Origin: an uncultured Chloroflexia bacterium
Lineage (GTDB): Bacteria > Chloroflexota > Anaerolineae > JAAYZQ01
Assembly (NCBI GenBank): GCA_963700285.1
Contig: CAVOXA010000010.1
Coordinates: 512,001-576,000, forward strand
DNA length: 64,000 nt
Direction: 5' to 3'
The stretch's first letter is position 1, and every line of letters starts with the position of its first letter. This document shows positions 1 to 64,000 of this stretch, piece after piece. The position numbers and the translations under genes were made by a program. A model generated the notes under the pieces. It did not search any database, was not told the origin of the DNA, and saw only the letters and a list, made by a program, of their open reading frames with translations.

Positions 1-78
1 CGGACGTACCGCTGGAGAACATTCAGGCATTCTACCGGGCGACCAGGGAGTACGGGACCTACCCTATACGAGCTGTGA
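1..78 (+). CDS. C-terminal end of a uroporphyrinogen decarboxylase (UROD)/MtaA-CmuA family protein, truncated by the window edge
   Basis: Frame 3 reads DVPLENIQAFYRATREYGTYP, the typical UROD-family C-terminus. The exact stop is uncertain: TGA 76-78 needs an indel, and the in-frame TAA is at 150-152. Confidence 0.55.
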   Translation, partial: RTYRWRTFRHSTGRPGSTGPTLYEL

Positions 79-93
79 GGACGGAGGGAACCG

Positions 94-1143
94 GTGACAA
101 CTTTGTTTGGACGACAATGGACACGCCAAGAACTGCTCACCTTCGTGGGTAATCATCTCACAGGTGTGCGGCATCCGGCCGGTCACGCTGGCCGATGGGC
201 CAGAACGGGGTGTCCGCGCCGCCGACGTGCGGACGGGTGATGGTCTCAACTTCACAGTCCTGCTTGACCGGGGGATGGACATCGGTCCCGCCGAGTACCG
301 GGGCATTCCCTTGGCCTGGATCTCTCCTACCGGCCCAATCTCGCCCGCCTTCTACGACCCGCGGGGGATTGGATGGCTGCGCACCTTTCACGGCGGGCTG
401 CTTACCACCTGCGGCCTGACCCAGACCGGCGTGCCGAACGTCGATTGGCGATGAAGATCTGGGGCTCCACGGCCGCATCTCACATACACCAGCCCGCCAG
501 GTGAGCTGCCAGGGGCGGTGGGAGGGCGACGAATACATCTTCTGGGTGGAAGGGCAAATGCGGGAAGTGAGTGTATTTGGTTACGATCTGCGCCTGACCC
601 GCCGCATAACGGCGATGTTGGGCCAGCCCAAGCTGACCATTGAGGATAGGGTGGAGAACATGGGCTACGAGCCTGCTCCCCACATGATCCTGTATCACTG
701 CAATATGGGCTTTCCCCTACTGAGGCCCTGCCAGCCGGCTGGTAGCCCCATCGCAGCGGTCGAAGCCCGGGATGACGTAGCCGCACAGGGCCTGGAGCAG
801 CATACCTCCTTTGAAGGCCCGACGCCCCACTATGCCGAACAGTGCTTCTTTCACAGCTTTGAGCCGGACTCGACGGGCCACGTCACAGTCGTCCAGCTCA
901 CCAACCCCGAGCTAGGGCTGGCCCTCCAACTGCGCTATCCGCCACCGGGAACTGCCCGAGATGGCGCAATGGAAACAGGTAGGGCAGGGGACCTACGTTC
1001 TGGGCTTGGAGCCGGCCAACTGCCGCGTTGAAGGGCGCTCAGCCGCCAGAAAGCGTGGGACGCTGGTAGAACTAGCCCCGGCGAGCACGTGCGATTACTA
1101 CCTGGAGATGACGGTCCTGGCCGGACAGGCAAGGGAGAGCTAG
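94..1143 (+). CDS. Aldose 1-epimerase-like (DUF4432) protein, split by several frameshifts
   Basis: GTG at 94 follows GGAGGG. Pieces in ORFs 107..454, 501..1031 and 961..1143 give DGPERGVR, DRGMDI, FHGGLLTTCGL, LHGRIS, MILYHCNMG and YVLGLEPAN. Confidence 0.8.
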
Positions 1144-1162
1144 ATGATACTGAGGAGATAGG

Positions 1163-2294
1163 ATGGCCGAACTGACGGGAGAGAGCGGCTGTTGCGGGTC
1201 TTTCACCAACAAGAGGTGGATCGTATCCCGGTTTCGCCCTTTATCCACGTCAACTATGTCAAAGAGTTTTTTGGCACACACGATGTCGACTGGGTGGCCA
1301 GGACGCCCGAAGTCTACCGGCACTTTGGCTTTGACCTGATCCATCGCAATTGTAGCCCCGAGTATGACGCCATGGGACCGGAAGGGCCGGATTGGCAGAT
1401 AGAGGATATGCCAGCAGGATGGCACGGGACGAGACCACTACGACTGACGGTTCATACGCCGGAAGGCGATCTGCGCTGCGGTCAAGCGCTTGCGCTGGAC
1501 CTACGAGTACGACGCCGAGAATTCGCGCTGTGCCGAGTACCCCATCAAAAGCGAGGCGGATTTTGACCTGCTGGTGCGCTACCAGCCGGATCCCCAACCG
1601 GCCGACGTGTCGGACATCCGGCGCGCCAAGGAGATCGTAGGCGACACGGGCATCGTCGCTCCCTGGATCCACGGCGCGTTCAACGTGCTGGCCTTCTACT
1701 ATCGGAAGCTGGATGACCTGCTGATGGACGCCATGCTCAATCCTGCTTTCTATGGGCGCATGATGGATCACTTTTTGCAGCGCTACATGACCTTTACCCA
1801 GACAACTCATCGATGCCGGCGCCGATGTCTTGAGCTATGCTGCCAATATTGCCAATGCCAAGCTGGTCAGCCCCCGTTTTTTCCGCGAGTATATCTGGCC
1901 CTACGAGAAGCGCTTCATCGATTTCATCCAGGGGCAGGGCGTCGCGGTGCTCTACCACAACTGTGGCTATGCCCGCAACCTGCTGTCGCTGCTGCCCGAG
2001 TTGGATATGCGGGCCTACGAATCGCTTACACCGCCGCCCTATGGCGACACGGTGCTCACCGATGCGGTGGACGCATTTGGCAGCCAGACCACCCTGTCGG
2101 GCAACATCGACCAACTCGATCTGCTGCGCAAGGGAACAGCGGACGAGATCGATTTGGCTGTCAAGCAAGTGCTGGATACGGTGCGCGGTCGCTGTCACTT
2201 TATCCTGGCCACGACCGACTATTTCAACGAGAACACGCCCCACGAAAAGATCCACGCCCTGGCGGATGCCGGGCGCAGATATGGAGGATTGTGA
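1163..2294 (+). CDS. UROD/MtaA-CmuA family protein, frameshifted
   Basis: ATG at 1163 follows GAGGAG. Motifs across ORFs 1192, 1490 and 1830: RERLL..VDRIPVSP, LVSPRFFREY, LYHNCG, LSGNIDQ, ENTPHEKI. Confidence 0.8.
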
Positions 2295-2298
2295 AGCC

Positions 2299-3087
2299 AT
2301 GAGACCCAATAAGATTCGAGCCCTTTTGGAAGCTGGAAAACCCACCATCGGGACCCACATTCACAGCACGTGGCCCTCTATCATCGAGGTTGTGGGACAC
2401 AGCGGCATGTTCGACTATATCGAGTTTGTGGCCGAGTATGCCCCCTTTGACCTGTACGCGCTGGACAACATCTGCCGCGCAGCCGAGCTGCATGATCTAT
2501 CGTCTATGATCAAGGTCGACCAGGAACCTCGCAGCTTTCTCGCCCAACGGGGCATCGGCTGTGGCTTTCAAAGCGTGCTGTTCGCTGACTGCCGCAGCGT
2601 TGAGGACACCCGGGAATGCGTGCGCGCCGTACGGCCCGAGACGCCGGAGGCGGGCGGATTGCACGGCGTTGGCATGCGTCGTGCCGCCTACATGGGCTAT
2701 GGAGGGACGCCGGACTATGTTCAGGCGCTCAAGGACATTGTCGTCGTACTGATGATCGAAAAGCAGGGGGCTGTCGATCACCTGGAGGAGATCCTGTCAG
2801 TGCCTGGCATTGACATGATCCAATGGGGGCCATCGGACTATTCCATGAGCGTCGGACGCCCCGGGGAAAGACAACACCCCAGTATCAAAGCAGCCGAGCA
2901 CAGGGTCATCGATATCGCCCTGAAGATGGGGATCCCGCCCAGGGCGGAGATCTCCAGCCCTGACGAGGCCAGATACTACCTGGACCTTGGCGTGGAGCAC
3001 TTTTGCATCGGCACGGATGTCATGATCCTCTACAACTGGTTCAAGGAGAACGGCGAGGAGCTGCGCAAAGTCATTTCGGATGCGTAA
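2299..3087 (+). CDS. HpcH/HpaI class II pyruvate aldolase family protein
   Basis: GKPTIGT, FDYIEFVAEY, VLMIE and GPSDYSMS motifs. ATG at 2299 is in frame with ORF 1837..3087. Confidence 0.88.
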   Translation: MRPNKIRALLEAGKPTIGTHIHSTWPSIIEVVGHSGMFDYIEFVAEYAPFDLYALDNICRAAELHDLSSMIKVDQEPRSFLAQRGIGCGFQSVLFADCRSVEDTRECVRAVRPETPEAGGLHGVGMRRAAYMGYGGTPDYVQALKDIVVVLMIEKQGAVDHLEEILSVPGIDMIQWGPSDYSMSVGRPGERQHPSIKAAEHRVIDIALKMGIPPRAEISSPDEARYYLDLGVEHFCIGTDVMILYNWFKENGEELRKVISDA

Positions 3088-4543
3088 ACAGGCGCAGTTG
3101 CTCAAGATCGTCACCGACGCCGAAGTGGATCGTATCCACGAGGCCAGTCTGGCCATCCTGGAAGAGATCGGCGTCCAGATCCCCAATACTCAGATCCTGC
3201 GCATGTTTGCGGATGCGGGAGCTGTGGTCGATTTTGAGCAGCAGATCGTCCAGATCCCTGCCAACTTGGTGGAGCAAGCACTGGCAGTTCTGCCCAAGGA
3301 CTTTACCGTAACGCCGGCCGACGGCGGGCCACCGATCCATCTGGGCGACGGGGACCTAAAGCTGAGCATGGATTGCTCCGATCAGATAGTGGAATTGAGC
3401 CAGGGCCGAAAACGCCGGGGAACCCAGGAAGACGTGGTGAAAGGTATCATGGTGGCCAACGCGTTGGAAAACGTACGGCTGGCCACCGGCTTTGTCCTGC
3501 CTTGCGAGGTACCCCAATCTGCCGGCGACGTGGCTGGCTATCAGCTCTTGTTCACCTATTCTCGGAAGGCCGTCGCCACCTGGATCTATTCTTCGCGTAG
3601 CGCGGACTATATCCTGGAGATGGCGCAGGTTGTGGCGGGCGGGGCAGAAGCGTTGAAGAGCAAAAAGCTGCTGACCTACTTTGCGGAGCCGGTCAGCCCC
3701 TTGCGCTACGCGCCCCATACCCTGGAGATCATGTGCAAGATGGCAGAGTACGAGTGTCCCATCTATTTGGGTCCGATGGTCACAGCCGGGGGCAGCGGGC
3801 CCGTCACTCTGGCCGGGACGCTCGTGCTGCACAACGCCGAGATCCTGCACGGGTTGACCTTGATCTATCTGCTCAACCCCAGGCAGCCGGTGATCTATTC
3901 TTGCCATGCCCACGTCCTCGACCTGAGGCGGGGCGTCATCCAGTATGGCGCGCCCGAGCAAGCACTCCTGGCTGCGGCCGCTTCACAGTTGGCCAAGAAG
4001 CAGGGGCTGGCGGTATGTGGCAACGTCATGCTGTCCGACTCGAACACGGCCGATTACCAGGCCGGGTTCGAAGCCGGAGCTACAGCCGCCTATGCCCTGG
4101 CCGCTGGCTGGGACATGCTCGGCTTTCTGGGATTCGGAACCCTGGGCGTGGTTGGCGCGGGTGTAGGTCATAGCCTGGAGATGGCCATCCTCCAGGACGA
4201 GGCGCTGTCCTTCCTCAAGAGGATGCTGGCATCCTTTGAGGTCAACGATGACACCCTGGCCCTAGATGTCATCCGGGAGGCTGGCATCGGCGGAAACTTT
4301 TTGGCACAACCCCACACGGCGAAGCACATGCGACACGAGCTGTGGCAGTCAGGAGGTATCTTCCCCCGGCTCGATTACACAGCCTGGGCCGAGGGTGGAC
4401 ACAAGACCGCACTCGACCGGGCTAGAGAACGGCTGGAAGAGGTCCAGCGGGATTATCCGCCAGAGCCAGTCCTGGACCCACACAAAGCGCGGTATTTGCT
4501 GGAGATCAGAGAACGGGCGGAAGCAGAAGCTACAGTAGAGTAG
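3080..4543 (+). CDS. Trimethylamine methyltransferase (MttB) family protein, non-pyrrolysine
   Basis: RIHEASLAILEEIG, PVSPL, GPVTLAGTL, DS..DYQAGFE and GGNFL..HT motifs. No in-frame TAG. Confidence 0.88.
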   Translation: MRKQAQLLKIVTDAEVDRIHEASLAILEEIGVQIPNTQILRMFADAGAVVDFEQQIVQIPANLVEQALAVLPKDFTVTPADGGPPIHLGDGDLKLSMDCSDQIVELSQGRKRRGTQEDVVKGIMVANALENVRLATGFVLPCEVPQSAGDVAGYQLLFTYSRKAVATWIYSSRSADYILEMAQVVAGGAEALKSKKLLTYFAEPVSPLRYAPHTLEIMCKMAEYECPIYLGPMVTAGGSGPVTLAGTLVLHNAEILHGLTLIYLLNPRQPVIYSCHAHVLDLRRGVIQYGAPEQALLAAAASQLAKKQGLAVCGNVMLSDSNTADYQAGFEAGATAAYALAAGWDMLGFLGFGTLGVVGAGVGHSLEMAILQDEALSFLKRMLASFEVNDDTLALDVIREAGIGGNFLAQPHTAKHMRHELWQSGGIFPRLDYTAWAEGGHKTALDRARERLEEVQRDYPPEPVLDPHKARYLLEIRERAEAEATVE

Positions 4544-4579
4544 ACTCGGTGACACAATGCCTGGGCCGAGACCAAAAGA

Positions 4580-4701
4580 GTAGGACAAGATGGTATCTTG
4601 TCCTGGGGCAAGCAATCTGCTGTATGGGAAGGGATAACGCCCCTCACCTTGGGGGCATTCAAGAGGAGTGAGCGTTTGGGCAAGTTGGCAACTTGCCCTA
4701 C
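4580..4701. repeat. Pair of REP-like palindromes
   Basis: GTAGGACAAGATGGTATCTTGTCCT at 4580-4604 and GGGCAAGTTGGCAACTTGCCCTAC at 4678-4701. Confidence 0.7.
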
Positions 4702-4775
4702 GAAGGAAGACCATTTTTTATTCCCGGCGATGAGGCCCGGGTTGCAGCAGTACTGGACTGGAGGGAAAACGCACC

Positions 4776-5930
4776 ATGCTTATCAAGAACGGCAGGATAC
4801 TGCACTACAATCGGTTTGAAGCCAACAGCGATATGCGTGTAGAAGACAACCGGATCACGGCCATCGGCCAGGGCATGATGCCCGAACCCGGCGAGCAGGT
4901 TGTGGACGCAGCCGGGAACTATGTCCTAGCCGGTTTGATCGACCTGCACCATCATGGCATACGTCACGTACTTGCTCAGAACGACAGCCTGCTGGAATAC
5001 TCCCAGCTTCTGCTGGAGGTGGGTGTCACTGCTTGCGTCGCGACCCTGTCGGGTTCACCCGAGGATAACATCCAAGCCATGCAGCGGGGCCTGCAAGAGA
5101 CCGAGCGGTTCCGGTTGGCGCCGAACGTGATCGGCTTCCGCCCCGAGATCAGCTATATCGCCAAGACTGGAGCTGGCTCAGCCAACTCGCTGAGGCCCAT
5201 CACGGACGAGACAACGGAAGCCGTCTATGAAGGCGGCGAGGGATTCATTCGCATCTGGGACATATCGCCAGAGATGGCAGGGGCGATCCCGTTCATCCGT
5301 TGGGCCGCCAAGCAGGGCATCGTCACCAGCCTGGCCCATAGTTCCGCGACCGTCGAGGATACGCGGCGGGCTATCGAGGCGGGCATGAGCCTGGTCACTC
5401 ACTTCTACGACACCTTTGACGTGGCCGTTCAGACCGATCCGGGCGTGTATCCCGCCGGCCTAACCGATTGGCTCCAGATCGAAGACCGGATTACGGTGGA
5501 AATTGTCCCGGACGGGGTCCACGTACACCCTTACCTGGTAGAAAAGACCTTCCGCTGCAAGGGTATCAACCGCATCGCCCTGGTAACCGACGCGTCCAAG
5601 GGCTCGGGCAGTCCGCCGGGCATCTATGGCGGCCTCTACGAAGGCGTCGAGGTAGAGGTGACGGTTGATCGAGGAGTGAGGCGTACCTCAGACGACGTTT
5701 TGTCCGGTAGCGCGCTGACCCACCTTCAGGGCTTCCGCAACGTCATACAAAAGTTCGGCAAGTCGATGGTCGAGGCATCTATCCTATGCTCCCGCACTCC
5801 GGCCCGCGTTCTGGGAGAAACGAGCAAAGGCTACCTGGCAGCCGGAATGGACGCCGACATCATCATCTTGGACAATGATCTGAATCTCAAAGCGACCATC
5901 GTTGGCGGTAAGGTGCTCTACAGCGCATAG
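4776..5930 (+). CDS. nagA: N-acetylglucosamine-6-phosphate deacetylase-like amidohydrolase (divergent)
   Basis: GLIDLHHHG, LAHS, VTHFY, DGVH, VTDA and GMDADII motifs. Confidence 0.75.
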   Translation: MLIKNGRILHYNRFEANSDMRVEDNRITAIGQGMMPEPGEQVVDAAGNYVLAGLIDLHHHGIRHVLAQNDSLLEYSQLLLEVGVTACVATLSGSPEDNIQAMQRGLQETERFRLAPNVIGFRPEISYIAKTGAGSANSLRPITDETTEAVYEGGEGFIRIWDISPEMAGAIPFIRWAAKQGIVTSLAHSSATVEDTRRAIEAGMSLVTHFYDTFDVAVQTDPGVYPAGLTDWLQIEDRITVEIVPDGVHVHPYLVEKTFRCKGINRIALVTDASKGSGSPPGIYGGLYEGVEVEVTVDRGVRRTSDDVLSGSALTHLQGFRNVIQKFGKSMVEASILCSRTPARVLGETSKGYLAAGMDADIIILDNDLNLKATIVGGKVLYSA

Positions 5931-6010
5931 ACCAGGAGCGCAGGTTGCCGATGTTTGGAAACACCACGCCCACAGCACATTTTCCGCACGACGATGGTAA
6001 AGGAGGAACC

Positions 6011-6946
6011 ATGACCGATTGGCAGTACAGTCCATCCCCTTGGGTACCCTTTCGGGACCAAAAAGTCTTGGAACGAGTCAGGAAAATCAAACGTGAGGAT
6101 ATCACCAAGCATCCCAACCCGGAGTTCAAGATCCGGGTTGTCAAGGATGCCGACATCGAGTTTATCTGGGTCACCGACATGTTTTGGCGCATCAAATCCG
6201 CGGCTGATGCCGGGGAGAGATGTGTCCTGATCCTGCCCAACCCAGTTCCAACATACCGTCATGTGGCACGCCTCATCAATCAGTTCCGGGTCGACTGCTC
6301 CAACCTCGTTGTCTTTGCCATGGATGAGTATGCCAATGAGGATGGCATTATCACGCCAGAGACATGGCCCCAAAGCTTCATGTATGCCATGAAACACTAT
6401 CTCTTCTACGCTATTGACAAAGAGCTACGGCCGCCCGAGAGCCAAGTCGTCGGACCTACCAATAAGAATATCGACGACTATGGGCAGATGATTGCCGATG
6501 CGGGTGGGGCCGATATGTGCTACAGCGGACCTGGCTGGACGGGGCATCTGGCCTTTATCGAGCCCGATGCTCCTGAATTCGAGGCTGGGAGTTTGGAGGA
6601 GTGGATGGAGATGGGTACCCGGATTGTCACCCTGAGCCCATTCACTTTGGCCCAGAACTCCCTACACGGCAGTTTTGGCTACAGTGGAGACATTGCCCTG
6701 GTCCCACCCAAAGCGGCGACGATAGGCCCAGCCGAGGTCATTGCCTCCAAAAACCGGATAGATATCAGCGCCTTGACCATCCACGGCACCACGACCTCGT
6801 GGCAGCGGCTGATGACAAGACTCATCACCCACGGGCCGGTTACACCTCTGCTGCCGACATCTATCCATCAGCTACTGCGAACCGATTGCTACATTTCTGA
6901 AACGGCCGCCCAGGACATCGCGCCGGATTGGGACAAGGGATACTGA
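6011..6946 (+). CDS. Glucosamine-6-phosphate deaminase/isomerase (NagB) family protein
   Basis: AGGAGG RBS. FAMDEY, GHLAFIEP and GPVTPLLPTSI motifs. Confidence 0.75.
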   Translation: MTDWQYSPSPWVPFRDQKVLERVRKIKREDITKHPNPEFKIRVVKDADIEFIWVTDMFWRIKSAADAGERCVLILPNPVPTYRHVARLINQFRVDCSNLVVFAMDEYANEDGIITPETWPQSFMYAMKHYLFYAIDKELRPPESQVVGPTNKNIDDYGQMIADAGGADMCYSGPGWTGHLAFIEPDAPEFEAGSLEEWMEMGTRIVTLSPFTLAQNSLHGSFGYSGDIALVPPKAATIGPAEVIASKNRIDISALTIHGTTTSWQRLMTRLITHGPVTPLLPTSIHQLLRTDCYISETAAQDIAPDWDKGY

Positions 6947-7047
6947 GCGTTCTGGTCAAGGCAGGTTTTCCAGTAGATTTGCAGCAACTGGCGCTGAACG
7001 AGCCACTAGCAGGCGCCTCAGCAAGGCTGGGGCCAAGGGAAGGAATC

Positions 7048-8361
7048 ATGCACACCTTAGTAGCAGGCGCGGCATCGGTAGATATTTCCCCCCGGGATTC
7101 CCAGTTCCTTTATGGGTATCCACATGTCGAACGATACAGTACGGGCATCCACGATCCCCTTCTGAGTTCTGCGCTCTACCTTGGCGATGGACAGAGGGAG
7201 ATCATGTTCATTGCCAACGATATCATCTTTGTCAGCAAGGCGACCGCCCAACGGACCCGGGAACGGATCACACAGGCTACCTCCGTTCCCGGCGGCAATA
7301 TCATGATCTCGGCTACCCACACCCACTCCGGCCCCAAAACGGCGGACTATATCAGCAATGAACATGACCCCATTGTCCCTTGTGTCGACCCAGATTACCT
7401 CCAGCTTTTTGAAGACGGGATCGTACAGGCTGCGGTAGAGGCCTATCACCGGGCGCGCCCGGCCCAAGCCGGGCTAGCGGTGGCAGACTGCGCAGGCGTG
7501 GGAACTAACCGGCGGGATCCGTTGGGGCCCGCGGACTGTAACGTTCCTGTCTTGATGGTCAGAGCTACGGACGACGGGTCGAATATCGCCTGCATGGTAG
7601 TCTATTCAATGCATCCCACCGTGTTGCACGAAGACTCCAAACTCGTCAGCGGCGATTTCCCAGCCATGACAAAACAGTACCTACAGGAGGAAGTGCTGGG
7701 GCAGGAATGCCCGGTGCTGTATCATACGGGCCCGGAGGGCAACCAGAGCCCCCGGCATGTCACCGGCGCGAATACTTTTGCCGAGGCCGAGCGCCTGGGC
7801 AACCTGCTGGGCCACACCATTGCCCAAGTCCTGCCACAGATCCAATATACTTCTAGCCTGGAAGTACAGAGCGCCCAACGCTTTGTCGATCTGCCCCGGA
7901 AAAAGTTTCCCCCACTCCCCAAAGCTGAGGAGAAGGAGAAACGCGCAAGGGAGAAGCTGGAACACCTGCGCCAGACCAACGCACCCCGCCAGGAAGTTCG
8001 AACCGCGGAGGTCGACTGGTTCGGTGCAGAAGAGACCTTGACCCTGGCCCAAGCTGCCCAGCAAGGACAGCTGGAGGCCTACTACCAGATGTGCCTGCCA
8101 GCCGAAGTCCAGGTCCTAAAGGTCGGCCCCTGGGCTTTTGTGGGCTGGCCAGGTGAAATGTTTGTTGAATTCGGCCTGGCGGTCAAGGCAAAGGCCCCGG
8201 ACACCTATGTCATTGCCCTGGCCAACGGCGAATTGCAGGGCTACGTTGTCACAGAAGAAGCAGCCATAGAGGATGGCTACGAGGCATCCAACGCCATTCT
8301 GGGTCCATCAAGCGGCGGGACACTGGTCGCTACTACATTCGAACTCTTGGATATTCTGTGA
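7048..8361 (+). CDS. Neutral/alkaline ceramidase N-terminal domain amidohydrolase
   Basis: GIHDPL, ISATHTHSGP, MHPTVL, GPEGNQSP and PGEMFVEFG motifs. Confidence 0.8.
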   Translation: MHTLVAGAASVDISPRDSQFLYGYPHVERYSTGIHDPLLSSALYLGDGQREIMFIANDIIFVSKATAQRTRERITQATSVPGGNIMISATHTHSGPKTADYISNEHDPIVPCVDPDYLQLFEDGIVQAAVEAYHRARPAQAGLAVADCAGVGTNRRDPLGPADCNVPVLMVRATDDGSNIACMVVYSMHPTVLHEDSKLVSGDFPAMTKQYLQEEVLGQECPVLYHTGPEGNQSPRHVTGANTFAEAERLGNLLGHTIAQVLPQIQYTSSLEVQSAQRFVDLPRKKFPPLPKAEEKEKRAREKLEHLRQTNAPRQEVRTAEVDWFGAEETLTLAQAAQQGQLEAYYQMCLPAEVQVLKVGPWAFVGWPGEMFVEFGLAVKAKAPDTYVIALANGELQGYVVTEEAAIEDGYEASNAILGPSSGGTLVATTFELLDIL

Positions 8362-8388
8362 AACATCCTCCTGCAGAAAGGGAAGCCC

Positions 8389-9192
8389 ATGTCACTCTAT
8401 TTCCAACACCAAACTTCACCAGAGATCGCGGAAGCCGCGGAACGCAATACGCTCATTCTCCTACCCGTGGGACAGATCGAGGAGCACGGACCCCATCTGC
8501 CTCTGGAGTGCGACTGTATCATCGCCCGGGAAACGGCGCGGGTCGTGGCCGAAAAGATTGCCCCCGAGATTCCCGTCCTGGTCCTGCCGACCGTCTGGAC
8601 AGCCTACACCGTGCAACAGGTGGCGCGCTGGCCTGGCCTGATCACCTTCCGCGAGCCGGAGCCAATGATCCAGATGATCTATGATATCCTGGCCTCGCTG
8701 GTGCAGAATGGATTCCAGCGGATCGTCATCGTCAACGCCCACGGCAACAATCCGGCCATCCTGGAACTGGCCTGTCGCAAGATCGGCAGCGATTTTGACG
8801 TTTTCCCGGCACTGACCTATGTGCTGGGCATGAGCAAGACCATTGGCTCGAAGGTAAGAAAATCGGAACCGGGTGGCTGCGGCGGCCATGCAGGGGAAGA
8901 AGAAACCGCTCTCCTGCTCCATCTAACGCCGGACCTGGTTCGGATGGAGCGAGCCACGGATCAGGACATCGTCCAGTACCGGACGCGTTTTTTCCCGGGG
9001 GACATCTATGCCGAAATCCCAGACCGCGTAAGCGGGCTCTATTGGTCCACGTGGGGGGTTGTCGAGTCCGAAACGGGGGTATATGGGGACCCGACTGCGG
9101 CCACAGCCGAAACTGGCAAAGCGCTGTTCGACGAGATTGTCAAGAACTATGTGGACTTTTTGCGAGAGTATTGCACGCACAGTACATCGTAG
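8389..9192 (+). CDS. Creatininase/mycofactocin peptidase family amidohydrolase
   Basis: PVGQIEEHGPHLPLECD, VNAHGNN, GGHAGEEET and GVYGDP motifs. Confidence 0.9.
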   Translation: MSLYFQHQTSPEIAEAAERNTLILLPVGQIEEHGPHLPLECDCIIARETARVVAEKIAPEIPVLVLPTVWTAYTVQQVARWPGLITFREPEPMIQMIYDILASLVQNGFQRIVIVNAHGNNPAILELACRKIGSDFDVFPALTYVLGMSKTIGSKVRKSEPGGCGGHAGEEETALLLHLTPDLVRMERATDQDIVQYRTRFFPGDIYAEIPDRVSGLYWSTWGVVESETGVYGDPTAATAETGKALFDEIVKNYVDFLREYCTHSTS

Positions 9193-9240
9193 AGAGCTAC
9201 ATGGAAAACTAAAGGAGCTACCGGAGGCAGAGGAAAGCCA

Positions 9241-10164
9241 ATGTCCAACGAGGCGCTTAGGAGCACTGCGTGGACTTGCGCGTTGGAACTTGATTCTGAC
9301 CGGTCCATCGTTGCCGGCAGCGAGGAGGCGCTGTGTGACGCGATCCGGTGCGGCGCCGATCTGCGGATCTACACCGAGTTCAGGCACAACGAGCACATTG
9401 ACCTGAACTCTGATAACGCGGAGCTGATCCGCGAAACAGCCGACTTTCGCGTGACCTACCTGGTGGAAGATCGCTGGGTAGCGGGCATCATTTCTCTGCG
9501 ACAGCCCATCAACCTGCCGGATGGCTTTGGCCCACGGCCATCCATGTCATTCTTCATGTACAACCAGAACGGCCAACAGGCCATCGCGCGACCCTACTTG
9601 GATGGCGGAACAGCGACGGGTACGCCCGGCCTCTCGCCGCCCAGCAACGAATTCGCGGCCATGCCCAGGTATCACCAGCAGGACAACTGGGATGCCGGGA
9701 CCAATGCGCCCAGCAGCAACTTTGTCTACGACTTTGACCTCTATTGCTTCTGGGTGTACGATGAATGGCGCCAAGTCCTGGCCCACGCCGCCGATGGCAC
9801 AGTTGAGTCAGGGTCCGTGGCTGCCCTAGCGGACGCATTTGCTCTCGGGTGTGAAGTTAAGGTAGGTGTGCGCGGGCTGTGCGCCGACCTTGTCCAGGAT
9901 CGAGCGCCGGTCCAACCGCATGAGGTTTTTGTGCACATGGGTTCGTGCTACTATTATACAGAAAGACGGTTGTTCCTGGCTGCCAGCCACCCCGTCGTTC
10001 GAACCAGGCCCGCGATCCCAATGCGCTACGCAAGCCAGGGCTGGGACTTTGGCTGGCTGATGCCGAGGACTGATGGCTTGGTAGCAGGCTTGATCTATGA
10101 TCCCTATACACTGCGATACCGCCGAACCGAGGGACATCACGCCCTTCGTTGGTTTGTCCGATAA
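9241..10164 (+). CDS. Hypothetical protein with an internal two-fold repeat
   Basis: 307-aa ORF that is co-oriented and has an RBS. Its two halves resemble each other. Confidence 0.75.
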   Translation: MSNEALRSTAWTCALELDSDRSIVAGSEEALCDAIRCGADLRIYTEFRHNEHIDLNSDNAELIRETADFRVTYLVEDRWVAGIISLRQPINLPDGFGPRPSMSFFMYNQNGQQAIARPYLDGGTATGTPGLSPPSNEFAAMPRYHQQDNWDAGTNAPSSNFVYDFDLYCFWVYDEWRQVLAHAADGTVESGSVAALADAFALGCEVKVGVRGLCADLVQDRAPVQPHEVFVHMGSCYYYTERRLFLAASHPVVRTRPAIPMRYASQGWDFGWLMPRTDGLVAGLIYDPYTLRYRRTEGHHALRWFVR

Positions 10165-10195
10165 ACCAGCGAGGCAGTAGTTGGAGATGAATGCT

Positions 10196-11473
10196 ATGAC
10201 CAAAGAAACTGCTTTCACCATGACATCAGCCAATATCAAATATGGTCCGGGCGTGACACGCGAGGTGGGCTACGATATGGTACAGCTTGGTGCGACCCGG
10301 GTTATGGTCGTGACCGATCCTTATCTGGCCAATAGCGAGCCGGTGGCCATCGTCCTTAGTGCACTTCGCTCACGGGGACTGGAGGCCGTGTTATTTGATG
10401 GGGTGCGTATCGAGCCTACGGATCTTTCTTTCAACGAGGCCATCCAATTCGCCATTGAGGGAAAGTTTGATGGATATGTGGCTGTGGGTGGCGGTTCCAG
10501 CATGGACACAGCCAAAGTGGCCAACCTGTATGCCACCTACCCGGCTGAGCTTCTGGCCTACGTGAACCCGCCCATCGGCGAGGGGCGCCCAGTTCCCGGC
10601 GCGCTGAAACCACTCATCGCCGTGCCGACCACGGCTGGCACGGGAAGTGAGACGACCGGTGTGGCGATCTTTGACCTATTGGAGATGCACGCCAAGACGG
10701 GCATTGCGCATCGTGCCTTGCGTCCGGTGATGGGTATTGTAGACCCAGAGAACACGCGCACGCTGCCGAGAATGGTGGCTGCCTGCACCGGCTGGGATAT
10801 CCTGTGCCACGCCCTGGAATCCCTCACAGCGCTGCCCTTCAACCGGCGGACGGCTGCGGCGGACCCGGGCCTACGGCCCGCTTACCAGGGGGCCAACCCT
10901 ATCAGCGACATCTGGGCTGCCCGAGCTATTGAAATGGTCGCACACAACATGATACAGGTGCTGGATGACCCAACCAACAACAATGCTCGCGGTATGATGC
11001 TGCTGGCTGCTACCTTTGCCGGCATCGGTTTTGGCAACGCTGGGGTTCATCTACCCCACGGTATGTCGTACCCCGTAGCCGGCATGGTCCGGGGCTATAG
11101 GCCGGAAGGGTATCCGGTAGATCATCCCATGATCCCCCACGGTATGGCCGTCACCCTCAACGCTCCCGCCGTGTTCCGCTTTGCGGCGCAGGCCGATCCG
11201 ATGAAGCACCTATACGCGGCGATGCTCATGGGCGCGGACGTGTCCGATGCGAAACCCGATGAGGCAGGAGATTTGTTGTCCGGTGCCATTGTCGATCTGA
11301 TGCGCCAGACGGGAATGCCCAACGGCCTGAGCGCTGTAGGCTATGGTCCGGATGATGTCAGTGATCTGGTGGCGGGAACGCTGCCCCAGCACCGGGTAAC
11401 CAAACTGTCGCCCCGCCCAGCGGATGCCAGGGATCTTGAGCATCTTTTCCTTGACTCAATGACCTGTTGGTAG
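10196..11473 (+). CDS. Hydroxyacid-oxoacid transhydrogenase (Fe-ADH family, ADHFE1-like)
   Basis: GGGSSMDTAK, PTTAGTGSETT, RPAYQGANP and GFGNAGVHLPHGMSY motifs. Confidence 0.88.
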   Translation: MTKETAFTMTSANIKYGPGVTREVGYDMVQLGATRVMVVTDPYLANSEPVAIVLSALRSRGLEAVLFDGVRIEPTDLSFNEAIQFAIEGKFDGYVAVGGGSSMDTAKVANLYATYPAELLAYVNPPIGEGRPVPGALKPLIAVPTTAGTGSETTGVAIFDLLEMHAKTGIAHRALRPVMGIVDPENTRTLPRMVAACTGWDILCHALESLTALPFNRRTAAADPGLRPAYQGANPISDIWAARAIEMVAHNMIQVLDDPTNNNARGMMLLAATFAGIGFGNAGVHLPHGMSYPVAGMVRGYRPEGYPVDHPMIPHGMAVTLNAPAVFRFAAQADPMKHLYAAMLMGADVSDAKPDEAGDLLSGAIVDLMRQTGMPNGLSAVGYGPDDVSDLVAGTLPQHRVTKLSPRPADARDLEHLFLDSMTCW

Positions 11474-11506
11474 GCTAGCCACGGGCGCAGTTGAGGGACG
11501 AGCCTT

Positions 11507-12700
11507 ATGCCAGAGATGACGACACGCGAACGGTTGATGACAGCCCTACGGGGCGGGGTGCCGGACAGGGTACCCTGTTTCCCGTCCATTATCCGTTGGG
11601 TTCGCTTTCATCACGGCTGCACCTGCCCCCGCCACCAGCTCAAGGTAGCGGAGGAGTTTGGTTTCGACGCGCTGATCAATTATGGCCAGTACACCTGGCA
11701 ATCAGTGAGCAATGACTATGTCTATGCGCCCGGCGGCTACAGCTACTCTGCGACCGGGCTCTATGGGGATCTCCCCCAAGTAGACGTCGAACTGCAGATC
11801 AGGAACGAAGAAAGCTGCGTCTGGTGCGAGCGTACCTTCCGCACGCCAGGTGGCGATCTGCACGACGTCGTCCAGTGGGCCCGGCCCAATGCAGGCTATG
11901 GTGACGGTCCCAATCCCCATCGCATGGAACCCTTGGTCAAGAACCAGGCTGATCTGGAAGCGCTCAGATACCTGTTCCCGGAACCCCGCCAGGACCTTAT
12001 TGACGACATCCCGCTGGTATTAGAGGAGGTCGGGGAGCGGGCGCTGGTCGCCGCGCTGGACTGCACCCACGCTGGCAGTTGGGGCATGGAGTCCCTCGGC
12101 CCTGAGGGCATGCTGATCGCCTCAGTGACCGACCCGGTCCTGCTCCAGAGCGTATGCCGGCTGGCGCAAGACGTCCATCTCAGGAATCTGCAACTGATGC
12201 TGGAACAGGGGATCCAGGTTGTCTACGATAGCTGGTTCCAGTGCGGCCCATCAGTCGGCTGGTCGCCCCAGACCTACCGAGAGATCTTTTGGCCACTGGT
12301 CAAAGAGGCCGTGGACCTGGCGCACCAATACGAGGCCGTCTACATCTACCAGGACGACGGGCGTATGCGCGACATTATCCCCCTGGTCGTAGAAGCGGGC
12401 GTCGACGTTCTGGGCGGACTGCAGCCACCGGATCTGGGCGACGTGGTCTTGAGGGAGACCAAGGAGGCGTATGGGGATCAGGTCGCGCTTTTGGGCGGGC
12501 TGGACCCGGTGTACACCTTTGACCTGGGCACCGTCGAAATCGTACAAGATAAGGTGCGGCAAGCGATTGCTGACGCCGCGGCGGGTGGCGGCTATGTATT
12601 GGGCACCGGCGAAGCAGTCGCCCCCGAGACGCCAGCTAAAAGCCTGCGAGCCGCCGTTGAGGCGGCACAGGCCTATGGGGTCTATGGGCAGGATCTATAA
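11507..12700 (+). CDS. UROD/MtaA-CmuA family protein
   Basis: MTTRERLMTAL..PDRVP, WSPQTYRE, LLGGLDP, GGYVLGTG and ETPAKSL motifs. Confidence 0.85.
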   Translation: MPEMTTRERLMTALRGGVPDRVPCFPSIIRWVRFHHGCTCPRHQLKVAEEFGFDALINYGQYTWQSVSNDYVYAPGGYSYSATGLYGDLPQVDVELQIRNEESCVWCERTFRTPGGDLHDVVQWARPNAGYGDGPNPHRMEPLVKNQADLEALRYLFPEPRQDLIDDIPLVLEEVGERALVAALDCTHAGSWGMESLGPEGMLIASVTDPVLLQSVCRLAQDVHLRNLQLMLEQGIQVVYDSWFQCGPSVGWSPQTYREIFWPLVKEAVDLAHQYEAVYIYQDDGRMRDIIPLVVEAGVDVLGGLQPPDLGDVVLRETKEAYGDQVALLGGLDPVYTFDLGTVEIVQDKVRQAIADAAAGGGYVLGTGEAVAPETPAKSLRAAVEAAQAYGVYGQDL

Positions 12701-12841
12701 CCATCCTCCCGCAGGCTCGGTGCAGAGAGCACTATCATGGAGAAAAGCCAGGAGATTCAAGCAGCGAGCCAGAATTGGGGCCAGTCTGTGGGAGGGTCGC
12801 CGTAGAGGGGACATGTCGCCCAGGAGAATCGGAGCGAGAGC

Positions 12842-13100
12842 ATGACAGCAGAATCAGGAACAGGCGACGAGGTGATCGTTCAGGCCTACACCTTTTGCGC
12901 AACAGCCATCCCTTTCGGCGAGACGGGCGCCCAGATCATCTGGGCCGACATCGATCCCGAGACCTGGACCGTTGATCCCTGGGACATTGAAGAAAAAACC
13001 AGAGCGGATAAAAGCCATCGTGGTGGTGCACATCCTGGGCATGCCGGTGGACATGCCAGCTGTCATGAAAATTACCAAAAAGTACGGGCTGCGGGTCATT
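12842..13100 (+). pseudogene. Internal fragment of a DegT/DnrJ/EryC1 aminotransferase
   Basis: Reads GDEVIVQAYTFCATA...ADIDPETWTVDP, then after a frameshift KAIVVVHILGMPVDM...KYGLRVI. The N-terminus and the PLP-Lys half are missing. Confidence 0.8.
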
Positions 13101-13166
13101 GTGGTTTCTTCGGTGAAAGCGGCGATTTCACACCTGAGGGATAAATAGGTAGGGCAGGATGCAGCG

Positions 13167-14078
13167 ATGAACAGACAGAGGTTGCACAACACCGATCTTG
13201 AGGTTTCGCCCCTTTGCCTGGGGACAATGACCTTTGGTACGCCGGTTGGCGAAAAGCAAGCCGTCAAGTTGACCCGGTGGGCCATCGAGCAAGGGATTAA
13301 CTTTATCGACACCGCCAATATATACGAAGGCTACAACCGTTTCGTGGGGTCGCCTGGTGGCGTGGCAGAGACGATCCTGGGCAGGGCGCTGCGGGGCCAA
13401 AGGCAACAAGTCGTCCTGGCCTCAAAGGTCGGAATGCAAATTGGTCCAGACGATGCGGATGGGGGCTTGGGCCGCGAACACATCCTACGTGAAGTGGATC
13501 GATCGCTGGCTCGGCTGCAATGCGAGTACCTGGATCTCTATTACATGCACGAACCGGATCCAGAGACCAAGCTGGCCGAATCGATCAAGGCATTCGACGA
13601 CCTCATCCAGGCCGGAAAGATCCGTTACTGGGGAGTCTCAAACTTTTCGGCCGGGCAGCTTGGGGAGCTGCTGCGCACGTGCGACGAAAACGTCTGGCGC
13701 CGGCCTGTGGCCGCCCAGCCGCCCTATAGCCTGCTCAATCGCGAGGCGGAGCAGGACCTACTGCCGCTGTGCCACCACGAGCGGATCGCGGTGGTGCCGT
13801 ACCAGGTGCTGCAGGGCGGGTTGCTGACGGGCAAGTACCAGCGCAACGATGTACCGCCACCCGGCTCGCGCAAGGCAGAAAAACCTGATTGGGTCTGGGA
13901 TCTGACCGGCGAGCGGTTTGATCAACTGGAGGGCCTCGAGGCACAGGCGCAGGCGCAAAACCGCACACTGATGGAACATGCCATCAAAGCGGTGCTGAAC
14001 CATCCGGCGGTGGTTTCGGTCATCGTCGGGACCAAGCGCATCGATCAGTTACGGACCCTGATCGAGGTCGTCGCCTAG
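13167..14078 (+). CDS. Aldo/keto reductase
   Basis: LCLGTMTFG, FIDTANIY, LASKVG, LDLYYMH and GKIRYWGVSNF motifs. Confidence 0.92.
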   Translation: MNRQRLHNTDLEVSPLCLGTMTFGTPVGEKQAVKLTRWAIEQGINFIDTANIYEGYNRFVGSPGGVAETILGRALRGQRQQVVLASKVGMQIGPDDADGGLGREHILREVDRSLARLQCEYLDLYYMHEPDPETKLAESIKAFDDLIQAGKIRYWGVSNFSAGQLGELLRTCDENVWRRPVAAQPPYSLLNREAEQDLLPLCHHERIAVVPYQVLQGGLLTGKYQRNDVPPPGSRKAEKPDWVWDLTGERFDQLEGLEAQAQAQNRTLMEHAIKAVLNHPAVVSVIVGTKRIDQLRTLIEVVA

Positions 14079-14128
14079 CCGGCACACGATAGCCAAGAGA
14101 GCAAACGAACCTATGAGGGAGTTGTAGC

Positions 14129-15355
14129 ATGTCCACGAGATCCTGGCGATTCGGTGACGAGGAACTGGGCTATATCAAAGAGGTACTGGATTCCGGTTTT
14201 GGCGCCGCCACGTCCGGGAGCATGAACCAGCGGTTGGAGCGGGCGTTTGCCAAAAGGTTTGGTGTCCGGTACGCCATCACCCACAGCAACGGTACCGCGA
14301 CCATGCACTCTTGCCTGGCAGCGGTGGGAGTAGGACCGGGTGATGAGGTCATTGTCCCAGCACTGACGGTCATTTCTAACGCCTACGTCGTGCTGCACCA
14401 AAATGCTGTCCCTGTTTTCGCCGATATCGACCCCCACACGTTCAACATCGATCCGAAGGACGTGGCCCGGAAAATTACGCCCCGAACCAAAGCCATCATC
14501 CCAGTAGGACTCTATGGCCTGCCGCCCGACCTGGACCCCATCATGGCGCTGGCGGAAGAACACAATCTATACGTCATCGAGGACAACGCCCAGTGCTACT
14601 TGGGAGAGTACAAAGGTCGATTGGCGGGCTCTATCGGCCACATGGCCAGCTTTAGCTTTGAGAACTCGAAACACATGACCACCGGCGACGGGGGCATTGT
14701 GATTACTGATGACGAGGGGCTGGCCAAGAAAATACGCAAGTTCCACGGGATTGGATTCTCGACCATCGAGGCCGACGAAGGTCGCGTCCGGTTGCAGAGG
14801 GACGACTTCCAGAACCCGAATTTTGAGCGGCACGATGGCTTTGGCTGGCAATACCGGCTGCCAGAGGTGGCAGCCGCCATTGGGCTGGCCCAACTGGAGC
14901 GTTTGGACGAATATGTTGCCAGACGGCAGGTCATCGCCGCCATGTACTCAGCAGCCATTCAGGGCTGCGCCTACCTGGTTCCCCAGCAAGTTCCGAATGA
15001 TTATGTAAATTCCTATTATACCTTTGCCATGTTATACGAGGGCCAGGAGTCCATGGGCGTTCCCTGGGTGGATTTTCGCCGCAAGTATATCGAATTGGGA
15101 GGCGATGGCTTTTACGCAGCCTGGCAGGTCACCTACAACGAGCCGGCGGTCAGGGATATGGCCTTTTACGGCAAGGGGTGCCCAGTTCACTGCCCGCTAT
15201 ACGAAGGTCCGAAAGTCGAATGGGGACCAGGCCTTTGTCCCGTCGCGGATCGCCTGCAACCCAAACTGATGCAGCTAAAGACCAACTATGGCAACCTGGA
15301 AGAGGCCGAGCGCAAGGCGGATGCGCTCAGTCGCACCATCGACTACTATGCCTGA
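14129..15355 (+). CDS. DegT/DnrJ/EryC1/StrS family PLP-dependent sugar/cyclitol aminotransferase
   Basis: GPGDEVIVP, VIEDNAQ and SFSFENSKHMTTGDGG (PLP Lys) motifs. Confidence 0.92.
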   Translation: MSTRSWRFGDEELGYIKEVLDSGFGAATSGSMNQRLERAFAKRFGVRYAITHSNGTATMHSCLAAVGVGPGDEVIVPALTVISNAYVVLHQNAVPVFADIDPHTFNIDPKDVARKITPRTKAIIPVGLYGLPPDLDPIMALAEEHNLYVIEDNAQCYLGEYKGRLAGSIGHMASFSFENSKHMTTGDGGIVITDDEGLAKKIRKFHGIGFSTIEADEGRVRLQRDDFQNPNFERHDGFGWQYRLPEVAAAIGLAQLERLDEYVARRQVIAAMYSAAIQGCAYLVPQQVPNDYVNSYYTFAMLYEGQESMGVPWVDFRRKYIELGGDGFYAAWQVTYNEPAVRDMAFYGKGCPVHCPLYEGPKVEWGPGLCPVADRLQPKLMQLKTNYGNLEEAERKADALSRTIDYYA

Positions 15356-15412
15356 CCCTGCGGACCTGCTGTAGGCCAGCTTTGTTAGGCCAATAAAAGA
15401 GGGGGTTGTAGT

Positions 15413-16321
15413 ATGGAATATCGTCGATTAGGAAGATCTGATCTCCATGTGAGTTCCATCGGGCTGGGCTCGGCCACCTTTGGGCGGGAGATCGACCAAG
15501 AAACATCTTTTACCGTTATGGATCGGGCGCTCGAAAGAGGCATCAACCTCATCGATACGGCCGAGGCTTACTCGGCCGGGGGGGCCGAAAAGGTTGTAGG
15601 CCAGTGGCTGGCAGACCGAGGTACCCGCGACCAGGTGGTCCTGGCCACCAAAGTGCACGGCCATCTCGGCCGGGAGCGCGTCCTGTCCTCAGCCGAGGAC
15701 AGCCTGCGCCGCCTCCAGACGGATCAGGTTGACCTGTTCCAGGTGCACAACTGGGACGGCGAAACGCCACTGGAGGAGACGCTAGAGGCCCTGCACTTGC
15801 TGGTAGAGCAGGGCAAAACCCGCTACATCGGCTGCAGCAACTATGCCGCCTGGCAGCTCTGCAAGGCCCTGTGGCGCGAGGACGCAAACGGTTGGGCCCG
15901 TCTGGAGTCTGTGCAGCCCAACTACAACCTGGTCACGCGCAATATCGAGACGGAGCTTCTCCCGCTCTGCGCTGACCAGGACGTTGGCGTAATCACCTAC
16001 AGCCCGTTGGCAGGCGGCTTCCTGACGGGCAAATACCGGGAAGGAGGCGGCATCCCATCGGGTACTCGCATGGATGTCGTGCCCCCGATGCAGGCACTCT
16101 ACTTCCACCAGGCCGGTTTCCGCATTATGGAGGGGCTGCGGGCCAAGGCAGAGGAGCTGGGCACATCGATGGTCCAACTCGGTCTGGCCTGGACCATCGG
16201 CCAGCCGGGCATCACCTCTGTCCTGATCGGCGCCCGCTCCACCGACCAGGTGGATCAGGCTTTTGAGGCTGAGGCGATGGATATATCGCCCGAACTCAGG
16301 GCCGACCTGAGTGCTATGTAA
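15413..16321 (+). CDS. Aldo/keto reductase
   Basis: IDTAEAY, LATKV, DLFQVH, GKTRYIGCSNY and YSPLAGGFLTGKY motifs. Confidence 0.92.
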   Translation: MEYRRLGRSDLHVSSIGLGSATFGREIDQETSFTVMDRALERGINLIDTAEAYSAGGAEKVVGQWLADRGTRDQVVLATKVHGHLGRERVLSSAEDSLRRLQTDQVDLFQVHNWDGETPLEETLEALHLLVEQGKTRYIGCSNYAAWQLCKALWREDANGWARLESVQPNYNLVTRNIETELLPLCADQDVGVITYSPLAGGFLTGKYREGGGIPSGTRMDVVPPMQALYFHQAGFRIMEGLRAKAEELGTSMVQLGLAWTIGQPGITSVLIGARSTDQVDQAFEAEAMDISPELRADLSAM

Positions 16322-16368
16322 TCCCGAAATCTTGGCAAAGGTCGCATCGCCGAACACCAAAAACGCAA

Positions 16369-16397
16369 TTGCGAGGCGACGGATTCTGAGGTACTAT
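16369..16397 (+). promoter_or_regulatory. Possible internal sigma70 promoter
   Basis: TTGCGA-17 nt-TACTAT in an AT-richer gap before the NanA-like gene. Confidence 0.4.
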
Positions 16398-16461
16398 CAA
16401 CGGTTGAACAGCTCTTTGCAAGAATAGCTCAAAATAAACCAAAAAAGACAGGAGAACCACC

Positions 16462-17370
16462 ATGTTAAAGCTTACTGGCGTTATGCCCGCTCTGCTCACT
16501 CCCTTTGACGATGAAGGGGAAGTCAATCTGAGGGTCATCCGCGATCTCGTCGAATTCCACCTGGCAGCCGGCCTTACCGGCTTTTATATCCTCGGCAGCA
16601 CTGGTGAGGGATTGCTGCTCTCTGAAGCGGAACGGCGGTTGGTGACAGAAACCGTCGTCGATCAGGTCAAGGGCCGTGTCCCGGTGGTAGTCCACGTGGG
16701 TACCCTCTCAACCCGGGCCGCTTGCGACCTGGCCAGACACGCCCAGGAGGCAGGGGCCGATGGTACCAGCTCGATACCGCCCTTCTACTTCCGCGTGGGT
16801 GTGGAGGGTGTCAAGGAACACTATAAGGCCATTGGGGCCGCCTCCGGCCTGCCCTTCTACATCTATAACATTCCAGCAACCACCGGCGTCGACGTCACAG
16901 TTGACATCGTGCAGGACCTGATAGCCGAGATGCCCACCCTGCGGGGCATGAAATTCACCTCCTATGACTTTCGCCGGATGCGCCAGATCATCGACCTGGA
17001 CGGAGGACGCCTCAATGTCCTGTCCGGTCCGGACGAGATGATGATTGCCGCCCAGAGCATGGGCGCCGATGGCGCCATCGGCACCACCTACAACGCCCTA
17101 CCGCACACAGCCGTAAGGCTGTACGAGGCATTTCACGCCGGCGACATGGCCACGGCTCAGGCCATGCAGGGCAGGCTCAACTCGGTGATCAACCTCTTCC
17201 TGCAGATATCGTCCATCTCGGCCGTCAAGGAGATCATGCGCCTTATCGGCTTTGACTGCGGATCCGGGCGGAGGCCCTTTGCGCCCCTGACCGACGCGCA
17301 GAAGGGCTGGCTGAAGGAGCAACTGGAGGAAATCGGTTTCTTTGACTTTGCAGAGAGCCGCAGCGACTGA
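16462..17370 (+). CDS. nanA: N-acetylneuraminate lyase-like class I aldolase (DapA family)
   Basis: GSTGE, IYNIP, MKFTS (Schiff-base Lys), SGPDEM and GADGAIGTTYN, all close to NanA signatures. Confidence 0.65.
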   Translation: MLKLTGVMPALLTPFDDEGEVNLRVIRDLVEFHLAAGLTGFYILGSTGEGLLLSEAERRLVTETVVDQVKGRVPVVVHVGTLSTRAACDLARHAQEAGADGTSSIPPFYFRVGVEGVKEHYKAIGAASGLPFYIYNIPATTGVDVTVDIVQDLIAEMPTLRGMKFTSYDFRRMRQIIDLDGGRLNVLSGPDEMMIAAQSMGADGAIGTTYNALPHTAVRLYEAFHAGDMATAQAMQGRLNSVINLFLQISSISAVKEIMRLIGFDCGSGRRPFAPLTDAQKGWLKEQLEEIGFFDFAESRSD

Positions 17371-17396
17371 ATCCGGCTATGGAGGAACAGCACCAC

Positions 17397-17468
17397 ACCC
17401 TCAGTAACGGCGAGGCGCTGAGGGTAGTGACACTTTCGGCTGGGGCGGGGGTGCCCCAGTCGAAAGTG
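17397..17468. other. Two adjacent intergenic hairpins
   Basis: ACCCTCAG..CTGAGGGT, and CACTTTCGGCTGGGGC..GCCCCAGTCGAAAGTG (16-bp stem with one G-U). No U-tract. Confidence 0.6.
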
Positions 17469-17526
17469 GAAGCCGTCCATGATCTCGATATCTATGTCTG
17501 GCCAGGGTGAATGAGGGGTAACAACC

Positions 17527-19218
17527 ATGGACTATGAGCAATTGCAGGCCGACGTCCTCGTCATTGGCGCGGGCGCAGCCGGATGCCGGGCAGCCATCGA
17601 GGCCCACGACCGTGGCGCGGAGGTGGTACTGATGGCCAAGGGCCGGTTCACCCATACAGGCTCGACCTTCTTCCCCCTGACCATCGCCGTAGGCTATACC
17701 TGCGCCCTGCCGGATAGTGACGCCAGCGGCCCGGAGGCGCACTATCGCGAGATCATGGAAGCCGGCCTGGGCATGGCGAGCCCAACGCTGGCCCGTATTC
17801 TGGCCGAGGAAGCGCCAGCCCGGCTGGCCGATCTACTGGACCGCTACCAGATGGCGTTTGAGGAGCAGGATGGCCAGGTACTTTACATCAAACCAGATTT
17901 CGGCAGTGGCGAGATACGGGCCGGTGGGGCAACAGAAGGCGCTATCCGGGAGTCCTTTGGGCGCGAGATCAGGGCGCGGGGCATCCAGGTTCTGGACCAG
18001 ACATCGGCCATCCGCCTCTTGGGTGACCCAAGCGGATGCACAGGCACGATAGCAATGACCCGGAAGGGGGTGCCCATCGTCATCGCGGCCAAGACTACGG
18101 TGCTGGCCACGGGCGGTGGCAGCACAGCTTTCCTTTACCATATGAACACCACGGATCTCACCTTCGATGGCCACGCCATGGCTCTCGAGCTGGGAGCGGA
18201 TCTGGTGAATATGGAATTCTACCAGATGATCCTGGGCCTTACCGGACCCGTCAAGCGTATGTTGATCCCTGAATCCTACCTGGCACTACAGCCCCGCCTG
18301 ACCAATGGCCCAGGAGAGGAGTTCCTGCTGCGCTATCTTCCGGATGGTGTGACCCTGACCGAGTGCCTCAACACCCGCTCTGGAACAGGCCCCTTCCGCT
18401 CCGACGCTGCAGCCAAGTACTTTGACCTGGCCATCTTTGAGGAATTGGGAGCTCGCCGGGGTACAGAAAGCGGCGGCATGCGCGCCGATTTCACGGGCTG
18501 CGATCCAGACCTGGTCCGCTCCGGGAAACTGAACTGGTACTACTGGGCCAAGGAGCGGGGAGTGGACGTCCTGGCCCAGCCGGTGGACATCTCGCCCCAG
18601 GTGCACGCCTTTAATGGCGGAGTGCTCATCGATCCCCAGGCAGAAACCACCGTACCCAATCTGTTTGCCTGCGGAGAGGCGGCAGGCGGCCCGCACGGGG
18701 CCAATCGCATCGGCGGCAACCAGTTCGCCGGCACCCAGGTCTTTGGCGAGCGGGCCGGGCGCTTTGCAGCAGCTCGGGCCTCAGAACTCGACCGGCCGGC
18801 CATCAATCATGACCAGATCGGTGAGTTTGGCGGCAGGCTGTCTATGCTGCGGAGCAGGACCTCGGGATCGGATCCTCAGGTGCTCCAACACGCCATACAA
18901 ACCGCCATGTGGAACGAGATGGGCGTATCCAAAGACGCTGACTCTCTGGCCAGGTGCCTTGACCAACTCAACGCTGTCGAAGATGAAGCGTCGTCGATCT
19001 TCCTACCCCAAGGGCGCGATCTCAGCCTGGCACTGAGCCTACCTCATCTGCTGACCACCGCCAAGATCATTGCCGGGGCCGCTGCTCTCAGGGAAGAGAG
19101 CCGGGGGCCGCACTATCGCGCTGACTTTTCGTCCAGGGATGACGAGCACTTTGGCCGGCCGATCTTTGTCAGGCAGGTGGCCGGCCAACCCGAATTTCAC
19201 ACCGGCCAGCTAAAATAG
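17527..19218 (+). CDS. Succinate dehydrogenase/fumarate reductase/NadB family flavoprotein (orphan)
   Basis: VIGAGAAG, LATGG, HAFNGG, GEAAGGPHGANRIGGN and REESRGPHYRADF motifs. Confidence 0.85.
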   Translation: MDYEQLQADVLVIGAGAAGCRAAIEAHDRGAEVVLMAKGRFTHTGSTFFPLTIAVGYTCALPDSDASGPEAHYREIMEAGLGMASPTLARILAEEAPARLADLLDRYQMAFEEQDGQVLYIKPDFGSGEIRAGGATEGAIRESFGREIRARGIQVLDQTSAIRLLGDPSGCTGTIAMTRKGVPIVIAAKTTVLATGGGSTAFLYHMNTTDLTFDGHAMALELGADLVNMEFYQMILGLTGPVKRMLIPESYLALQPRLTNGPGEEFLLRYLPDGVTLTECLNTRSGTGPFRSDAAAKYFDLAIFEELGARRGTESGGMRADFTGCDPDLVRSGKLNWYYWAKERGVDVLAQPVDISPQVHAFNGGVLIDPQAETTVPNLFACGEAAGGPHGANRIGGNQFAGTQVFGERAGRFAAARASELDRPAINHDQIGEFGGRLSMLRSRTSGSDPQVLQHAIQTAMWNEMGVSKDADSLARCLDQLNAVEDEASSIFLPQGRDLSLALSLPHLLTTAKIIAGAAALREESRGPHYRADFSSRDDEHFGRPIFVRQVAGQPEFHTGQLK

Positions 19219-19235
19219 CCAGGAGGAGGTACCAC

Positions 19236-20142
19236 ATGTTACACTGGGAAGAGCTCAAGGCCCGCATCGCGGGCACCATCGTGCCAATGACAACGCCATT
19301 CACCGACTCGGGGGCAAGTCGATCTGGAAGGGGTGCGGGAGAATACCCGATTCCTCATCGAAAGCGGCATCAAAGTCATCTCGCCGCTGGGCAGTACCGG
19401 CGAGTTCTATACCATGACCCAGGAAGAGCATCAAGCCGTGCTCAAGGCAGTCTGCGAGGAGGCAAAGGGTCGAGCTACCGTCATCGCCGGCGCCGGCCAC
19501 TCGGGGACAAAGATCGCCAGCCAACTGGCTGAGATGGCGCACCAAGCCGGAGCGGATGCTACGCTGATCTGTGTTCCCTACTACCTGTACGATGGCGCAG
19601 AAGGGGTCTACCAGCACTACCGCACCATCGCCCGCGAGAACCCCGGCATCGGTGTAGTCGTCTATGCCAACCGAGAGATCATGAAAGACCTGAGCATTCT
19701 CGAGCGCCTCACCTCGGAGCCAAACATCATCGGGGTAAAGGATGCCTCTGGTGACTATGCGCTTTACCGTGACGAGTGCGTCCGCTTCCGGGATCGTTTG
19801 GCCATCGTCGGCGGCGGGAGCATGCAGCATTATCTGTGGGGCTGGTTGTGGGGCTCGCCGGGCTATTTCTGCAGCGTAGCGAATTTCAAGCCCCAGGTGG
19901 AGCTTGGCTTCACGACTTATCTCAAGGAGGGCAACCTGCAAGCCGCCACCATGATTGTGGAAAGGATCGAGCTGCCATTCTTTGAGATCGCCATCAAACT
20001 GGGTTGGTGGCGTACGCTGAAAGCCACGATGGACATCTATGGTCTGCCAGGGGGCAATTCCCGGTTGCCCAACCGCCGGCTCACCCCGGAGGAACAGGAA
20101 GAGTTGGTCGCCTGGCTGGAAAAGATCGATTTGATGCCGTAG
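19236..20142 (+). CDS. DapA/KDG-dehydratase family protein, one homopolymer frameshift near 19310
   Basis: AGGAGG RBS. PMTTPF (ORF 19236) joins GSTGEF, VYANR and GVKDASGD (ORF 19333). Confidence 0.85.
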
Positions 20143-20150
20143 CGGTTCAA

Positions 20151-20180
20151 GATTGGCATTCCTTCTTAGGAACGCCAATC
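20151..20180. other. Intergenic hairpin
   Basis: GATTGGCATTCCT-TCTT-AGGAACGCCAATC. Confidence 0.55.
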
Positions 20181-20187
20181 CTAACGG

Positions 20188-21519
20188 ATGGAAAGTATGA
20201 GCCCAACAAAGAGGAGTTTCGAGTTCACCAAGCAGATCGGGCTAGCGCCTCCCTGCGACGTCCTGGTGGTGGGCGGAGGCATCGCCGGTACCATGGCCGC
20301 TCTGGCTGCGGCCCGAAGGGGTGCCCAGGTCCTGTTGCTGGAGCGCTATGGTTTCCTGGGCGGTACACCGGTGGCCAATGCCGGACCCCACTATTGTTTC
20401 TGCGGCGACACGGCCGGGCAGGGCCAGCTCTTTGACGAATTGCTGGCCGGGCTGGAGGAGCTGGGCGCGGTTGTGCCCTACGAGCCGTGGGACCCCGAAG
20501 CGATCCTGCGCTTCTCCCACGACCACTGGGATTACAGTGTGGCCCGCTATTTTGACAGTACGATGTACCAACTGGCCTTGCAGGAGCTGGTACTCCGGGA
20601 AAAGGGCATCCGTCTTCTGTTGCACTCGCAGGTCGTTGACGGGGTGATGGACGGCGGTCAGGTCACCGCCGTCATCTTTTACAACCCGTCGGGCTTGCAG
20701 GCGATCCTGCCCCGGGTGGTAGTCGACTGCACGGGCGACGCTTACCTGGCAGCAGCAGCCAGTTTTCCCTGTATTAGCGGCCGGGACCACGATGGCATGC
20801 CGCTGCCCTTGTCCTTGCGTCTGAGCCTGAGAGATACGGGCGAGCGGGTAGAAGCAGTGCTACCCTCCTGGAGCGAGAATTACGAGCAAACGGCGAACAT
20901 GCCAATGGTGTCACTCACCCTCGACCAGGAGAGCCTCGCTGATTTTCGCGTCAAGGTTGCCGGCTATGATCCCACCTGCGGAGAGGGCATTACCCAGGCA
21001 GAGGTAGCCTCCCGCAGAGAGGTGCCCGGGATCCTGCACTTTTTGCAGACCCATGGCTATCCCAATCACAAACTGGACAGCATCAGTACCCAGGTCGGCG
21101 TGCGCGTTGGCCGGCGGATCGTGGGCGAATACACGCTCAGCGAAGAGGACGCGCGAAGTGGGGCTGGTTTCAAGGACAGCATCGCCAGGGGGACCTGCAA
21201 CCTGTCGGACAGAAGCCTAATGGATGGCTCGACGGACAGGCAAACCCACGACGAATTGGACGTTGTCGTGGTACCGGCCTACCAGATCCCCTATCGCAGC
21301 CTGGTTCCCCGAGGCGGACAAAACATCCTGGCGGCCGGACGTTGTTTCTCGGCCGACCACCGGGCGCTTTCGTCGGCCAGGATGATGCCGGCCTGCGCGA
21401 TGATGGGCCAGGCCGCGGGCGCAGCGGCAGCCAGGAGCGCCAGCACCGGCCGGGCCGTCATGGACGTGGACATCCCAGCCTTGCAGGAAGAGCTGAGAGC
21501 GGCAGGAGCCGAATTCTAA
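20188..21519 (+). CDS. FAD-dependent oxidoreductase (FAD_oxidored family)
   Basis: VVGGGIAG, LERYGFLGG, VDCTGDA, YQIPYRSL and AGRCFS..H...SARMM..C..MGQAAG motifs. Confidence 0.9.
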   Translation: MESMSPTKRSFEFTKQIGLAPPCDVLVVGGGIAGTMAALAAARRGAQVLLLERYGFLGGTPVANAGPHYCFCGDTAGQGQLFDELLAGLEELGAVVPYEPWDPEAILRFSHDHWDYSVARYFDSTMYQLALQELVLREKGIRLLLHSQVVDGVMDGGQVTAVIFYNPSGLQAILPRVVVDCTGDAYLAAAASFPCISGRDHDGMPLPLSLRLSLRDTGERVEAVLPSWSENYEQTANMPMVSLTLDQESLADFRVKVAGYDPTCGEGITQAEVASRREVPGILHFLQTHGYPNHKLDSISTQVGVRVGRRIVGEYTLSEEDARSGAGFKDSIARGTCNLSDRSLMDGSTDRQTHDELDVVVVPAYQIPYRSLVPRGGQNILAAGRCFSADHRALSSARMMPACAMMGQAAGAAAARSASTGRAVMDVDIPALQEELRAAGAEF

Positions 21520-21528
21520 GGCAAAGCC

Positions 21529-21578
21529 CAACATCCCGCAAGTTATCCAGGACTGGAACCAGAACTTGCGGGATATTG
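21529..21578. other. Intergenic inverted repeat
   Basis: CAACATCCCGCAAGTT...AACTTGCGGGATATTG, 15/16 complementary. Confidence 0.6.
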
Positions 21579-21601
21579 TCAATAATGGGAAAGAGGTTCA
21601 C

Positions 21602-22636
21602 ATGAGGTTAGCTACTTTTGTTGCACGAGAGCGCGAGCGCATTGGCTTTGTCCTGGACAATCAGGTGTATGGCTTGCTCGAAACGCAAAAGGCCGTGGCC
21701 GACCTGCGTATCGGCGGCCCCAAGCCAGAGTTCCTGGGCGGCCAGGCCTTTCCTGAAACCATGGAGGGTCTGTTGGCCCTGGGCCGGCCGGCCCTCGATG
21801 GCGCTCGCCGAGTCGAAGATTTTGTCCGGACCTATGCCGATCAGGGTCGGGACCCATACGAACTGCGGCACGCCGCATTTCACCTGGATGAAGTGCATTT
21901 GCGGGCCCCTATACCCCGCCCCCGTTTCCTGTTCGGCCTGACCGGCAACAGTCCTCAGTTCTGGCGGGGCAAAGGACTGCCCATTGTGCAATACCCCGTC
22001 GGCCTGCTGCGGCCTTGGACCTGTGTCCGGGGGCACATGGAGACCGTGACCATTCCGCCCATCTACCGTGAGATCCGCTGCGCCTCGGAGTTGGGTGTGG
22101 TGGTTGCACCCGGTGGCCGCGACATCCCGCGCAAGAAGGCCATGGACCACGTCGTTGGCTACACCTGCGTCAATGACATCGTATCCAACCACTGGAAGGA
22201 CATCTACACAGCAAATGCTGGAGATGATCCGGCCTTTATCGATCTGTGCACCTCCAGCTTTTATGGCCGTGCTACCAACGGGTTTGCGCCGGTGGGGCCC
22301 TATATCACCACAGCCGAGGAAGTGGGCGACCCATACGGCCTGCTGGTCTACTCGCGCATGTCAACAGACGAGTCTGCAGCCCCCATCACACGGGACCGCG
22401 CCCATACCAATGCCATGATCGTCGGCATTGAAGACGCCATCGCCTGGCTGTCGCGGCTGGTGACCCTGCCGCCGGGAGCGATCATCTATATGGGCACCAT
22501 GGGCGTGGACGGCTACCAGGTCTATCCCGACCAGTTTTTCAGACCGGGTGGCTATGTGGAGGTTGAGTACGAGCGCGTTGGGGTTTTGCGCAGCCCTATC
22601 GATGACCAGCGACCAAGGGCAGAAAGCGAGAGATGA
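21602..22636 (+). CDS. Fumarylacetoacetate hydrolase (FAH) family protein, atypical
   Basis: LRAPIPRP, ELGVVV, GYTCVND, PVGPYI and TLPPG..I.MGT motifs. Confidence 0.82.
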   Translation: MRLATFVARERERIGFVLDNQVYGLLETQKAVADLRIGGPKPEFLGGQAFPETMEGLLALGRPALDGARRVEDFVRTYADQGRDPYELRHAAFHLDEVHLRAPIPRPRFLFGLTGNSPQFWRGKGLPIVQYPVGLLRPWTCVRGHMETVTIPPIYREIRCASELGVVVAPGGRDIPRKKAMDHVVGYTCVNDIVSNHWKDIYTANAGDDPAFIDLCTSSFYGRATNGFAPVGPYITTAEEVGDPYGLLVYSRMSTDESAAPITRDRAHTNAMIVGIEDAIAWLSRLVTLPPGAIIYMGTMGVDGYQVYPDQFFRPGGYVEVEYERVGVLRSPIDDQRPRAESER

Positions 22637-22639
22637 GCA

Positions 22640-23308
22640 ATGTTAAACTGTTGGCATCTGTGGCTGTGTGAGGCCAATTACCGCGAGGTAGGGGATCTGG
22701 AGGGCATTCCTCCACGCCCCCACGTCTTGGCCTATCAGGCACCAGCTACCTCGTTGACCGAGGGTGGCCCAGTGATAATCCCTGCGCGTGCGCGGAGTAT
22801 CTCGTGTAGCTGCGAGCTGGCAGTCGAGATCAACCAGACTATTCACCAGGCAGATGAATCGCTGGCAGAGCGGGGCATACGCGGTTATCGTGTCCTGGCT
22901 GGATTTCGTGATTCGTCACTATTCGAAGAGGTACCCCAACCCACGCCGCGAGACGAGGGGGTATGTGTTTACTATGCCCGCTGGGCGGATACATTCAACT
23001 GTGTGGGCCCGTTGGTGCCACGCTCCCAGGTGGACGATCCCCACAGCGCGCAGATGAGTGTCGAGATCGACGGTTTCGCTCCGGTGCTAACCGATTCGAA
23101 CGACTATTTGCACCGGGCGCCAGCGGCGATTGCTACCCTGTCCCAATTCGCCACGTTGCAGCCTGGTGACATTATCTCATTGGGCCGGGCGGGAAGCATG
23201 GTCGAGATTCCGGCCGGCCAATCCCTTGCCAGCCGGGCACGGGTTCTGGCCAAGATCGCCGGTGTAGGGCGGGTCGAGGCATCCATTGAGGATGGGCGAC
23301 GCACCTAG
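22640..23308 (+). CDS. Degenerate FAH family protein
   Basis: ELAVEI, IRGY, VGPLVP and TLQPGDIISLG motifs. Start codon uncertain. Confidence 0.7.
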   Translation: MLNCWHLWLCEANYREVGDLEGIPPRPHVLAYQAPATSLTEGGPVIIPARARSISCSCELAVEINQTIHQADESLAERGIRGYRVLAGFRDSSLFEEVPQPTPRDEGVCVYYARWADTFNCVGPLVPRSQVDDPHSAQMSVEIDGFAPVLTDSNDYLHRAPAAIATLSQFATLQPGDIISLGRAGSMVEIPAGQSLASRARVLAKIAGVGRVEASIEDGRRT

Positions 23309-23328
23309 GGGAGGAGGGGTTTTCAACC

Positions 23329-24117
23329 ATGGATCTGGAGTTACGGGGCAAGGTGGCATTGGTCACTGCAGCCAGCAAGGGTATGGGCAAGGCGGCGGCA
23401 AAACGATTCGCGCAGGAGGGCGCCTCGATAGCCATCTGCGCCCGGGGTCAAGAAGGCCTGGAAGCTACGGCCAGCGAGATCCAACGGACCACTGGCGCCA
23501 GAGTATTGGCTGTACAAGCTGACCTGTCGGTGGCCAACGACGTCCATCGCGTCGTTGAATCAACACTGGCGCAGTATGGGCGCATCGACGCCCTGGTCTG
23601 CAATGCCGGAGGGCCGCCCGCACTGCACTTTGAGGACGCCACGGAGCATGACTGGTCCAAGGCGCTGGATCTGAGCCTGCACAGCACCATGCGCCTGGTA
23701 CGCCAGGTGATACCCACCATGCGCGAGCAAGGGGGTGGCAGCATCGCGGCCATTACCTCCACAACCGTTCAGGAGCCAAGCTACGGCCTGATCCTGTCCA
23801 CCGTTCCCCGGTTAGGGGTCGCGGGCCTATTCAAGGCACTGTCCAAAGAATATGGGGCCGATGGTATCCGCTTCAACGTCGTCTCCCCGGGCGGCTTTCG
23901 CACCGACCGGAGCGTGGAGCTGATGGAAAAGCGCGCGCAGGAGGCCGGCCAATCCATTGAGGAACTGGTACTTGAAGCAGGGCAAGGGGTACCTCTGGGA
24001 CGCCTGGGCGAGCCGGAGGAGATTGCCGACGTCATCGTCTTTCTGTGCTCGGCCAGGGCCAGCTATGTGACCGGGACACTCATCGCCGTTGATGGGGGGC
24101 GTGTTCACGGCCTCTGA
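23329..24117 (+). CDS. SDR family oxidoreductase
   Basis: VTAASKGMG, NAGGPP, LSTVPR and GEPEEIA motifs (atypical SDR without YxxxK). Confidence 0.92.
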   Translation: MDLELRGKVALVTAASKGMGKAAAKRFAQEGASIAICARGQEGLEATASEIQRTTGARVLAVQADLSVANDVHRVVESTLAQYGRIDALVCNAGGPPALHFEDATEHDWSKALDLSLHSTMRLVRQVIPTMREQGGGSIAAITSTTVQEPSYGLILSTVPRLGVAGLFKALSKEYGADGIRFNVVSPGGFRTDRSVELMEKRAQEAGQSIEELVLEAGQGVPLGRLGEPEEIADVIVFLCSARASYVTGTLIAVDGGRVHGL

Positions 24118-24135
24118 GCCCGCTGATGGTGCTAT

Positions 24136-25371
24136 GTGAACCCACGGCAGTTGCGCAGAACCAAATCCCGAGATCTCGTCCTCATGCTGGTGCTCGTGTT
24201 CATCGCTGGACTCTGCGAATACAGCGTCGGTGTCCTGGTGCCTCTGGCAGCCGATGCCAGGGGAGCCAGCAATACCTGGGTTGGGGTTCTGGTTGGTGCG
24301 CCACAATTGATGCTGGTTCTAACCATGATCCCCAGCACCCACTGGGTGACATCTTGGCGACGGAGGACCGTATTGGCTTTGGGCACTGGGCTGCAAGGCG
24401 TGGGCGCGCTAGGCCACGCTGCGATCCCGAACCCTTCGGGGATGCTCTTGGCCCAACTGTTCCTGGGACTGGGTCTGGCCCTCTTTTGGCCCGCGTACCT
24501 CAGCTACTTTGGCTCGATTGTGCATGGGGACGCAGCCAACGAATGGCAGGGCCGCCGTGCAGCGGTGGAAGGAGTAGCCCTCCTGGCCGCGCCTGTATGC
24601 GCAACCATTCTGGCCCAAGTACTGGGCTACGGGAGTACCTTCGCGGCGATTGGCTTGATCACCGTCACCATTGCCCTGACCCCGCTGCTGCTCATGACGC
24701 CGGAAACGCGTCCCCTGAGCCACCGGACCCCCAGAACCGGCCTGACCGTCACGGCCCGCCAAGTTGGCCACATGCTCAAGCGTCCGGCCTTGCTGATGAT
24801 CTTTGGCCTGATCTCCATCGGAACGGTCCTGGTCATTCGGATGGGAGGTCCTTTTCTGACGCTCTACCTATCGAGTCTTGGCTACAGCCAGGTGGCCGTT
24901 GGACTGCTACTCAGTCTGCAATCTCTCAGCAAGATATTCTTTCAAACAGGATATGGCCGAATGGCCCGGCGGGTACGACACGTCTATCTCCTGACACTGT
25001 CCATTCTATTTACAGCCCTGACCAATATGCTCCTGCCAGCTTTCACCCTGCCTGTCCTGCTGATTGCCCTCTTGCTGGTCAGTGGCGCCTTCCTGGCGCC
25101 CTACAATCCAGGCATGGTTAGCCTGGTGCATGGCCAGTTTTCTGAAGGGGAACGGGATCTAGGTATGGCCCTGTGGATCACCACCTTGAGCTTGACTGGC
25201 TGGTTGGCAGCGCCAGCGCTGGGCGCTCTGAGCGATGCGGTGGGCCTGGCTGCCATGTTCTCCATCGCCAGTTTCTTGGTCATCCTGACGACGATTACCC
25301 TGGTAGGGTCTGCCCGATGGATGGCGCAACAGGAGAATGCGCCCGGCGAAATGGCAAAGCTTTGGCGTTGA
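24136..25371 (+). CDS. MFS transporter
   Basis: About 12 hydrophobic segments in 411 aa, with MFS-like loops. Confidence 0.85.
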   Translation: MNPRQLRRTKSRDLVLMLVLVFIAGLCEYSVGVLVPLAADARGASNTWVGVLVGAPQLMLVLTMIPSTHWVTSWRRRTVLALGTGLQGVGALGHAAIPNPSGMLLAQLFLGLGLALFWPAYLSYFGSIVHGDAANEWQGRRAAVEGVALLAAPVCATILAQVLGYGSTFAAIGLITVTIALTPLLLMTPETRPLSHRTPRTGLTVTARQVGHMLKRPALLMIFGLISIGTVLVIRMGGPFLTLYLSSLGYSQVAVGLLLSLQSLSKIFFQTGYGRMARRVRHVYLLTLSILFTALTNMLLPAFTLPVLLIALLLVSGAFLAPYNPGMVSLVHGQFSEGERDLGMALWITTLSLTGWLAAPALGALSDAVGLAAMFSIASFLVILTTITLVGSARWMAQQENAPGEMAKLWR

Positions 25372-25429
25372 GGGTGTCGGTATGAAGCCCTACCCAACAC
25401 AGAGAACATCCAACACGGAGGAATAGGAC

Positions 25430-26446
25430 ATGAGCAGTTACGATATCGATGAAAAACTCGCAACATACCGCCAGGCATGCCGCCTGGGAACAGACTGGCT
25501 CTTGGGTTTCATGAATCCAGATGGGTCTCTTGGCCCTGTCCAGGAGCGGCTGTTCTACTATCGCGTTCCCTGGGCATTGGCCCTCATGGGTGAGATCACG
25601 GCTGCCAGCCGGGTACTGGACTGGATCTCTCAGAAAATGTTCACGACAGATGGAGCTTTTGAGGGCGTCTCCCCTCGGGGCGTATTCGACGAGCGCTACG
25701 GGTCCTATCCGCTGGCGTGTCTCATCGTTGGCGCAACTCTGCTGCGACGCTTTGACATCGTCTATCCCGGCACAAGGCATCTGCTGACCTGGCAGGATCC
25801 AGAGTCGGGGGGATTCTACAACAACCGTACGGACTCGACAGATAGCTGCGAGCAGGAGCTCTTTCCTGCCTGTCAGGGCGGAATGACCTTTATCCTGACC
25901 GGCCAGATTGAGGCCGCCAGGAAAGCCGGCGAGTGGGTGAGACATCTGTGGGAACTGCAGCCCGACGTAGAGCACGAGCTGTACCACGTCTACAGCCCAG
26001 CGCAGGGGCTGGTCACCGATTTTTCCCCAGACCAGCAGGCTGTATATCTGACCCGCAAAGACCACCCCTGGCAGTATCACTACAACGGCGGCATTGCCGC
26101 GGCCTTCCTGACCAAGCTGTACATGGCGACCGGAGACGAAGAATGGCTGGATCTGGCCCGCAAGTACCAGGCATTCTCGATGACAAGCGACGAGTGCCAG
26201 TTCCAATCCATGCAGACCTGCAAGTCTGGCTGGGGATCGGGCCTGCTCTACGTGGCCACCCGGGAGCGGGCCTACAGGGACTGGACAGTCCGCCTGGGAG
26301 ATTGGTTCGTAGGAAACCAGTTTGAGGATGGTCACTGGGAGAACACCAAACACTGGACGCCAGATCCAACGGACGACATCAATATTGAGGTCACGGCCGA
26401 GTTTGTGATGCACATGGCGAATCTCATCTCCTATCTCTCGGTCTGA
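25430..26446 (+). CDS. Hypothetical (alpha/alpha)6-barrel protein with prenyltransferase/QW-like repeats
   Basis: WLLGFMNPDGS, LLTWQDPESGGF and WFVGNQFEDGHW repeats. GGAGG RBS. Confidence 0.65.
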   Translation: MSSYDIDEKLATYRQACRLGTDWLLGFMNPDGSLGPVQERLFYYRVPWALALMGEITAASRVLDWISQKMFTTDGAFEGVSPRGVFDERYGSYPLACLIVGATLLRRFDIVYPGTRHLLTWQDPESGGFYNNRTDSTDSCEQELFPACQGGMTFILTGQIEAARKAGEWVRHLWELQPDVEHELYHVYSPAQGLVTDFSPDQQAVYLTRKDHPWQYHYNGGIAAAFLTKLYMATGDEEWLDLARKYQAFSMTSDECQFQSMQTCKSGWGSGLLYVATRERAYRDWTVRLGDWFVGNQFEDGHWENTKHWTPDPTDDINIEVTAEFVMHMANLISYLSV

Positions 26447-26555
26447 CCCTGCCGCCGTCAACAGGAGGGCTGGAGATTCTGGCCACAATCGTGACCGATT
26501 CACAGGGTAGGATTCTCATGTTGAGCGACAAATCATTTATGAAAGGAAAACTTTG

Positions 26556-27371
26556 ATGAGTGACTTTGACCGAGCTGCCAACAGGACGCTTCGACCGAAC
26601 CGAGTATTGGACCGGATACGGGCTGGTAAATATGTGCTGACCGGCAGCACCACACCCTATCCCTCACCCAAGATTTCCGAGATGATGGGGCTTGTCGGCT
26701 TTGACTGCGTCTGGATCGACATGGAGCACCAGGATTTTTCCTGGGACCAGGCATTCAACATGTGCCTGGCCGCCCGCGCCTCAGGCATGGAGCCGATGAT
26801 CCGCGTACGAAAGGAGGGGGATCAGTCATTCTTCCGGGTCTTTGAGGCTGGGGCAACTGGTATCATGGTGCCCCATGTGCGTACGATGGAGGAGGCTGAG
26901 TGGGCGCTCAAATTCTGCCGCTTTGCGCCCGTCGGGCTGCGGGGCATGGACGGCGTGGAAGCGGCGGCCAAATACAGCCTGGCGCCCATGCAGGAATACA
27001 TAGACTGGACGCTGCGTGAGACCTTTGTCCTTTTCCAGGTGGAAGACAAAGAAACCTTGGACATCCTGGACGATATCGCAGAAATGGATGGCCTGAACGG
27101 GCTCTTTTTTGGACCCGGTGACATGTCGCAATCCCTGGGCATCCCTCTGCAGTTCGATCATCCCCAGATGCACGAAGCGCGCAAACTGGTGGCCGCAACC
27201 GCCAAGAAACACGGCAAGTTCTGGGGCATGCCCGTGGGAAATGCAGCCCAGGCGGCAAAGCTGAATAGAGAAGAGGGCGCCCAGTTCTTTGCTTGCGGCG
27301 CAGCCATCATTATCTTGCTGGCAGGCTACCAGTCGATCCGGGACGACTTTGATCAAGTAATGGGACCGTAG
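26556..27371 (+). CDS. HpcH/HpaI aldolase family protein
   Basis: GFDCVWIDMEH, GIMVPHV, FQVE and FGPGDMS motifs. Confidence 0.9.
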   Translation: MSDFDRAANRTLRPNRVLDRIRAGKYVLTGSTTPYPSPKISEMMGLVGFDCVWIDMEHQDFSWDQAFNMCLAARASGMEPMIRVRKEGDQSFFRVFEAGATGIMVPHVRTMEEAEWALKFCRFAPVGLRGMDGVEAAAKYSLAPMQEYIDWTLRETFVLFQVEDKETLDILDDIAEMDGLNGLFFGPGDMSQSLGIPLQFDHPQMHEARKLVAATAKKHGKFWGMPVGNAAQAAKLNREEGAQFFACGAAIIILLAGYQSIRDDFDQVMGP

Positions 27372-27422
27372 CTTGAGTAGGGGACACTCTTACTGGGTGC
27401 TGGAACAGAGAGGAGATTCTAG

Positions 27423-28460
27423 ATGGTCAACAGGGAGATCAAGATCGGCATCGTCGGTTCGGGATTTATGGGGCGAACCTACGCCGAAACGACGACAAAG
27501 TACAACCGTCACGCCCGCCTGATCGCCGTCGCGGGCGGCACGCGAGCAGAGAGACTGGCCGCCGACTATGACGTGGACCTTGAACCTTCGGTGGAGGATC
27601 TGATGGCCCGCGACGATGTGGATGCCGTCATCCTGACCCCTCCCGAGTCGGTCCACCTGGAACACACGCGGATGGCAGCCGCCGCCGGCAAGCATGTACT
27701 GGCCGAGAAGCCCATGGCGCCCGATGTAGCCCAGTGCCAGGCCATGATCGACGCCTGTCGGGACGCTGGCGTCACACTCATGGTCGTTCAGAGCCAACGC
27801 TTTCGCGGTGTACACCAGCGGGCCAGAGGACTGTTGGACGAGGAGCGCATCGGTGAGGTGTGGCAGGTGCGCCACTGGTCCAATTTTCCCATCGAATGGT
27901 CAGTACCAGTGGTCGGCGACCGGCCCTGGTACGCAGACCCGGAGGGCGGGCTATTCCTGGGCCAATGCGTACACAACTTTGATATGATGCGCTGGCTGGT
28001 GGGCAGCGAGGCCAACCAGGTCTATGCCCACGTCACCTCCCACGGTGACCACGGCCTGCCTAATCTGAGTGTGATGGCCCAGGTCGAGTTCCAGAACGGA
28101 GCGACGGGCCAGCTATGGGTCTGCCTGGAGTTGCCTGGCGTAGGATTTCCTCAGAGCCGGTTTCACTCCCAGGTCGTTGGTAGCAAGGGACTGCTGGACT
28201 TTGACGGGTATACACACCTGGACCTGGCAGTCGACGGTGCCTGGGAACGTGTCTGGGAACAGCCTGGCTTTGACCCGCTGGATCCCATGGATCCGGTGCG
28301 CCTGGAATCATATACCGCCCAGAACCAGGCGTTCATCGACAGCATCCTCGAGGGACAGCCACCGCCCGTCAGCGGTGAGGATGGCCGCGCCGCGGTGGAA
28401 TTGTGCCAGGCCAGCCTGCTTTCGGCGCGCAGCGGCCAGGCCATCACCCTGCCCCTCTGA
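27423..28460 (+). CDS. Gfo/Idh/MocA family oxidoreductase
   Basis: GIVGSGFMG, GKHVLAEKPM and HNFD motifs. Confidence 0.92.
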   Translation: MVNREIKIGIVGSGFMGRTYAETTTKYNRHARLIAVAGGTRAERLAADYDVDLEPSVEDLMARDDVDAVILTPPESVHLEHTRMAAAAGKHVLAEKPMAPDVAQCQAMIDACRDAGVTLMVVQSQRFRGVHQRARGLLDEERIGEVWQVRHWSNFPIEWSVPVVGDRPWYADPEGGLFLGQCVHNFDMMRWLVGSEANQVYAHVTSHGDHGLPNLSVMAQVEFQNGATGQLWVCLELPGVGFPQSRFHSQVVGSKGLLDFDGYTHLDLAVDGAWERVWEQPGFDPLDPMDPVRLESYTAQNQAFIDSILEGQPPPVSGEDGRAAVELCQASLLSARSGQAITLPL

Positions 28461-28485
28461 GCGGTAGAGCAAGGGAGGAACCTCG

Positions 28486-29499
28486 GTGAAGGCTGTACTG
28501 CTTGACCGTGCTTCAGAGGTAAGGGTGGTCGAGATCCCCAAGCCAACTTTCGGGGAACAGGACGTGCTGGTCCAGGTCGGCGCCTGCGGAATCTGCGCCT
28601 CAGACCTGCATATGGACCAGATCAAGTTGAGGGACCCGCCCTATCCCCTGGTACCCGGGCACGAAGTGGCGGGGACCGTCGTCCACACGGGCCCGGCAGT
28701 CCGGAATGTGCACAGGGGCGAGGGGGTGGTGGTGCAGCCCGCCGTCGCCTGTGGTGTCTGCCGCCCGTGCCGGCGGGGCCATTCCAATCTCTGTCTGGAC
28801 GCGCAGGTTGTCGGACTGCATCTTCCTGGCGGCTTTGCCCAATACGTGGCCGTCCCGGGCGGCAATGCCTATCCCACCGGCGGGCTGCCAGATGACGCCG
28901 CCGCCTGTACGGAACCCCTGGCCTGCGCATTGCACGGTATGCAGCGCCTGGCGCCCCGCCCGGCTGATGGGGTACTCATCTTTGGGGCTGGTACCATCGG
29001 CTTGTTCTTCTTGCAGTTGGTGCGCCAGCAGTGCGCCGGGCCGATCACGGTAGTCGACCTGAGCCCGTGGCGTCTGGAGATCGCAGGCAAGCTAGGCGCG
29101 GACCAGGTTATCGCAGCGGATGGTACCGAGGGAGAGAAACTGTTCCGGCAGCAGCTACTGGGCTTTGACTGTGTGGTCGATGCCACGGGAGTACCTGCCG
29201 TCATTGAGGCAGCGTACCACTACCTGGCCCCCGCAGCCAGGCTACTGCTGCTCGGCTCGCCGCCTACAGCCGCGAGCATAGCCATCCAGCCGCGCCGGAT
29301 ACAACGGCAGGATGCGACAGTGGTTGGAGCCTTCAGTTTTGGCCACGAGTTCGCCGCGGCATTGGAGCTACTACAGTCCGGATGCGTACAGACCGGGCAC
29401 ATCGTGACCCACCAGTACCCGTTGGAGGGCTTTCCTGAGGCTTGGCAACGGGCCTCCTCGGGCCAGGATTGCATCAAGGTACAGATTGTGCCTGGGTGA
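28486..29499 (+). CDS. Zn-dependent alcohol/sugar dehydrogenase
   Basis: GICASD, GHE, CGVCRPC...C and GAGTIG motifs. Confidence 0.92.
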   Translation: MKAVLLDRASEVRVVEIPKPTFGEQDVLVQVGACGICASDLHMDQIKLRDPPYPLVPGHEVAGTVVHTGPAVRNVHRGEGVVVQPAVACGVCRPCRRGHSNLCLDAQVVGLHLPGGFAQYVAVPGGNAYPTGGLPDDAAACTEPLACALHGMQRLAPRPADGVLIFGAGTIGLFFLQLVRQQCAGPITVVDLSPWRLEIAGKLGADQVIAADGTEGEKLFRQQLLGFDCVVDATGVPAVIEAAYHYLAPAARLLLLGSPPTAASIAIQPRRIQRQDATVVGAFSFGHEFAAALELLQSGCVQTGHIVTHQYPLEGFPEAWQRASSGQDCIKVQIVPG

Positions 29500-29605
29500 A
29501 GGAGCAAGGGATGGGAGTCTTTCTCATCGACATGATTTTTATCGCATCTGCGACGCGCGATCCAATTCCCTGGTAGCAGCGACGGCCTCGAGGAGGTTTA
29601 TATCC

Positions 29606-30961
29606 ATGCCCAAATCGGCTCGGAAGCAATCTCTGATCAGGGATGCCCAACACCTGTTTGAAGCACGGGGGCACGACGAGGCAGACCGCCAGGCCCCTAC
29701 CATCGTCCGCGAGGCGGGTGGCATTCGGGTGACTGACGTGGAGGGCCAGAGTTATCTCGACGGCCTTTCAGGTATCTGGACGGTAAACATCGGCCACGGC
29801 AACCGGGCGGTGGTCGAGGCCATGACCGAACAGTTGCAGCGCTTCAGCTTCAGTTGGCCCGAGGGGACCCTCAGCGAAGCGGCCATACGGCTGGGGCGCC
29901 TGTTGGCCGAGATCACCCCGCCCGAGCTGACCACCGTCCTACTGGTCAACAGCGGGTCCGAGGCCACCGAGGCGACACTCAAGCTGGCGCGCCAATACTG
30001 GCTGCAAACTGGGCATCCCCGCAAGACCAAGATCCTGGGCCGTTACCTGTCCTGGCATGGCTCGACGATGGGCGCCCTGAGCATGGGCGGCACCACACCC
30101 TGGAAGGAACCGTTCGGACCATTCCTGGCGGAATGCCGCCACGTGGCCCCGCCCTACTGCTACCGCTGCCCCTACGGCCTGACCTACCCGGCCTGCGACC
30201 TGGCCTGCGCGCGGGTCATCGAAAATGTAATCGAGTGGGAAGATCCCGAGACCGTGGCTGCCATCATTCTGGATCCGGTCATGGTTTCGGCCGGCATCCT
30301 GGTACCACCACAGGGGTACCTCACAACAGTACGCGAGATCTGCCAACGCACCGGGACGCTTCTTATCTTTGACGAGGTGATCACCGGCTTTGGACGCACC
30401 GGTGAGATGTTCGCCATGGACACCTTTGATGTGGTGCCCGACATTGTGGCCCTGGCCAAGGGCATGAGTAGCGGCTACGCTCCCCTGGCCGGTATCGTCG
30501 CTGCCGAGCGGGTCGCAGGCGAATTCTGGGGCGCGGGCAAGGCTTTCCACCACGGCCATACTTTTGGCGGAAACCCGGTCTCGGCGGCGGCCGGCGTGGC
30601 CAATATCACCCAGATCCTGGAGGGCGGCCTGATCGATAATGCCAGGCGAGTGGGGGTCTATCTCCAGCAGCAAGGGCAGGTACTGCGGAAACAGCCTATC
30701 GTGGGTGATGTACGCGGGGTCGGCCTGATCCTAGGCACCGAGTTGGTGGCAGATCCCGGGAGCCGGGAGCGCTTCCCAGCCCAGGTGGAGCCGGGTCTCA
30801 GAATCCAGGCTGCGGCAAAGCAGCGTGGCTTGCTGCTGCGCGCCAGCCCCAATTGGATAGCCCTGGCCCCGCCCCTGATCACGAGAGAAAGCGAGATCGA
30901 CGAGATGCTAAGCATCGTCCAGGCCAGCATTGAGGAGGTACAAGCTCAAATCTTGCTCTGA
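29606..30961 (+). CDS. Class III PLP aminotransferase (omega-amine/BioA-like)
   Basis: AGGAGG RBS. SGSEATE, WHG, DEVITGFGRTG, LAKG and HGHTFGG motifs. Confidence 0.92.
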   Translation: MPKSARKQSLIRDAQHLFEARGHDEADRQAPTIVREAGGIRVTDVEGQSYLDGLSGIWTVNIGHGNRAVVEAMTEQLQRFSFSWPEGTLSEAAIRLGRLLAEITPPELTTVLLVNSGSEATEATLKLARQYWLQTGHPRKTKILGRYLSWHGSTMGALSMGGTTPWKEPFGPFLAECRHVAPPYCYRCPYGLTYPACDLACARVIENVIEWEDPETVAAIILDPVMVSAGILVPPQGYLTTVREICQRTGTLLIFDEVITGFGRTGEMFAMDTFDVVPDIVALAKGMSSGYAPLAGIVAAERVAGEFWGAGKAFHHGHTFGGNPVSAAAGVANITQILEGGLIDNARRVGVYLQQQGQVLRKQPIVGDVRGVGLILGTELVADPGSRERFPAQVEPGLRIQAAAKQRGLLLRASPNWIALAPPLITRESEIDEMLSIVQASIEEVQAQILL

Positions 30962-30971
30962 GCCCACTCCA

Positions 30972-30998
30972 GTAAGGCAAGATGGCATCTTGCCCTAC
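30972..30998. repeat. REP-like palindrome
   Basis: GTAAGGCAAGATGGCATCTTGCCCTAC, same family as the copies at 4580 and 4678. Confidence 0.7.
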
Positions 30999-31087
30999 GG
31001 AGAGCAATCAAGTCACGGACTTGGTACTGAGAGCATCCTGCAGCTTGGTCCAATGCCGGTTATGCTACCCTGAGGAGAGTGAGAATC

Positions 31088-32035
31088 ATGGCACAAATCA
31101 TCACGGTCTGCGGCCCGATAGCGCCGGACGAACTGGGCTTCACGCTGCCGCACGAACATATCTTTATCGATCTGACCGCCTTTCCTGGCGGCATCACGAT
31201 GCACGGCCTGGACGGATTTATCGACCCGGTGCGGCACACGGACATCATGATCCAGGAAGTGAGAGCCTTCCAAGCTGCTGGAGGCAGCAGCATCGTCGAC
31301 GTCACCTGCCGGAATATGGGGGGGGATACGCGGGCGCTCAAGGGTGTGGCCGAGGCGACCGGCGTCCACATCATCGCAGGCTGCGGCTGGTACCGGGAAT
31401 CCTACATGGATCATGACCTCTACTACCGGTCCACGAACGAGCTGGCGGAGAGTCTGATCAACGAGATCGAACATGGCCTGGGCGACACCGGCATCCGGCC
31501 GGGCATCCTGGGTGAGATCGGCGTGAACTATAACCACTACCACCTGTCGGCCAAGGAGGAGCGCTGTCTGCGGGCCGTGGCCAAGGCGCAGCAGCATTCG
31601 GGCCTGGCCGTCACCACCCACCTGCCCAAAGCCAGGGTTGCCCACGAGGTCCTGGACGTTCTGGGTGAACATGGCGTTCCGGCGGAGCGCGTCATCCTTG
31701 GGCACTCGGATGCCTACAAGGATGCTGGCTACCATGCCTCGCTGATGCAACGAGGGGCCTACGTGCAGTATGACAATATCGGTTCGACCCTGGACGCGCC
31801 CTGGGGCGAGTCAGAGTTGCTCGACCTGATGGTCGAATTGCTGGGCCAGGGCTACGTGGAGCGGGTCCTGCTGTCACAAGACATCTGTGGTCGCAGCCAT
31901 ATGAAGTATTATGGCGGCCGGGGCTTTGACTATATCGCCACCGAGTTCCTGCCCTTGCTCCGGGAGCGGGGTATCAGCGAGGAGCAGATCCAGATCATGA
32001 CGGTGGAGAATCCCAAGCGGGTTCTCGCAGTGTAG
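31088..32035 (+). CDS. Phosphotriesterase-homology (PHP/PLL) protein
   Basis: TLPHEH, GEIG (Glu type), TTH, GHSD, LSQD and ENPKR motifs. Confidence 0.9.
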   Translation: MAQIITVCGPIAPDELGFTLPHEHIFIDLTAFPGGITMHGLDGFIDPVRHTDIMIQEVRAFQAAGGSSIVDVTCRNMGGDTRALKGVAEATGVHIIAGCGWYRESYMDHDLYYRSTNELAESLINEIEHGLGDTGIRPGILGEIGVNYNHYHLSAKEERCLRAVAKAQQHSGLAVTTHLPKARVAHEVLDVLGEHGVPAERVILGHSDAYKDAGYHASLMQRGAYVQYDNIGSTLDAPWGESELLDLMVELLGQGYVERVLLSQDICGRSHMKYYGGRGFDYIATEFLPLLRERGISEEQIQIMTVENPKRVLAV

Positions 32036-32136
32036 AAAAACTCTCCCGCGGGTTTGTTGAGAACTAAACCACTTTGAAATTGAGGCAATGGGGGAGCAGG
32101 GGTGGAGAGCCAGGTAGAAACATAGGGGACCGCTGC

Positions 32137-32351
32137 CTGGTAGAGCTGCTCTATGCGGGTGATCACCTGGTACAGGGTGAACTGTCCTGCGACAGGCTCC
32201 CGGTCGCGACAGCCCACAGCGGCAGCCTCGGCAGAGTCGTTCAGTAGGGTACGTGCAGCAGCAGCCCAGGTGGCTGGGTCGCCCGGCGGGGCAAGGTAGC
32301 TGGTCTAGCCATCGACGATCTCGGGGCAGCCATTGAGGGCATGGCGACGAC
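32137..32351 (-). pseudogene. C-terminal remnant of a GT4 glycosyltransferase
   Basis: The minus strand reads VVA/ALNGCPEIVDG*TSYLAPPGDPATWAAAARTLLND...QFTLYQVITRIEQLYQ, with an in-frame stop and a frameshift. Confidence 0.75.
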
Positions 32352-32399
32352 GGTCATTGTGGGCCTGAATGCTATCTCCGACCCTCCCCAGCCTTTCCC

Positions 32400-34034
32400 T
32401 CACTGCGACACAAAGATCGGATCGGCCGTCATCTGGAGTTGAATGGCCCCGTTCTTTACCCCATCCGCGTCTCCTGCACCGCCGTCATCGACAAAGGTCA
32501 CGCTACCCAGGAGATCGACCATGCGCAGCCTGCTGGTTAGGGCAAAAGTCAATGGGGCTGTCGCACCGCTATCCGGATCGACAACACCCCAGGCTACGGT
32601 CTTTTCATGATGCGCAGCATCATGGAAGACATAGCCCTCTACATCAGGAACGTCCAGGGCGCGGGTGTAAGTATGGCCCCCCAATTCAAAAGTCAGCGTC
32701 CGGTAGGCATGGAAAGCCGGTTTGGGCGACCAGTCCTCCTGGTACAAAAGCCCTTGTGTATGATAGTCGTAGGGCGGAGAGACCAGGACGAACCAAACAA
32801 TGTTCTGCACACCAGCCGCCAGACCGCGGGCGTATCCCTGGACCACGTAGCGGGCTTGCTGAGCCAAGGAAGCGGGGTTGTCGGGATAACCGTGCTCGCC
32901 CAGTTCAGTGACCCAAACCGGCTTGTCCAGGCCATAGCAGGTGCGCATGCGGTTTGCGACGTGGGATATCTTGGCAATCAGATCGATGCCCCCTGCCTCG
33001 TAGGTTCTGCCCTCGCCGTCGAACAGGTCGCCGCAGGTGGGAGCCGGCAGCCAACCGTTAATCCGATCCTCGCTGTTTGGATCCCAGCGCTCCCACTCTT
33101 TGTGGAAATCGGGAAAGTAGTGGAGGTTGGTCACGTCCCAGGGAAAGCTGTCGTCAGGACCGGCAGCTTTGATGACCTCATCAGGGAAATAGCGGTAGAA
33201 GGGGCCACCATATTCGAGGAACCAGTCGTGGGCTACGCCACCCATCAGGACAGTCGCACCCGGATCCGCAGCTTTGACGACCTGGTAGGCCACGGCAAGC
33301 ATCTCCGCATACCTGTCGCCATTGAGGCCCCAGCCCCCCCTGTAGTCGTCCAGGAAGGTCCGGTCGGGCTCGTTAAACAGTTCCCAATAGCGGATGTCGT
33401 AGGGAGGCTGTTTGTAGCGATCCACCAGGTCGGACAGGAATTGGGCAAACTCATCCAGCCGATCACGGTGGATAGGACCATTGGCCAGGTCTCCTGCCCA
33501 CTCGGGGACGTTTTCGACGTGGGCGATCATCTGTACTCCTGTCTCGGCCACCAGGCGAAGCTTGTCGTCATGGTAGGGGCCCCATACATAGTCGGCCGGC
33601 GGCGGACCAGGCTGGATCATGCCCCAGTCGATGCGTACGCGAGCCCAGCAGGCCCCACTGGCCTTCAGCCCATCGGTCAAAGCGGGAAAGGCTTCGTTAT
33701 GTTGGGCCATCCATTCGGCCTCAGCCTGGGGCATCGCCGAACCAACTTCGGCCGGCGCTATCTGGTGCAATGCCGCGATCTGAATTCCAAAGGGTGAGTC
33801 TGTCGAACAGGGAAACCGCTCGCTGGCGACGAGAGGTAGAAAAGCAGACGTGGCTGCGCCCGTTGCGGGTTGTCCGCTGGCCACCGCGGTGCTCAAACTG
33901 CCGTCTGCCTGCTGCCGGGGTAGGTCATTATTCCCTGAAAGTACCACGCCAGATGGCATTGGCGCGGACAGAACGGGTATGACAAGGATCAGAGATACAA
34001 GCAGAAAGATTGTCGTCACTTTCGGTACCTTCAT
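32400..34034 (-). CDS. Secreted clan GH-A glycoside hydrolase (GH5/GH39-like)
   Basis: Signal peptide, AFLPLVA motif, acid/base WELFNEPD and nucleophile VWVTELG. Confidence 0.82.
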   Translation of the reverse strand: MKVPKVTTIFLLVSLILVIPVLSAPMPSGVVLSGNNDLPRQQADGSLSTAVASGQPATGAATSAFLPLVASERFPCSTDSPFGIQIAALHQIAPAEVGSAMPQAEAEWMAQHNEAFPALTDGLKASGACWARVRIDWGMIQPGPPPADYVWGPYHDDKLRLVAETGVQMIAHVENVPEWAGDLANGPIHRDRLDEFAQFLSDLVDRYKQPPYDIRYWELFNEPDRTFLDDYRGGWGLNGDRYAEMLAVAYQVVKAADPGATVLMGGVAHDWFLEYGGPFYRYFPDEVIKAAGPDDSFPWDVTNLHYFPDFHKEWERWDPNSEDRINGWLPAPTCGDLFDGEGRTYEAGGIDLIAKISHVANRMRTCYGLDKPVWVTELGEHGYPDNPASLAQQARYVVQGYARGLAAGVQNIVWFVLVSPPYDYHTQGLLYQEDWSPKPAFHAYRTLTFELGGHTYTRALDVPDVEGYVFHDAAHHEKTVAWGVVDPDSGATAPLTFALTSRLRMVDLLGSVTFVDDGGAGDADGVKNGAIQLQMTADPIFVSQ

Positions 34035-34174
34035 AGGTCACTACATCCCATGGAACCTGGAACCCATCTGATCGCAGAGAGGACAGGCCGGGCTCCTTGC
34101 TCCCTGAATGCCTGGCCATGCCCCCTTCTCGTAGAACGGCTGATCCCCGTGGGCTACTTTGTCTGAACGATGGC

Positions 34175-34203
34175 ATTATAGCATCTTGCCAAGGGACCGT
34201 CAA
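34175..34203 (-). promoter_or_regulatory. sigma70 promoter for the GH gene
   Basis: Minus strand TTGACG-17 nt-TATAAT with a TGn extension. Confidence 0.75.
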
Positions 34204-34215
34204 GCGCCCAGCAAT

Positions 34216-34246
34216 AGAAAAGGCCCAGCCGTTTGGCTGGGCCTTT
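34216..34246 (-). terminator. Rho-independent terminator of the yedE-tusA-csd operon
   Basis: GGCCCAGCC-AAAC-GGCTGGGCC followed by TTTTCT on the minus strand. Confidence 0.8.
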
Positions 34247-34287
34247 GGTGACATGCCATAGCTGCGTACGCTGGCTTGTCTAGTAGC

Positions 34288-35454
34288 CTAGCCCTTTCCC
34301 TTGGCAATCTCACGGACAGCGCCTATTGCGACGTCCACTTGGTCCAATGTGTTAAAGGTGCCCAGTCCAAAGCGGACTGTGCCCCTGGGAAAAGTACCCA
34401 GGGTCCTGTGTGCGGCGGGAGCGCAGTGCAGCCCCACGCGGCACATGATGCCATCGTCGTCGTCCAGGCGCAACCCCACCTCCGATGGGGCCAGACCTTC
34501 GACGTTGAAGGCAATGGTCGCCGTCTGGCAGGTCGCATCCCGGCCGCCGTATAGGGCCACCCCCGGGATATCACACAGACCGTCAATGAGTCGCTGGGCC
34601 AGTTCAATCTCGTGCTTGCGGATGGCATCCACACCACGGTCCATCACCCAGCGCACGCCAGCGAGCAGCCCGGCCAGGCCGACGGTGTTGGGAGTGCCAC
34701 TTTCGCACATATCGGGCAAAAAGTCGGGCTGCTCTTCGCGCTCAGAGCGGCTTCCGGTGCCCCCTCGCTTGAGAGGCACGAAGCGCTCCAGCTCCACGCG
34801 CTCGCCGATGACCAGACCTCCGGTACCCATGGGGCCGCCCAACGCCTTGTGGCCGGTGAAGGCCAGGAGATCAATCCCCTCATCTTCCATGTCGATGGGA
34901 TAGGCGCCAGCCGTCTGGGCTACGTCCACCAGCAGCAGGCAGCCGTGCCGTCGGGCCGCCTGACCAGCCTCCCGCACGGGCAGGAGCGAGCCACAGACGT
35001 TCGAGGCGTGGTTGAGGACGACCATGGCCGTCCCGGGGCGCAGGGCGGCCTGAAGGTCGGCAGGATCGAGAAAGCCCTGCGGCGAGCAGGGAACCACGGT
35101 CAGCTCGATGGGCCCGCCGCCCTCGCCCGCCGCCAGAGCGCGCAGGGGACGCATCACCGAGTTGTGCTCCATGCTGCTGGTAACCACGTGATCGCCGGGG
35201 CGGAGGTAACCGCACAGGGCCAGGTTGAGGGCTTCGGTAACGTTGGCGCCAAAGACCACGCGCAGCGGGTCGGCAACGTTAAAGAGATCGGCTATCGCTT
35301 CTCGGGCACCATAGACGATGCGCCCTGCTTCCAGCGAGAGGCGGTGCCCCGAGCGCCCTGGATTGGCGCCGACGTGGTCCATGAAATGAACCATGGCCTC
35401 AACTACGCCAGGTGGTTTGGGCCAGGAGGTAGCAGCGTTGTCGAAGTAGATCAT
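34288..35454 (-). CDS. Cysteine desulfurase/selenocysteine lyase (class V aminotransferase)
   Basis: IYFDNAATSWPKP, MEHNS, FTGHK, ESGTPN and RVGLHCAP motifs. Confidence 0.92.
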   Translation of the reverse strand: MIYFDNAATSWPKPPGVVEAMVHFMDHVGANPGRSGHRLSLEAGRIVYGAREAIADLFNVADPLRVVFGANVTEALNLALCGYLRPGDHVVTSSMEHNSVMRPLRALAAGEGGGPIELTVVPCSPQGFLDPADLQAALRPGTAMVVLNHASNVCGSLLPVREAGQAARRHGCLLLVDVAQTAGAYPIDMEDEGIDLLAFTGHKALGGPMGTGGLVIGERVELERFVPLKRGGTGSRSEREEQPDFLPDMCESGTPNTVGLAGLLAGVRWVMDRGVDAIRKHEIELAQRLIDGLCDIPGVALYGGRDATCQTATIAFNVEGLAPSEVGLRLDDDDGIMCRVGLHCAPAAHRTLGTFPRGTVRFGLGTFNTLDQVDVAIGAVREIAKGKG

Positions 35455-35574
35455 GGGTTGCCCTCCATTTGCGAGCAAACGACGAAAGGTGTGAGCGGTC
35501 TTTCGCAGCGACAGTCGCTTATCGTCGCTAGCCGACCAGACAGCGTCTTATGTCACTTGAGCTCGCCGATGACC

Positions 35575-35799
35575 TCACCTGGTCAAGAGTAGCTTGAATC
35601 CATCCTTGACGTCCTGAACCTCTACCCGCCAGCCCTCCTTGCGGGCCATACGCGAAACATTGTCACGGGATGTCCCGGTTTCCACCCAGACCTCCAGAAC
35701 CCCCTCCCCAGCCGCCATCGCGTTGCGGGTCATGATCACAGGCTGGGGGCAAGATAAGCCTCGAGCATCGATTTTGCGGACCGGTGTATCCTTTGACAT
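35575..35799 (-). CDS. TusA/SirA (YedF-like) sulfur/selenium carrier
   Basis: IDARGLSCPQPVI motif. Confidence 0.92.
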   Translation of the reverse strand: MSKDTPVRKIDARGLSCPQPVIMTRNAMAAGEGVLEVWVETGTSRDNVSRMARKEGWRVEVQDVKDGFKLLLTR

Positions 35800-35827
35800 G
35801 GTCATACTCCCTTTCGCATCTTACTCA

Positions 35828-36937
35828 TCACTCGTACTTCTCACGCATGGCAAAGCCTAGGAGCACGCAGACCAGTAGGCCCACCATCACGGCGGCCATG
35901 CCCCAGGGCGATGGCCCGCCTACCGTACCCGTCGCCACATTGTCAGGCCGGGCGGCCAGGTTGAAGTTGTGGGCAAAGGCTGCTCCCGTGAACATACCCA
36001 GGACAAAAACTCCGGCATCACCATCCCCCTCGCCAGACATGAAGAGCTGGCGACCAGGGCAACCCCCAGCCAGGGCAAAGGCTAGACCGGCCAGTACCAT
36101 CCCCAAGAAGTTCCAGAGTTGATTGCTGTGGGCAACTGGTTGGCCAAAGATCCCTGGATTAAACTGACCGAGGATCAAGTTCACCACAAAGGCGGCCACG
36201 AGCAACCCGACTACACCACTGATGAGGTGCGTATCCCGCATTAGGATCACATCCCGCACGGAACCCATGGTGCAGAACCGGGTGCGCTGGGCGAGGATAC
36301 CGACGACCAGACCAGCCAGCAGCGAGATAATGAGGGGTGCATACTGGGAACCGGGCCCAGCCTCACTGGTAAAGATCGGTCCCCCCTCAGAGAAAGTTGG
36401 CTTGAATATGGCCAGCAACAGGAAAAAGACCATGAGGCTGGGCACGATCCAGCCCACCGCCGCGCGGGTGGGCCGCGAGCGCCCCAGATTGTAACCACTT
36501 CTCAGAAACCACACGCCGATACTGACGCCTACAGTTAGACCGATCAAGCCCACAACAGCATTCAAGTCGCCGCCGGCCAGACGGAACAACGCCCGCCATG
36601 GACAGCCGAGAAAGACGAGCGCCCCGATCATGGCAAAGACGCCCAGGAAGAAGCGCGCGATAGGGGCTGACCCGGTTCGGGCTTTGAACTCCTTGAAAAG
36701 CAGGGCGGCGAGGGTCGCTCCCAGGACAAAGCCAAAGATTTCAGGGCGCAGGTATTGTACCGCAGCCGCCCGGTGCAGGCCGAGCGCCCCGGCAATGTCC
36801 CGCTCGAAACAGGCCACGCAGATCCCCATGTTCCCGGGGTTGCCCAGCTTCTGCAGCAAGGCGGCCAGGACCCCAATGATCGCTCCCACGATGACGATGC
36901 CCTTTCGCGACGCGAAAAAGCGCGTAGCTGATGCCAT
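35828..36937 (-). CDS. yedE: YedE/YeeE family putative selenium/sulfur-compound transporter
   Basis: GNPGNMGICVACFERD, FLGCP, QRTRFC and GGCPGRQ motifs, with many transmembrane segments. Confidence 0.88.
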   Translation of the reverse strand: MASATRFFASRKGIVIVGAIIGVLAALLQKLGNPGNMGICVACFERDIAGALGLHRAAAVQYLRPEIFGFVLGATLAALLFKEFKARTGSAPIARFFLGVFAMIGALVFLGCPWRALFRLAGGDLNAVVGLIGLTVGVSIGVWFLRSGYNLGRSRPTRAAVGWIVPSLMVFFLLLAIFKPTFSEGGPIFTSEAGPGSQYAPLIISLLAGLVVGILAQRTRFCTMGSVRDVILMRDTHLISGVVGLLVAAFVVNLILGQFNPGIFGQPVAHSNQLWNFLGMVLAGLAFALAGGCPGRQLFMSGEGDGDAGVFVLGMFTGAAFAHNFNLAARPDNVATGTVGGPSPWGMAAVMVGLLVCVLLGFAMREKYE

Positions 36938-36963
36938 GTTGAACTCCTTTCTGTTGCGCCGAT

Positions 36964-36992
36964 TTGACCTGCTGCTGCTTTATGAGTATACT
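36964..36992 (+). promoter_or_regulatory. sigma70 promoter for lysR
   Basis: TTGACC-17 nt-TATACT. Confidence 0.7.
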
Positions 36993-37000
36993 GCCTTTGT

Positions 37001-37035
37001 ATAATCAAATGTTATATAACATATAGGATATGTTA
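37001..37035. promoter_or_regulatory. LysR-type operator palindromes
   Basis: ATAA-N7-TTAT (37001-37015) and TAACATAT-AGG-ATATGTTA (37017-37035). Confidence 0.65.
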
Positions 37036-37036
37036 A

Positions 37037-37065
37037 ATTATATCAGACTGTGCGGTGCGTGTCAA
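37037..37065 (-). promoter_or_regulatory. Consensus sigma70 promoter for the yedE operon
   Basis: Minus strand TTGACA-17 nt-TATAAT, a perfect match. Confidence 0.85.
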
Positions 37066-38037
37066 ATGAACCTGGAACATCTGCGGACTCTTATAGCAAT
37101 CGCGGAGCAGGGAAGCCTGTCTGCGGCGGCCCGGGCGAAACGGGTTAGCCAACCGGCAGTCACCAAGCAGGTGCAGAGGATTGAAGCAGAGTTGGGACTG
37201 TCACTGCTGGTGCGAGGGCCCAAGAGGCAGGCCGAGTTGACGCCCGCTGGTGAGCAAGTGGTAGCCTTTGCCCGCGAAACCCTGGCGCGCTATGAGGCTC
37301 TACAAAGGGAACTGGCTAACCTCAAAACCGTAGGGCAGGGCTTGATAGCCTTGGCATCTAGCACGATCCCAGGCGAGTACGTGCTACCAGGCCTGTTGGC
37401 AGCCTTCCGAACCGAGTACCCGCAGATCAAAGTGGAGATGACCATTTCGGATACCGCCGATGTCGCCACCAGATTGCTGGCCAATGAGGCGGATGTGGGT
37501 GTGATCGGCTCTACCATCCGGCGACCGGGGCTGCGTCTGGAGCGCCTCATGGGCGACGAGGTTGTCCTAGCGGTGCCGCCGGACCACTCTTTTGCCAGGC
37601 GGGAATGGGTCGAGGTGGAGGAGCTGAGGGGCAAACCGCTTGTGCTGCGCGAAGAGGGCTCAGGAACCCGGAGGAGTGTGGAAGCAGCCTTCGCTGCCGC
37701 CGGTATTGCGCTACCAACAGACAGCGTGGCTCTGGTACTGGGCAGTACCCAGGCTATCCTGCAGGCAGTGGGCCAGGGATTGGGACTGGGCTTTGTATCG
37801 GCGCGGGCAGCAGCCCAGGCCGAGGCGGACGGGCACATAGCCTGCGTTGGACTGGAGGGTGTGGATCTCCGCCGGGATCTGTACCTGGCCTATCTGCCCC
37901 AGCGGGCCGGCGATCCGTTGGTGGCACGGTTCCTGGCTTTCGCGCGGGAGCGATTTGGCGAAGCGGACCCTTTGGCTAGGTCCTTCGAAGATCCAGCTTG
38001 CGTTCCAGACGTTCCAGCCTGTGCTGGAGGTCGGTGA
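37066..38037 (+). CDS. LysR family regulator (selenium-metabolism-associated type)
   Basis: HTH SLSAAA...SQPAVT, plus SSTIPGEYVLP and REEGSGTR motifs. Confidence 0.9.
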   Translation: MNLEHLRTLIAIAEQGSLSAAARAKRVSQPAVTKQVQRIEAELGLSLLVRGPKRQAELTPAGEQVVAFARETLARYEALQRELANLKTVGQGLIALASSTIPGEYVLPGLLAAFRTEYPQIKVEMTISDTADVATRLLANEADVGVIGSTIRRPGLRLERLMGDEVVLAVPPDHSFARREWVEVEELRGKPLVLREEGSGTRRSVEAAFAAAGIALPTDSVALVLGSTQAILQAVGQGLGLGFVSARAAAQAEADGHIACVGLEGVDLRRDLYLAYLPQRAGDPLVARFLAFARERFGEADPLARSFEDPACVPDVPACAGGR

Positions 38038-39225
38038 GGGTGGCCCGCTTTTTGGCGCTGGAGGGCCAGGAGCCGGCCAGAGTGATGCCCTGGCGCGTCC
38101 AAACGACCGCCTGGACCAGGTCCTCATCCTGCCATTCGTAGTGCTTGGCCAGTTCCTCGCAGGCATAGACGGCGCCTGCCGTCTCGACCAAGCGCTGCCA
38201 CCAGGGCAGCGCCTCCCCGCGGCGGTCCTGACACTTGAGCAGGTAGGCCAGGTCGCGCATGGCCATCTCGCAGACCTGGGTAGAGCGGCTGGTCCGGGCG
38301 GCCTGCGTGAAGGCTGCTTCGGCTCGATCCAGTTGCCCCAGGTCGTGTAACAAGCGGCCCAGGCCGTATAGATCCTCGCCTGGCACGCCGGCTTCAAGCG
38401 GTAGAGGCGCCGCCAGCAGGTCGCACAGCCGCGCAGTCAGTGTCACCAGCGACAGGATGTCCTGGGCGTTGTGGTAAAAGATGCGGGGCATCTCGCGGGC
38501 GTCGCCGGTGCGGGCATAGTCCGCGTACAGGCTGGGGATGAGCCAGCCGGGCACGTCGGCCTGGGTGCGCTGCACGCCCAGGACTTCGGTCTCCAGCGAC
38601 GACAGGGCGCAGGAGTCGAGGCGATACTTCCAGAAGCGGCGGGCTGCGGGCAGCAGGTCCAGGTGGGGGGCGTCGACCAGGCGGGGCGGTTGGCGGGTCA
38701 TGATGAAGCGGGTCTCCAGCAGGGGCAGGTCAAAGCTCTTGCCGTTAAAGCTGACCACGGCCTCCAGCCCGTCGAGCAGCTCGCCCAGGGCCTGGAGCTG
38801 GGCCGGCTCCTCGTGATAGTCGCGCATGAAGAACTGGTGGATGGTGAACCGCTCCCCTTCGAACAGGCCGACGCCCACCAGAAAGGCATAGGTGCCGGTG
38901 CCGCCGGCCAGGCCGGTGGTCTCGGTGTCGACGAAGGCCATGCGCTCGTAGTCCACGCCGGCCAGGCGCTCGTCGCGGGCCAGGCGGGCAGCGACCTCGC
39001 GGGGTATGGGCCAGCAGGTCAGCCAGGGCATGGTGACCGTGACGGTAGCCGGACTCGTAGCTCTCGCGGTACAGGAAAAAGGGCCCCGGCTCGGTGTCCA
39101 CCACCTCGCCGGGCAGCAGTGCCTCGATGGGCCGCCCCGGCGTCGGGGTTCGGGCTTGAGCTGTCGGCATGCCCCGGCGCAGGCCGAGACGTCTCAGTTG
39201 CTCGCGCAGGTCGAGGGTTGCCCAT
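37976..39225 (-). CDS. YprB-like RNase H-fold exonuclease with C-terminal TPR-like helices, frameshifted 5' end
   Basis: DTETTGL, SFNGKSFD, HLDLL and HNAQDILSL motifs. The N-terminus MGNLDLREQL is recovered with indel correction. Confidence 0.85.
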
Positions 39226-39237
39226 GCGATGCCTGGC

Positions 39238-40267
39238 TCAGGGCTGCAGCAGCCCCAAGAGCACGCCCACGGCGTTGTAGCTGGCGTGGATCAGGATGCA
39301 GACGGTGGTGTTGGTCCGGTTGCGCATCAGGCCCAGCACCAGGCCGATGACAAAGATCTCCAGGGTGGCCATCGTCAGCCCGTATTGCAGGTGGCCGATG
39401 GCGAAAAGGATCGGTCGCCAGCAAGAGCCCCAGCCGGGGCTGGACGGCGCCCCGGAACAGCAGCTCCTCGCTGATGCCGGCCGACAGGCCCAGGACCATG
39501 GCCCCGCCGACCGTCATCAGGCCGCCAAAGATGTTCTCGGTGACCCGCTCCACGAGGTCGTAGCCGGCCGGGTCCACCTCCTCCCAGGCCAGGTTGACGC
39601 CCAAGTCAAAGGCCAGCAACAGGACGGTGACGCCGGCGGCAGCGAGCAGTTGCTTCCACGGTCGGGCGGCGCAGACCCAGGCGCCCCAGAGTGAGACGCC
39701 CATCGCGCCGGATGAACAGACCGACACCGGCCAGGGCAAAGAGTACGAGGGGCAGGCCGGTCAGCAGGATATCCCAGATCGTCAGGGCCAATTCGGTCGT
39801 CGATCAGGTTCTCCAGGTCGCCGATGAGGGCCATCTGGCCCAGGCTCAGGCCGATCTGGTAGACGGCAAAGGCCAGGGCCGTGGTGTGGACCACCGAATT
39901 GGGGTCGATGGGCAGCCAGCGGGCCAGCCAGCGCCGCACGGCCGGGATCAGGGGCAAGCAGGCCAGGAGTGCGGTCAGTAGGGCGACGACGGCCACGGCC
40001 CAGCCAGTTGGTGGCCAGGGTCTGAGGGGGCATGGTCTCGGGCATCAACATCGTGGCCACCTGGTTGAGCAGGGCCAAGCCCACGAAAGCCAGGATTGCC
40101 AGATTGATCCCCCCCAGCAGCACGTAGGGCCCGTGGCGCAGCAGCAGGTCAACGGCGCGGTCCCGCTGCTGGTAGCCGATCACATAGGGTGACAGCCGGT
40201 GTCGCTCGCTGAAATTGGCCCAGACGATGGGTACGAGCAAGGGCAAGGTGAGTAGCAGAATTTCCAT
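39238..40267 (-). CDS. CPBP (CAAX/Abi) intramembrane protease, frameshifted
   Basis: EELLFRG, FAIGHLQY and LIHASYN motifs across ORF pieces, with multiple transmembrane segments. Confidence 0.82.
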
Positions 40268-40285
40268 AGCGTCTCCTCGGCGCGG

Positions 40286-40314
40286 ATTATACCACCCTTT
40301 GCGGGGGTTGGCAA
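40286..40314 (-). promoter_or_regulatory. sigma70 promoter for CPBP-yprB
   Basis: Minus strand TTGCCA-17 nt-TATAAT. Confidence 0.75.
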
Positions 40315-40749
40315 TGGGCGGTGCGGCTGCTACTTGCTTCTGGTACTGGTTTCTGTTTTACCATGGAGGCGCTGAGGGCACGAAGAGGACTGGGGATCCT
40401 GTCCAGTCATTTGTTCGTACGAGCGCTGTGGGTATTCGAAGCAGAAGGTTCCTCTGGTAGGGGATTTGAGGGTTGTGGGTGGGGTTGATCGGTCAACATA
40501 TGCCAGCCAAGGCAGGTTGAAACGAAGCAGAAGCGAGTAGCAGACCGGGATGAGGGATTCCGGCAAGCGGTTTGGTCCTGAGAAGGCAGTTGAGAGGGCT
40601 GTGGGGCAAGCTGGGTACGACCTAAGCCGCATGCCGATGACCTGGTTGTGTCGGGGATTCAACCTGGAACGGCCGATGAAACTGGACGGCGCAGATGTCC
40701 CCAGCCAGTGACGGTTCCAAACACCGCATTTCCGGGCCAGGACCTTTTG

Positions 40750-40758
40750 TGGTATAAT
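40750..40758 (+). promoter_or_regulatory. Extended -10 promoter for a (near-)leaderless hypA
   Basis: TGGTATAAT lies 8 nt before the ATG. No SD. Confidence 0.65.
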
Positions 40759-40766
40759 ACGCCGCT

Positions 40767-41111
40767 ATGCACGAGCTATCGATTACGCAGAGTGTCTTGG
40801 ACATTGTTCTTCGCCATGCCATGCAGTCCAATGCCCAGCGCATACTGGGCATCAACCTGGTCATTGGTGAGCTGACCGGGTTCGTGGATGACTCTATCCA
40901 ATTCTACTTCGACTTTATGTCAAAAGATACCCTGGCCCAGGGTGCGGAACTGAATTTTGAGCGCATCCCTGCCCGGGTCCGGTGCCACATTTGTGGTGCC
41001 GAGTACGCGCCACCCGACAGCCGGTTGTGGGCCTGTCCCGAATGCGAGGCCCTGGGGGGTGAGATTGTCAGCGGCAGAGAATTCTCTGTCGCGAGTATTG
41101 AGATAGAATAG
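40767..41111 (+). CDS. hypA: Hydrogenase nickel metallochaperone
   Basis: MHELSI, CxxC...CPxC and GRE motifs. Confidence 0.96.
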   Translation: MHELSITQSVLDIVLRHAMQSNAQRILGINLVIGELTGFVDDSIQFYFDFMSKDTLAQGAELNFERIPARVRCHICGAEYAPPDSRLWACPECEALGGEIVSGREFSVASIEIE

Positions 41112-41126
41112 GGAGGGGGCACGTTC

Positions 41127-41780
41127 ATGTTCACAGAAGTACTCCCCGTCTTGGAGGATATTTTGAGCGCCAACGACCTGGTCGCACTCGAGAATCGACA
41201 GATGCTCGACGAGCACCAGGTATTGGCTGTCAATGTCATGGCTTCGCCTGGCGCTGGCAAGACCAGCTTGATCCTGCGCACCATAGAAGCGCTTCAAGGC
41301 CGGCTGCGGCCGGGCGTCATCGAGGGCGACGTGGCTGGCCGCGTGGACGCCGACAAAGTGGCCGAAACCGGCACCCCGGTCGTCCAGATCAATACCGGCG
41401 GCGGCTGCCACCTGGATGCGCCGCAGGTACGTAGTGCCTTGCAACGACTGCCCCTGGGTCAGATCGACCTGCTCTTTATAGAGAATGTGGGCAACCTGGT
41501 CTGTCCGACCGGTTTTGCCCTAGGCGAGCATGTTAATATGATGGTCGCCCACGTCGCAGAGGGGGATGACAAGCCCATCAAGTATCCGGGCATGTTCGCT
41601 GCGGTAGATGCTCTGGTTCTCAACAAGATTGACCTGATGCCCTACCTGGATTTTGACCTGGAAGCCTTCACCACAGCCGTGCGCGCCTTGAATCAGGATG
41701 TGTCCATCTTTCAGGTTTCTTGCAAGACTGGCGATGGTTTGGAGGCTTGGGTGGAATGGCTGAGCCGCCAATCGCGCTAA
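41127..41780 (+). CDS. hypB: Hydrogenase nickel incorporation GTPase
   Basis: SPGAGKT, GCHLDA, ENVGNLVCP and NKID motifs. Confidence 0.96.
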   Translation: MFTEVLPVLEDILSANDLVALENRQMLDEHQVLAVNVMASPGAGKTSLILRTIEALQGRLRPGVIEGDVAGRVDADKVAETGTPVVQINTGGGCHLDAPQVRSALQRLPLGQIDLLFIENVGNLVCPTGFALGEHVNMMVAHVAEGDDKPIKYPGMFAAVDALVLNKIDLMPYLDFDLEAFTTAVRALNQDVSIFQVSCKTGDGLEAWVEWLSRQSR

Positions 41781-44104
41781 GGCAGATCAGCGTGCGCGGG
41801 GTGGTGCAGGGCGTTGGTTTCCGCCCCTTTGTCTACCGCCTGGCCCGCGACCACGCTCTTGCAGGCTGGGTACTTAACCATTCGGGCGGGGTCGACATCG
41901 AGGTGGAGGGCGCGCTCCCGGCCCTGGACGCCTTTGTCCATGGCCTGACAGAACAAGCGCCGCCCCTGGCTCGTATCGTGGCGGTGGAAGTCGTCGAGGC
42001 CCCCGCCCGCGGTTATGAACACTTTGAGATCCGCCATAGCGTAGCTGAGGAGGGGCGCTATCAGCTTATCTCACCCGACATTGCCACCTGTGCTGACTGC
42101 CGGCGTGAGCTGCTGGACCCCAATGACCGCCGCTACCGCTACCCCTTTACCAATTGCACGAACTGCGGGCCACGGTTCACCATCATCCGCGACATCCCCT
42201 ACGACCGGCCTTTGACCACCATGCAACCCTTTGTCATGTGCCCCCACTGCCAGCGCGAGTACGATGACCCGCTGGACCGGCGCTTTCACGCCCAACCCAA
42301 TGCCTGCCCGGTGTGCGGCCCGCAGGTCTGGCTGGAGGGTTCTGGTACGGCCGGACCCCACCTCGCGGAGCGGGATGACGCCGTACGGCTGGCCGGTCGG
42401 ATGCTTGTAGCGGGCAAAGTGCTGGCCATCAAAGGGCTGGGCGGCTTTCATCTGGCTTGTGACGCGACGAATGCAACTGCCGTTGGCGTCTTGCGGAAGC
42501 GGAAGGGCCGGCCGGCCAAGCCTCTGGCTGTGATGATGGCCAGTATGGACCATGTCCGTCGGCAGTGCCACGTATCCGAAGAGGAGGAATCTCTGCTCGC
42601 GAGCCAGCAGTGTCCCATAGTCTTGCTGCGCTGGAGAGATGATTCTTCCATCGTCCCTGAAGTAGCTCCCCAGAACCTTTACCTAGGCGTCATGCTGGCC
42701 TATACTCCCCTGCACCATATTCTTTTGCGCGACGTGTGCCGTCCCCTGGTGATGACCAGTGGCAACTTGTCCGAAGAGCCCATCGCTCAGAGCAACGACG
42801 AGGCCCGCCAGCGATTGGGCCCCCTGGCCGATGCCTTCCTGATGCACAACCGCGATATCTATGCCCGCTACGATGATTCAGTGGTGTTTGTCACCCAATC
42901 CACAACGCTCCAAGCTTCGAATTCCCAATCTACCCAGTACATCCGGCGTTCGCGGGGCTATGCGCCGCTTCCGGTCCGGTTGCCGTTCAAGACAGGACAG
43001 ATGCTGGCAACTGGCTCCGAACTGAAAAACACATTCTGCCTGACGCGGGACGATTTTGCCTTTGTCAGCCAGCATATAGGCGACATGGAAAACCTGGAGA
43101 CCTTGGAACATTTTGAGGCCTCAGTCGCGCTCTTCCAGCATATTTTCCGCACAGAGCCGGAGCTTTTCGCCCACGATCTTCATCCCGACTACCATGCCAC
43201 CAAATTCGCCCAAACACAAAGCTCCGATGGCCAGCCCCTTGTGCCCATCCAGCATCACCAGGCCCACATCGCTTCCTGTCTTGTCGACAATGGTTGGGGA
43301 AAGGCATCTGGTCCCGTTATTGGCGTGGCCTGGGATGGCACGGGCTATGGGCCCGATGGTCGCATCTGGGGTGGGGAGTTCTTTGTTGGCGACTACTGCG
43401 GCTTTCGACGTGCAGCGCATTTAGAGTACCTGCCTATGCCTGGCGGCGAAAGCGCTATCCGAAATCCGTGGCGATTGGCGGCGGGCTATGTCTATGCTTT
43501 GACCGGCGAGATGCCGGCAACGGCCGGCATCGCTGATCAGGATCTGCGCATCCTCCGCCAGCAGGTGGACAGGAACCTGAACGCACCGCTTACGTCAGCC
43601 GCGGGCCGTCTCTTTGATGCCGTAGCCGCCCTGGCCGGCGTCCGGCAGCAGGTGACCTATGAGGCCCAGGCAGCCATTGAACTGGAGATGTTGGCAACCA
43701 GGTGGGCCTTTGACTGCGCAGCAGACATCCATGCTCCGGCCTACGCCTATGAAATAGAGGACGGAGTAGATGGGGCTGTGATCCGTCTGCGCCGATTGCT
43801 CCAGGCGGTCCAGTCAGATGTAGAGGAAGGCGCCGGCCCTGGTGAGATCGGACACCGCTTCCACCGGACCCTGGCCGAGATGATCGTTGCGGTATGCCAG
43901 CAGATTGCTGCCGCGCAAGGTCCAAGGATCGTGGCTCTCAGCGGTGGTTGTTTCCAGAACCGGCTTCTGCTGGCCTTGACCGTACCCAAGCTAGAGGGCG
44001 CTGGGTTTCAGGTATTGCTGCACCGGCAGGTACCGTGCAACGACGGCGGCATCAGCCTGGGACAGGCGGCGCTGGCTCACTTTGCCGCCCTTGATTCGAA
44101 ATAG
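41756..44104 (+). CDS. hypF: Carbamoyltransferase
   Basis: GVVQGVGFRPF, zinc fingers, QHHQAH and PCNDGGISLGQ motifs. Confidence 0.96.
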   Translation: MAEPPIALRQISVRGVVQGVGFRPFVYRLARDHALAGWVLNHSGGVDIEVEGALPALDAFVHGLTEQAPPLARIVAVEVVEAPARGYEHFEIRHSVAEEGRYQLISPDIATCADCRRELLDPNDRRYRYPFTNCTNCGPRFTIIRDIPYDRPLTTMQPFVMCPHCQREYDDPLDRRFHAQPNACPVCGPQVWLEGSGTAGPHLAERDDAVRLAGRMLVAGKVLAIKGLGGFHLACDATNATAVGVLRKRKGRPAKPLAVMMASMDHVRRQCHVSEEEESLLASQQCPIVLLRWRDDSSIVPEVAPQNLYLGVMLAYTPLHHILLRDVCRPLVMTSGNLSEEPIAQSNDEARQRLGPLADAFLMHNRDIYARYDDSVVFVTQSTTLQASNSQSTQYIRRSRGYAPLPVRLPFKTGQMLATGSELKNTFCLTRDDFAFVSQHIGDMENLETLEHFEASVALFQHIFRTEPELFAHDLHPDYHATKFAQTQSSDGQPLVPIQHHQAHIASCLVDNGWGKASGPVIGVAWDGTGYGPDGRIWGGEFFVGDYCGFRRAAHLEYLPMPGGESAIRNPWRLAAGYVYALTGEMPATAGIADQDLRILRQQVDRNLNAPLTSAAGRLFDAVAALAGVRQQVTYEAQAAIELEMLATRWAFDCAADIHAPAYAYEIEDGVDGAVIRLRRLLQAVQSDVEEGAGPGEIGHRFHRTLAEMIVAVCQQIAAAQGPRIVALSGGCFQNRLLLALTVPKLEGAGFQVLLHRQVPCNDGGISLGQAALAHFAALDSK

Positions 44105-44180
44105 ATCCAATCATGCTATGGCGAGTGACTGTCTCCTCTGGTGTGTTGGGAAGAAGAACCGAGTGGTGTATACTGGTAAC

Positions 44181-45272
44181 ATGAAATACATAGACGAGTT
44201 TCGAGACCCTACCCTGGCCCGCAATTTGCTGTCTCGCATTGAGGCTCGCTCCACGCGGCCGGTTCGGCTCATGGAGTTTTGCGGCGGCCATACCCACGCT
44301 ATTCTGCGCTATGGCCTGCGTAGCCTACTGCCTCCCACGGTAGACCTCCGCTCCGGGCCAGGCTGCCCGGTGTGCGTCACAGCCAACGCAGACCTGGACC
44401 ATGCCATTGCCCTGGCCCGCGTTCCGGACCTGATTCTGACCACCTTTGGCGACATGGTCCGCGTGCCAGGAAGCAGCCAGACCTTGCAGGACGCCAGGGC
44501 TTCCGGTGCCGATGTCAGGATGGTCTACTCGACCCTGGACGCTCTGCAGATAGCGCGGGACAATTCCTCGCGCCCCGTAGTCTTTTTGGGTGTTGGCTTT
44601 GAGACGACGGCGCCCACCATTGCGGCTGCCTTGCTCCAGGCCCAGGCGGAGGTATTGGAGAACTTTTCCGTTCTCAGTCTGCACAAGCTAACCCCCCCCG
44701 CCACCCGAGCCATTCTCGATGAGGGTGAGGTGGCTGTGGATGGCATCATTGGCCCTGGTCACGTAACCACCATTATTGGCGCTGACACCTGGCGCTTTCT
44801 GCCGGAGGACTATGCTGTGCCTGTGGCCATTGCTGGATTTGAGCCGCTGGATATCCTCCGAGCGGTGGCCGACCTGGTCGATATGATCGAAGATGGGCGG
44901 CCCGCTGTGGCCAATGCCTATGCCCGCAGCGTGACCCGTGTGGGCAACCAAGCGGCATTGGAGGTACTGAGCCGTGTCTTTGCGGTTGGCGCTGCCGAGT
45001 GGCGTGGTTTGGGAGCCGTGCCTGCCAGCGGGCTGCGCATCCGCGACGAGCTGGCCAGCCATGATGCTGCTCGCCTGTTCGATGTTGATCCTGGCCCCAC
45101 ACGAGAGCACAAGGGCTGCCTTTGCGGTGACGTGCTGCGGGGCACCGTTGTACCTCCCGAGTGTCCCCTCTTTGATACGGTCTGTACCCCGGCCCAGCCT
45201 ATCGGCCCCTGTATGGTCTCGGCGGAAGGCGCCTGCGCAGCCCACTATCAGTTCGGGCGGGAATTCGAATGA
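44181..45272 (+). CDS. hypD: Hydrogenase formation protein
   Basis: CGGHTH, GPGCPVC, GFETT and GPCMVSAEGAC motifs. Confidence 0.96.
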   Translation: MKYIDEFRDPTLARNLLSRIEARSTRPVRLMEFCGGHTHAILRYGLRSLLPPTVDLRSGPGCPVCVTANADLDHAIALARVPDLILTTFGDMVRVPGSSQTLQDARASGADVRMVYSTLDALQIARDNSSRPVVFLGVGFETTAPTIAAALLQAQAEVLENFSVLSLHKLTPPATRAILDEGEVAVDGIIGPGHVTTIIGADTWRFLPEDYAVPVAIAGFEPLDILRAVADLVDMIEDGRPAVANAYARSVTRVGNQAALEVLSRVFAVGAAEWRGLGAVPASGLRIRDELASHDAARLFDVDPGPTREHKGCLCGDVLRGTVVPPECPLFDTVCTPAQPIGPCMVSAEGACAAHYQFGREFE

Positions 45273-46306
45273 CCGGCGAAGTGATCCTACTGGCCCACGG
45301 CTCCGGCGGCAAGCTCAGCCACGATCTGGTTGAGAACCTTTTCCTCCGTCATTTTGACAACCCTACTCTCCTCAAGTTGGATGACTCGGCCATTCTGCCC
45401 ATCCCTGGTCCCCAACACCCAAACTCCAGTACCCAGCTTGCCTTTTCTACCGATAGCTACGTCGTCAGTCCTCTCTTCTTCCCCGGGGGTGACATCGGCA
45501 AGCTCGCCGTGTGTGGTACCGTGAATGACCTGAGTATGAGTGGCGCCATGCCTCTGTGGTTAAGTGCTGGATTCATCCTTGAAGAGGGGTTGCCACTGGC
45601 CGAGTTGGAGCGTATCGTGGCTTCCATGGCAGCCACGGCCGAGAGGGCCGGCGTACAGATCGTGACCGGCGACACCAAGGTCGTGGACAAGGGCAGCGCC
45701 GACAAGATGTTCATCAACACCGCTGGCGTAGGCCTCGTGCCCCCGGGCATCGAGATCTCGGGCAATCGGGCACTGCCCGGTGACGCCGTCATCCTGAGTG
45801 GTACCATCGGCGACCATGGCATGACGATTATGACCCAGCGCGAGGGTCTACAGTTTAACAGCCTCCTGGAGAGCGACTGCGCGCCCCTGAATGGGATGGT
45901 CACTGCCCTGCTGGATGCGGTGCCCTCAGGAGCCATCCGGTGCCTGCGGGATCCCACTCGAGGGGGTCTGGCCACGGCCCTGAACGAACTGGCAGGCCGC
46001 TCCGGTACCGGCATTGAGATCGACGAGACCTCCGTCCCGATCCGCGATACAGTACGCGGCGCTTGCGAGTTGCTTGGCCTGGATCCACTCTACGTGGCCA
46101 ACGAGGGCAAGCTGGTGGCCATCGTCGCGCCGGAGGCCGTCAGAACAGCGCTGACTGGCCTGCACGCCCACGAATTCGGCCAGGAGGCAGCCCTCATTGG
46201 GCGGGTGACAGAGGGCCATCCCGGGCGAGTGGTGTTGCGCACGGCTCTTGGGGCCCGGCGTGTCGTCAACATGCTGGTGGGCGAGCAGTTGCCCCGGATC
46301 TGCTAG
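45269..46306 (+). CDS. hypE: Carbamoyl dehydratase
   Basis: HGSGG, GTVNDL, RDPTRGG and C-terminal PRIC motifs. Confidence 0.96.
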   Translation: MTGEVILLAHGSGGKLSHDLVENLFLRHFDNPTLLKLDDSAILPIPGPQHPNSSTQLAFSTDSYVVSPLFFPGGDIGKLAVCGTVNDLSMSGAMPLWLSAGFILEEGLPLAELERIVASMAATAERAGVQIVTGDTKVVDKGSADKMFINTAGVGLVPPGIEISGNRALPGDAVILSGTIGDHGMTIMTQREGLQFNSLLESDCAPLNGMVTALLDAVPSGAIRCLRDPTRGGLATALNELAGRSGTGIEIDETSVPIRDTVRGACELLGLDPLYVANEGKLVAIVAPEAVRTALTGLHAHEFGQEAALIGRVTEGHPGRVVLRTALGARRVVNMLVGEQLPRIC

Positions 46307-46362
46307 AAGTGGCTGCAGGTGCGTGATCTGGTTCTCTGCCCCAGATCTGTGCTGCACCCTGG

Positions 46363-46461
46363 ACGATCCCTTCGTTCGACCCTTTTATGGCCTGGGGCGT
46401 CTACATCGTGGACACACAGGGCAACGAGCTGACCCGCGTTGGGTTGGAAGGATATAGGTAG
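46363..46461 (+). pseudogene. Decayed C-terminus of a group 1 [NiFe]-hydrogenase large subunit
   Basis: Reads TIPSFDPFMAWGVYIVDTQGNELTRV. Compare the L2 consensus TIHSFDPCMACGVHIVD..G.EL.RV. Confidence 0.8.
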
Positions 46462-46464
46462 ATT

Positions 46465-46953
46465 GTGAAGACGCTGATACTCGGCCTGGGCAATATCCTG
46501 CTGGGCGATGAGGGTGTGGGGGTACGGGTAGTGGAGCGACTACTGGCGCGCTATGATTTTCCCCAGGACACGCAGGTCATGGATGGGGGCACGCTGGCTC
46601 TGGATCTGCTGCCCTACGTGGAGGACGCCGACCGTCTGCTGGTAATCGATGCCGTAGATCTGCGCGCGGAGCCAGGCACGGTCGTCCGCATAGCGAACGA
46701 GGAGGTGCCTGTCTTCCTCAGTGTCAAGCTGTCTCCGCACCAGATGGGATTGGCGGACATCCTATCCGCCGCCCACTTGCGGGGTCACTTGCCCGGCGAA
46801 ATGGTGTTGCGGGGCGTGCAGCCGGGGGTGATAGACACCACACTGGACCTGTCGGCGCCCGTGGCTACCCAGGTTGACGTTCTGGTGGATGGAGTATTGG
46901 CGGATCTGAGCCAGTGGGGTATCGAGCCCACCAAGAGGGGAGAGCGAAGATGA
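46465..46953 (+). CDS. HyaD/HybD family hydrogenase maturation endopeptidase
   Basis: LGLGNILLGDEGVG, DGGT, IDAV and SPHQ motifs. Confidence 0.92.
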   Translation: MKTLILGLGNILLGDEGVGVRVVERLLARYDFPQDTQVMDGGTLALDLLPYVEDADRLLVIDAVDLRAEPGTVVRIANEEVPVFLSVKLSPHQMGLADILSAAHLRGHLPGEMVLRGVQPGVIDTTLDLSAPVATQVDVLVDGVLADLSQWGIEPTKRGERR

Positions 46954-47087
46954 AATCCGACGAAAAGCGTGTGAACTGCCTGGTACCTGAAGGGTGAGTT
47001 GCCAGGGCGCTATCCCGAAGGGAGTCCCTGAAACCGTCGGGAGTGAGAGAAAGAGCGAGTCGCTGGAAAGTTTACACCAGAACCTAG
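46950..47087 (+). pseudogene. Decayed N-terminus of a Tat-exported protein
   Basis: ATG overlaps the protease TGA. Reads MKSDEKRVNCLVPEG*VARALSRRESLKPSGV, compare SRREFLKLSG. Confidence 0.55.
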
Positions 47088-47103
47088 ATAGGGAGCTAGA
47101 GAT

Positions 47104-47391
47104 ATGTGTCTTGCCATTCCGGCACAGATCAAATCGATTACTGGCGTTGAGGCCGACGTAGACGTCGGCGGTGTGCAGCGTACCATCAGCCTGGTGCTCA
47201 CGCCCGAGGCACAGGTCGGCGAATATGTCTACGTCCATACCGGGTTTTCCATCAGTATCATGGACGAAGCGGAGGCGCTAGAAAGCCTGCGCCTGATTCA
47301 GGAGTTGGCCGAGACTTATCCGGTCGACGAGCTATTTTTGACCACCGGTGATCTACCCCAACGGGATGAGAAACTGAAGCCGGCCGGTTGA
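47104..47391 (+). CDS. hypC: Hydrogenase chaperone
   Basis: MCLAIPA and YVHTGF motifs. Confidence 0.95.
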   Translation: MCLAIPAQIKSITGVEADVDVGGVQRTISLVLTPEAQVGEYVYVHTGFSISIMDEAEALESLRLIQELAETYPVDELFLTTGDLPQRDEKLKPAG

Positions 47392-47426
47392 GGCCAGTCT
47401 GCATTGGTTGATACAGGTCAAACGGG

Positions 47427-47468
47427 ACACAGATCCCTTCCGTGGGGAAGAGGTCTGTGTTTCTGTTT
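47427..47468 (+). terminator. Probable terminator after hypC
   Basis: ACACAGATC-CCTTCC..GGAAGA-GGTCTGTGT followed by TTCTGTTT. Confidence 0.6.
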
Positions 47469-47537
47469 GCTGCCCGGGAAAGAAAGCTCGTCGTCTGTCC
47501 CTCCAGCTTGACACGGAATTCACAAATGCTTGGCGAT

Positions 47538-47566
47538 TTGACACGGCGCTTCACCTGAGGTATTAT
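47538..47566 (+). promoter_or_regulatory. sigma70 promoter of the hydrogenase operon
   Basis: TTGACA-17 nt-TATTAT. Confidence 0.8.
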
Positions 47567-47814
47567 CTATCACGGTTTGCAGTCTGGGTTCAGGCAATGG
47601 CCGTCAATGGAGACATGATGCGCGCCGCAGCGATTTACGTAAGTTGTCAACTCAGCCACGCTCCAAAGCGCAACAAGAGGGACTACGAATGCAGTATCCC
47701 CAGTCTCTTGTGTGTTCCCATTGAAAAGAACTTGGAACCTGTGCTGGTGCAATCCACCGGTATAGGGCAATATGTTGGACCGTTGACGATGGAATCCTTT
47801 GTCAGGAGGGTGGA

Positions 47815-48846
47815 ATGAGCCTATGGGTGATTGACAAGCAGGCGATAGCTCCCCTTGTCACCAGAATGATGGAAGACTATCGGGTGGTCGGGCCCCAGGC
47901 CAAGGGCAGCAAGTTCGCCTTTGGTGAGATCGAGGATGTGGCCGATCTCAAGCTGGACTATAATACTTCGATCCTACCGCCCAAAAAGTACCTACAGCCA
48001 CAGGAAGAACGGATGATGACCTTCACCCGTAGCGGGAAGCCGGAGGTGGAAACGGTCATCGACGCTCCTCCGACCGTGATCCTGGGCGTCCATACCTGCG
48101 ATCTCCAGGGCATGGCCGTGCTGGACGAGGCCTTCAGTCAGGGCTTTCCCGATGCCCATTATCTGAGGCGGCGAGAGCGGACGCTGCTCGTGGGTATTGA
48201 GTGCCTGGAGCCATGTGACGAGCACTCCTTTTGCAAGAGTATGGGTACGTTAACGGTGAGCAACGGCTACGATCTGCACCTGACCGACCTGGGTCAGGCC
48301 TATGCCGTGGATGTGGGCACGGAACGGGGCGCGGCTTTGCTGAATCGGTACGGCAGCGCCGACCAGGCCAGCGAGATCGAAATGAAGCAGCTAAACAAGG
48401 TATTGGCTGCCAAATGGCCTCGCTTCCGCTACAAGCTCGAATTCGACGCAGGCGAACTCTCGTCCCTGATGAGCCAGGCATATGACAGTCCGCTGTGGGA
48501 CCAATTGGCTGAGATCTGCCTTGCCTGTGGGCAGTGTACCCTTGTGTGTCCAACCTGCTTCTGCTTTAACGTCTACGACGAGGTGGAACTAAACCTGCAG
48601 GACGGCGAGCGCCGGCGCCGCTGGGACTCGTGCCAGTTGGACGAGTTTGCCGGCGTGGCAGGCGGCGAGAACTTTCGTGAGCATCAGGCTGCCCGCCTGC
48701 GCCACCGCTTCATGCGCAAGGGCCGCTATCTCCAGGAGAAATACGGCGAGCTGGGTTGCACGGGTTGCGGCCGCTGTGCCCGATCTTGCCTGGTAGACAT
48801 CTCGCCCGTGGACGTCTTTAACGACCTGCACGGGGCCAGGGTGTAA
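47815..48846 (+). CDS. hydB: Group 3b hydrogenase beta subunit (4Fe-4S, AsrA-like)
   Basis: PPKKYL, HTCD, CLACGQCTLVCPTCFC and CTGCGRCARSC motifs. Confidence 0.88.
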   Translation: MSLWVIDKQAIAPLVTRMMEDYRVVGPQAKGSKFAFGEIEDVADLKLDYNTSILPPKKYLQPQEERMMTFTRSGKPEVETVIDAPPTVILGVHTCDLQGMAVLDEAFSQGFPDAHYLRRRERTLLVGIECLEPCDEHSFCKSMGTLTVSNGYDLHLTDLGQAYAVDVGTERGAALLNRYGSADQASEIEMKQLNKVLAAKWPRFRYKLEFDAGELSSLMSQAYDSPLWDQLAEICLACGQCTLVCPTCFCFNVYDEVELNLQDGERRRRWDSCQLDEFAGVAGGENFREHQAARLRHRFMRKGRYLQEKYGELGCTGCGRCARSCLVDISPVDVFNDLHGARV

Positions 48847-48858
48847 GGAGGTAAGAGG

Positions 48859-49710
48859 ATGACACAGTCCATAGTTGCTACTGCTCAGGAGGAATCGGTC
48901 TACCGGCCGGCGATGGCGCGTTTGCTCAAAGTTGAACCGATGACCGAATTGGAAACGCTGTTCACCCTGGAGCTGCCCGGCGGGCGGAGCCTGGGCAACG
49001 AGCCCGGCCAGTTTGTCGAAGTCTCGTTGTTTGGCATTGGCGAGGCGCCAATCTCTATCAGTTCTTCGCCCAGCCGCAGCAATGGTACGTTTGAGCTTTG
49101 CGTGCGAAATGTTGGGGATGTGACCAGGAACATGCATGGCCTGGAACCAGGCGCGGTCCTGGGTGTCCGTGGCCCCTTTGGTCACGGCTTCCCAATTGAG
49201 AAGATGAAGGGCAGGGACATTCTTTTTGCAGCGGGTGGCTTGGGATTGGCCCCTCTGCGCTCGCTCATCAACCAGGTGTTGGATCAACGGGGATTCTTTG
49301 AGCGTGTGATCATTCTCTACGGCACCAAGCAGCCCAGTGAGATTCTGTTCAAAGACGAGCTGCTGCAGTGGGCAGAGCGGGAGGACGTCGAGTTCCACAT
49401 GACTGTGGATCGTGGTGACGAAAGCTGGAAGGGAAACGTTGGGGTCATCACCACACTCTTTCCCCAGATCACCATCAACCCCCGCAATACCGTGGCAGCG
49501 ACCTGTGGCCCGCCCATCATGTACCGTTTTGTGCTGATGGAGTTGTTGGGCAAAGGCATCCCAGAAACACAGATCTATCTGTCACTCGAGCGCCGGATGA
49601 AGTGTGGCGTGGGCAAGTGCGGTCACTGCCAGATCAACGAATTATACTGTTGCCAGGACGGGCCGGTCTTCCGGTATGCTGACATCAAGGGATTGGAGGA
49701 AGCGCTGTAA
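48859..49710 (+). CDS. hydG: Group 3b hydrogenase gamma subunit (FAD/NAD(P)-binding, 2Fe-2S)
   Basis: PGQF, RGPFG, GGLGLAP, CGPP and MKCGVGKCGHC...DGPVF motifs. Confidence 0.9.
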   Translation: MTQSIVATAQEESVYRPAMARLLKVEPMTELETLFTLELPGGRSLGNEPGQFVEVSLFGIGEAPISISSSPSRSNGTFELCVRNVGDVTRNMHGLEPGAVLGVRGPFGHGFPIEKMKGRDILFAAGGLGLAPLRSLINQVLDQRGFFERVIILYGTKQPSEILFKDELLQWAEREDVEFHMTVDRGDESWKGNVGVITTLFPQITINPRNTVAATCGPPIMYRFVLMELLGKGIPETQIYLSLERRMKCGVGKCGHCQINELYCCQDGPVFRYADIKGLEEAL

Positions 49711-50475
49711 TGGCCGAGAACGGAAAGCCAAAAGTCGCATTCTTTGACTTTGCCTGCTGCGAGGGCTGCCAGCTCACCGTGGTCGACGCTTTGCAGACGC
49801 ACCTGGAGTTGGTTGAGGCAGTCGAGATCGTCCAGTTCCGGGAGGCGATGACGGAGAAGGGTGAGGATTATCTGGTCGCCTTCATCGAGGGATCGTGCAC
49901 TCGGAAGGAGGATGAGGCGCGCCTGCAAGAGATCAGAGAGCAGGCAGCCATCGTAGTTGCTCTCGGCGCTTGCGCGCATACGGCCGGCGTAAATGCACTC
50001 AAGAACCTTCAGCCCTCCCTGCAGGATGTGCGCGAATACGTCTATGCCGACAAGTGGGGATGGTACGATACCTATGCGGCCCGACCCATCAGTGCCGTGA
50101 TCCAGGTGGATGCCATCATCCCAGGTTGCCCCATCGACCGCTTCGAGTTTCTGGATGTGGTAAAGAAGGTACTGCTGGGCAAAGCGCCCACCATTCCTGA
50201 CTATCCAGCTCTGCGTAGAATGCAAGCTCAAAGAGAACGTGTGCCTGTTTGACAAGGGGGGTACGTGCCTGGGCCCCATTACCCGCGCCGGATGCGATGC
50301 CATTTGCCCCACCTATGGTGATGGTTGCGAGGGATGCCGGGGTTTGATTTCTAATCCCAACGAAAATGCCATGAAGGACGTCCTCGAGAAGGCTGGCATG
50401 ACGGTCGAGCAGTTGATGTCCAAGATGACGATGTTCAATGGCTACGAGCCGGGCCAGATTGAGGTTGCGGGCTAA
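49710..50475 (+). CDS. hydD: Group 3b hydrogenase small (delta) subunit, +1 indel near 50209
   Basis: CCEGC, GACA and PGCP, then VCVECK, CLGP and CEGC after removing one C. Confidence 0.88.
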
Positions 50476-50487
50476 GGAGACTGATGC

Positions 50488-51784
50488 ATGAGTGAAGTAA
50501 ATGTGAATGTAAATGTACATCACTTGACCCGGGTTGAAGGGCATGGCGATATCACCGTCGATGTTCAGAACGGCGAAATCATCAAGTGCGAGTGGTCGGT
50601 CGTCGAGGCCCCACGCTTCTTTGAGGCGATGTTGCGCGGGCGTCCCTACACAGAGGCATCGCACATCACCTCGCGCATCTGTGGCATCTGTTCTGTCGGT
50701 CACGCGACGGCCTCGCTGCGAGCGACAGAGACCGCCCTGGGGGTAGAGATTTCGGAACAGACGGAGATGCTGCGCAAGCTGCTTTTCCATGGGGAGATGA
50801 TCGACAGCCATGTGCTCCACGTCTATATGCTCGTTGCCCCAGATTTTTTGGGTGTAGGCAGTGTGCTGCCGCTGGCTGCCTCGCACCCGGAGGTGGTTAT
50901 GCGGGCGTTGCGGATCAAAAAGCTGTCCGGTGATCTGTGCGCCATGATCGCTGGTCGCCACACGCACCCTGTCGCCATGGCCGTTGGCGGCTTTACACAT
51001 CTGCCCAAGATAAAGGAACTCCTGGCCATGCGCGAGCGTCTGGTTGCTGCCCGCGAGGATATGGATGAAACGATGGCCCTGCTCAAGACGCTGCCCTGGC
51101 CTGCTTTCGAGCGCGAGACCGAGTACGTGTCGCTCCAGAAGGATGACGAGTACGCCTTTATCGACGGCCGGATTGCCACCACCGATGGCTTTAGCTATGA
51201 GCTCGCCTGACTACCGCAAAGTGACCAATGAGTATATGGTTCCCCAGTCGACGGCCAAGTACACCAAACACAACCGCGAGAGCTACATGGTTGGCGCATT
51301 GGCTCGCTTTAACAACAACTATGACCAGTTGCACCCGCGGGCCAAAGCTGCCGCTGAAGAGCTGGGCATGGTACCCATCGTCACCAATACCTTCCTCAAT
51401 TCGGGAGCCCAGGCCATCGAGATGGTCCACTGCATCGAAGATGCCATTCTGCTCATCGATGAATTGGTAGACCGTGGCCTCGAGGAGGAGCCGCTGTACC
51501 AGTTCCAGGGCAAGGGGGGCGAGGGCGTTGGTTCCTGCGACGTGCCGCGGGGCATCCTGTTCCACAACTATGTCATCGATGATGACGGGCTCATCCAGGG
51601 CGCCAACTGTATCATCCCTACCAACCAAAATCATGCCAACATCCAGGCTGACATGGAATTCCTGGTTCCGCAGATCTTGGACAAGCCCCAGGATGAGATC
51701 CGGCTTACGCTGGAGATGCTCGTGCGGGCCTACGATCCCTGCATCTCCTGCTCGACTCACTTGCTCGACGTAACCTTTGTCTAA
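50488..51784 (+). CDS. hydA: Group 3b [NiFe]-hydrogenase large (alpha) subunit, +1 indel near 51204
   Basis: RVEGHG, L1 RICGICS..H, PRG and L2 RAYDPCISCSTH with a 7-aa extension. Confidence 0.92.
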
Positions 51785-51794
51785 GGGCAAGTGG

Positions 51795-52337
51795 ATGGGA
51801 GAGAAGCTGGCTGGGGCAGAGCCGACAGCGAATGAGGGTACTAGCCTTGTGCATGAAGCTCTTCCAGCGTGTGCCATCATTGGCCTGGGCAATCCCTTAC
51901 GGGGCGATGATGGCGTGGGAGTGCGTGTGGCCGAGCTCCTGGCCGCACAGCATCTGCCCGGGGACGTGGAAGTAATCGATGGCGGGACGCAAGGGTTGGG
52001 GATTGTGAACCTGATGGAGGGGCGGAAGCGAGTGATCCTGGTGGATGCCGCCAATATCGGCCAGGTCCCCGGCCACTTTGTCCGCTTCACAATGGATGAG
52101 GTGGATTTGCTGGGTGGGCCGGGTGCATTGGGGGATGATCAATACCTGAACGTCCACTACGCTGGCTTGCGCGAAGCACTGCTGTTGGCTCAGGCGCTGG
52201 GTTCTTTGCCCCAGGATGTCGTTATCTTTGGAGTACAACCGGCCAATATCGGATGGGATTGCGCCCTAAGCTCAGAGGTAGAGAAGGCGCTGCCCGGCTT
52301 GATAGATGCCATTCTGACCGAAGTCGCGGTCAGCTAG
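51795..52337 (+). CDS. Hydrogenase maturation protease
   Basis: GLGNPLRGDDGVG, DGGT, VDAA and NVH motifs. Start uncertain. Confidence 0.9.
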   Translation: MGEKLAGAEPTANEGTSLVHEALPACAIIGLGNPLRGDDGVGVRVAELLAAQHLPGDVEVIDGGTQGLGIVNLMEGRKRVILVDAANIGQVPGHFVRFTMDEVDLLGGPGALGDDQYLNVHYAGLREALLLAQALGSLPQDVVIFGVQPANIGWDCALSSEVEKALPGLIDAILTEVAVS

Positions 52338-52427
52338 CAAGGAAAGAGGGCGTGGCTGCGGGCTGCGCCTCATCGTACAGCGATGGGCGAATGGCGAGCG
52401 CTGAATGCTCGACGAGGAGGAGATCAC

Positions 52428-52820
52428 ATGGCAAAGATATTGATGATTGACGATGATCCTGATGTCACCTTGGCAGTTCAGATTCCGCTAGAGTCTGTTG
52501 GCTACGAGTTCTACTCTGCCGGCAACAGTGCGGAAGGGTTTGAAAAGATCAAAGAGGTCAATCCTGACCTCATTATCCTCGATGTGATGATGGATACGGC
52601 TACCGAGGGTTTCCACACCTCTCTGGCCCTGCGAGATCCTTCGCCGGATTCCGAGTATGCCGCATACCGCGAGGTTCCCATCTTGATGTTGACGTCGGTT
52701 CATACCACCACCCCGCTCCGCTTTGCGCCTGACGAAGGCTATCTGCCTGTTGATGCTTTCCTGGAAAAGTCGGCTGGCCCGGACGAGATCCTGGCCAAGG
52801 TGGAGGAGCTTCTCAAGTAA
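52428..52820 (+). CDS. Single-domain response regulator
   Basis: IDDD, DLIILDVMM, MLTS and LEK motifs. Confidence 0.92.
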   Translation: MAKILMIDDDPDVTLAVQIPLESVGYEFYSAGNSAEGFEKIKEVNPDLIILDVMMDTATEGFHTSLALRDPSPDSEYAAYREVPILMLTSVHTTTPLRFAPDEGYLPVDAFLEKSAGPDEILAKVEELLK

Positions 52821-52914
52821 GATCGAGAGTTCCTGTCTGAGCTTCATGGACGAAGGAGAGAGCATCCCTGGATACAGGTACTTTGCCAGATCTGGGGGTG
52901 CTTTGTTGGTTTGG

Positions 52915-54783
52915 ATGCAAGAGATCAAGTCATCGTCTGAAGACAAGAGCCATAAGCCTGTCAGCGACAGCCAGACCTTTGCCGATACTGGGAGAACGCT
53001 TGCCGAGCAAGAATTGGTGAGCAGCCTGTCCTGGCTGATTGACTTGCGCTGGTTCGCTGGGATTGGCGTGCTTCTGGGTACTTGGCTGGCCAGCAGCATC
53101 CTGCACCTGCGCGTACCGGTCACCCCCCTCTATGTCTTGGGCATGGGCGTACTGGCTTACAATGCCCTCTTCTGGTGGCTTCTGCGGCGCCTTGGCGCAG
53201 CGACGACTGCTTCCAATGCCACCTATCAGTGGTTTGCCCGATTCCAGATCGGCATCGACTGGCTGGCCATGACACTGCTGGTGTATCTGACCGGGGGCAT
53301 CGAGAGTCCGCTGCTCGTCTTTTTCCTATTCCACATCTTTATTGCCTCCCTGTTGCTTCCACATGATCGTGCCTTCCTATATGTCGCGCTGGCGCCCATC
53401 CTGGTTGGTGGCATCGCTCTGCTTGAGTACCTGGGCGTGCTACCCCACATCTTGATTGTTGAACCGGCGAGCTATGACGATGCGGTCTATGCCGCTTCTG
53501 TTCTCTTTTTCTTTACCGCAGCCACCTACACGATGGCCTATCTTTCGATGACCATAACCAGACGACTGCGCCGCCGCGAGGATGAGTTGGCTGCTCTGTA
53601 TGGAAGTGCCCAGGCGACAACTTCGACGCTCGACCTTCCCGAGGTACTGAACCGGCTGGCCGAGGCGACAACCAAAGCGCTCCGTTGCAAGGCGGCTGCC
53701 ATTCGCCTTCTGGACAATACAGGCAGCGTTCTGGTGATGGAAGGGTCTTATGGTCTGAGTGAGCGTTACAGAGACAAGGCCCCCATTGAGGTAGCCCGTG
53801 CCCGCCTTGACCAGGAAGCCCTATCTGGCAAGACGATCCTCGTCCCTGATACGGCACACGATGACCGCCTGTGCTATCCAGACAAGGTCACGGCTGAGGG
53901 CATTCGCACCATTCTGATCGCGCCACTCACTGGCAAGACGGGGTCCATCGGCGTGCTGCGCGCCTATGGTGGAGCGACCTACCACTTTACGGAGGATGAT
54001 GCAGCCTTCCTGGATGCCATTGCCGCGCAAGGGGCCGTGGCTATCGAGAACGCTCAGGCCTACCAATTGCTCGAAGAGCTGGACGAGAGCAAATCTCAGT
54101 TTGTGCGCATTGTTACCCACGAGCTGCGCTCGCCGGTGCAGGTTGTGATCAGCCTGTTGAATGTACTCGACCGGGGCTTTGTTGGCGACTTGAGTGAAAA
54201 GCAGGCAGATTTGGTTCACCGGGCGCGGAACAGGATCCAATTTCTGCAGACGCTGATCGATGACCTGCTTGACTTGGCAGCGGGCAAAGCGGACGTCCTC
54301 GCCACCACCGAGCGTGGCCTGGTTTCCCTATCCGCTGTGCTGGAAGAGGTACAGGGCCGCTACGAAGCACGGGCGCAGGAGAAGGGACTGGCTCTTCAGG
54401 CAGAGTACCCGGACGAGAATCTGGCAGTTTGGGGGGATCGGGCGGAACTGGATCGCATGCTGAACAACCTGGTCAGCAATGCCATCAAGTACACGGCTCA
54501 GGGCGAGGTACGGCTGTCGTTGGAAAGAAGTGGCGGCGGCGCTCGCATCATGGTCAGCGACACTGGCATCGGCATCCCAGAAGATGCGCTTCCTGACCTG
54601 TTTCAGGAGTTCTTTCGCGCAAAAAACGCCAGGCAGGTCAAGGACTCGGGTACCGGCTTGGGTTTGTCCATTGTCAAAGACCTGGTCGACCGATGCGGGG
54701 GAGAGATCGAGGTGGAAAGTGCCTTGGGGCTGGGCACAACCTTCACCGTCACGCTACCCCTGGCCGAATCGCCGCCGGGTTGA
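52915..54783 (+). CDS. Membrane-bound GAF-domain histidine kinase
   Basis: Multi-TM N-terminus, GAF, HELRSP, NLVSNAIKY, DTGIG and GTGLGL motifs. The start could be 52846. Confidence 0.92.
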   Translation: MQEIKSSSEDKSHKPVSDSQTFADTGRTLAEQELVSSLSWLIDLRWFAGIGVLLGTWLASSILHLRVPVTPLYVLGMGVLAYNALFWWLLRRLGAATTASNATYQWFARFQIGIDWLAMTLLVYLTGGIESPLLVFFLFHIFIASLLLPHDRAFLYVALAPILVGGIALLEYLGVLPHILIVEPASYDDAVYAASVLFFFTAATYTMAYLSMTITRRLRRREDELAALYGSAQATTSTLDLPEVLNRLAEATTKALRCKAAAIRLLDNTGSVLVMEGSYGLSERYRDKAPIEVARARLDQEALSGKTILVPDTAHDDRLCYPDKVTAEGIRTILIAPLTGKTGSIGVLRAYGGATYHFTEDDAAFLDAIAAQGAVAIENAQAYQLLEELDESKSQFVRIVTHELRSPVQVVISLLNVLDRGFVGDLSEKQADLVHRARNRIQFLQTLIDDLLDLAAGKADVLATTERGLVSLSAVLEEVQGRYEARAQEKGLALQAEYPDENLAVWGDRAELDRMLNNLVSNAIKYTAQGEVRLSLERSGGGARIMVSDTGIGIPEDALPDLFQEFFRAKNARQVKDSGTGLGLSIVKDLVDRCGGEIEVESALGLGTTFTVTLPLAESPPG

Positions 54784-54791
54784 CGAGCGCC

Positions 54792-56702
54792 ATGAAGCTA
54801 CAGCGCAAGTTCTACCTTGGAATCCTCGTCATTTTCGCGTTGCTGGCAGCGGTCATTGCCATTGTAAGCGTCAAATACGTAAACGACAACACTATCCGCG
54901 AAGCCGAGAACAGGGTAACGATAGACGCCCGGGCTGCCTGGGAAATCTTTGACAGCACACCTGAGCAGATTCGTTCAGCGGCGCAGGTTCTGGCTCGGAG
55001 TTACGTGGTGCGGGACCTGCTTCAGGATGCGGGGAATCAAAAGCTGGCTCAGACGGTCAGGACGGACTTGGAGGCTATCCGGCAAGAGCACAAGATGGAT
55101 ATTCTCAACTTAGTGGCTCCGGATGGTACCGTACTTCTGAGGACACGTTTCCCCTACAACAGAGGCGACAACATCGCCGGCGACCCACTGATCCATCAAG
55201 TGATCTCGACACACCAGAGCGTGGCCGGCAATACTGTCTATGAATTGGACCGGTTGGATGTGGAGGGGCCCGGCCTGGTCGAGCGAGCTTTGGCCATCGA
55301 CCAAGAACCCCGCGGTATGCTGGCCGGCGCCGCTGTACCCGTCATTGAGGATGGACAACTTGTGGGTATCATCCAGATGGGCAACCTACTCAACGGGTCG
55401 ACCGAGATAGTGGACCGTATCCGAGACGCCGTCTTTGCCAACGAGTACTATGGCGGCAAACCGCTGGGGACCACGACCATCTTTATGGATGATTTGAGGA
55501 TCTCAACCAATGTCTTGGACAATGCGGGCCGGCGGGCGTTGGGAACCCGAGTCTCAAGGGAAGTGGCCGAGCACGTCCTGGAGAAGGCGCTTTCGTGGAC
55601 CGGACGGGCCTTTGTCGTTGACAGCTGGTACCTCTCGCAGTATGATCCCATCAGAGACCCCGATGGCCAGATCATCGGGATGTTGTACATTGGGGAGCTG
55701 GAGCAAAAGTACCTAGATCTGCGGACGCGCGCGGTGGCCCTCTATCTTGCCGTCATCCTGGCCGGCATGCTATTGGCCTTTGTCGTGGTCTTTTTTGTGA
55801 CCCGCGGGATCCTGGGACCCATCCGGACCCTATCTGCAGCCACGGAGCGTCTTTCCGGTGGGGATCTGTCATACAGAGTCACGGTACAGAGCAAAGATGA
55901 AATTGGCGACCTGTCCGCTTGCTTTAATGAAATGGCGGCCCAGCTTGAGGGGCAGCGCCGTGAGATCGAGGGCAACCAAAATGAGCTAGAGGCCCTGAAC
56001 CGCAATCTCCTGGCTACGAATCGGAACTACATGGAAATGTTGGGTTTTGTCTCTCACGAACTCAAAAACCCGCTGACATCTGCCATCATGAGCCTTCATA
56101 CAGTCAAGGACGGCTACCTGGGAGAGGTCAATCCAGACCAAGAAAAGAGTCTCGAATCCACAGCCCAGAGCCTGAACTATTTTCAGGACATGATCAAGAA
56201 CTACCTGGACCTGTCTCGTCTGGAAAAGGGTGAACTTGAGGTCAACAAGACCCAGGTTCGACCCTGGACGGGCATCATCGTTCCGGTCATCGAAGGGCTG
56301 TGGCAAGAGTTGGAGAAGCGACAGATGCTCGTGGAGAATCGCATCCCAGAGGACTTGGAAGTCTTTGCCGACGACCATCTTCTGAGGATCGTCTATGACA
56401 ACCTGCTCTCCAACGCTGTCAAGTACGGCCTTGAGGGCGGCACGATTCTGCTTGATGCGCAGGAAGGGACGGATCGGGTGACTCTGGGCGTTCGCAACGA
56501 CAGCATCGGCATTCCCTCAGAGAAGATGTCCTTGCTCTTTAGGAAATTCAGCTCCCTGGAAACCCCAGACTATCGTGGCCAACGCGGGACCGGCCTGGGC
56601 CTGTACATCTGCAAGGAAATTGTTGAAGCGCAAGGGGGAGAGATATGGGCTGACTCTCAAATGGGAGAGTGGGTCAAGTTTGACTTTACGTTGCCAAAGT
56701 AG
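54792..56702 (+). CDS. Cache-HAMP histidine kinase
   Basis: TM-Cache-TM-HAMP layout with HELKNP, NAVKY and GTGLGL motifs. Confidence 0.92.
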   Translation: MKLQRKFYLGILVIFALLAAVIAIVSVKYVNDNTIREAENRVTIDARAAWEIFDSTPEQIRSAAQVLARSYVVRDLLQDAGNQKLAQTVRTDLEAIRQEHKMDILNLVAPDGTVLLRTRFPYNRGDNIAGDPLIHQVISTHQSVAGNTVYELDRLDVEGPGLVERALAIDQEPRGMLAGAAVPVIEDGQLVGIIQMGNLLNGSTEIVDRIRDAVFANEYYGGKPLGTTTIFMDDLRISTNVLDNAGRRALGTRVSREVAEHVLEKALSWTGRAFVVDSWYLSQYDPIRDPDGQIIGMLYIGELEQKYLDLRTRAVALYLAVILAGMLLAFVVVFFVTRGILGPIRTLSAATERLSGGDLSYRVTVQSKDEIGDLSACFNEMAAQLEGQRREIEGNQNELEALNRNLLATNRNYMEMLGFVSHELKNPLTSAIMSLHTVKDGYLGEVNPDQEKSLESTAQSLNYFQDMIKNYLDLSRLEKGELEVNKTQVRPWTGIIVPVIEGLWQELEKRQMLVENRIPEDLEVFADDHLLRIVYDNLLSNAVKYGLEGGTILLDAQEGTDRVTLGVRNDSIGIPSEKMSLLFRKFSSLETPDYRGQRGTGLGLYICKEIVEAQGGEIWADSQMGEWVKFDFTLPK

Positions 56703-56729
56703 ATCAAGTCTGAACAAGGAGTTAAAAGC

Positions 56730-57134
56730 ATGACTGAGAAACAGCGTATATTGGTCGTTGATGACGACGTACAACTGGTCGACACCGTAGAAACTCTGTT
56801 GGAGCGAGTGGGCTATCAGGTCTCCCATGCCTACCAGGCCGAGAAGGGGCTGGAGCTGGCCCGAGAGGTGAGACCGGACCTGATCCTGCTCGATATCATG
56901 TTTGCCGGCCCGCCGGGACCTGATGGCATTGAAATCTCTAGGCAGCTCCATCAGGATCCGGATCTGAAGGACACACCGGTCATCATTCTTTCTGGCGTCA
57001 AGAAAGTGCTGGATATGCCGGTAAAGCTTGCCCCGGATGAGGACTATATGCCGGTAAAGTCCTTTCTGGAAAAGCCCTTCACGCCGGACCAGTTGTTGGC
57101 GGCTATCGAGGAGGTTCTAGGGCCACGTAGCTAG
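56730..57134 (+). CDS. Single-domain response regulator
   Basis: VDDD, DLILLDIM, ILSG and EKPF motifs. Confidence 0.92.
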   Translation: MTEKQRILVVDDDVQLVDTVETLLERVGYQVSHAYQAEKGLELAREVRPDLILLDIMFAGPPGPDGIEISRQLHQDPDLKDTPVIILSGVKKVLDMPVKLAPDEDYMPVKSFLEKPFTPDQLLAAIEEVLGPRS

Positions 57135-57293
57135 CCAATGGAAGCCTGTCTGGCTTTCATGATATGATGTTCGAGCATGCTGTGCAGCATAGGATTCTTA
57201 GCCCTGCCTGAAGGGCCCCTTGCCGAACCAGCACTGGGTTCACCTGTAGCTGTGGTTACTTCGTGGCGTACATGGGTTCTCCTGTCAAGAGGC

Positions 57294-57335
57294 AGAGAGC
57301 GCAGTTTCCTGCCCTGGGATCTGCGCTCTCTTTTT
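57294..57335 (+). terminator. Rho-independent terminator
   Basis: AGAGAGCGCAG...CTGCGCTCTCT followed by TTTT. Confidence 0.75.
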
Positions 57336-57732
57336 CCAGCCCAAAGATGTGCCGTACTGGAGAAAGCCCAACCAGTTGAGTGTCATAGGGGGATCTTGCC
57401 TGCTGTTCGTTGGCCCTGCAACCCCCTATCCTGTTTGCCTCATATCTACCCGTACCAGCCAACCATACTCTATCCGTACCGGTACTGCAGGGCAGCCACT
57501 GCAAGCATGCCCGCATCCATGATCCAGCATGACTGTTCCTGATGGGGCAATCCGACCTGAAGTTGCCTGCTTGCCGTCATCGGCATGGCAAACCGGACTC
57601 AGTCCTTCTTCAGCCATCCCAAGACAGTTAGGGTTGGATGACGGGCGAAAAGTACACGGGACCAGCATACGGGCAGAGACGCTGGCTCTACGACGGTCCA
57701 TCAGCATCGACATACCAAGGAGAACAGAACCG

Positions 57733-58206
57733 ATGGCAATTCTCACCGGAGACGAAATCATCGAGATCGCGACACGCCTGGAGGAAAGCGGCGAAGCATT
57801 CTACAATTCGGCTGCGGACAAGGCAACTGATGCCGGCGTCAAGGCACTATTCGAAGAACTGGCGATCCAGGAACAGTACCACCGCCAGGCATTCCAGCAG
57901 ATGGGACGCAGGGTGGTAGAACTGGCCCTCTCGCCGGAGCAGTGGGACGAATTCCAGGCCTATACCGGTGCGCTTCTCCAGAATCATTTCTTCACCAGTC
58001 CAGAGAACGCGTTGAGCATTGCGGCTGCGGCCGAGGATGGGCGTGCCGCCTTGCAGGCAGCGTTGGGCTTTGAGAAGGAGACGCTCCTCTTCTTCCACGA
58101 GTTGCGAAACGCAGTCCGCGGTCCTGGTCAGCAGACGGTGGACCGCATCATACAGGAGGAAAAACAGCACGTCCAGCGGCTAACGGGGATGCTGGCGGCA
58201 ACTTGA
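57733..58206 (+). CDS. Rubrerythrin/ferritin-like di-iron protein
   Basis: E..G..FY, EQYH, FEK...F and EEKQH motifs. AAGGAG RBS. Confidence 0.88.
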   Translation: MAILTGDEIIEIATRLEESGEAFYNSAADKATDAGVKALFEELAIQEQYHRQAFQQMGRRVVELALSPEQWDEFQAYTGALLQNHFFTSPENALSIAAAAEDGRAALQAALGFEKETLLFFHELRNAVRGPGQQTVDRIIQEEKQHVQRLTGMLAAT

Positions 58207-58336
58207 GGCACATTCCCGATGCCCACGCTTTGCCCAAGGACGAATATTGTGCGTCGACGATTCGCGAATGGAATGCGGCAGTATTGTCAGCGCTGCAAAA
58301 AGCGGGCGCCAGGCTTTCACAGAGGAGGATACGAGC

Positions 58337-59200
58337 ATGCCCAGGAGTCTCATCGTCTACTTTTCACAGGGTGGTACGACGGCGCAAGTGGCCGAATCAA
58401 TTGCTTCCGGCCTTCGCAGCCACGGGTATCGGGTAGATCTGCACGATGTCACGGATGGGCAACCGCCGACTCCAGATGGCTATGACCTGTTGGGCATCGG
58501 GACGCCCACCTACTACTTCCGTCCGACCTTTGACGTCTCCGACTATGTGGCGGGCCTGCCCGAACTCGCCGGCATGCCAGCCTTTGCCTTTGTTCTTCAT
58601 GGGACCTATCGCGGCGATGCGGGCAACGCAATACGCCAAGGCCTTTCCCAGAAGGAGGCCAAGGAGGTGGGCTACTTTCACTGTCTGGGGGCTGACTACT
58701 ACTTGGGCTATTTGAACCAGGGATATCTTTTCTCGCCCGACCATCCTACTGTGGAGGAGCTGTCCGAAGCGAGAGAGTTTGGATGCCAGATCGCCCTTCG
58801 GGCTGGAGGTGAGGCGTACGCCAGACCGGAAGATGATCCTTCGCCGGCCCTCATCTACCGCTTCGAGCGGTTTACAACGAGTCGTTGGCTAGTCCAGCAG
58901 ATGTATAGCCGCCTCTTTCGGATAAACAAGAAAAAGTGCACGGCCTGCGGTCTGTGTGTCCAGGAATGCCCCACTGGAAACATCACCGAGGACAGGGAGG
59001 GGCACCCGGTCTGGGGTCGCAATTGCCTACTCTGTCTGTACTGCGAGATGCATTGCCCGGACGAAGCGATCACCTCGCCGGCTAGTTGGCCGCTTTTTAC
59101 GCCTTTCGTCAAGTACAACGTGGGCCATGCGTCACGAGATCCTTCACTGGCCTACGTACGGGTCATGCATGATCAGGGAAAGGTCGATCGACGGTCATGA
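58337..59200 (+). CDS. EFR1-like flavodoxin-ferredoxin fusion
   Basis: YFSQGGTT, GTPTY, CTACGLCVQECP and CLLCLYCEMHCP motifs. Confidence 0.88.
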   Translation: MPRSLIVYFSQGGTTAQVAESIASGLRSHGYRVDLHDVTDGQPPTPDGYDLLGIGTPTYYFRPTFDVSDYVAGLPELAGMPAFAFVLHGTYRGDAGNAIRQGLSQKEAKEVGYFHCLGADYYLGYLNQGYLFSPDHPTVEELSEAREFGCQIALRAGGEAYARPEDDPSPALIYRFERFTTSRWLVQQMYSRLFRINKKKCTACGLCVQECPTGNITEDREGHPVWGRNCLLCLYCEMHCPDEAITSPASWPLFTPFVKYNVGHASRDPSLAYVRVMHDQGKVDRRS

Positions 59201-59266
59201 GTCGCTTCCTTGACTAATACGATTGAAATAATCCTTGCTGCTGGCACTGCCAGCACAAAGGGCTAC

Positions 59267-59938
59267 TCACGCCGGGTTCCAGCCAGGCGCCAGCCGGTCT
59301 AACTCTGCCAGCAGGGGGTAAAGATCTGGTTCTTTGAGGACAAAGCTCGCTGCCACGCGTACTCCCTCAGAAGAGGGATTGACCGCGACTCCCATCCGTA
59401 CCCGGCGGAACATATCGATGTCGGAAGTTCCATCGCCCACAGCCAAACACTCCTCTGCTGTCACACCGAATTCGGCCTGCAGCCGGTCCACGACCGGCCC
59501 CTTACCACCCTCCGGGACATGCGCCAGCGCTTCACCACTGACCAGACCGTCCTCAAAGAGGATCTCATTGGCTACGATGCAGTCGATGCCCAGATCCAAC
59601 TGGACCTGTTCTGCATGAATTCGCAGCCCGGTGCTCACCACAGCCACCCAGACGCCCGTGCGCTTTAGCGCGGCAACTATCTCCCGGGCGCCGGGTAGGT
59701 AGGGGTTCTGGCGGAAGGCGGACTCGACCACCGTCCGCTTCACCCCTCTCCAGAGTGAGGCATCGAGACGGAGCCAGCCTTCGTAGTCCAGTTCTCCGCT
59801 CAATCCCGCGTGCGTGAAGGCCTGGGCGGTTTCCCAAGTCCCAAGCTTCTTGTGAAGGTAAACGTAGGGATCCGGGGCCTGCTTGAGCGTCCCATCCAGG
59901 TCAAAAACAGCCAAGCGAAGTGGCATTTGGCCTCCCAT
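59267..59938 (-). CDS. HAD-IB phosphoserine phosphatase-like hydrolase
   Basis: FDLDGTL, VSTG, GK and VGDGTSD motifs. Confidence 0.88.
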   Translation of the reverse strand: MGGQMPLRLAVFDLDGTLKQAPDPYVYLHKKLGTWETAQAFTHAGLSGELDYEGWLRLDASLWRGVKRTVVESAFRQNPYLPGAREIVAALKRTGVWVAVVSTGLRIHAEQVQLDLGIDCIVANEILFEDGLVSGEALAHVPEGGKGPVVDRLQAEFGVTAEECLAVGDGTSDIDMFRRVRMGVAVNPSSEGVRVAASFVLKEPDLYPLLAELDRLAPGWNPA

Positions 59939-59941
59939 GCA

Positions 59942-59982
59942 GCAGGCTCCTGCACCTTGCCACGTGCCTTGCAGGAGCCTGC
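59942..59982. other. 13-bp perfect inverted repeat between pepA and the HAD gene
   Basis: GCAGGCTCCTGCA...TGCAGGAGCCTGC. Confidence 0.6.
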
Positions 59983-60008
59983 ACCGCTACCAGTGTGCTG
60001 GATGCGAG

Positions 60009-61535
60009 TCAGCCCGCTGAAACCCAATCGCGCAAGAATTGGACCAACAGCCGTACACCGAAACCGGTACCGCCTTTGCCCAGATAGGCCGGGCGCTTGG
60101 GCGAGCCGCCGGCTTCCTCAAATGACATACCGGCGATGTCCAGGTGCGCCCAGGGATAGCCTTCGGCAAACTGCTTGAGAAAGATGGCCGAAGCTCCTAC
60201 GCCGCCCGTGCGTCCGCCGCTGTTGGCCAGGTCGGCGGTCAGGCTCTCAATTTTGGCCAGGTAGTCATCATAGAGTGGCATGCGCCACAGGCGCTCGCCG
60301 CTAGTTTGGCTGGCCGTTTGCAGACGGGCCGCCAGCTCGTCGTCGGTACTGAACATACCGGCGGCGATCCCAGCACCCAGGGCAACCACGCAGGCACCCG
60401 TGAGCGTTGCCAGATCCACCACAGCCTTGGGCTCAAAGCGTGCGGCGTAGGCCAGGGCATCGGCCAGGACCAGCCTTCCCTCGGCGTCAGTGCTGATGAT
60501 CTCGATGGTCTTCCCATTCATGGCTGTCAGCACGTCGCCGGGCTTGTAGGCGCGAGCGCCGGGCATATTCTCCGTGGCTGGCACCAACCCCACGACGTGC
60601 AGTGGCAGGTCGAGCTGGCCTACCGCTGCCATGGTGGCCAATACTGCCGCAGCTCCGGCCATGTCGCCCCGCATGCGCTCCATCCCTTGTACTGGCTTCA
60701 GCGAGATCCCACCAGTATCAAAGGTGATGCCCTTGCCCGCCAGTACAATCGTGTCCAGATCTTCCCGGCTGGGATTGTATTCCATCACAATAAAGGCTGC
60801 AGCTTCGTCGCTGCCCTGGGCGACCCCCAAGAACGAGCCCATCTTGAGTTCGCTCGCATCTTCTTCGTTGAGCACCTGGCAGCGCATGTGGTCGAACTCG
60901 CCGGCGATCTCGAGCGCCAACTCGGCCAGGTCACTGGGGGTAGCATAGTTGGCCGGGCGATTCACCAGGTCGCGGGCCAGGCAGGCTGCTTCGGCCACGA
61001 CTTGGCCCACCTGCGCCCCGGATTCGACCTCCGGTATCTTGGCCGGGTCGAACTGGACCAACGTGAACTGCTCTGGGTCCGTCCGGTCCGGAGGTTTGTT
61101 CTTCAGTTCTTGGTAGCGGTAAAGGCCCAAGATTGTGCCCTCTACCACTGCTTGGGCTGCAGCTTGCGCCGGAAAACCTCCAGCGCCTCCGCCATGAACG
61201 ATACTGCTGAACGAGGAAACTCCTAGATCTCGGGCTCTTTGGGCGGCACTTGCTGCCGCTGAGCGCACGGCCTCTAGCGAGAACCCCGCCTGCGGCCCGA
61301 GGCCCACCACCAGTACCCGCCGGGCAGGGATGGCACCGCGTGGGTAAAAGACCGTTGTCTCACCCTTCTTGCCGCGGCAATCCCCGGCGACGATGGCCTC
61401 ACTGATGGCACCGCCGAGCGCCTTGTCCACAGCGCCGGTAGCGCCGCCCGGCGTTTCAATCTCTTCGAATAGGTTGACAACGATCATCTCATCGTCGGTG
61501 GTCTGGATGCCACCGGCGGTTGTCCGGATTTCCAT
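60009..61535 (-). CDS. pepA: Leucyl aminopeptidase (M17)
   Basis: GKGITFDTGG, DMAG, STDAEGRL, DLATLTGA and WAHLDIAG motifs. Confidence 0.95.
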   Translation of the reverse strand: MEIRTTAGGIQTTDDEMIVVNLFEEIETPGGATGAVDKALGGAISEAIVAGDCRGKKGETTVFYPRGAIPARRVLVVGLGPQAGFSLEAVRSAAASAAQRARDLGVSSFSSIVHGGGAGGFPAQAAAQAVVEGTILGLYRYQELKNKPPDRTDPEQFTLVQFDPAKIPEVESGAQVGQVVAEAACLARDLVNRPANYATPSDLAELALEIAGEFDHMRCQVLNEEDASELKMGSFLGVAQGSDEAAAFIVMEYNPSREDLDTIVLAGKGITFDTGGISLKPVQGMERMRGDMAGAAAVLATMAAVGQLDLPLHVVGLVPATENMPGARAYKPGDVLTAMNGKTIEIISTDAEGRLVLADALAYAARFEPKAVVDLATLTGACVVALGAGIAAGMFSTDDELAARLQTASQTSGERLWRMPLYDDYLAKIESLTADLANSGGRTGGVGASAIFLKQFAEGYPWAHLDIAGMSFEEAGGSPKRPAYLGKGGTGFGVRLLVQFLRDWVSAG

Positions 61536-61613
61536 TTTCCTGTCTCCTTCCGACCTTTGTATGCAAGGTAGATACGGCTTCGAGGTCGCATCGCCTTTGT
61601 CCCTTGCCAGCGA

Positions 61614-61823
61614 TTAATCCTCAGCCTCCATCTGTTTTCGCAGGCTGAGGGGTCTCATATCCGTCCACACCTCCTCGATGTAGGCCAGGCATTCTGCCTT
61701 GGTCCCACGCTTGCCGGCTTCCCGCCAGCCCAGCGGGATCTCTCGGTCCACGAACCATATCGAGTACTGCTCTTCGTGGTTGACGACCACGATGTAAGTC
61801 CTGGTGTCCTCCTCATCGTACAT
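61614..61823 (-). CDS. MbtH-like protein
   Basis: [14 protein letters not shown] and WTDMRPLSL motifs. GGAGG RBS. Confidence 0.95.
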
Positions 61824-61926
61824 GTTTACGTCTTCCTCCGTTTCGTCATGGTGATTATGCATTCCCAAGGTACTACCATGTCCTCTCTTGTTGGATGATG
61901 AATTGTAGCGGTTGGTTCTCAAATGC

Positions 61927-64000
61927 TCAACTAGCACTTGTGTCAGGCAGCCATCTTTTCTTGCTCCGGACCTTCAACATTCTCTGGATCTCTTCAGGCG
62001 GAATGTCCTTGACAGTCTTTAGCAGCAACGCGACCTGCTCGACCTGGCCAGGTGTGTTCTCCTGGGCGATGATGGTCTGCGACATCTCTGCCACCGTGGG
62101 CGCTTCGAAGATCGTGCGCAGGGCCATGTCCAGCCGAAAGATCTCTCGTGTGCGAGAGATGATCTGTGTGGCCAGCAGCGAGTGTCCACCCAACTCGAAA
62201 AAGTTGTCGTGGATGCCGACTCGCTCGATCCCAAGAGCCTGGCTCCAGATGCTGACCAACACCTCTTCCACCGGTGTGCGAGGTGCTACGAACTCACCTT
62301 GCAGTTCATCGCGAGACCACTCTGGCGCAGGCAACGCGCGGCGGTCGACTTTGCCACTGGCCGTCAGCGGCAGATCATCCAGTACGATGATAGCGGAGGG
62401 CACCATGTATTCAGGCAGCTTTTCCTTTAGAAAGCCTTGTAGCTGCACAACTGTTGGTACTGGCCCCGGGGTGGGAACAATGTAAGCCACCAGGCGCTCA
62501 CGCTCAGTTTCTGGGTCTTTTCTGACCAGAACGAAGGCCTGTTGGACAGACGAATGTTGCGCCAAGACGGCCTCGATCTCTCCCAGTTCGACGCGGTAGC
62601 CACGGATCTTGACCTGTTGATCCATGCGGCCCAGGAACCGGATGTTCCCATCAGGGACATAGGATGCCAGATCTCCGGTCCTGTACATGCGCGCCCCTGG
62701 CTCGCTACTGAAGGGATTGGGGATGAAGCAGTTTGCAGTCAGACCAGGGCAGCCCCAATATCCCCGTGCCAGACCGGCACCTCCAATGTACAGTTCACCA
62801 GACACTCCCACCGGTACGGGCTGGAGATAGTTGTCCAGGACATAGGTCTGCTTATTGGCGATTGGACGTCCGATGGGGGAGGGAAGCCATCGGCAACACA
62901 CTCGCATAGGGTCGAACCAACGGTTGCCTCGGTTGGCCCGTAAGCATTGAAGAACCTGCGGCCGGGAGCCCAGCGGTCCACCAGCTCTGCTGGGCAAGCT
63001 TCTCCTCCCGCGATCACGACCTTGACCGCAGGAAGATCCTCTGTGGGGAGAAGTTGGAGCAATGATGGAGGCAAGTTGAGATGTGACACCCCGGTATCCC
63101 GCAAGAGTCGGATCATCTCGGGCCCAGGAATCAGGCTTTGCTCTGGCGCGAGTTGGAGCGTCGCACCGGCGCACAGAGGTCTGGTGACCTGAGCGATGGC
63201 GGCGTCAAAGCCCAAGGAGAAAGTTTGGAGAAAGCGTGTTCCGGGAAGTACCTCATAGGCGTCGATCTGCGCCAAAGTCAAATTGACCAACCCCTGGTGA
63301 TCGATCATTACCCCCTTGGGGCTGCCGGTTGATCCCGAAGTGAAGACCATATAAGCTATATGTGCTGGCGACAGCCCACCGCCTGGATCCTGTTCGCTCT
63401 CACGAGCGATGGAGCCATCTCCTCTGTCCAGACATACGCTACGGCCCGAGTAGCCAGACAGTCTGTCCAGCAGCTCCTCCGATGTGACCACCAACGAAGC
63501 TTGGGCGTTCTGCAGCATGAACGCCAAGCGTTTGCTTGGATATGTGGGATCCATCGGTACAAAGGCTGCCCCAGACTTGAGAATTCCCAGCAGACCCACC
63601 ACCCATTCCACTGAGCGTTTCATGCAGAGTCCTACCAGTATCTCAGGTTCTGCGCCCAGACTCCGCAAGTAATGGGCTAACTGGTTGGCCCGCTTGTTGA
63701 GCTCGCGGTAGGTAACCTGTTGTTCCTCAAAAGCCACGGCAACCGCATCAGGTGTTCGCTGTGCCTGGCGCTGGAATAACTCGTGCACACAGAGATCTCG
63801 GGGATAGTCCACCTGCGTATCGTTCCAGGCCACGAGCAGCTGATGTTGCTCAGCGTCTGTCAGCAGGGGCAGCTCTGCGATCCGCTGTTCTGGATCTGCC
63901 ACGGATCCCTCTAGCAGCCTAAGGAAATGACCCAACATGCGTCGGGCAGTTGCTGTCTCAAAAAGGTCGGTGTTGTACACTAGCTTTGCGTGCAGGCCGT
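61927..64000 (-). CDS. NRPS C-terminal module (end of C domain-A-T), partial, with a homopolymer frameshift near 62875
   Basis: [48 protein letters not shown] and [11 protein letters not shown] motifs. No TE domain. Confidence 0.95.

Follow-up and report, generated by a model that had tools for sequence, protein, structure and literature searches.

A partly conserved, uncharacterised probable amino-sugar core within a likely genus-specific gene accretion in an uncultured Anaerolineae genome

Several proteins of the locus described here can be placed beside solved enzymes. NagB*, a NagB-like protein that is not covered by Pfam, resembles the solved GlcN6P deaminases, with which it shares the MDEY and GH.AF.EP motifs in alignment. 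Cer, a short ceramidase-like amidase, resembles the neutral ceramidase 2zws, to which it aligns through the THTHSGP stretch. In addition, hyp338 (338 aa) matches the solved atypical transaldolase AprG (chain 9c95_A, E 1.1e-27), a match that is new here. According to a review, AprG cleaves GlcNAc or GalNAc through a Schiff base (PMC13707489). No paper containing both "ceramidase" and "NagB" was found in the literature searched.

The window analysed is a stretch of 64,000 nucleotides from contig C10 of an uncultured Anaerolineae genome. Positions 1-32035 had been described in an initial annotation as a catabolic island of about 30 co-oriented genes. The genes are real, with 28-30 of them on the plus strand, but they make up the final 32 kb of a longer same-strand run (C10:456444-544035; about 73 genes, 87 kb), and the left edge of the block is that of the window and not a boundary. 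The genes are as follows; G001 is the sister genome, and other G numbers are genomes of the class.

1..71 (whole gene -994..71), +, 3′ end of a UROD-like gene; frameshift, G001 copy intact (360 aa)
94..1140, +, DUF4432 gene; three frames (frameshifts), intact in G001 (347 aa)
1177..2291, +, UROD-like gene; three frames, intact in G001 (375 aa)
2299..3087, +, HpcH/HpaI-type aldolase 1; 73% identical orthologue in G088, where a 261-aa match sets the start at ATG 2299 (as an open reading frame it is listed from 1837, which makes it overlap the UROD gene in another frame)
3080..4543, +, MttB-superfamily protein without pyrrolysine; open 487-aa frame, PF06253 260.8 bits
4776..5930, +, NagA-like amidohydrolase, conserved core; TIGR00221 178.5 bits, cut-off 225.65
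6011..6946, +, NagB*, conserved core; listed ORF 5945-6946, true start 6011
7048..8361, +, Cer (437 aa), conserved core; start at residue 41 of ORF 6928-8361, set by the G001 ORF and matches in relatives
8389..9192, +, creatininase-family hydrolase; IolN model 85 bits, cut-off 245
9241..10164, +, hyp307, all-beta protein; C-terminal half similar to a VirK-family structure, Z 8.7
10181..11473, +, iron-containing alcohol dehydrogenase (Fe-ADH); G088 orthologue 78% identical, directly after Cer
11507..12700, +, UROD/MtaA-like protein; MtaA/CmuA model 64.6 bits, cut-off 235.4
12830..13100, +, frameshifted DegT aminotransferase remnant of about 90 codons; whole (411 aa) in G001
13167..14078, +, aldo-keto reductase 1 (AKR1)
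14129..15355, +, DegT/DnrJ/EryC1-family sugar aminotransferase
15413..16321, +, aldo-keto reductase 2 (AKR2); 64-67% identical orthologue directly after Cer in G060 and G102
16462..17370, +, NanA-like DHDPS-family lyase; PRK04147 239.8 bits, cut-off 281; 67-68% identical orthologues lie close to the core of G060 and G102
17527..19218, +, fumarate-reductase/L-aspartate-oxidase-like (Frd-like) flavoprotein; orthologues adjoin the NanA-like gene in G060 and G102, 68% identical
19333..20142, +, KdgD-like DHDPS-family protein; 269 aa against 301 aa in G001, apparently 5′-shortened
20188..21519, +, FAD_oxidored (PF12831) flavoprotein
21566-22636 and 22640-23308, +, two FAH-family hydrolases; best model 2,4-didehydro-3-deoxy-L-rhamnonate hydrolase, 71.8 bits, cut-off 500
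23329..24117, +, short-chain dehydrogenase (SDR)
24136..25371, +, MFS transporter; largely absent from metagenome contig L137 (85-92% identical)
25430..26446, +, hyp338, AprG homologue
26553..27371, +, HpcH/HpaI-type aldolase 2
27423-28460, +, GFO/IolG-like dehydrogenase; models all under cut-offs
28486-29499, +, Zn-dependent dehydrogenase (Zn-ADH), IolM/Tdh-like; models all under cut-offs
29486..30961, +, class III aminotransferase
31079..32035, +, phosphotriesterase-family (PTE), lactonase-like hydrolase; last gene of the run

Most of the gene content had been read correctly. The non-Pyl MttB, NagA-like, NagB-like, ceramidase-like, creatininase, DegT and class III aminotransferase families lie where they had been placed, as do four pyruvate-type aldolases (two HpcH and two DHDPS, the NanA-like and the KdgD-like), two FAH hydrolases and three UROD-like genes (-994..71, 1177-2291 and 11507-12700). 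The oxidoreductases, put at seven or more, number eight (Fe-ADH, two AKR, two FAD enzymes, SDR, GFO and Zn-ADH). Among the matches listed for 30 proteins (for some of them the best 25), none reaches an NCBIfam curated cut-off. Frameshifts affect a number of genes in G000 or G001, the two genomes of the genus, and if they are real rather than assembly errors, part of the locus is decaying.

We consider it likely that positions 1-32035 are a mosaic of separately gained modules around a conserved core, predicted to deacylate and deaminate a phosphorylated N-acyl amino sugar, and not one pathway of 30 genes. The core comprises the NagA-like protein, NagB*, Cer and an FGGY kinase of the run. NagB* is 57-86% identical in all 80 fetched loci, which come from at least eight phyla as given by the record titles. 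Within 10 kb of it, 51 of these loci carry Cer, 50 a NagA-like gene and 42 an FGGY kinase; class III aminotransferase genes are found around it in 35 loci and DeoR genes in 23. When only the 40 loci that extend 5 kb or more to either side are considered, Cer is present in 29, NagA-like in 27 and FGGY in 26. In other phyla, the kinase and the NagA-like partner share only 24-35% identity with the present ones, and NagB* and Cer alone are clear orthologues across phyla. The class III aminotransferase at 29486..30961 was rejected as an orthologue of that in the cross-phylum cassette, to which it is 26% identical. Within the family, a NagB* orthologue was found in only one of 22 other genomes, the sister genome. 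A core of this composition (sugar kinase, two amidases and a deaminase-like enzyme) likely breaks down an N-acylated amino sugar, and the amino-sugar theme of the initial annotation is supported by a trio that, with FGGY and DeoR in the run, is conserved well beyond this genome.

In the model that we propose, the sugar would be imported by the Opp-type or sugar ABC systems upstream and would receive a phosphate group from the XylB-like FGGY kinase. Two amidases, the NagA-like protein and Cer, would remove N-acyl groups, and the NagB-like enzyme would then yield a keto-sugar phosphate and ammonia, with the DeoR protein sensing a sugar-phosphate intermediate. The NanA-like lyase, the Frd-like flavoprotein, the AKRs and DegT may feed nonulosonate-type or deoxy-amino sugars into this core. 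Further to the right, the FAH-FAH-SDR group could process a keto-deoxy sugar acid by a diketo-hydrolase route, the AprG-like protein may act on an N-acetylhexosamine by cleaving or transferring a two-carbon unit, and the GFO, Zn-ADH, aminotransferase and PTE proteins might oxidise, transaminate and open a lactone.

The NagA-like/NagB*/Cer trio recurs in four other Anaerolineae genera, where it adjoins genes that lie scattered along the present run. In G088, DeoR, FGGY, MR_MLE, UROD, HpcH/HpaI aldolase 1, NagA, NagB*, Cer, Fe-ADH and the first part of DegT adjoin one another (63-80% identity), and MttB, creatininase and hyp307 are missing from the stretch; orthologues of many run genes share one 90-kb contig there in shuffled order. 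In G060 and G102, (NagA, NagB*,) Cer, AKR2, GFO, SDR, the NanA-like lyase and the Frd-like flavoprotein are adjacent (52-76% identity), while G052 and G141 hold core variants with FGGY, hyp217 or an Opp-type transporter. Opp-type genes abut NagA in loci L034 and L038; in the present run the two are separated by about 19 kb of other genes. The sister genome is collinear from -20488 to 32049, at 86-92% nucleotide identity, and not beyond. Gene order, whose conservation had been put forward as a check on the island, is kept in this same-genus genome and, over the left 19 kb, in pieces in other families. For the right-hand 13 kb (19.3-32 kb), close orthologues are missing from 150 sampled genomes of the class, many of them incomplete, which were complemented by one metagenome scan. 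In the same class sample, MttB, creatininase, hyp307 and the UROD gene at 11507 also lack close orthologues. The best matches in the sample are 41% identical for MttB, 39% for FAD_oxidored, 38% for PTE and 30% for hyp338. MttB, creatininase, hyp307 and the whole of 19.3-32 kb were found together only in the sister genome and three metagenome contigs (77-92% identical copies).

These comparisons bear on the proposal that all of the roughly 30 genes form one undescribed anaerobic pathway, which would demethylate (through MttB), deacylate, deaminate, oxidise and aldol-cleave an N-methylated or N-acylated amino sugar, a nonulosonate or an aminocyclitol. The single strand, the tight spacing, the many C-N-cleaving families and the gene order shared with the sister genome and with metagenome contigs L126 and L137 (copies 85-92% identical) speak for it, as do the link to aminoglycoside chemistry offered by the AprG homologue and a second MttB-like gene upstream at -44877, whose counterpart in G088 (73% identical) lies beside GFO, UROD, SDR and AKR genes. 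Nevertheless, we regard a single pathway as very improbable. MttB, creatininase, hyp307, the UROD gene at 11507 and the genes of 19.3-32 kb do not travel with the core: each is found in at most four of the 80 NagB* loci. Counted by best match, MttB and hyp307 appear in one locus each, creatininase in four, and PTE, FAH, FAD_oxidored, hyp338 and MFS in none, and the G088 core does without the first three of these. Orthologues of hyp338 (57-84% identity) sit in unrelated neighbourhoods (L124, L127, L128 and L130). N-demethylation finds no corrinoid partner, the nearest B12-binding domain being 163 kb from the MttB gene, and no role at the locus can be assigned to the MttB-like and UROD-like proteins. 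The aminocyclitol idea is not supported either: the IolG-, IolM- and IolN-like scores behind it fall far short of their cut-offs and belong to genes 18 kb apart.

The setting of the block differs in part from that first described. Inside 1-32035 there is indeed no regulator and one MFS transporter, but the upstream run carries a DeoR regulator, an Opp-type ABC system and two sugar ABC systems. It also holds a BNR sialidase-like gene, a PIG-L deacetylase, another DegT and two N-sulfoglucosamine-sulfohydrolase-like sulfatases; NanE and a second BNR gene lie just beyond the run on the opposite strand. It is conceivable, if unlikely, that the 87-kb run is specialised on the sugar and peptide parts of bacterial cell envelopes in necromass, with N-acyl amino sugars, nonulosonic acids, deoxy-amino sugars and D-amino-acid peptides as targets. 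The BNR genes, NanE, the NanA-like lyase, the PIG-L deacetylase and three DegT genes in or beside the run would fit, together with the Opp-type transporter, an M20 peptidase, a D-aminoacylase-like Amidohydro_3 protein and, in G001, two M55 D-aminopeptidases and two GNATs. An enolase-superfamily protein scores above the menC_lowGC_arch cut-off (244.5 against 200.65), and its family also includes N-acylamino-acid racemases. By contrast, MurQ, AnmK, NagZ and a muropeptide amidase were not seen among the genes scanned, the sulfatases point instead to eukaryote or algal sulfated glycans, and this reading is built on family names.

The mosaic around an amino-sugar core, which we prefer, must also be weighed against neutral accretion, in which a leading-strand or gene-dense region piles up unrelated paralogues of large families and only a small core is functionally linked. 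The gene caller gave 38 + 35 genes, split at one minus-strand call; this antisense call overlaps a plus-strand UROD ORF with a 146-bit Pfam match and is spurious. A first-order strand model (P(same strand) = 0.81) gave no run of 73 genes in 300 simulations, the largest being 59; the 35-gene part alone is ordinary, because the longest simulated run averages 36. Because the 87-kb run as a whole is unusual in its length and tight packing, and because G088 keeps many orthologues on one contig, a functional unity wider than the word "mosaic" implies is possible.

Accretion would suit a genome with 14 same-strand runs of at least 30 genes and with such large families (59 MttB and 52 UROD matches, 39 SDR, 22 Zn-ADH, 18 class III aminotransferases and 17 GFO), as well as the whole-gene gains or losses inside the block between G001 and G000 (two GNATs, two M55 D-aminopeptidases and a DegT). 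We nonetheless hold it to be an unlikely explanation, given that contig C10 has no overall strand bias to explain the run (798 plus against 922 minus genes) and that genes distant in the run are adjacent in other families. Moreover, paralogous mini-clusters that combine these families in the same way are present at other places in the genome:

C14:585813-599280, AprG-like, UROD, FAD_oxidored, HpcH and DHDPS
C14:931734-940754, UROD, Cer-like and class III aminotransferase
C10:872782-875399, HpcH, creatininase and DHDPS

Homologues of FAD_oxidored and PTE are side by side in G076 and G091.

The genes between positions 1 and 32035 are the end of a much longer series on the same strand. Gene calls made with a codon model trained on the source genome (G000; 7.05 Mb, 22 contigs, 89% complete), together with Pfam scans of 60 kb of upstream DNA, place the plus-strand run between C10:456444 and C10:544035 (window position 32035), with about 73 genes in 87 kb. 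The run is split once by the gene caller, through an antisense call that overlaps a plus-strand UROD ORF with a 146-bit Pfam match. The families named in the initial annotation were recovered in their places by the ORF listing and by Pfam and NCBIfam scans. None of the proteins of 1-32035 (the block) reaches a curated NCBIfam cut-off among the matches listed; thus, the names used for its genes are family names and not functions.

Genes of the plus-strand run (negative coordinates lie upstream of the window, which is C10:512001-576000 of G000)
1-32035, plus strand: MttB without pyrrolysine, NagA-like (4776-5930), NagB-like (6011-6946), ceramidase-like (7048-8361), creatininase, Fe-ADH, UROD, two AKRs, DegT
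1-32035, plus strand: two DHDPS-family lyases, two flavoproteins, two FAH, SDR, MFS, two HpcH aldolases
1-32035, plus strand: GFO, Zn-ADH, class III aminotransferase, PTE
9241-10164, plus strand: hyp307
25430-26446, plus strand: hyp338
-994 to 71, 1177-2291 and 11507-12700, plus strand: three UROD-like genes
Upstream, plus strand, in order: DHDPS, GFO(-54535), UROD, Amidohydro_2/aminotransferase fusion, DUF4432, Amidohydro_2, GFO(-46071), second MttB(-44877), SDR(-43432), AKR
Continuing: sugar ABC system, Zn-ADH, Ldh_2, Amidohydro_3, E1/E2 of 2-oxoacid dehydrogenase
Continuing: DegT, PIG-L, two SGSH-like sulfatases, BNR_2, M20, Zn-ADH
Continuing: DeoR, FGGY kinase (-18929 to -17406), UROD, Opp-type ABC system
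Continuing: enolase-superfamily protein, two URODs, second sugar ABC system, fucose-isomerase-like protein
-15448 to -14795: hyp217

The absence of a regulator and the presence of a single transporter, which had been taken as features of the block, hold only inside 1-32035. The same run carries DeoR, an Opp-type system and two sugar ABC systems further upstream, so that the apparent lack is an effect of the window edge. Directly before the run, on the opposite strand, are NanE, UROD and a BNR sialidase-like gene. Similarly, the left limit of the proposed 32-kb island is an artefact of the window edge. The right limit is real: the genes change strand there, and the alignment with the sister genome breaks off. 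On its right side, the island is a genus-specific patchwork. In a first-order strand model, the longest run had a mean of 36 genes and a maximum of 59, and 73 genes were reached in none of 300 simulations. There are 14 runs of at least 30 genes in G000, and contig C10 has no overall strand bias; the longest run in the genome by these gene calls is another one, with 74 genes on the minus strand of C10 (307122-388330). An origin from DNA of foreign composition was also considered and gave no signal (block GC 0.57-0.64, contig 0.59-0.65). Transcription units could not be drawn, since scans for promoters and terminators over 1-35900 gave sites no commoner than in shuffled sequence, with none within the larger gaps.

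Collinearity of G000 with the sister genome (G001; same genus, 7.3 Mb, 20 contigs) extends from -20488 or beyond to 32049, with 86-92% nucleotide identity, and there is no alignment past 32049 in the 23 kb of G001 compared. Within the collinear part, about 90 codons are left at 12830-13100 of a DegT gene that is full in G001, and 36 codons at 17379-17486 of a 347-aa GNAT gene that G001 has between the NanA-like gene and the flavoprotein. A 160-aa GNAT before GFO and two M55 D-aminopeptidases before the class III aminotransferase are present in G001 and not in G000. Frameshifts affect NagA, DegT, FAH1, SDR, hyp338, Zn-ADH and the aminotransferase in G001, and the two left-hand URODs and DUF4432 in G000. 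The latter three genes, at -994 to 2291 (C10:511006-514291), are each spread over two or three frames, a condition found nowhere in the next 30 kb. Three metagenome runs gave contigs with 90-95% likeness to the window; relative to it, they show one-base gaps in at least 12 places between 724 and 1802, whereas a metagenome contig over 1931-3120 shows 72 substitutions and no gaps. Given these one-base gaps, G000 is the odd one out in this 2-kb patch, which is either a local assembly error or recent decay.

Gene order is conserved in a relative of the same genus; outside the genus, the order of the left 19 kb is conserved in pieces, and for 19.3-32 kb there are no close orthologues in a class sample of 150 genomes. 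At the DNA level, a search of the other 29 relatives gave matches to single genes only. At the protein level, orthologues of the ceramidase-like gene, 61-64% identical, occur in 5 members of this 150-genome sample, from three other families, and in none of the 3 sampled from its own family. For instance, G088 has in one row DeoR, FGGY, enolase-superfamily, UROD, HpcH_1, NagA-like, NagB-like, ceramidase-like and Fe-ADH genes and the start of DegT (63-80% identity), without the ABC systems, MttB, creatininase or hyp307. In G060 and G102, the row consists of (NagA, NagB,) ceramidase-like, AKR2, GFO(-46071), SDR(-43432), NanA-like and Frd-like flavoprotein genes (52-76% identity). FGGY and hyp217 precede the NagA/NagB/ceramidase-like trio in G052, where GFO and SDR follow, and in G141 an Opp-type system lies directly before the trio. 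A 90-kb contig of G088 holds, in reshuffled order and at 68-85% identity, orthologues of the upstream DHDPS, M20, Zn-ADH, BNR_2, GFO, UROD, fusion protein, MttB(-44877), SDR and AKR. That genes up to 60 kb apart in G000 adjoin elsewhere argues for a functional link that joins the window's left 19 kb with portions of the run further upstream.

Beyond the class, a scan across phyla with the NagB-like alignment as query and one genome per species gave 298 relatives. The loci of the best 80 of them, 57-86% identical to the query, span, by record title, Chloroflexota, Planctomycetota, Verrucomicrobiota, Spirochaetota, KSB1, Hydrogenedentota, Sumerlaeia, Lentisphaerota, Bacteroidota, Actinomycetota and others, and include one from G001 and four genomes already compared here.

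Best-matching neighbours at 10 kb or less from the NagB-like gene (tblastn, E at most 1e-15; a single best query assigned to each stretch)
Ceramidase-like: 51 of 80 loci, 37 of them at 50% identity or more
NagA-like: 50 of 80
FGGY kinase: 42 of 80
Class III aminotransferase: 35 of 80
DeoR: 23 of 80
SDR(-43432)-like: 19 of 80
hyp217: 18 of 80
HpcH_2-like: 14 of 80
GFO(-54535)-like: 11 of 80
Creatininase: 4 of 80
MttB: 1 of 80
hyp307: 1 of 80
PTE, FAH1, FAH2, FAD_oxidored, hyp338 and MFS: 0 of 80 each

If only those 40 loci are counted that have 5 kb or more to either side, the ceramidase-like gene is present in 29, the NagA-like in 27, FGGY in 26 and the aminotransferase in 22. An example is locus L102 of Opitutae, with FGGY and ceramidase-like genes on one strand and, on the other, DeoR, a class III aminotransferase, a DhnA-type class I aldolase, NagA-like and NagB-like genes, an SGNH esterase and an SSF symporter. 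Outside Anaerolineae, identity to the G000 proteins is just 24-35% for the kinase and for the NagA-like partner, and the block's class III aminotransferase, at 26% identity, is not an orthologue of that of the cross-phylum cassette. Only the NagB-like and ceramidase-like proteins are clearly orthologous across phyla. The NagB-like orthologue was found in only 1 of the 22 other genomes of the family, namely the sister genome, and this patchy spread suggests transfer or repeated loss. G000 has one copy of the gene; G001 has a second, 73% identical, beside DeoR-like and creatininase-like genes (L044; G001:C4:304153-325085).

The best-supported picture of the run has three layers. The first is a conserved core in which a kinase, two amidases, a deaminase-like enzyme and DeoR would serve the use of an N-acylated amino sugar. 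The second would be formed by lineage-specific feeder modules that are linked to the core in several Anaerolineae, that is, the NanA-like lyase, the Frd-like flavoprotein, AKR, DegT, Fe-ADH and HpcH_1. The third, genus-specific layer would include MttB, creatininase, hyp307, UROD and all of 19.3-32 kb. All mechanisms considered here for the run are inferred from family membership.

In the core, the NagB-like protein has no Pfam match at E 0.01, and a genome search with PF01182 finds two ordinary members elsewhere in G000 and not this protein. Its score against TIGR00502 is 57.4 bits, below the cut-off of 236.9. There are 4,134 relatives at E 1e-20 or better; among the 120 listed, none has a Pfam domain, the NCBI name is hypothetical and the JGI name is glucosamine-6-phosphate deaminase. 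When five orthologues are combined in a profile, its best match to a solved GlcN6P deaminase has E 1.8e-10. The motifs MDEY and GHLAFIEP, invariant in all five orthologues, align to MDEY and GHIAFNEP of the solved chains 7lqn and 3hn6; we take MDEY and GH.AF.EP to be the carriers of the catalytic Asp, His and Glu of GlcN6P deaminase. The NagA-like protein scores 178.5 bits against TIGR00221 (cut-off 225.65) and the FGGY kinase is XylB-like, with 361 bits for a cut-off of 380. No ROK or PTS family is found among the scanned called genes of the run. In effect, the core resembles GlcNAc-6-phosphate catabolism (NagK/PTS, NagA, NagB) in its adjacent NagA-like and NagB-like genes, its sugar kinase, its regulator of the DeoR sugar-phosphate type and the deaminase motifs retained in the alignment to solved deaminases. 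By contrast, its kinase is of the FGGY and not the ROK/PTS type, it has an additional ceramidase-like amidase, its NagA-like and NagB-like proteins are both below equivalog scores, and the latter lacks a PF01182 match.

The ceramidase-like protein (437 aa) matches PF04734 with 60.9 bits (cut-off 32.1) over profile positions 5-229 of 509, and its Pfam matches include no C-terminal ceramidase domain. With neutral ceramidase 2zws (E 1.9e-5), the THTHSGP motif is aligned and only the N-terminal catalytic part matches; the score against the NCBIfam ceramidase equivalog is 32.6 bits, for a cut-off of 1200. Thus, the likeness to neutral/alkaline ceramidases (2zws, 4wgk; PF04734) is confined to the N-terminal catalytic region, whereas those enzymes have about 650 aa and the protein described here is found in sugar operons of many phyla. 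From this placement, the likelier substrate would be an N-acyl amino sugar in soluble form.

Catabolism of sialic acid (Nan) also has counterparts here: a NanA-like lyase in the block, BNR_2 in the run, and NanE and the BNR sialidase-like gene beside it. Nevertheless, the NanA-like protein is below cut-offs (239.8 against 281 for PRK04147, 212.4 against 382 for TIGR00683), NanE is outside the run and on the other strand, and neither a ROK-type NanK nor NanT was seen among the scanned genes of the run. In the literature, no paper was found that names both ceramidase and NagB, nor a description of this gene set, including clusters of ceramidase, FGGY, aminotransferase and deaminase and amino-sugar sets of ceramidase, NagA and NagB. 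In literature listings, the set was likewise not found under catabolism of bacillosamine, legionaminic or pseudaminic acid, or under MttB with UROD and carbohydrate.

Two further proteins belong to the upstream run. hyp217 (217 aa; L009:4552-5205) has no Pfam match and has invariant CPSKG, DYC.HC and HEHNH.GQC motifs. Its model is of middling confidence (pLDDT 71) and shows a weak likeness to sensor or ligand-binding folds of the Bet3/V4R/PoxR type (best E 3.4e-3, TM 0.37-0.49); as a partner of the core, it may bind a metal or a ligand. The enolase-superfamily protein (L009:9467-10576; window -10533 to -9424), encoded between the Opp-type transporter and UROD genes, reaches 244.5 bits with menC_lowGC_arch, above the cut-off of 200.65, and has a 73% identical orthologue in G088. 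We take this family to hold N-acylamino-acid racemases as well.

In the genus-specific layer, hyp307 has a confident, all-beta model (pLDDT 88.6), no PDB sequence match and no Foldseek match at E 0.001. A VirK-family likeness of residues 176-306 (VIA-align Z 8.7, rmsd 3.4 over 103 residues) carries no function. The block's MttB protein is an open frame of 487 aa without in-frame TAG, matches PF06253 over residues 3-481 with 260.8 bits, and has its best match in the 150-genome class sample at 41% identity. Its full-length MTTB domain without in-frame TAG is shared with non-pyrrolysine methyltransferases (MtgB and relatives). In contrast to MtgB-type systems, it has no corrinoid protein within 163 kb, is below the model cut-off (333.9 bits against 525) and is outside the conserved core.

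There are 59 MttB-family, 52 UROD and 42 B12-binding (PF02310) matches in G000, and the search with PF02310 finds none in C10:456444-544035; the nearest B12-binding domains are 163 kb from the block's MttB gene and 211 kb from the other one of the run. For the 32 near-full-length MttB genes of the genome, such a domain lies within 5 kb in 8 and within 20 kb in 14. A quick-search tree of 30 MttB paralogues leaves 14 of 27 inner branches open, and on this poorly resolved tree the presence of a corrinoid gene within 20 kb is not clustered (70 of 500 shuffles as low), so that the tree speaks neither for nor against a distinct clade without corrinoid partners. UROD-like genes are candidates for the partner that passes the methyl group from the corrinoid to an acceptor (MtaA- or MtgA-type); the protein of 11507-12700 has 64.6 bits with the MtaA/CmuA model (cut-off 235.4). 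The N-demethylation step proposed initially thus finds no support beyond the family name. The case is a caution against annotating methylamine metabolism from MttB-like and UROD-like genes that lack a corrinoid partner. The true methylamine or betaine methyltransferase region of G000 would seem to be a 42-gene same-strand run elsewhere (C14:384171-430912), in which 10 or more MttB-family genes occur together with several genes for corrinoid proteins.

For the right-hand 13 kb, the 150-genome class sample offers at best a 30% identical match to hyp338, one of 39% to FAD_oxidored and one of 38% to PTE. Residues 14-329 of hyp338 align with residues 10-321 of solved AprG (9c95; E 1.1e-27, 100.3 bits) and, on this similarity, hyp338 is a homologue of this atypical transaldolase, a new assignment. 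A review describes AprG as cleaving GlcNAc or GalNAc, its donors, keeping a two-carbon unit as a Schiff base and adding it to an aldehyde (PMC13707489). The likeness to AprG of apramycin biosynthesis (9c95, 9lfi) covers the full length, but hyp338 lies among catabolic-type genes (MFS, SDR, FAH and HpcH) without an aminoglycoside cluster. The homologue is a hint that catabolism, too, may draw on a reaction known from antibiotic biosynthesis alone.

Among the 17 loci that hyp338 finds in a metagenome scan, L126 and L137 (85-92% identical) retain Frd-like, KdgD-like, FAD_oxidored, FAH, FAH, SDR, hyp338, HpcH_2, GFO and Zn-ADH, with MFS mostly missing between SDR and hyp338, and in L138 (77%) hyp338 is followed by HpcH_2. 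In L124, L127, L128 and L130 (62-84%; at least 3 kb of flank each), the neighbours differ: racemase, Amidohydro_2, ABC, UROD, M20 or unrelated genes. The same family mixes form paralogous mini-clusters at C14:585813-599280, C14:931734-940754 and C10:872782-875399. Homologues of FAD_oxidored and PTE (29-34% identical) adjoin in two other Anaerolineae families (L117, G076:C26:4214-6142; L118, G091:C99:165-3319) and form a recurring pair.

The Thermotoga-type inositol route comprises IolG, IolM and IolN, and FAH-type diketo-hydrolase routes handle deoxy-sugar acids. The block shares with these routes the families GFO, Zn-ADH, creatininase-family hydrolase and FAH plus SDR. Nevertheless, its IolG-, IolM- and IolN-like scores are 158.5 against 355, 200.3 against 450 and 85.1 against 245, its creatininase gene is 18 kb from the GFO/Zn-ADH pair, and its FAH has 71.8 bits for a cut-off of 500. 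Aminocyclitols, suggested as substrates, are not supported by the three inositol-type scores, which are all far below the cut-offs.

A bolder and rather unlikely reading is that the whole 87-kb run would be dedicated to taking apart decorated amino sugars from microbial envelopes, for example di-N-acyl deoxy-amino sugars or nonulosonates. The enzymology would be undescribed: a ceramidase-fold N-deacylase acting on soluble sugars, a deeply conserved NagB-like deaminase with a new substrate, a catabolic AprG-like C2-C3 cleavage of N-acetylhexosamines, and MttB-like and UROD-like proteins without a corrinoid carrier. Returning to the layered picture, the core of NagB-like protein, short ceramidase-fold amidase, NagA-like protein and FGGY kinase would mark an uncharacterised route of sugar-nitrogen salvage, present in Chloroflexota, Planctomycetota, Verrucomicrobiota, Spirochaetota and other glycan degraders. 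Once named, its substrate would annotate thousands of genes and bear on the recycling of amino-sugar nitrogen in sediments and soils.

Directly past the run, where collinearity with G001 stops, the minus strand carries an ORF of 544 aa (32400-34034) that scores well as coding sequence but matches no Pfam family. In 38001-40000, GC content is raised to 0.684, from about 0.60, around an RNase_H_2/TPR gene (37976-39031, minus strand) and ORFs without family. Further right, 40767-52337 holds hypA, B, F, D and E, two HycI-type proteases and a four-subunit NiFe hydrogenase set (Fer4_22, NAD/FAD-binding, Oxidored_q6 and large subunit), with the large subunit split by a frameshift (50488-51210 and 51044-51784). 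Finally, an NRPS piece with a condensation end, AMP-binding and PP-binding domains lies at 61927-63998 on the minus strand, in two overlapping frames (61927-63174 and 62739-63980).
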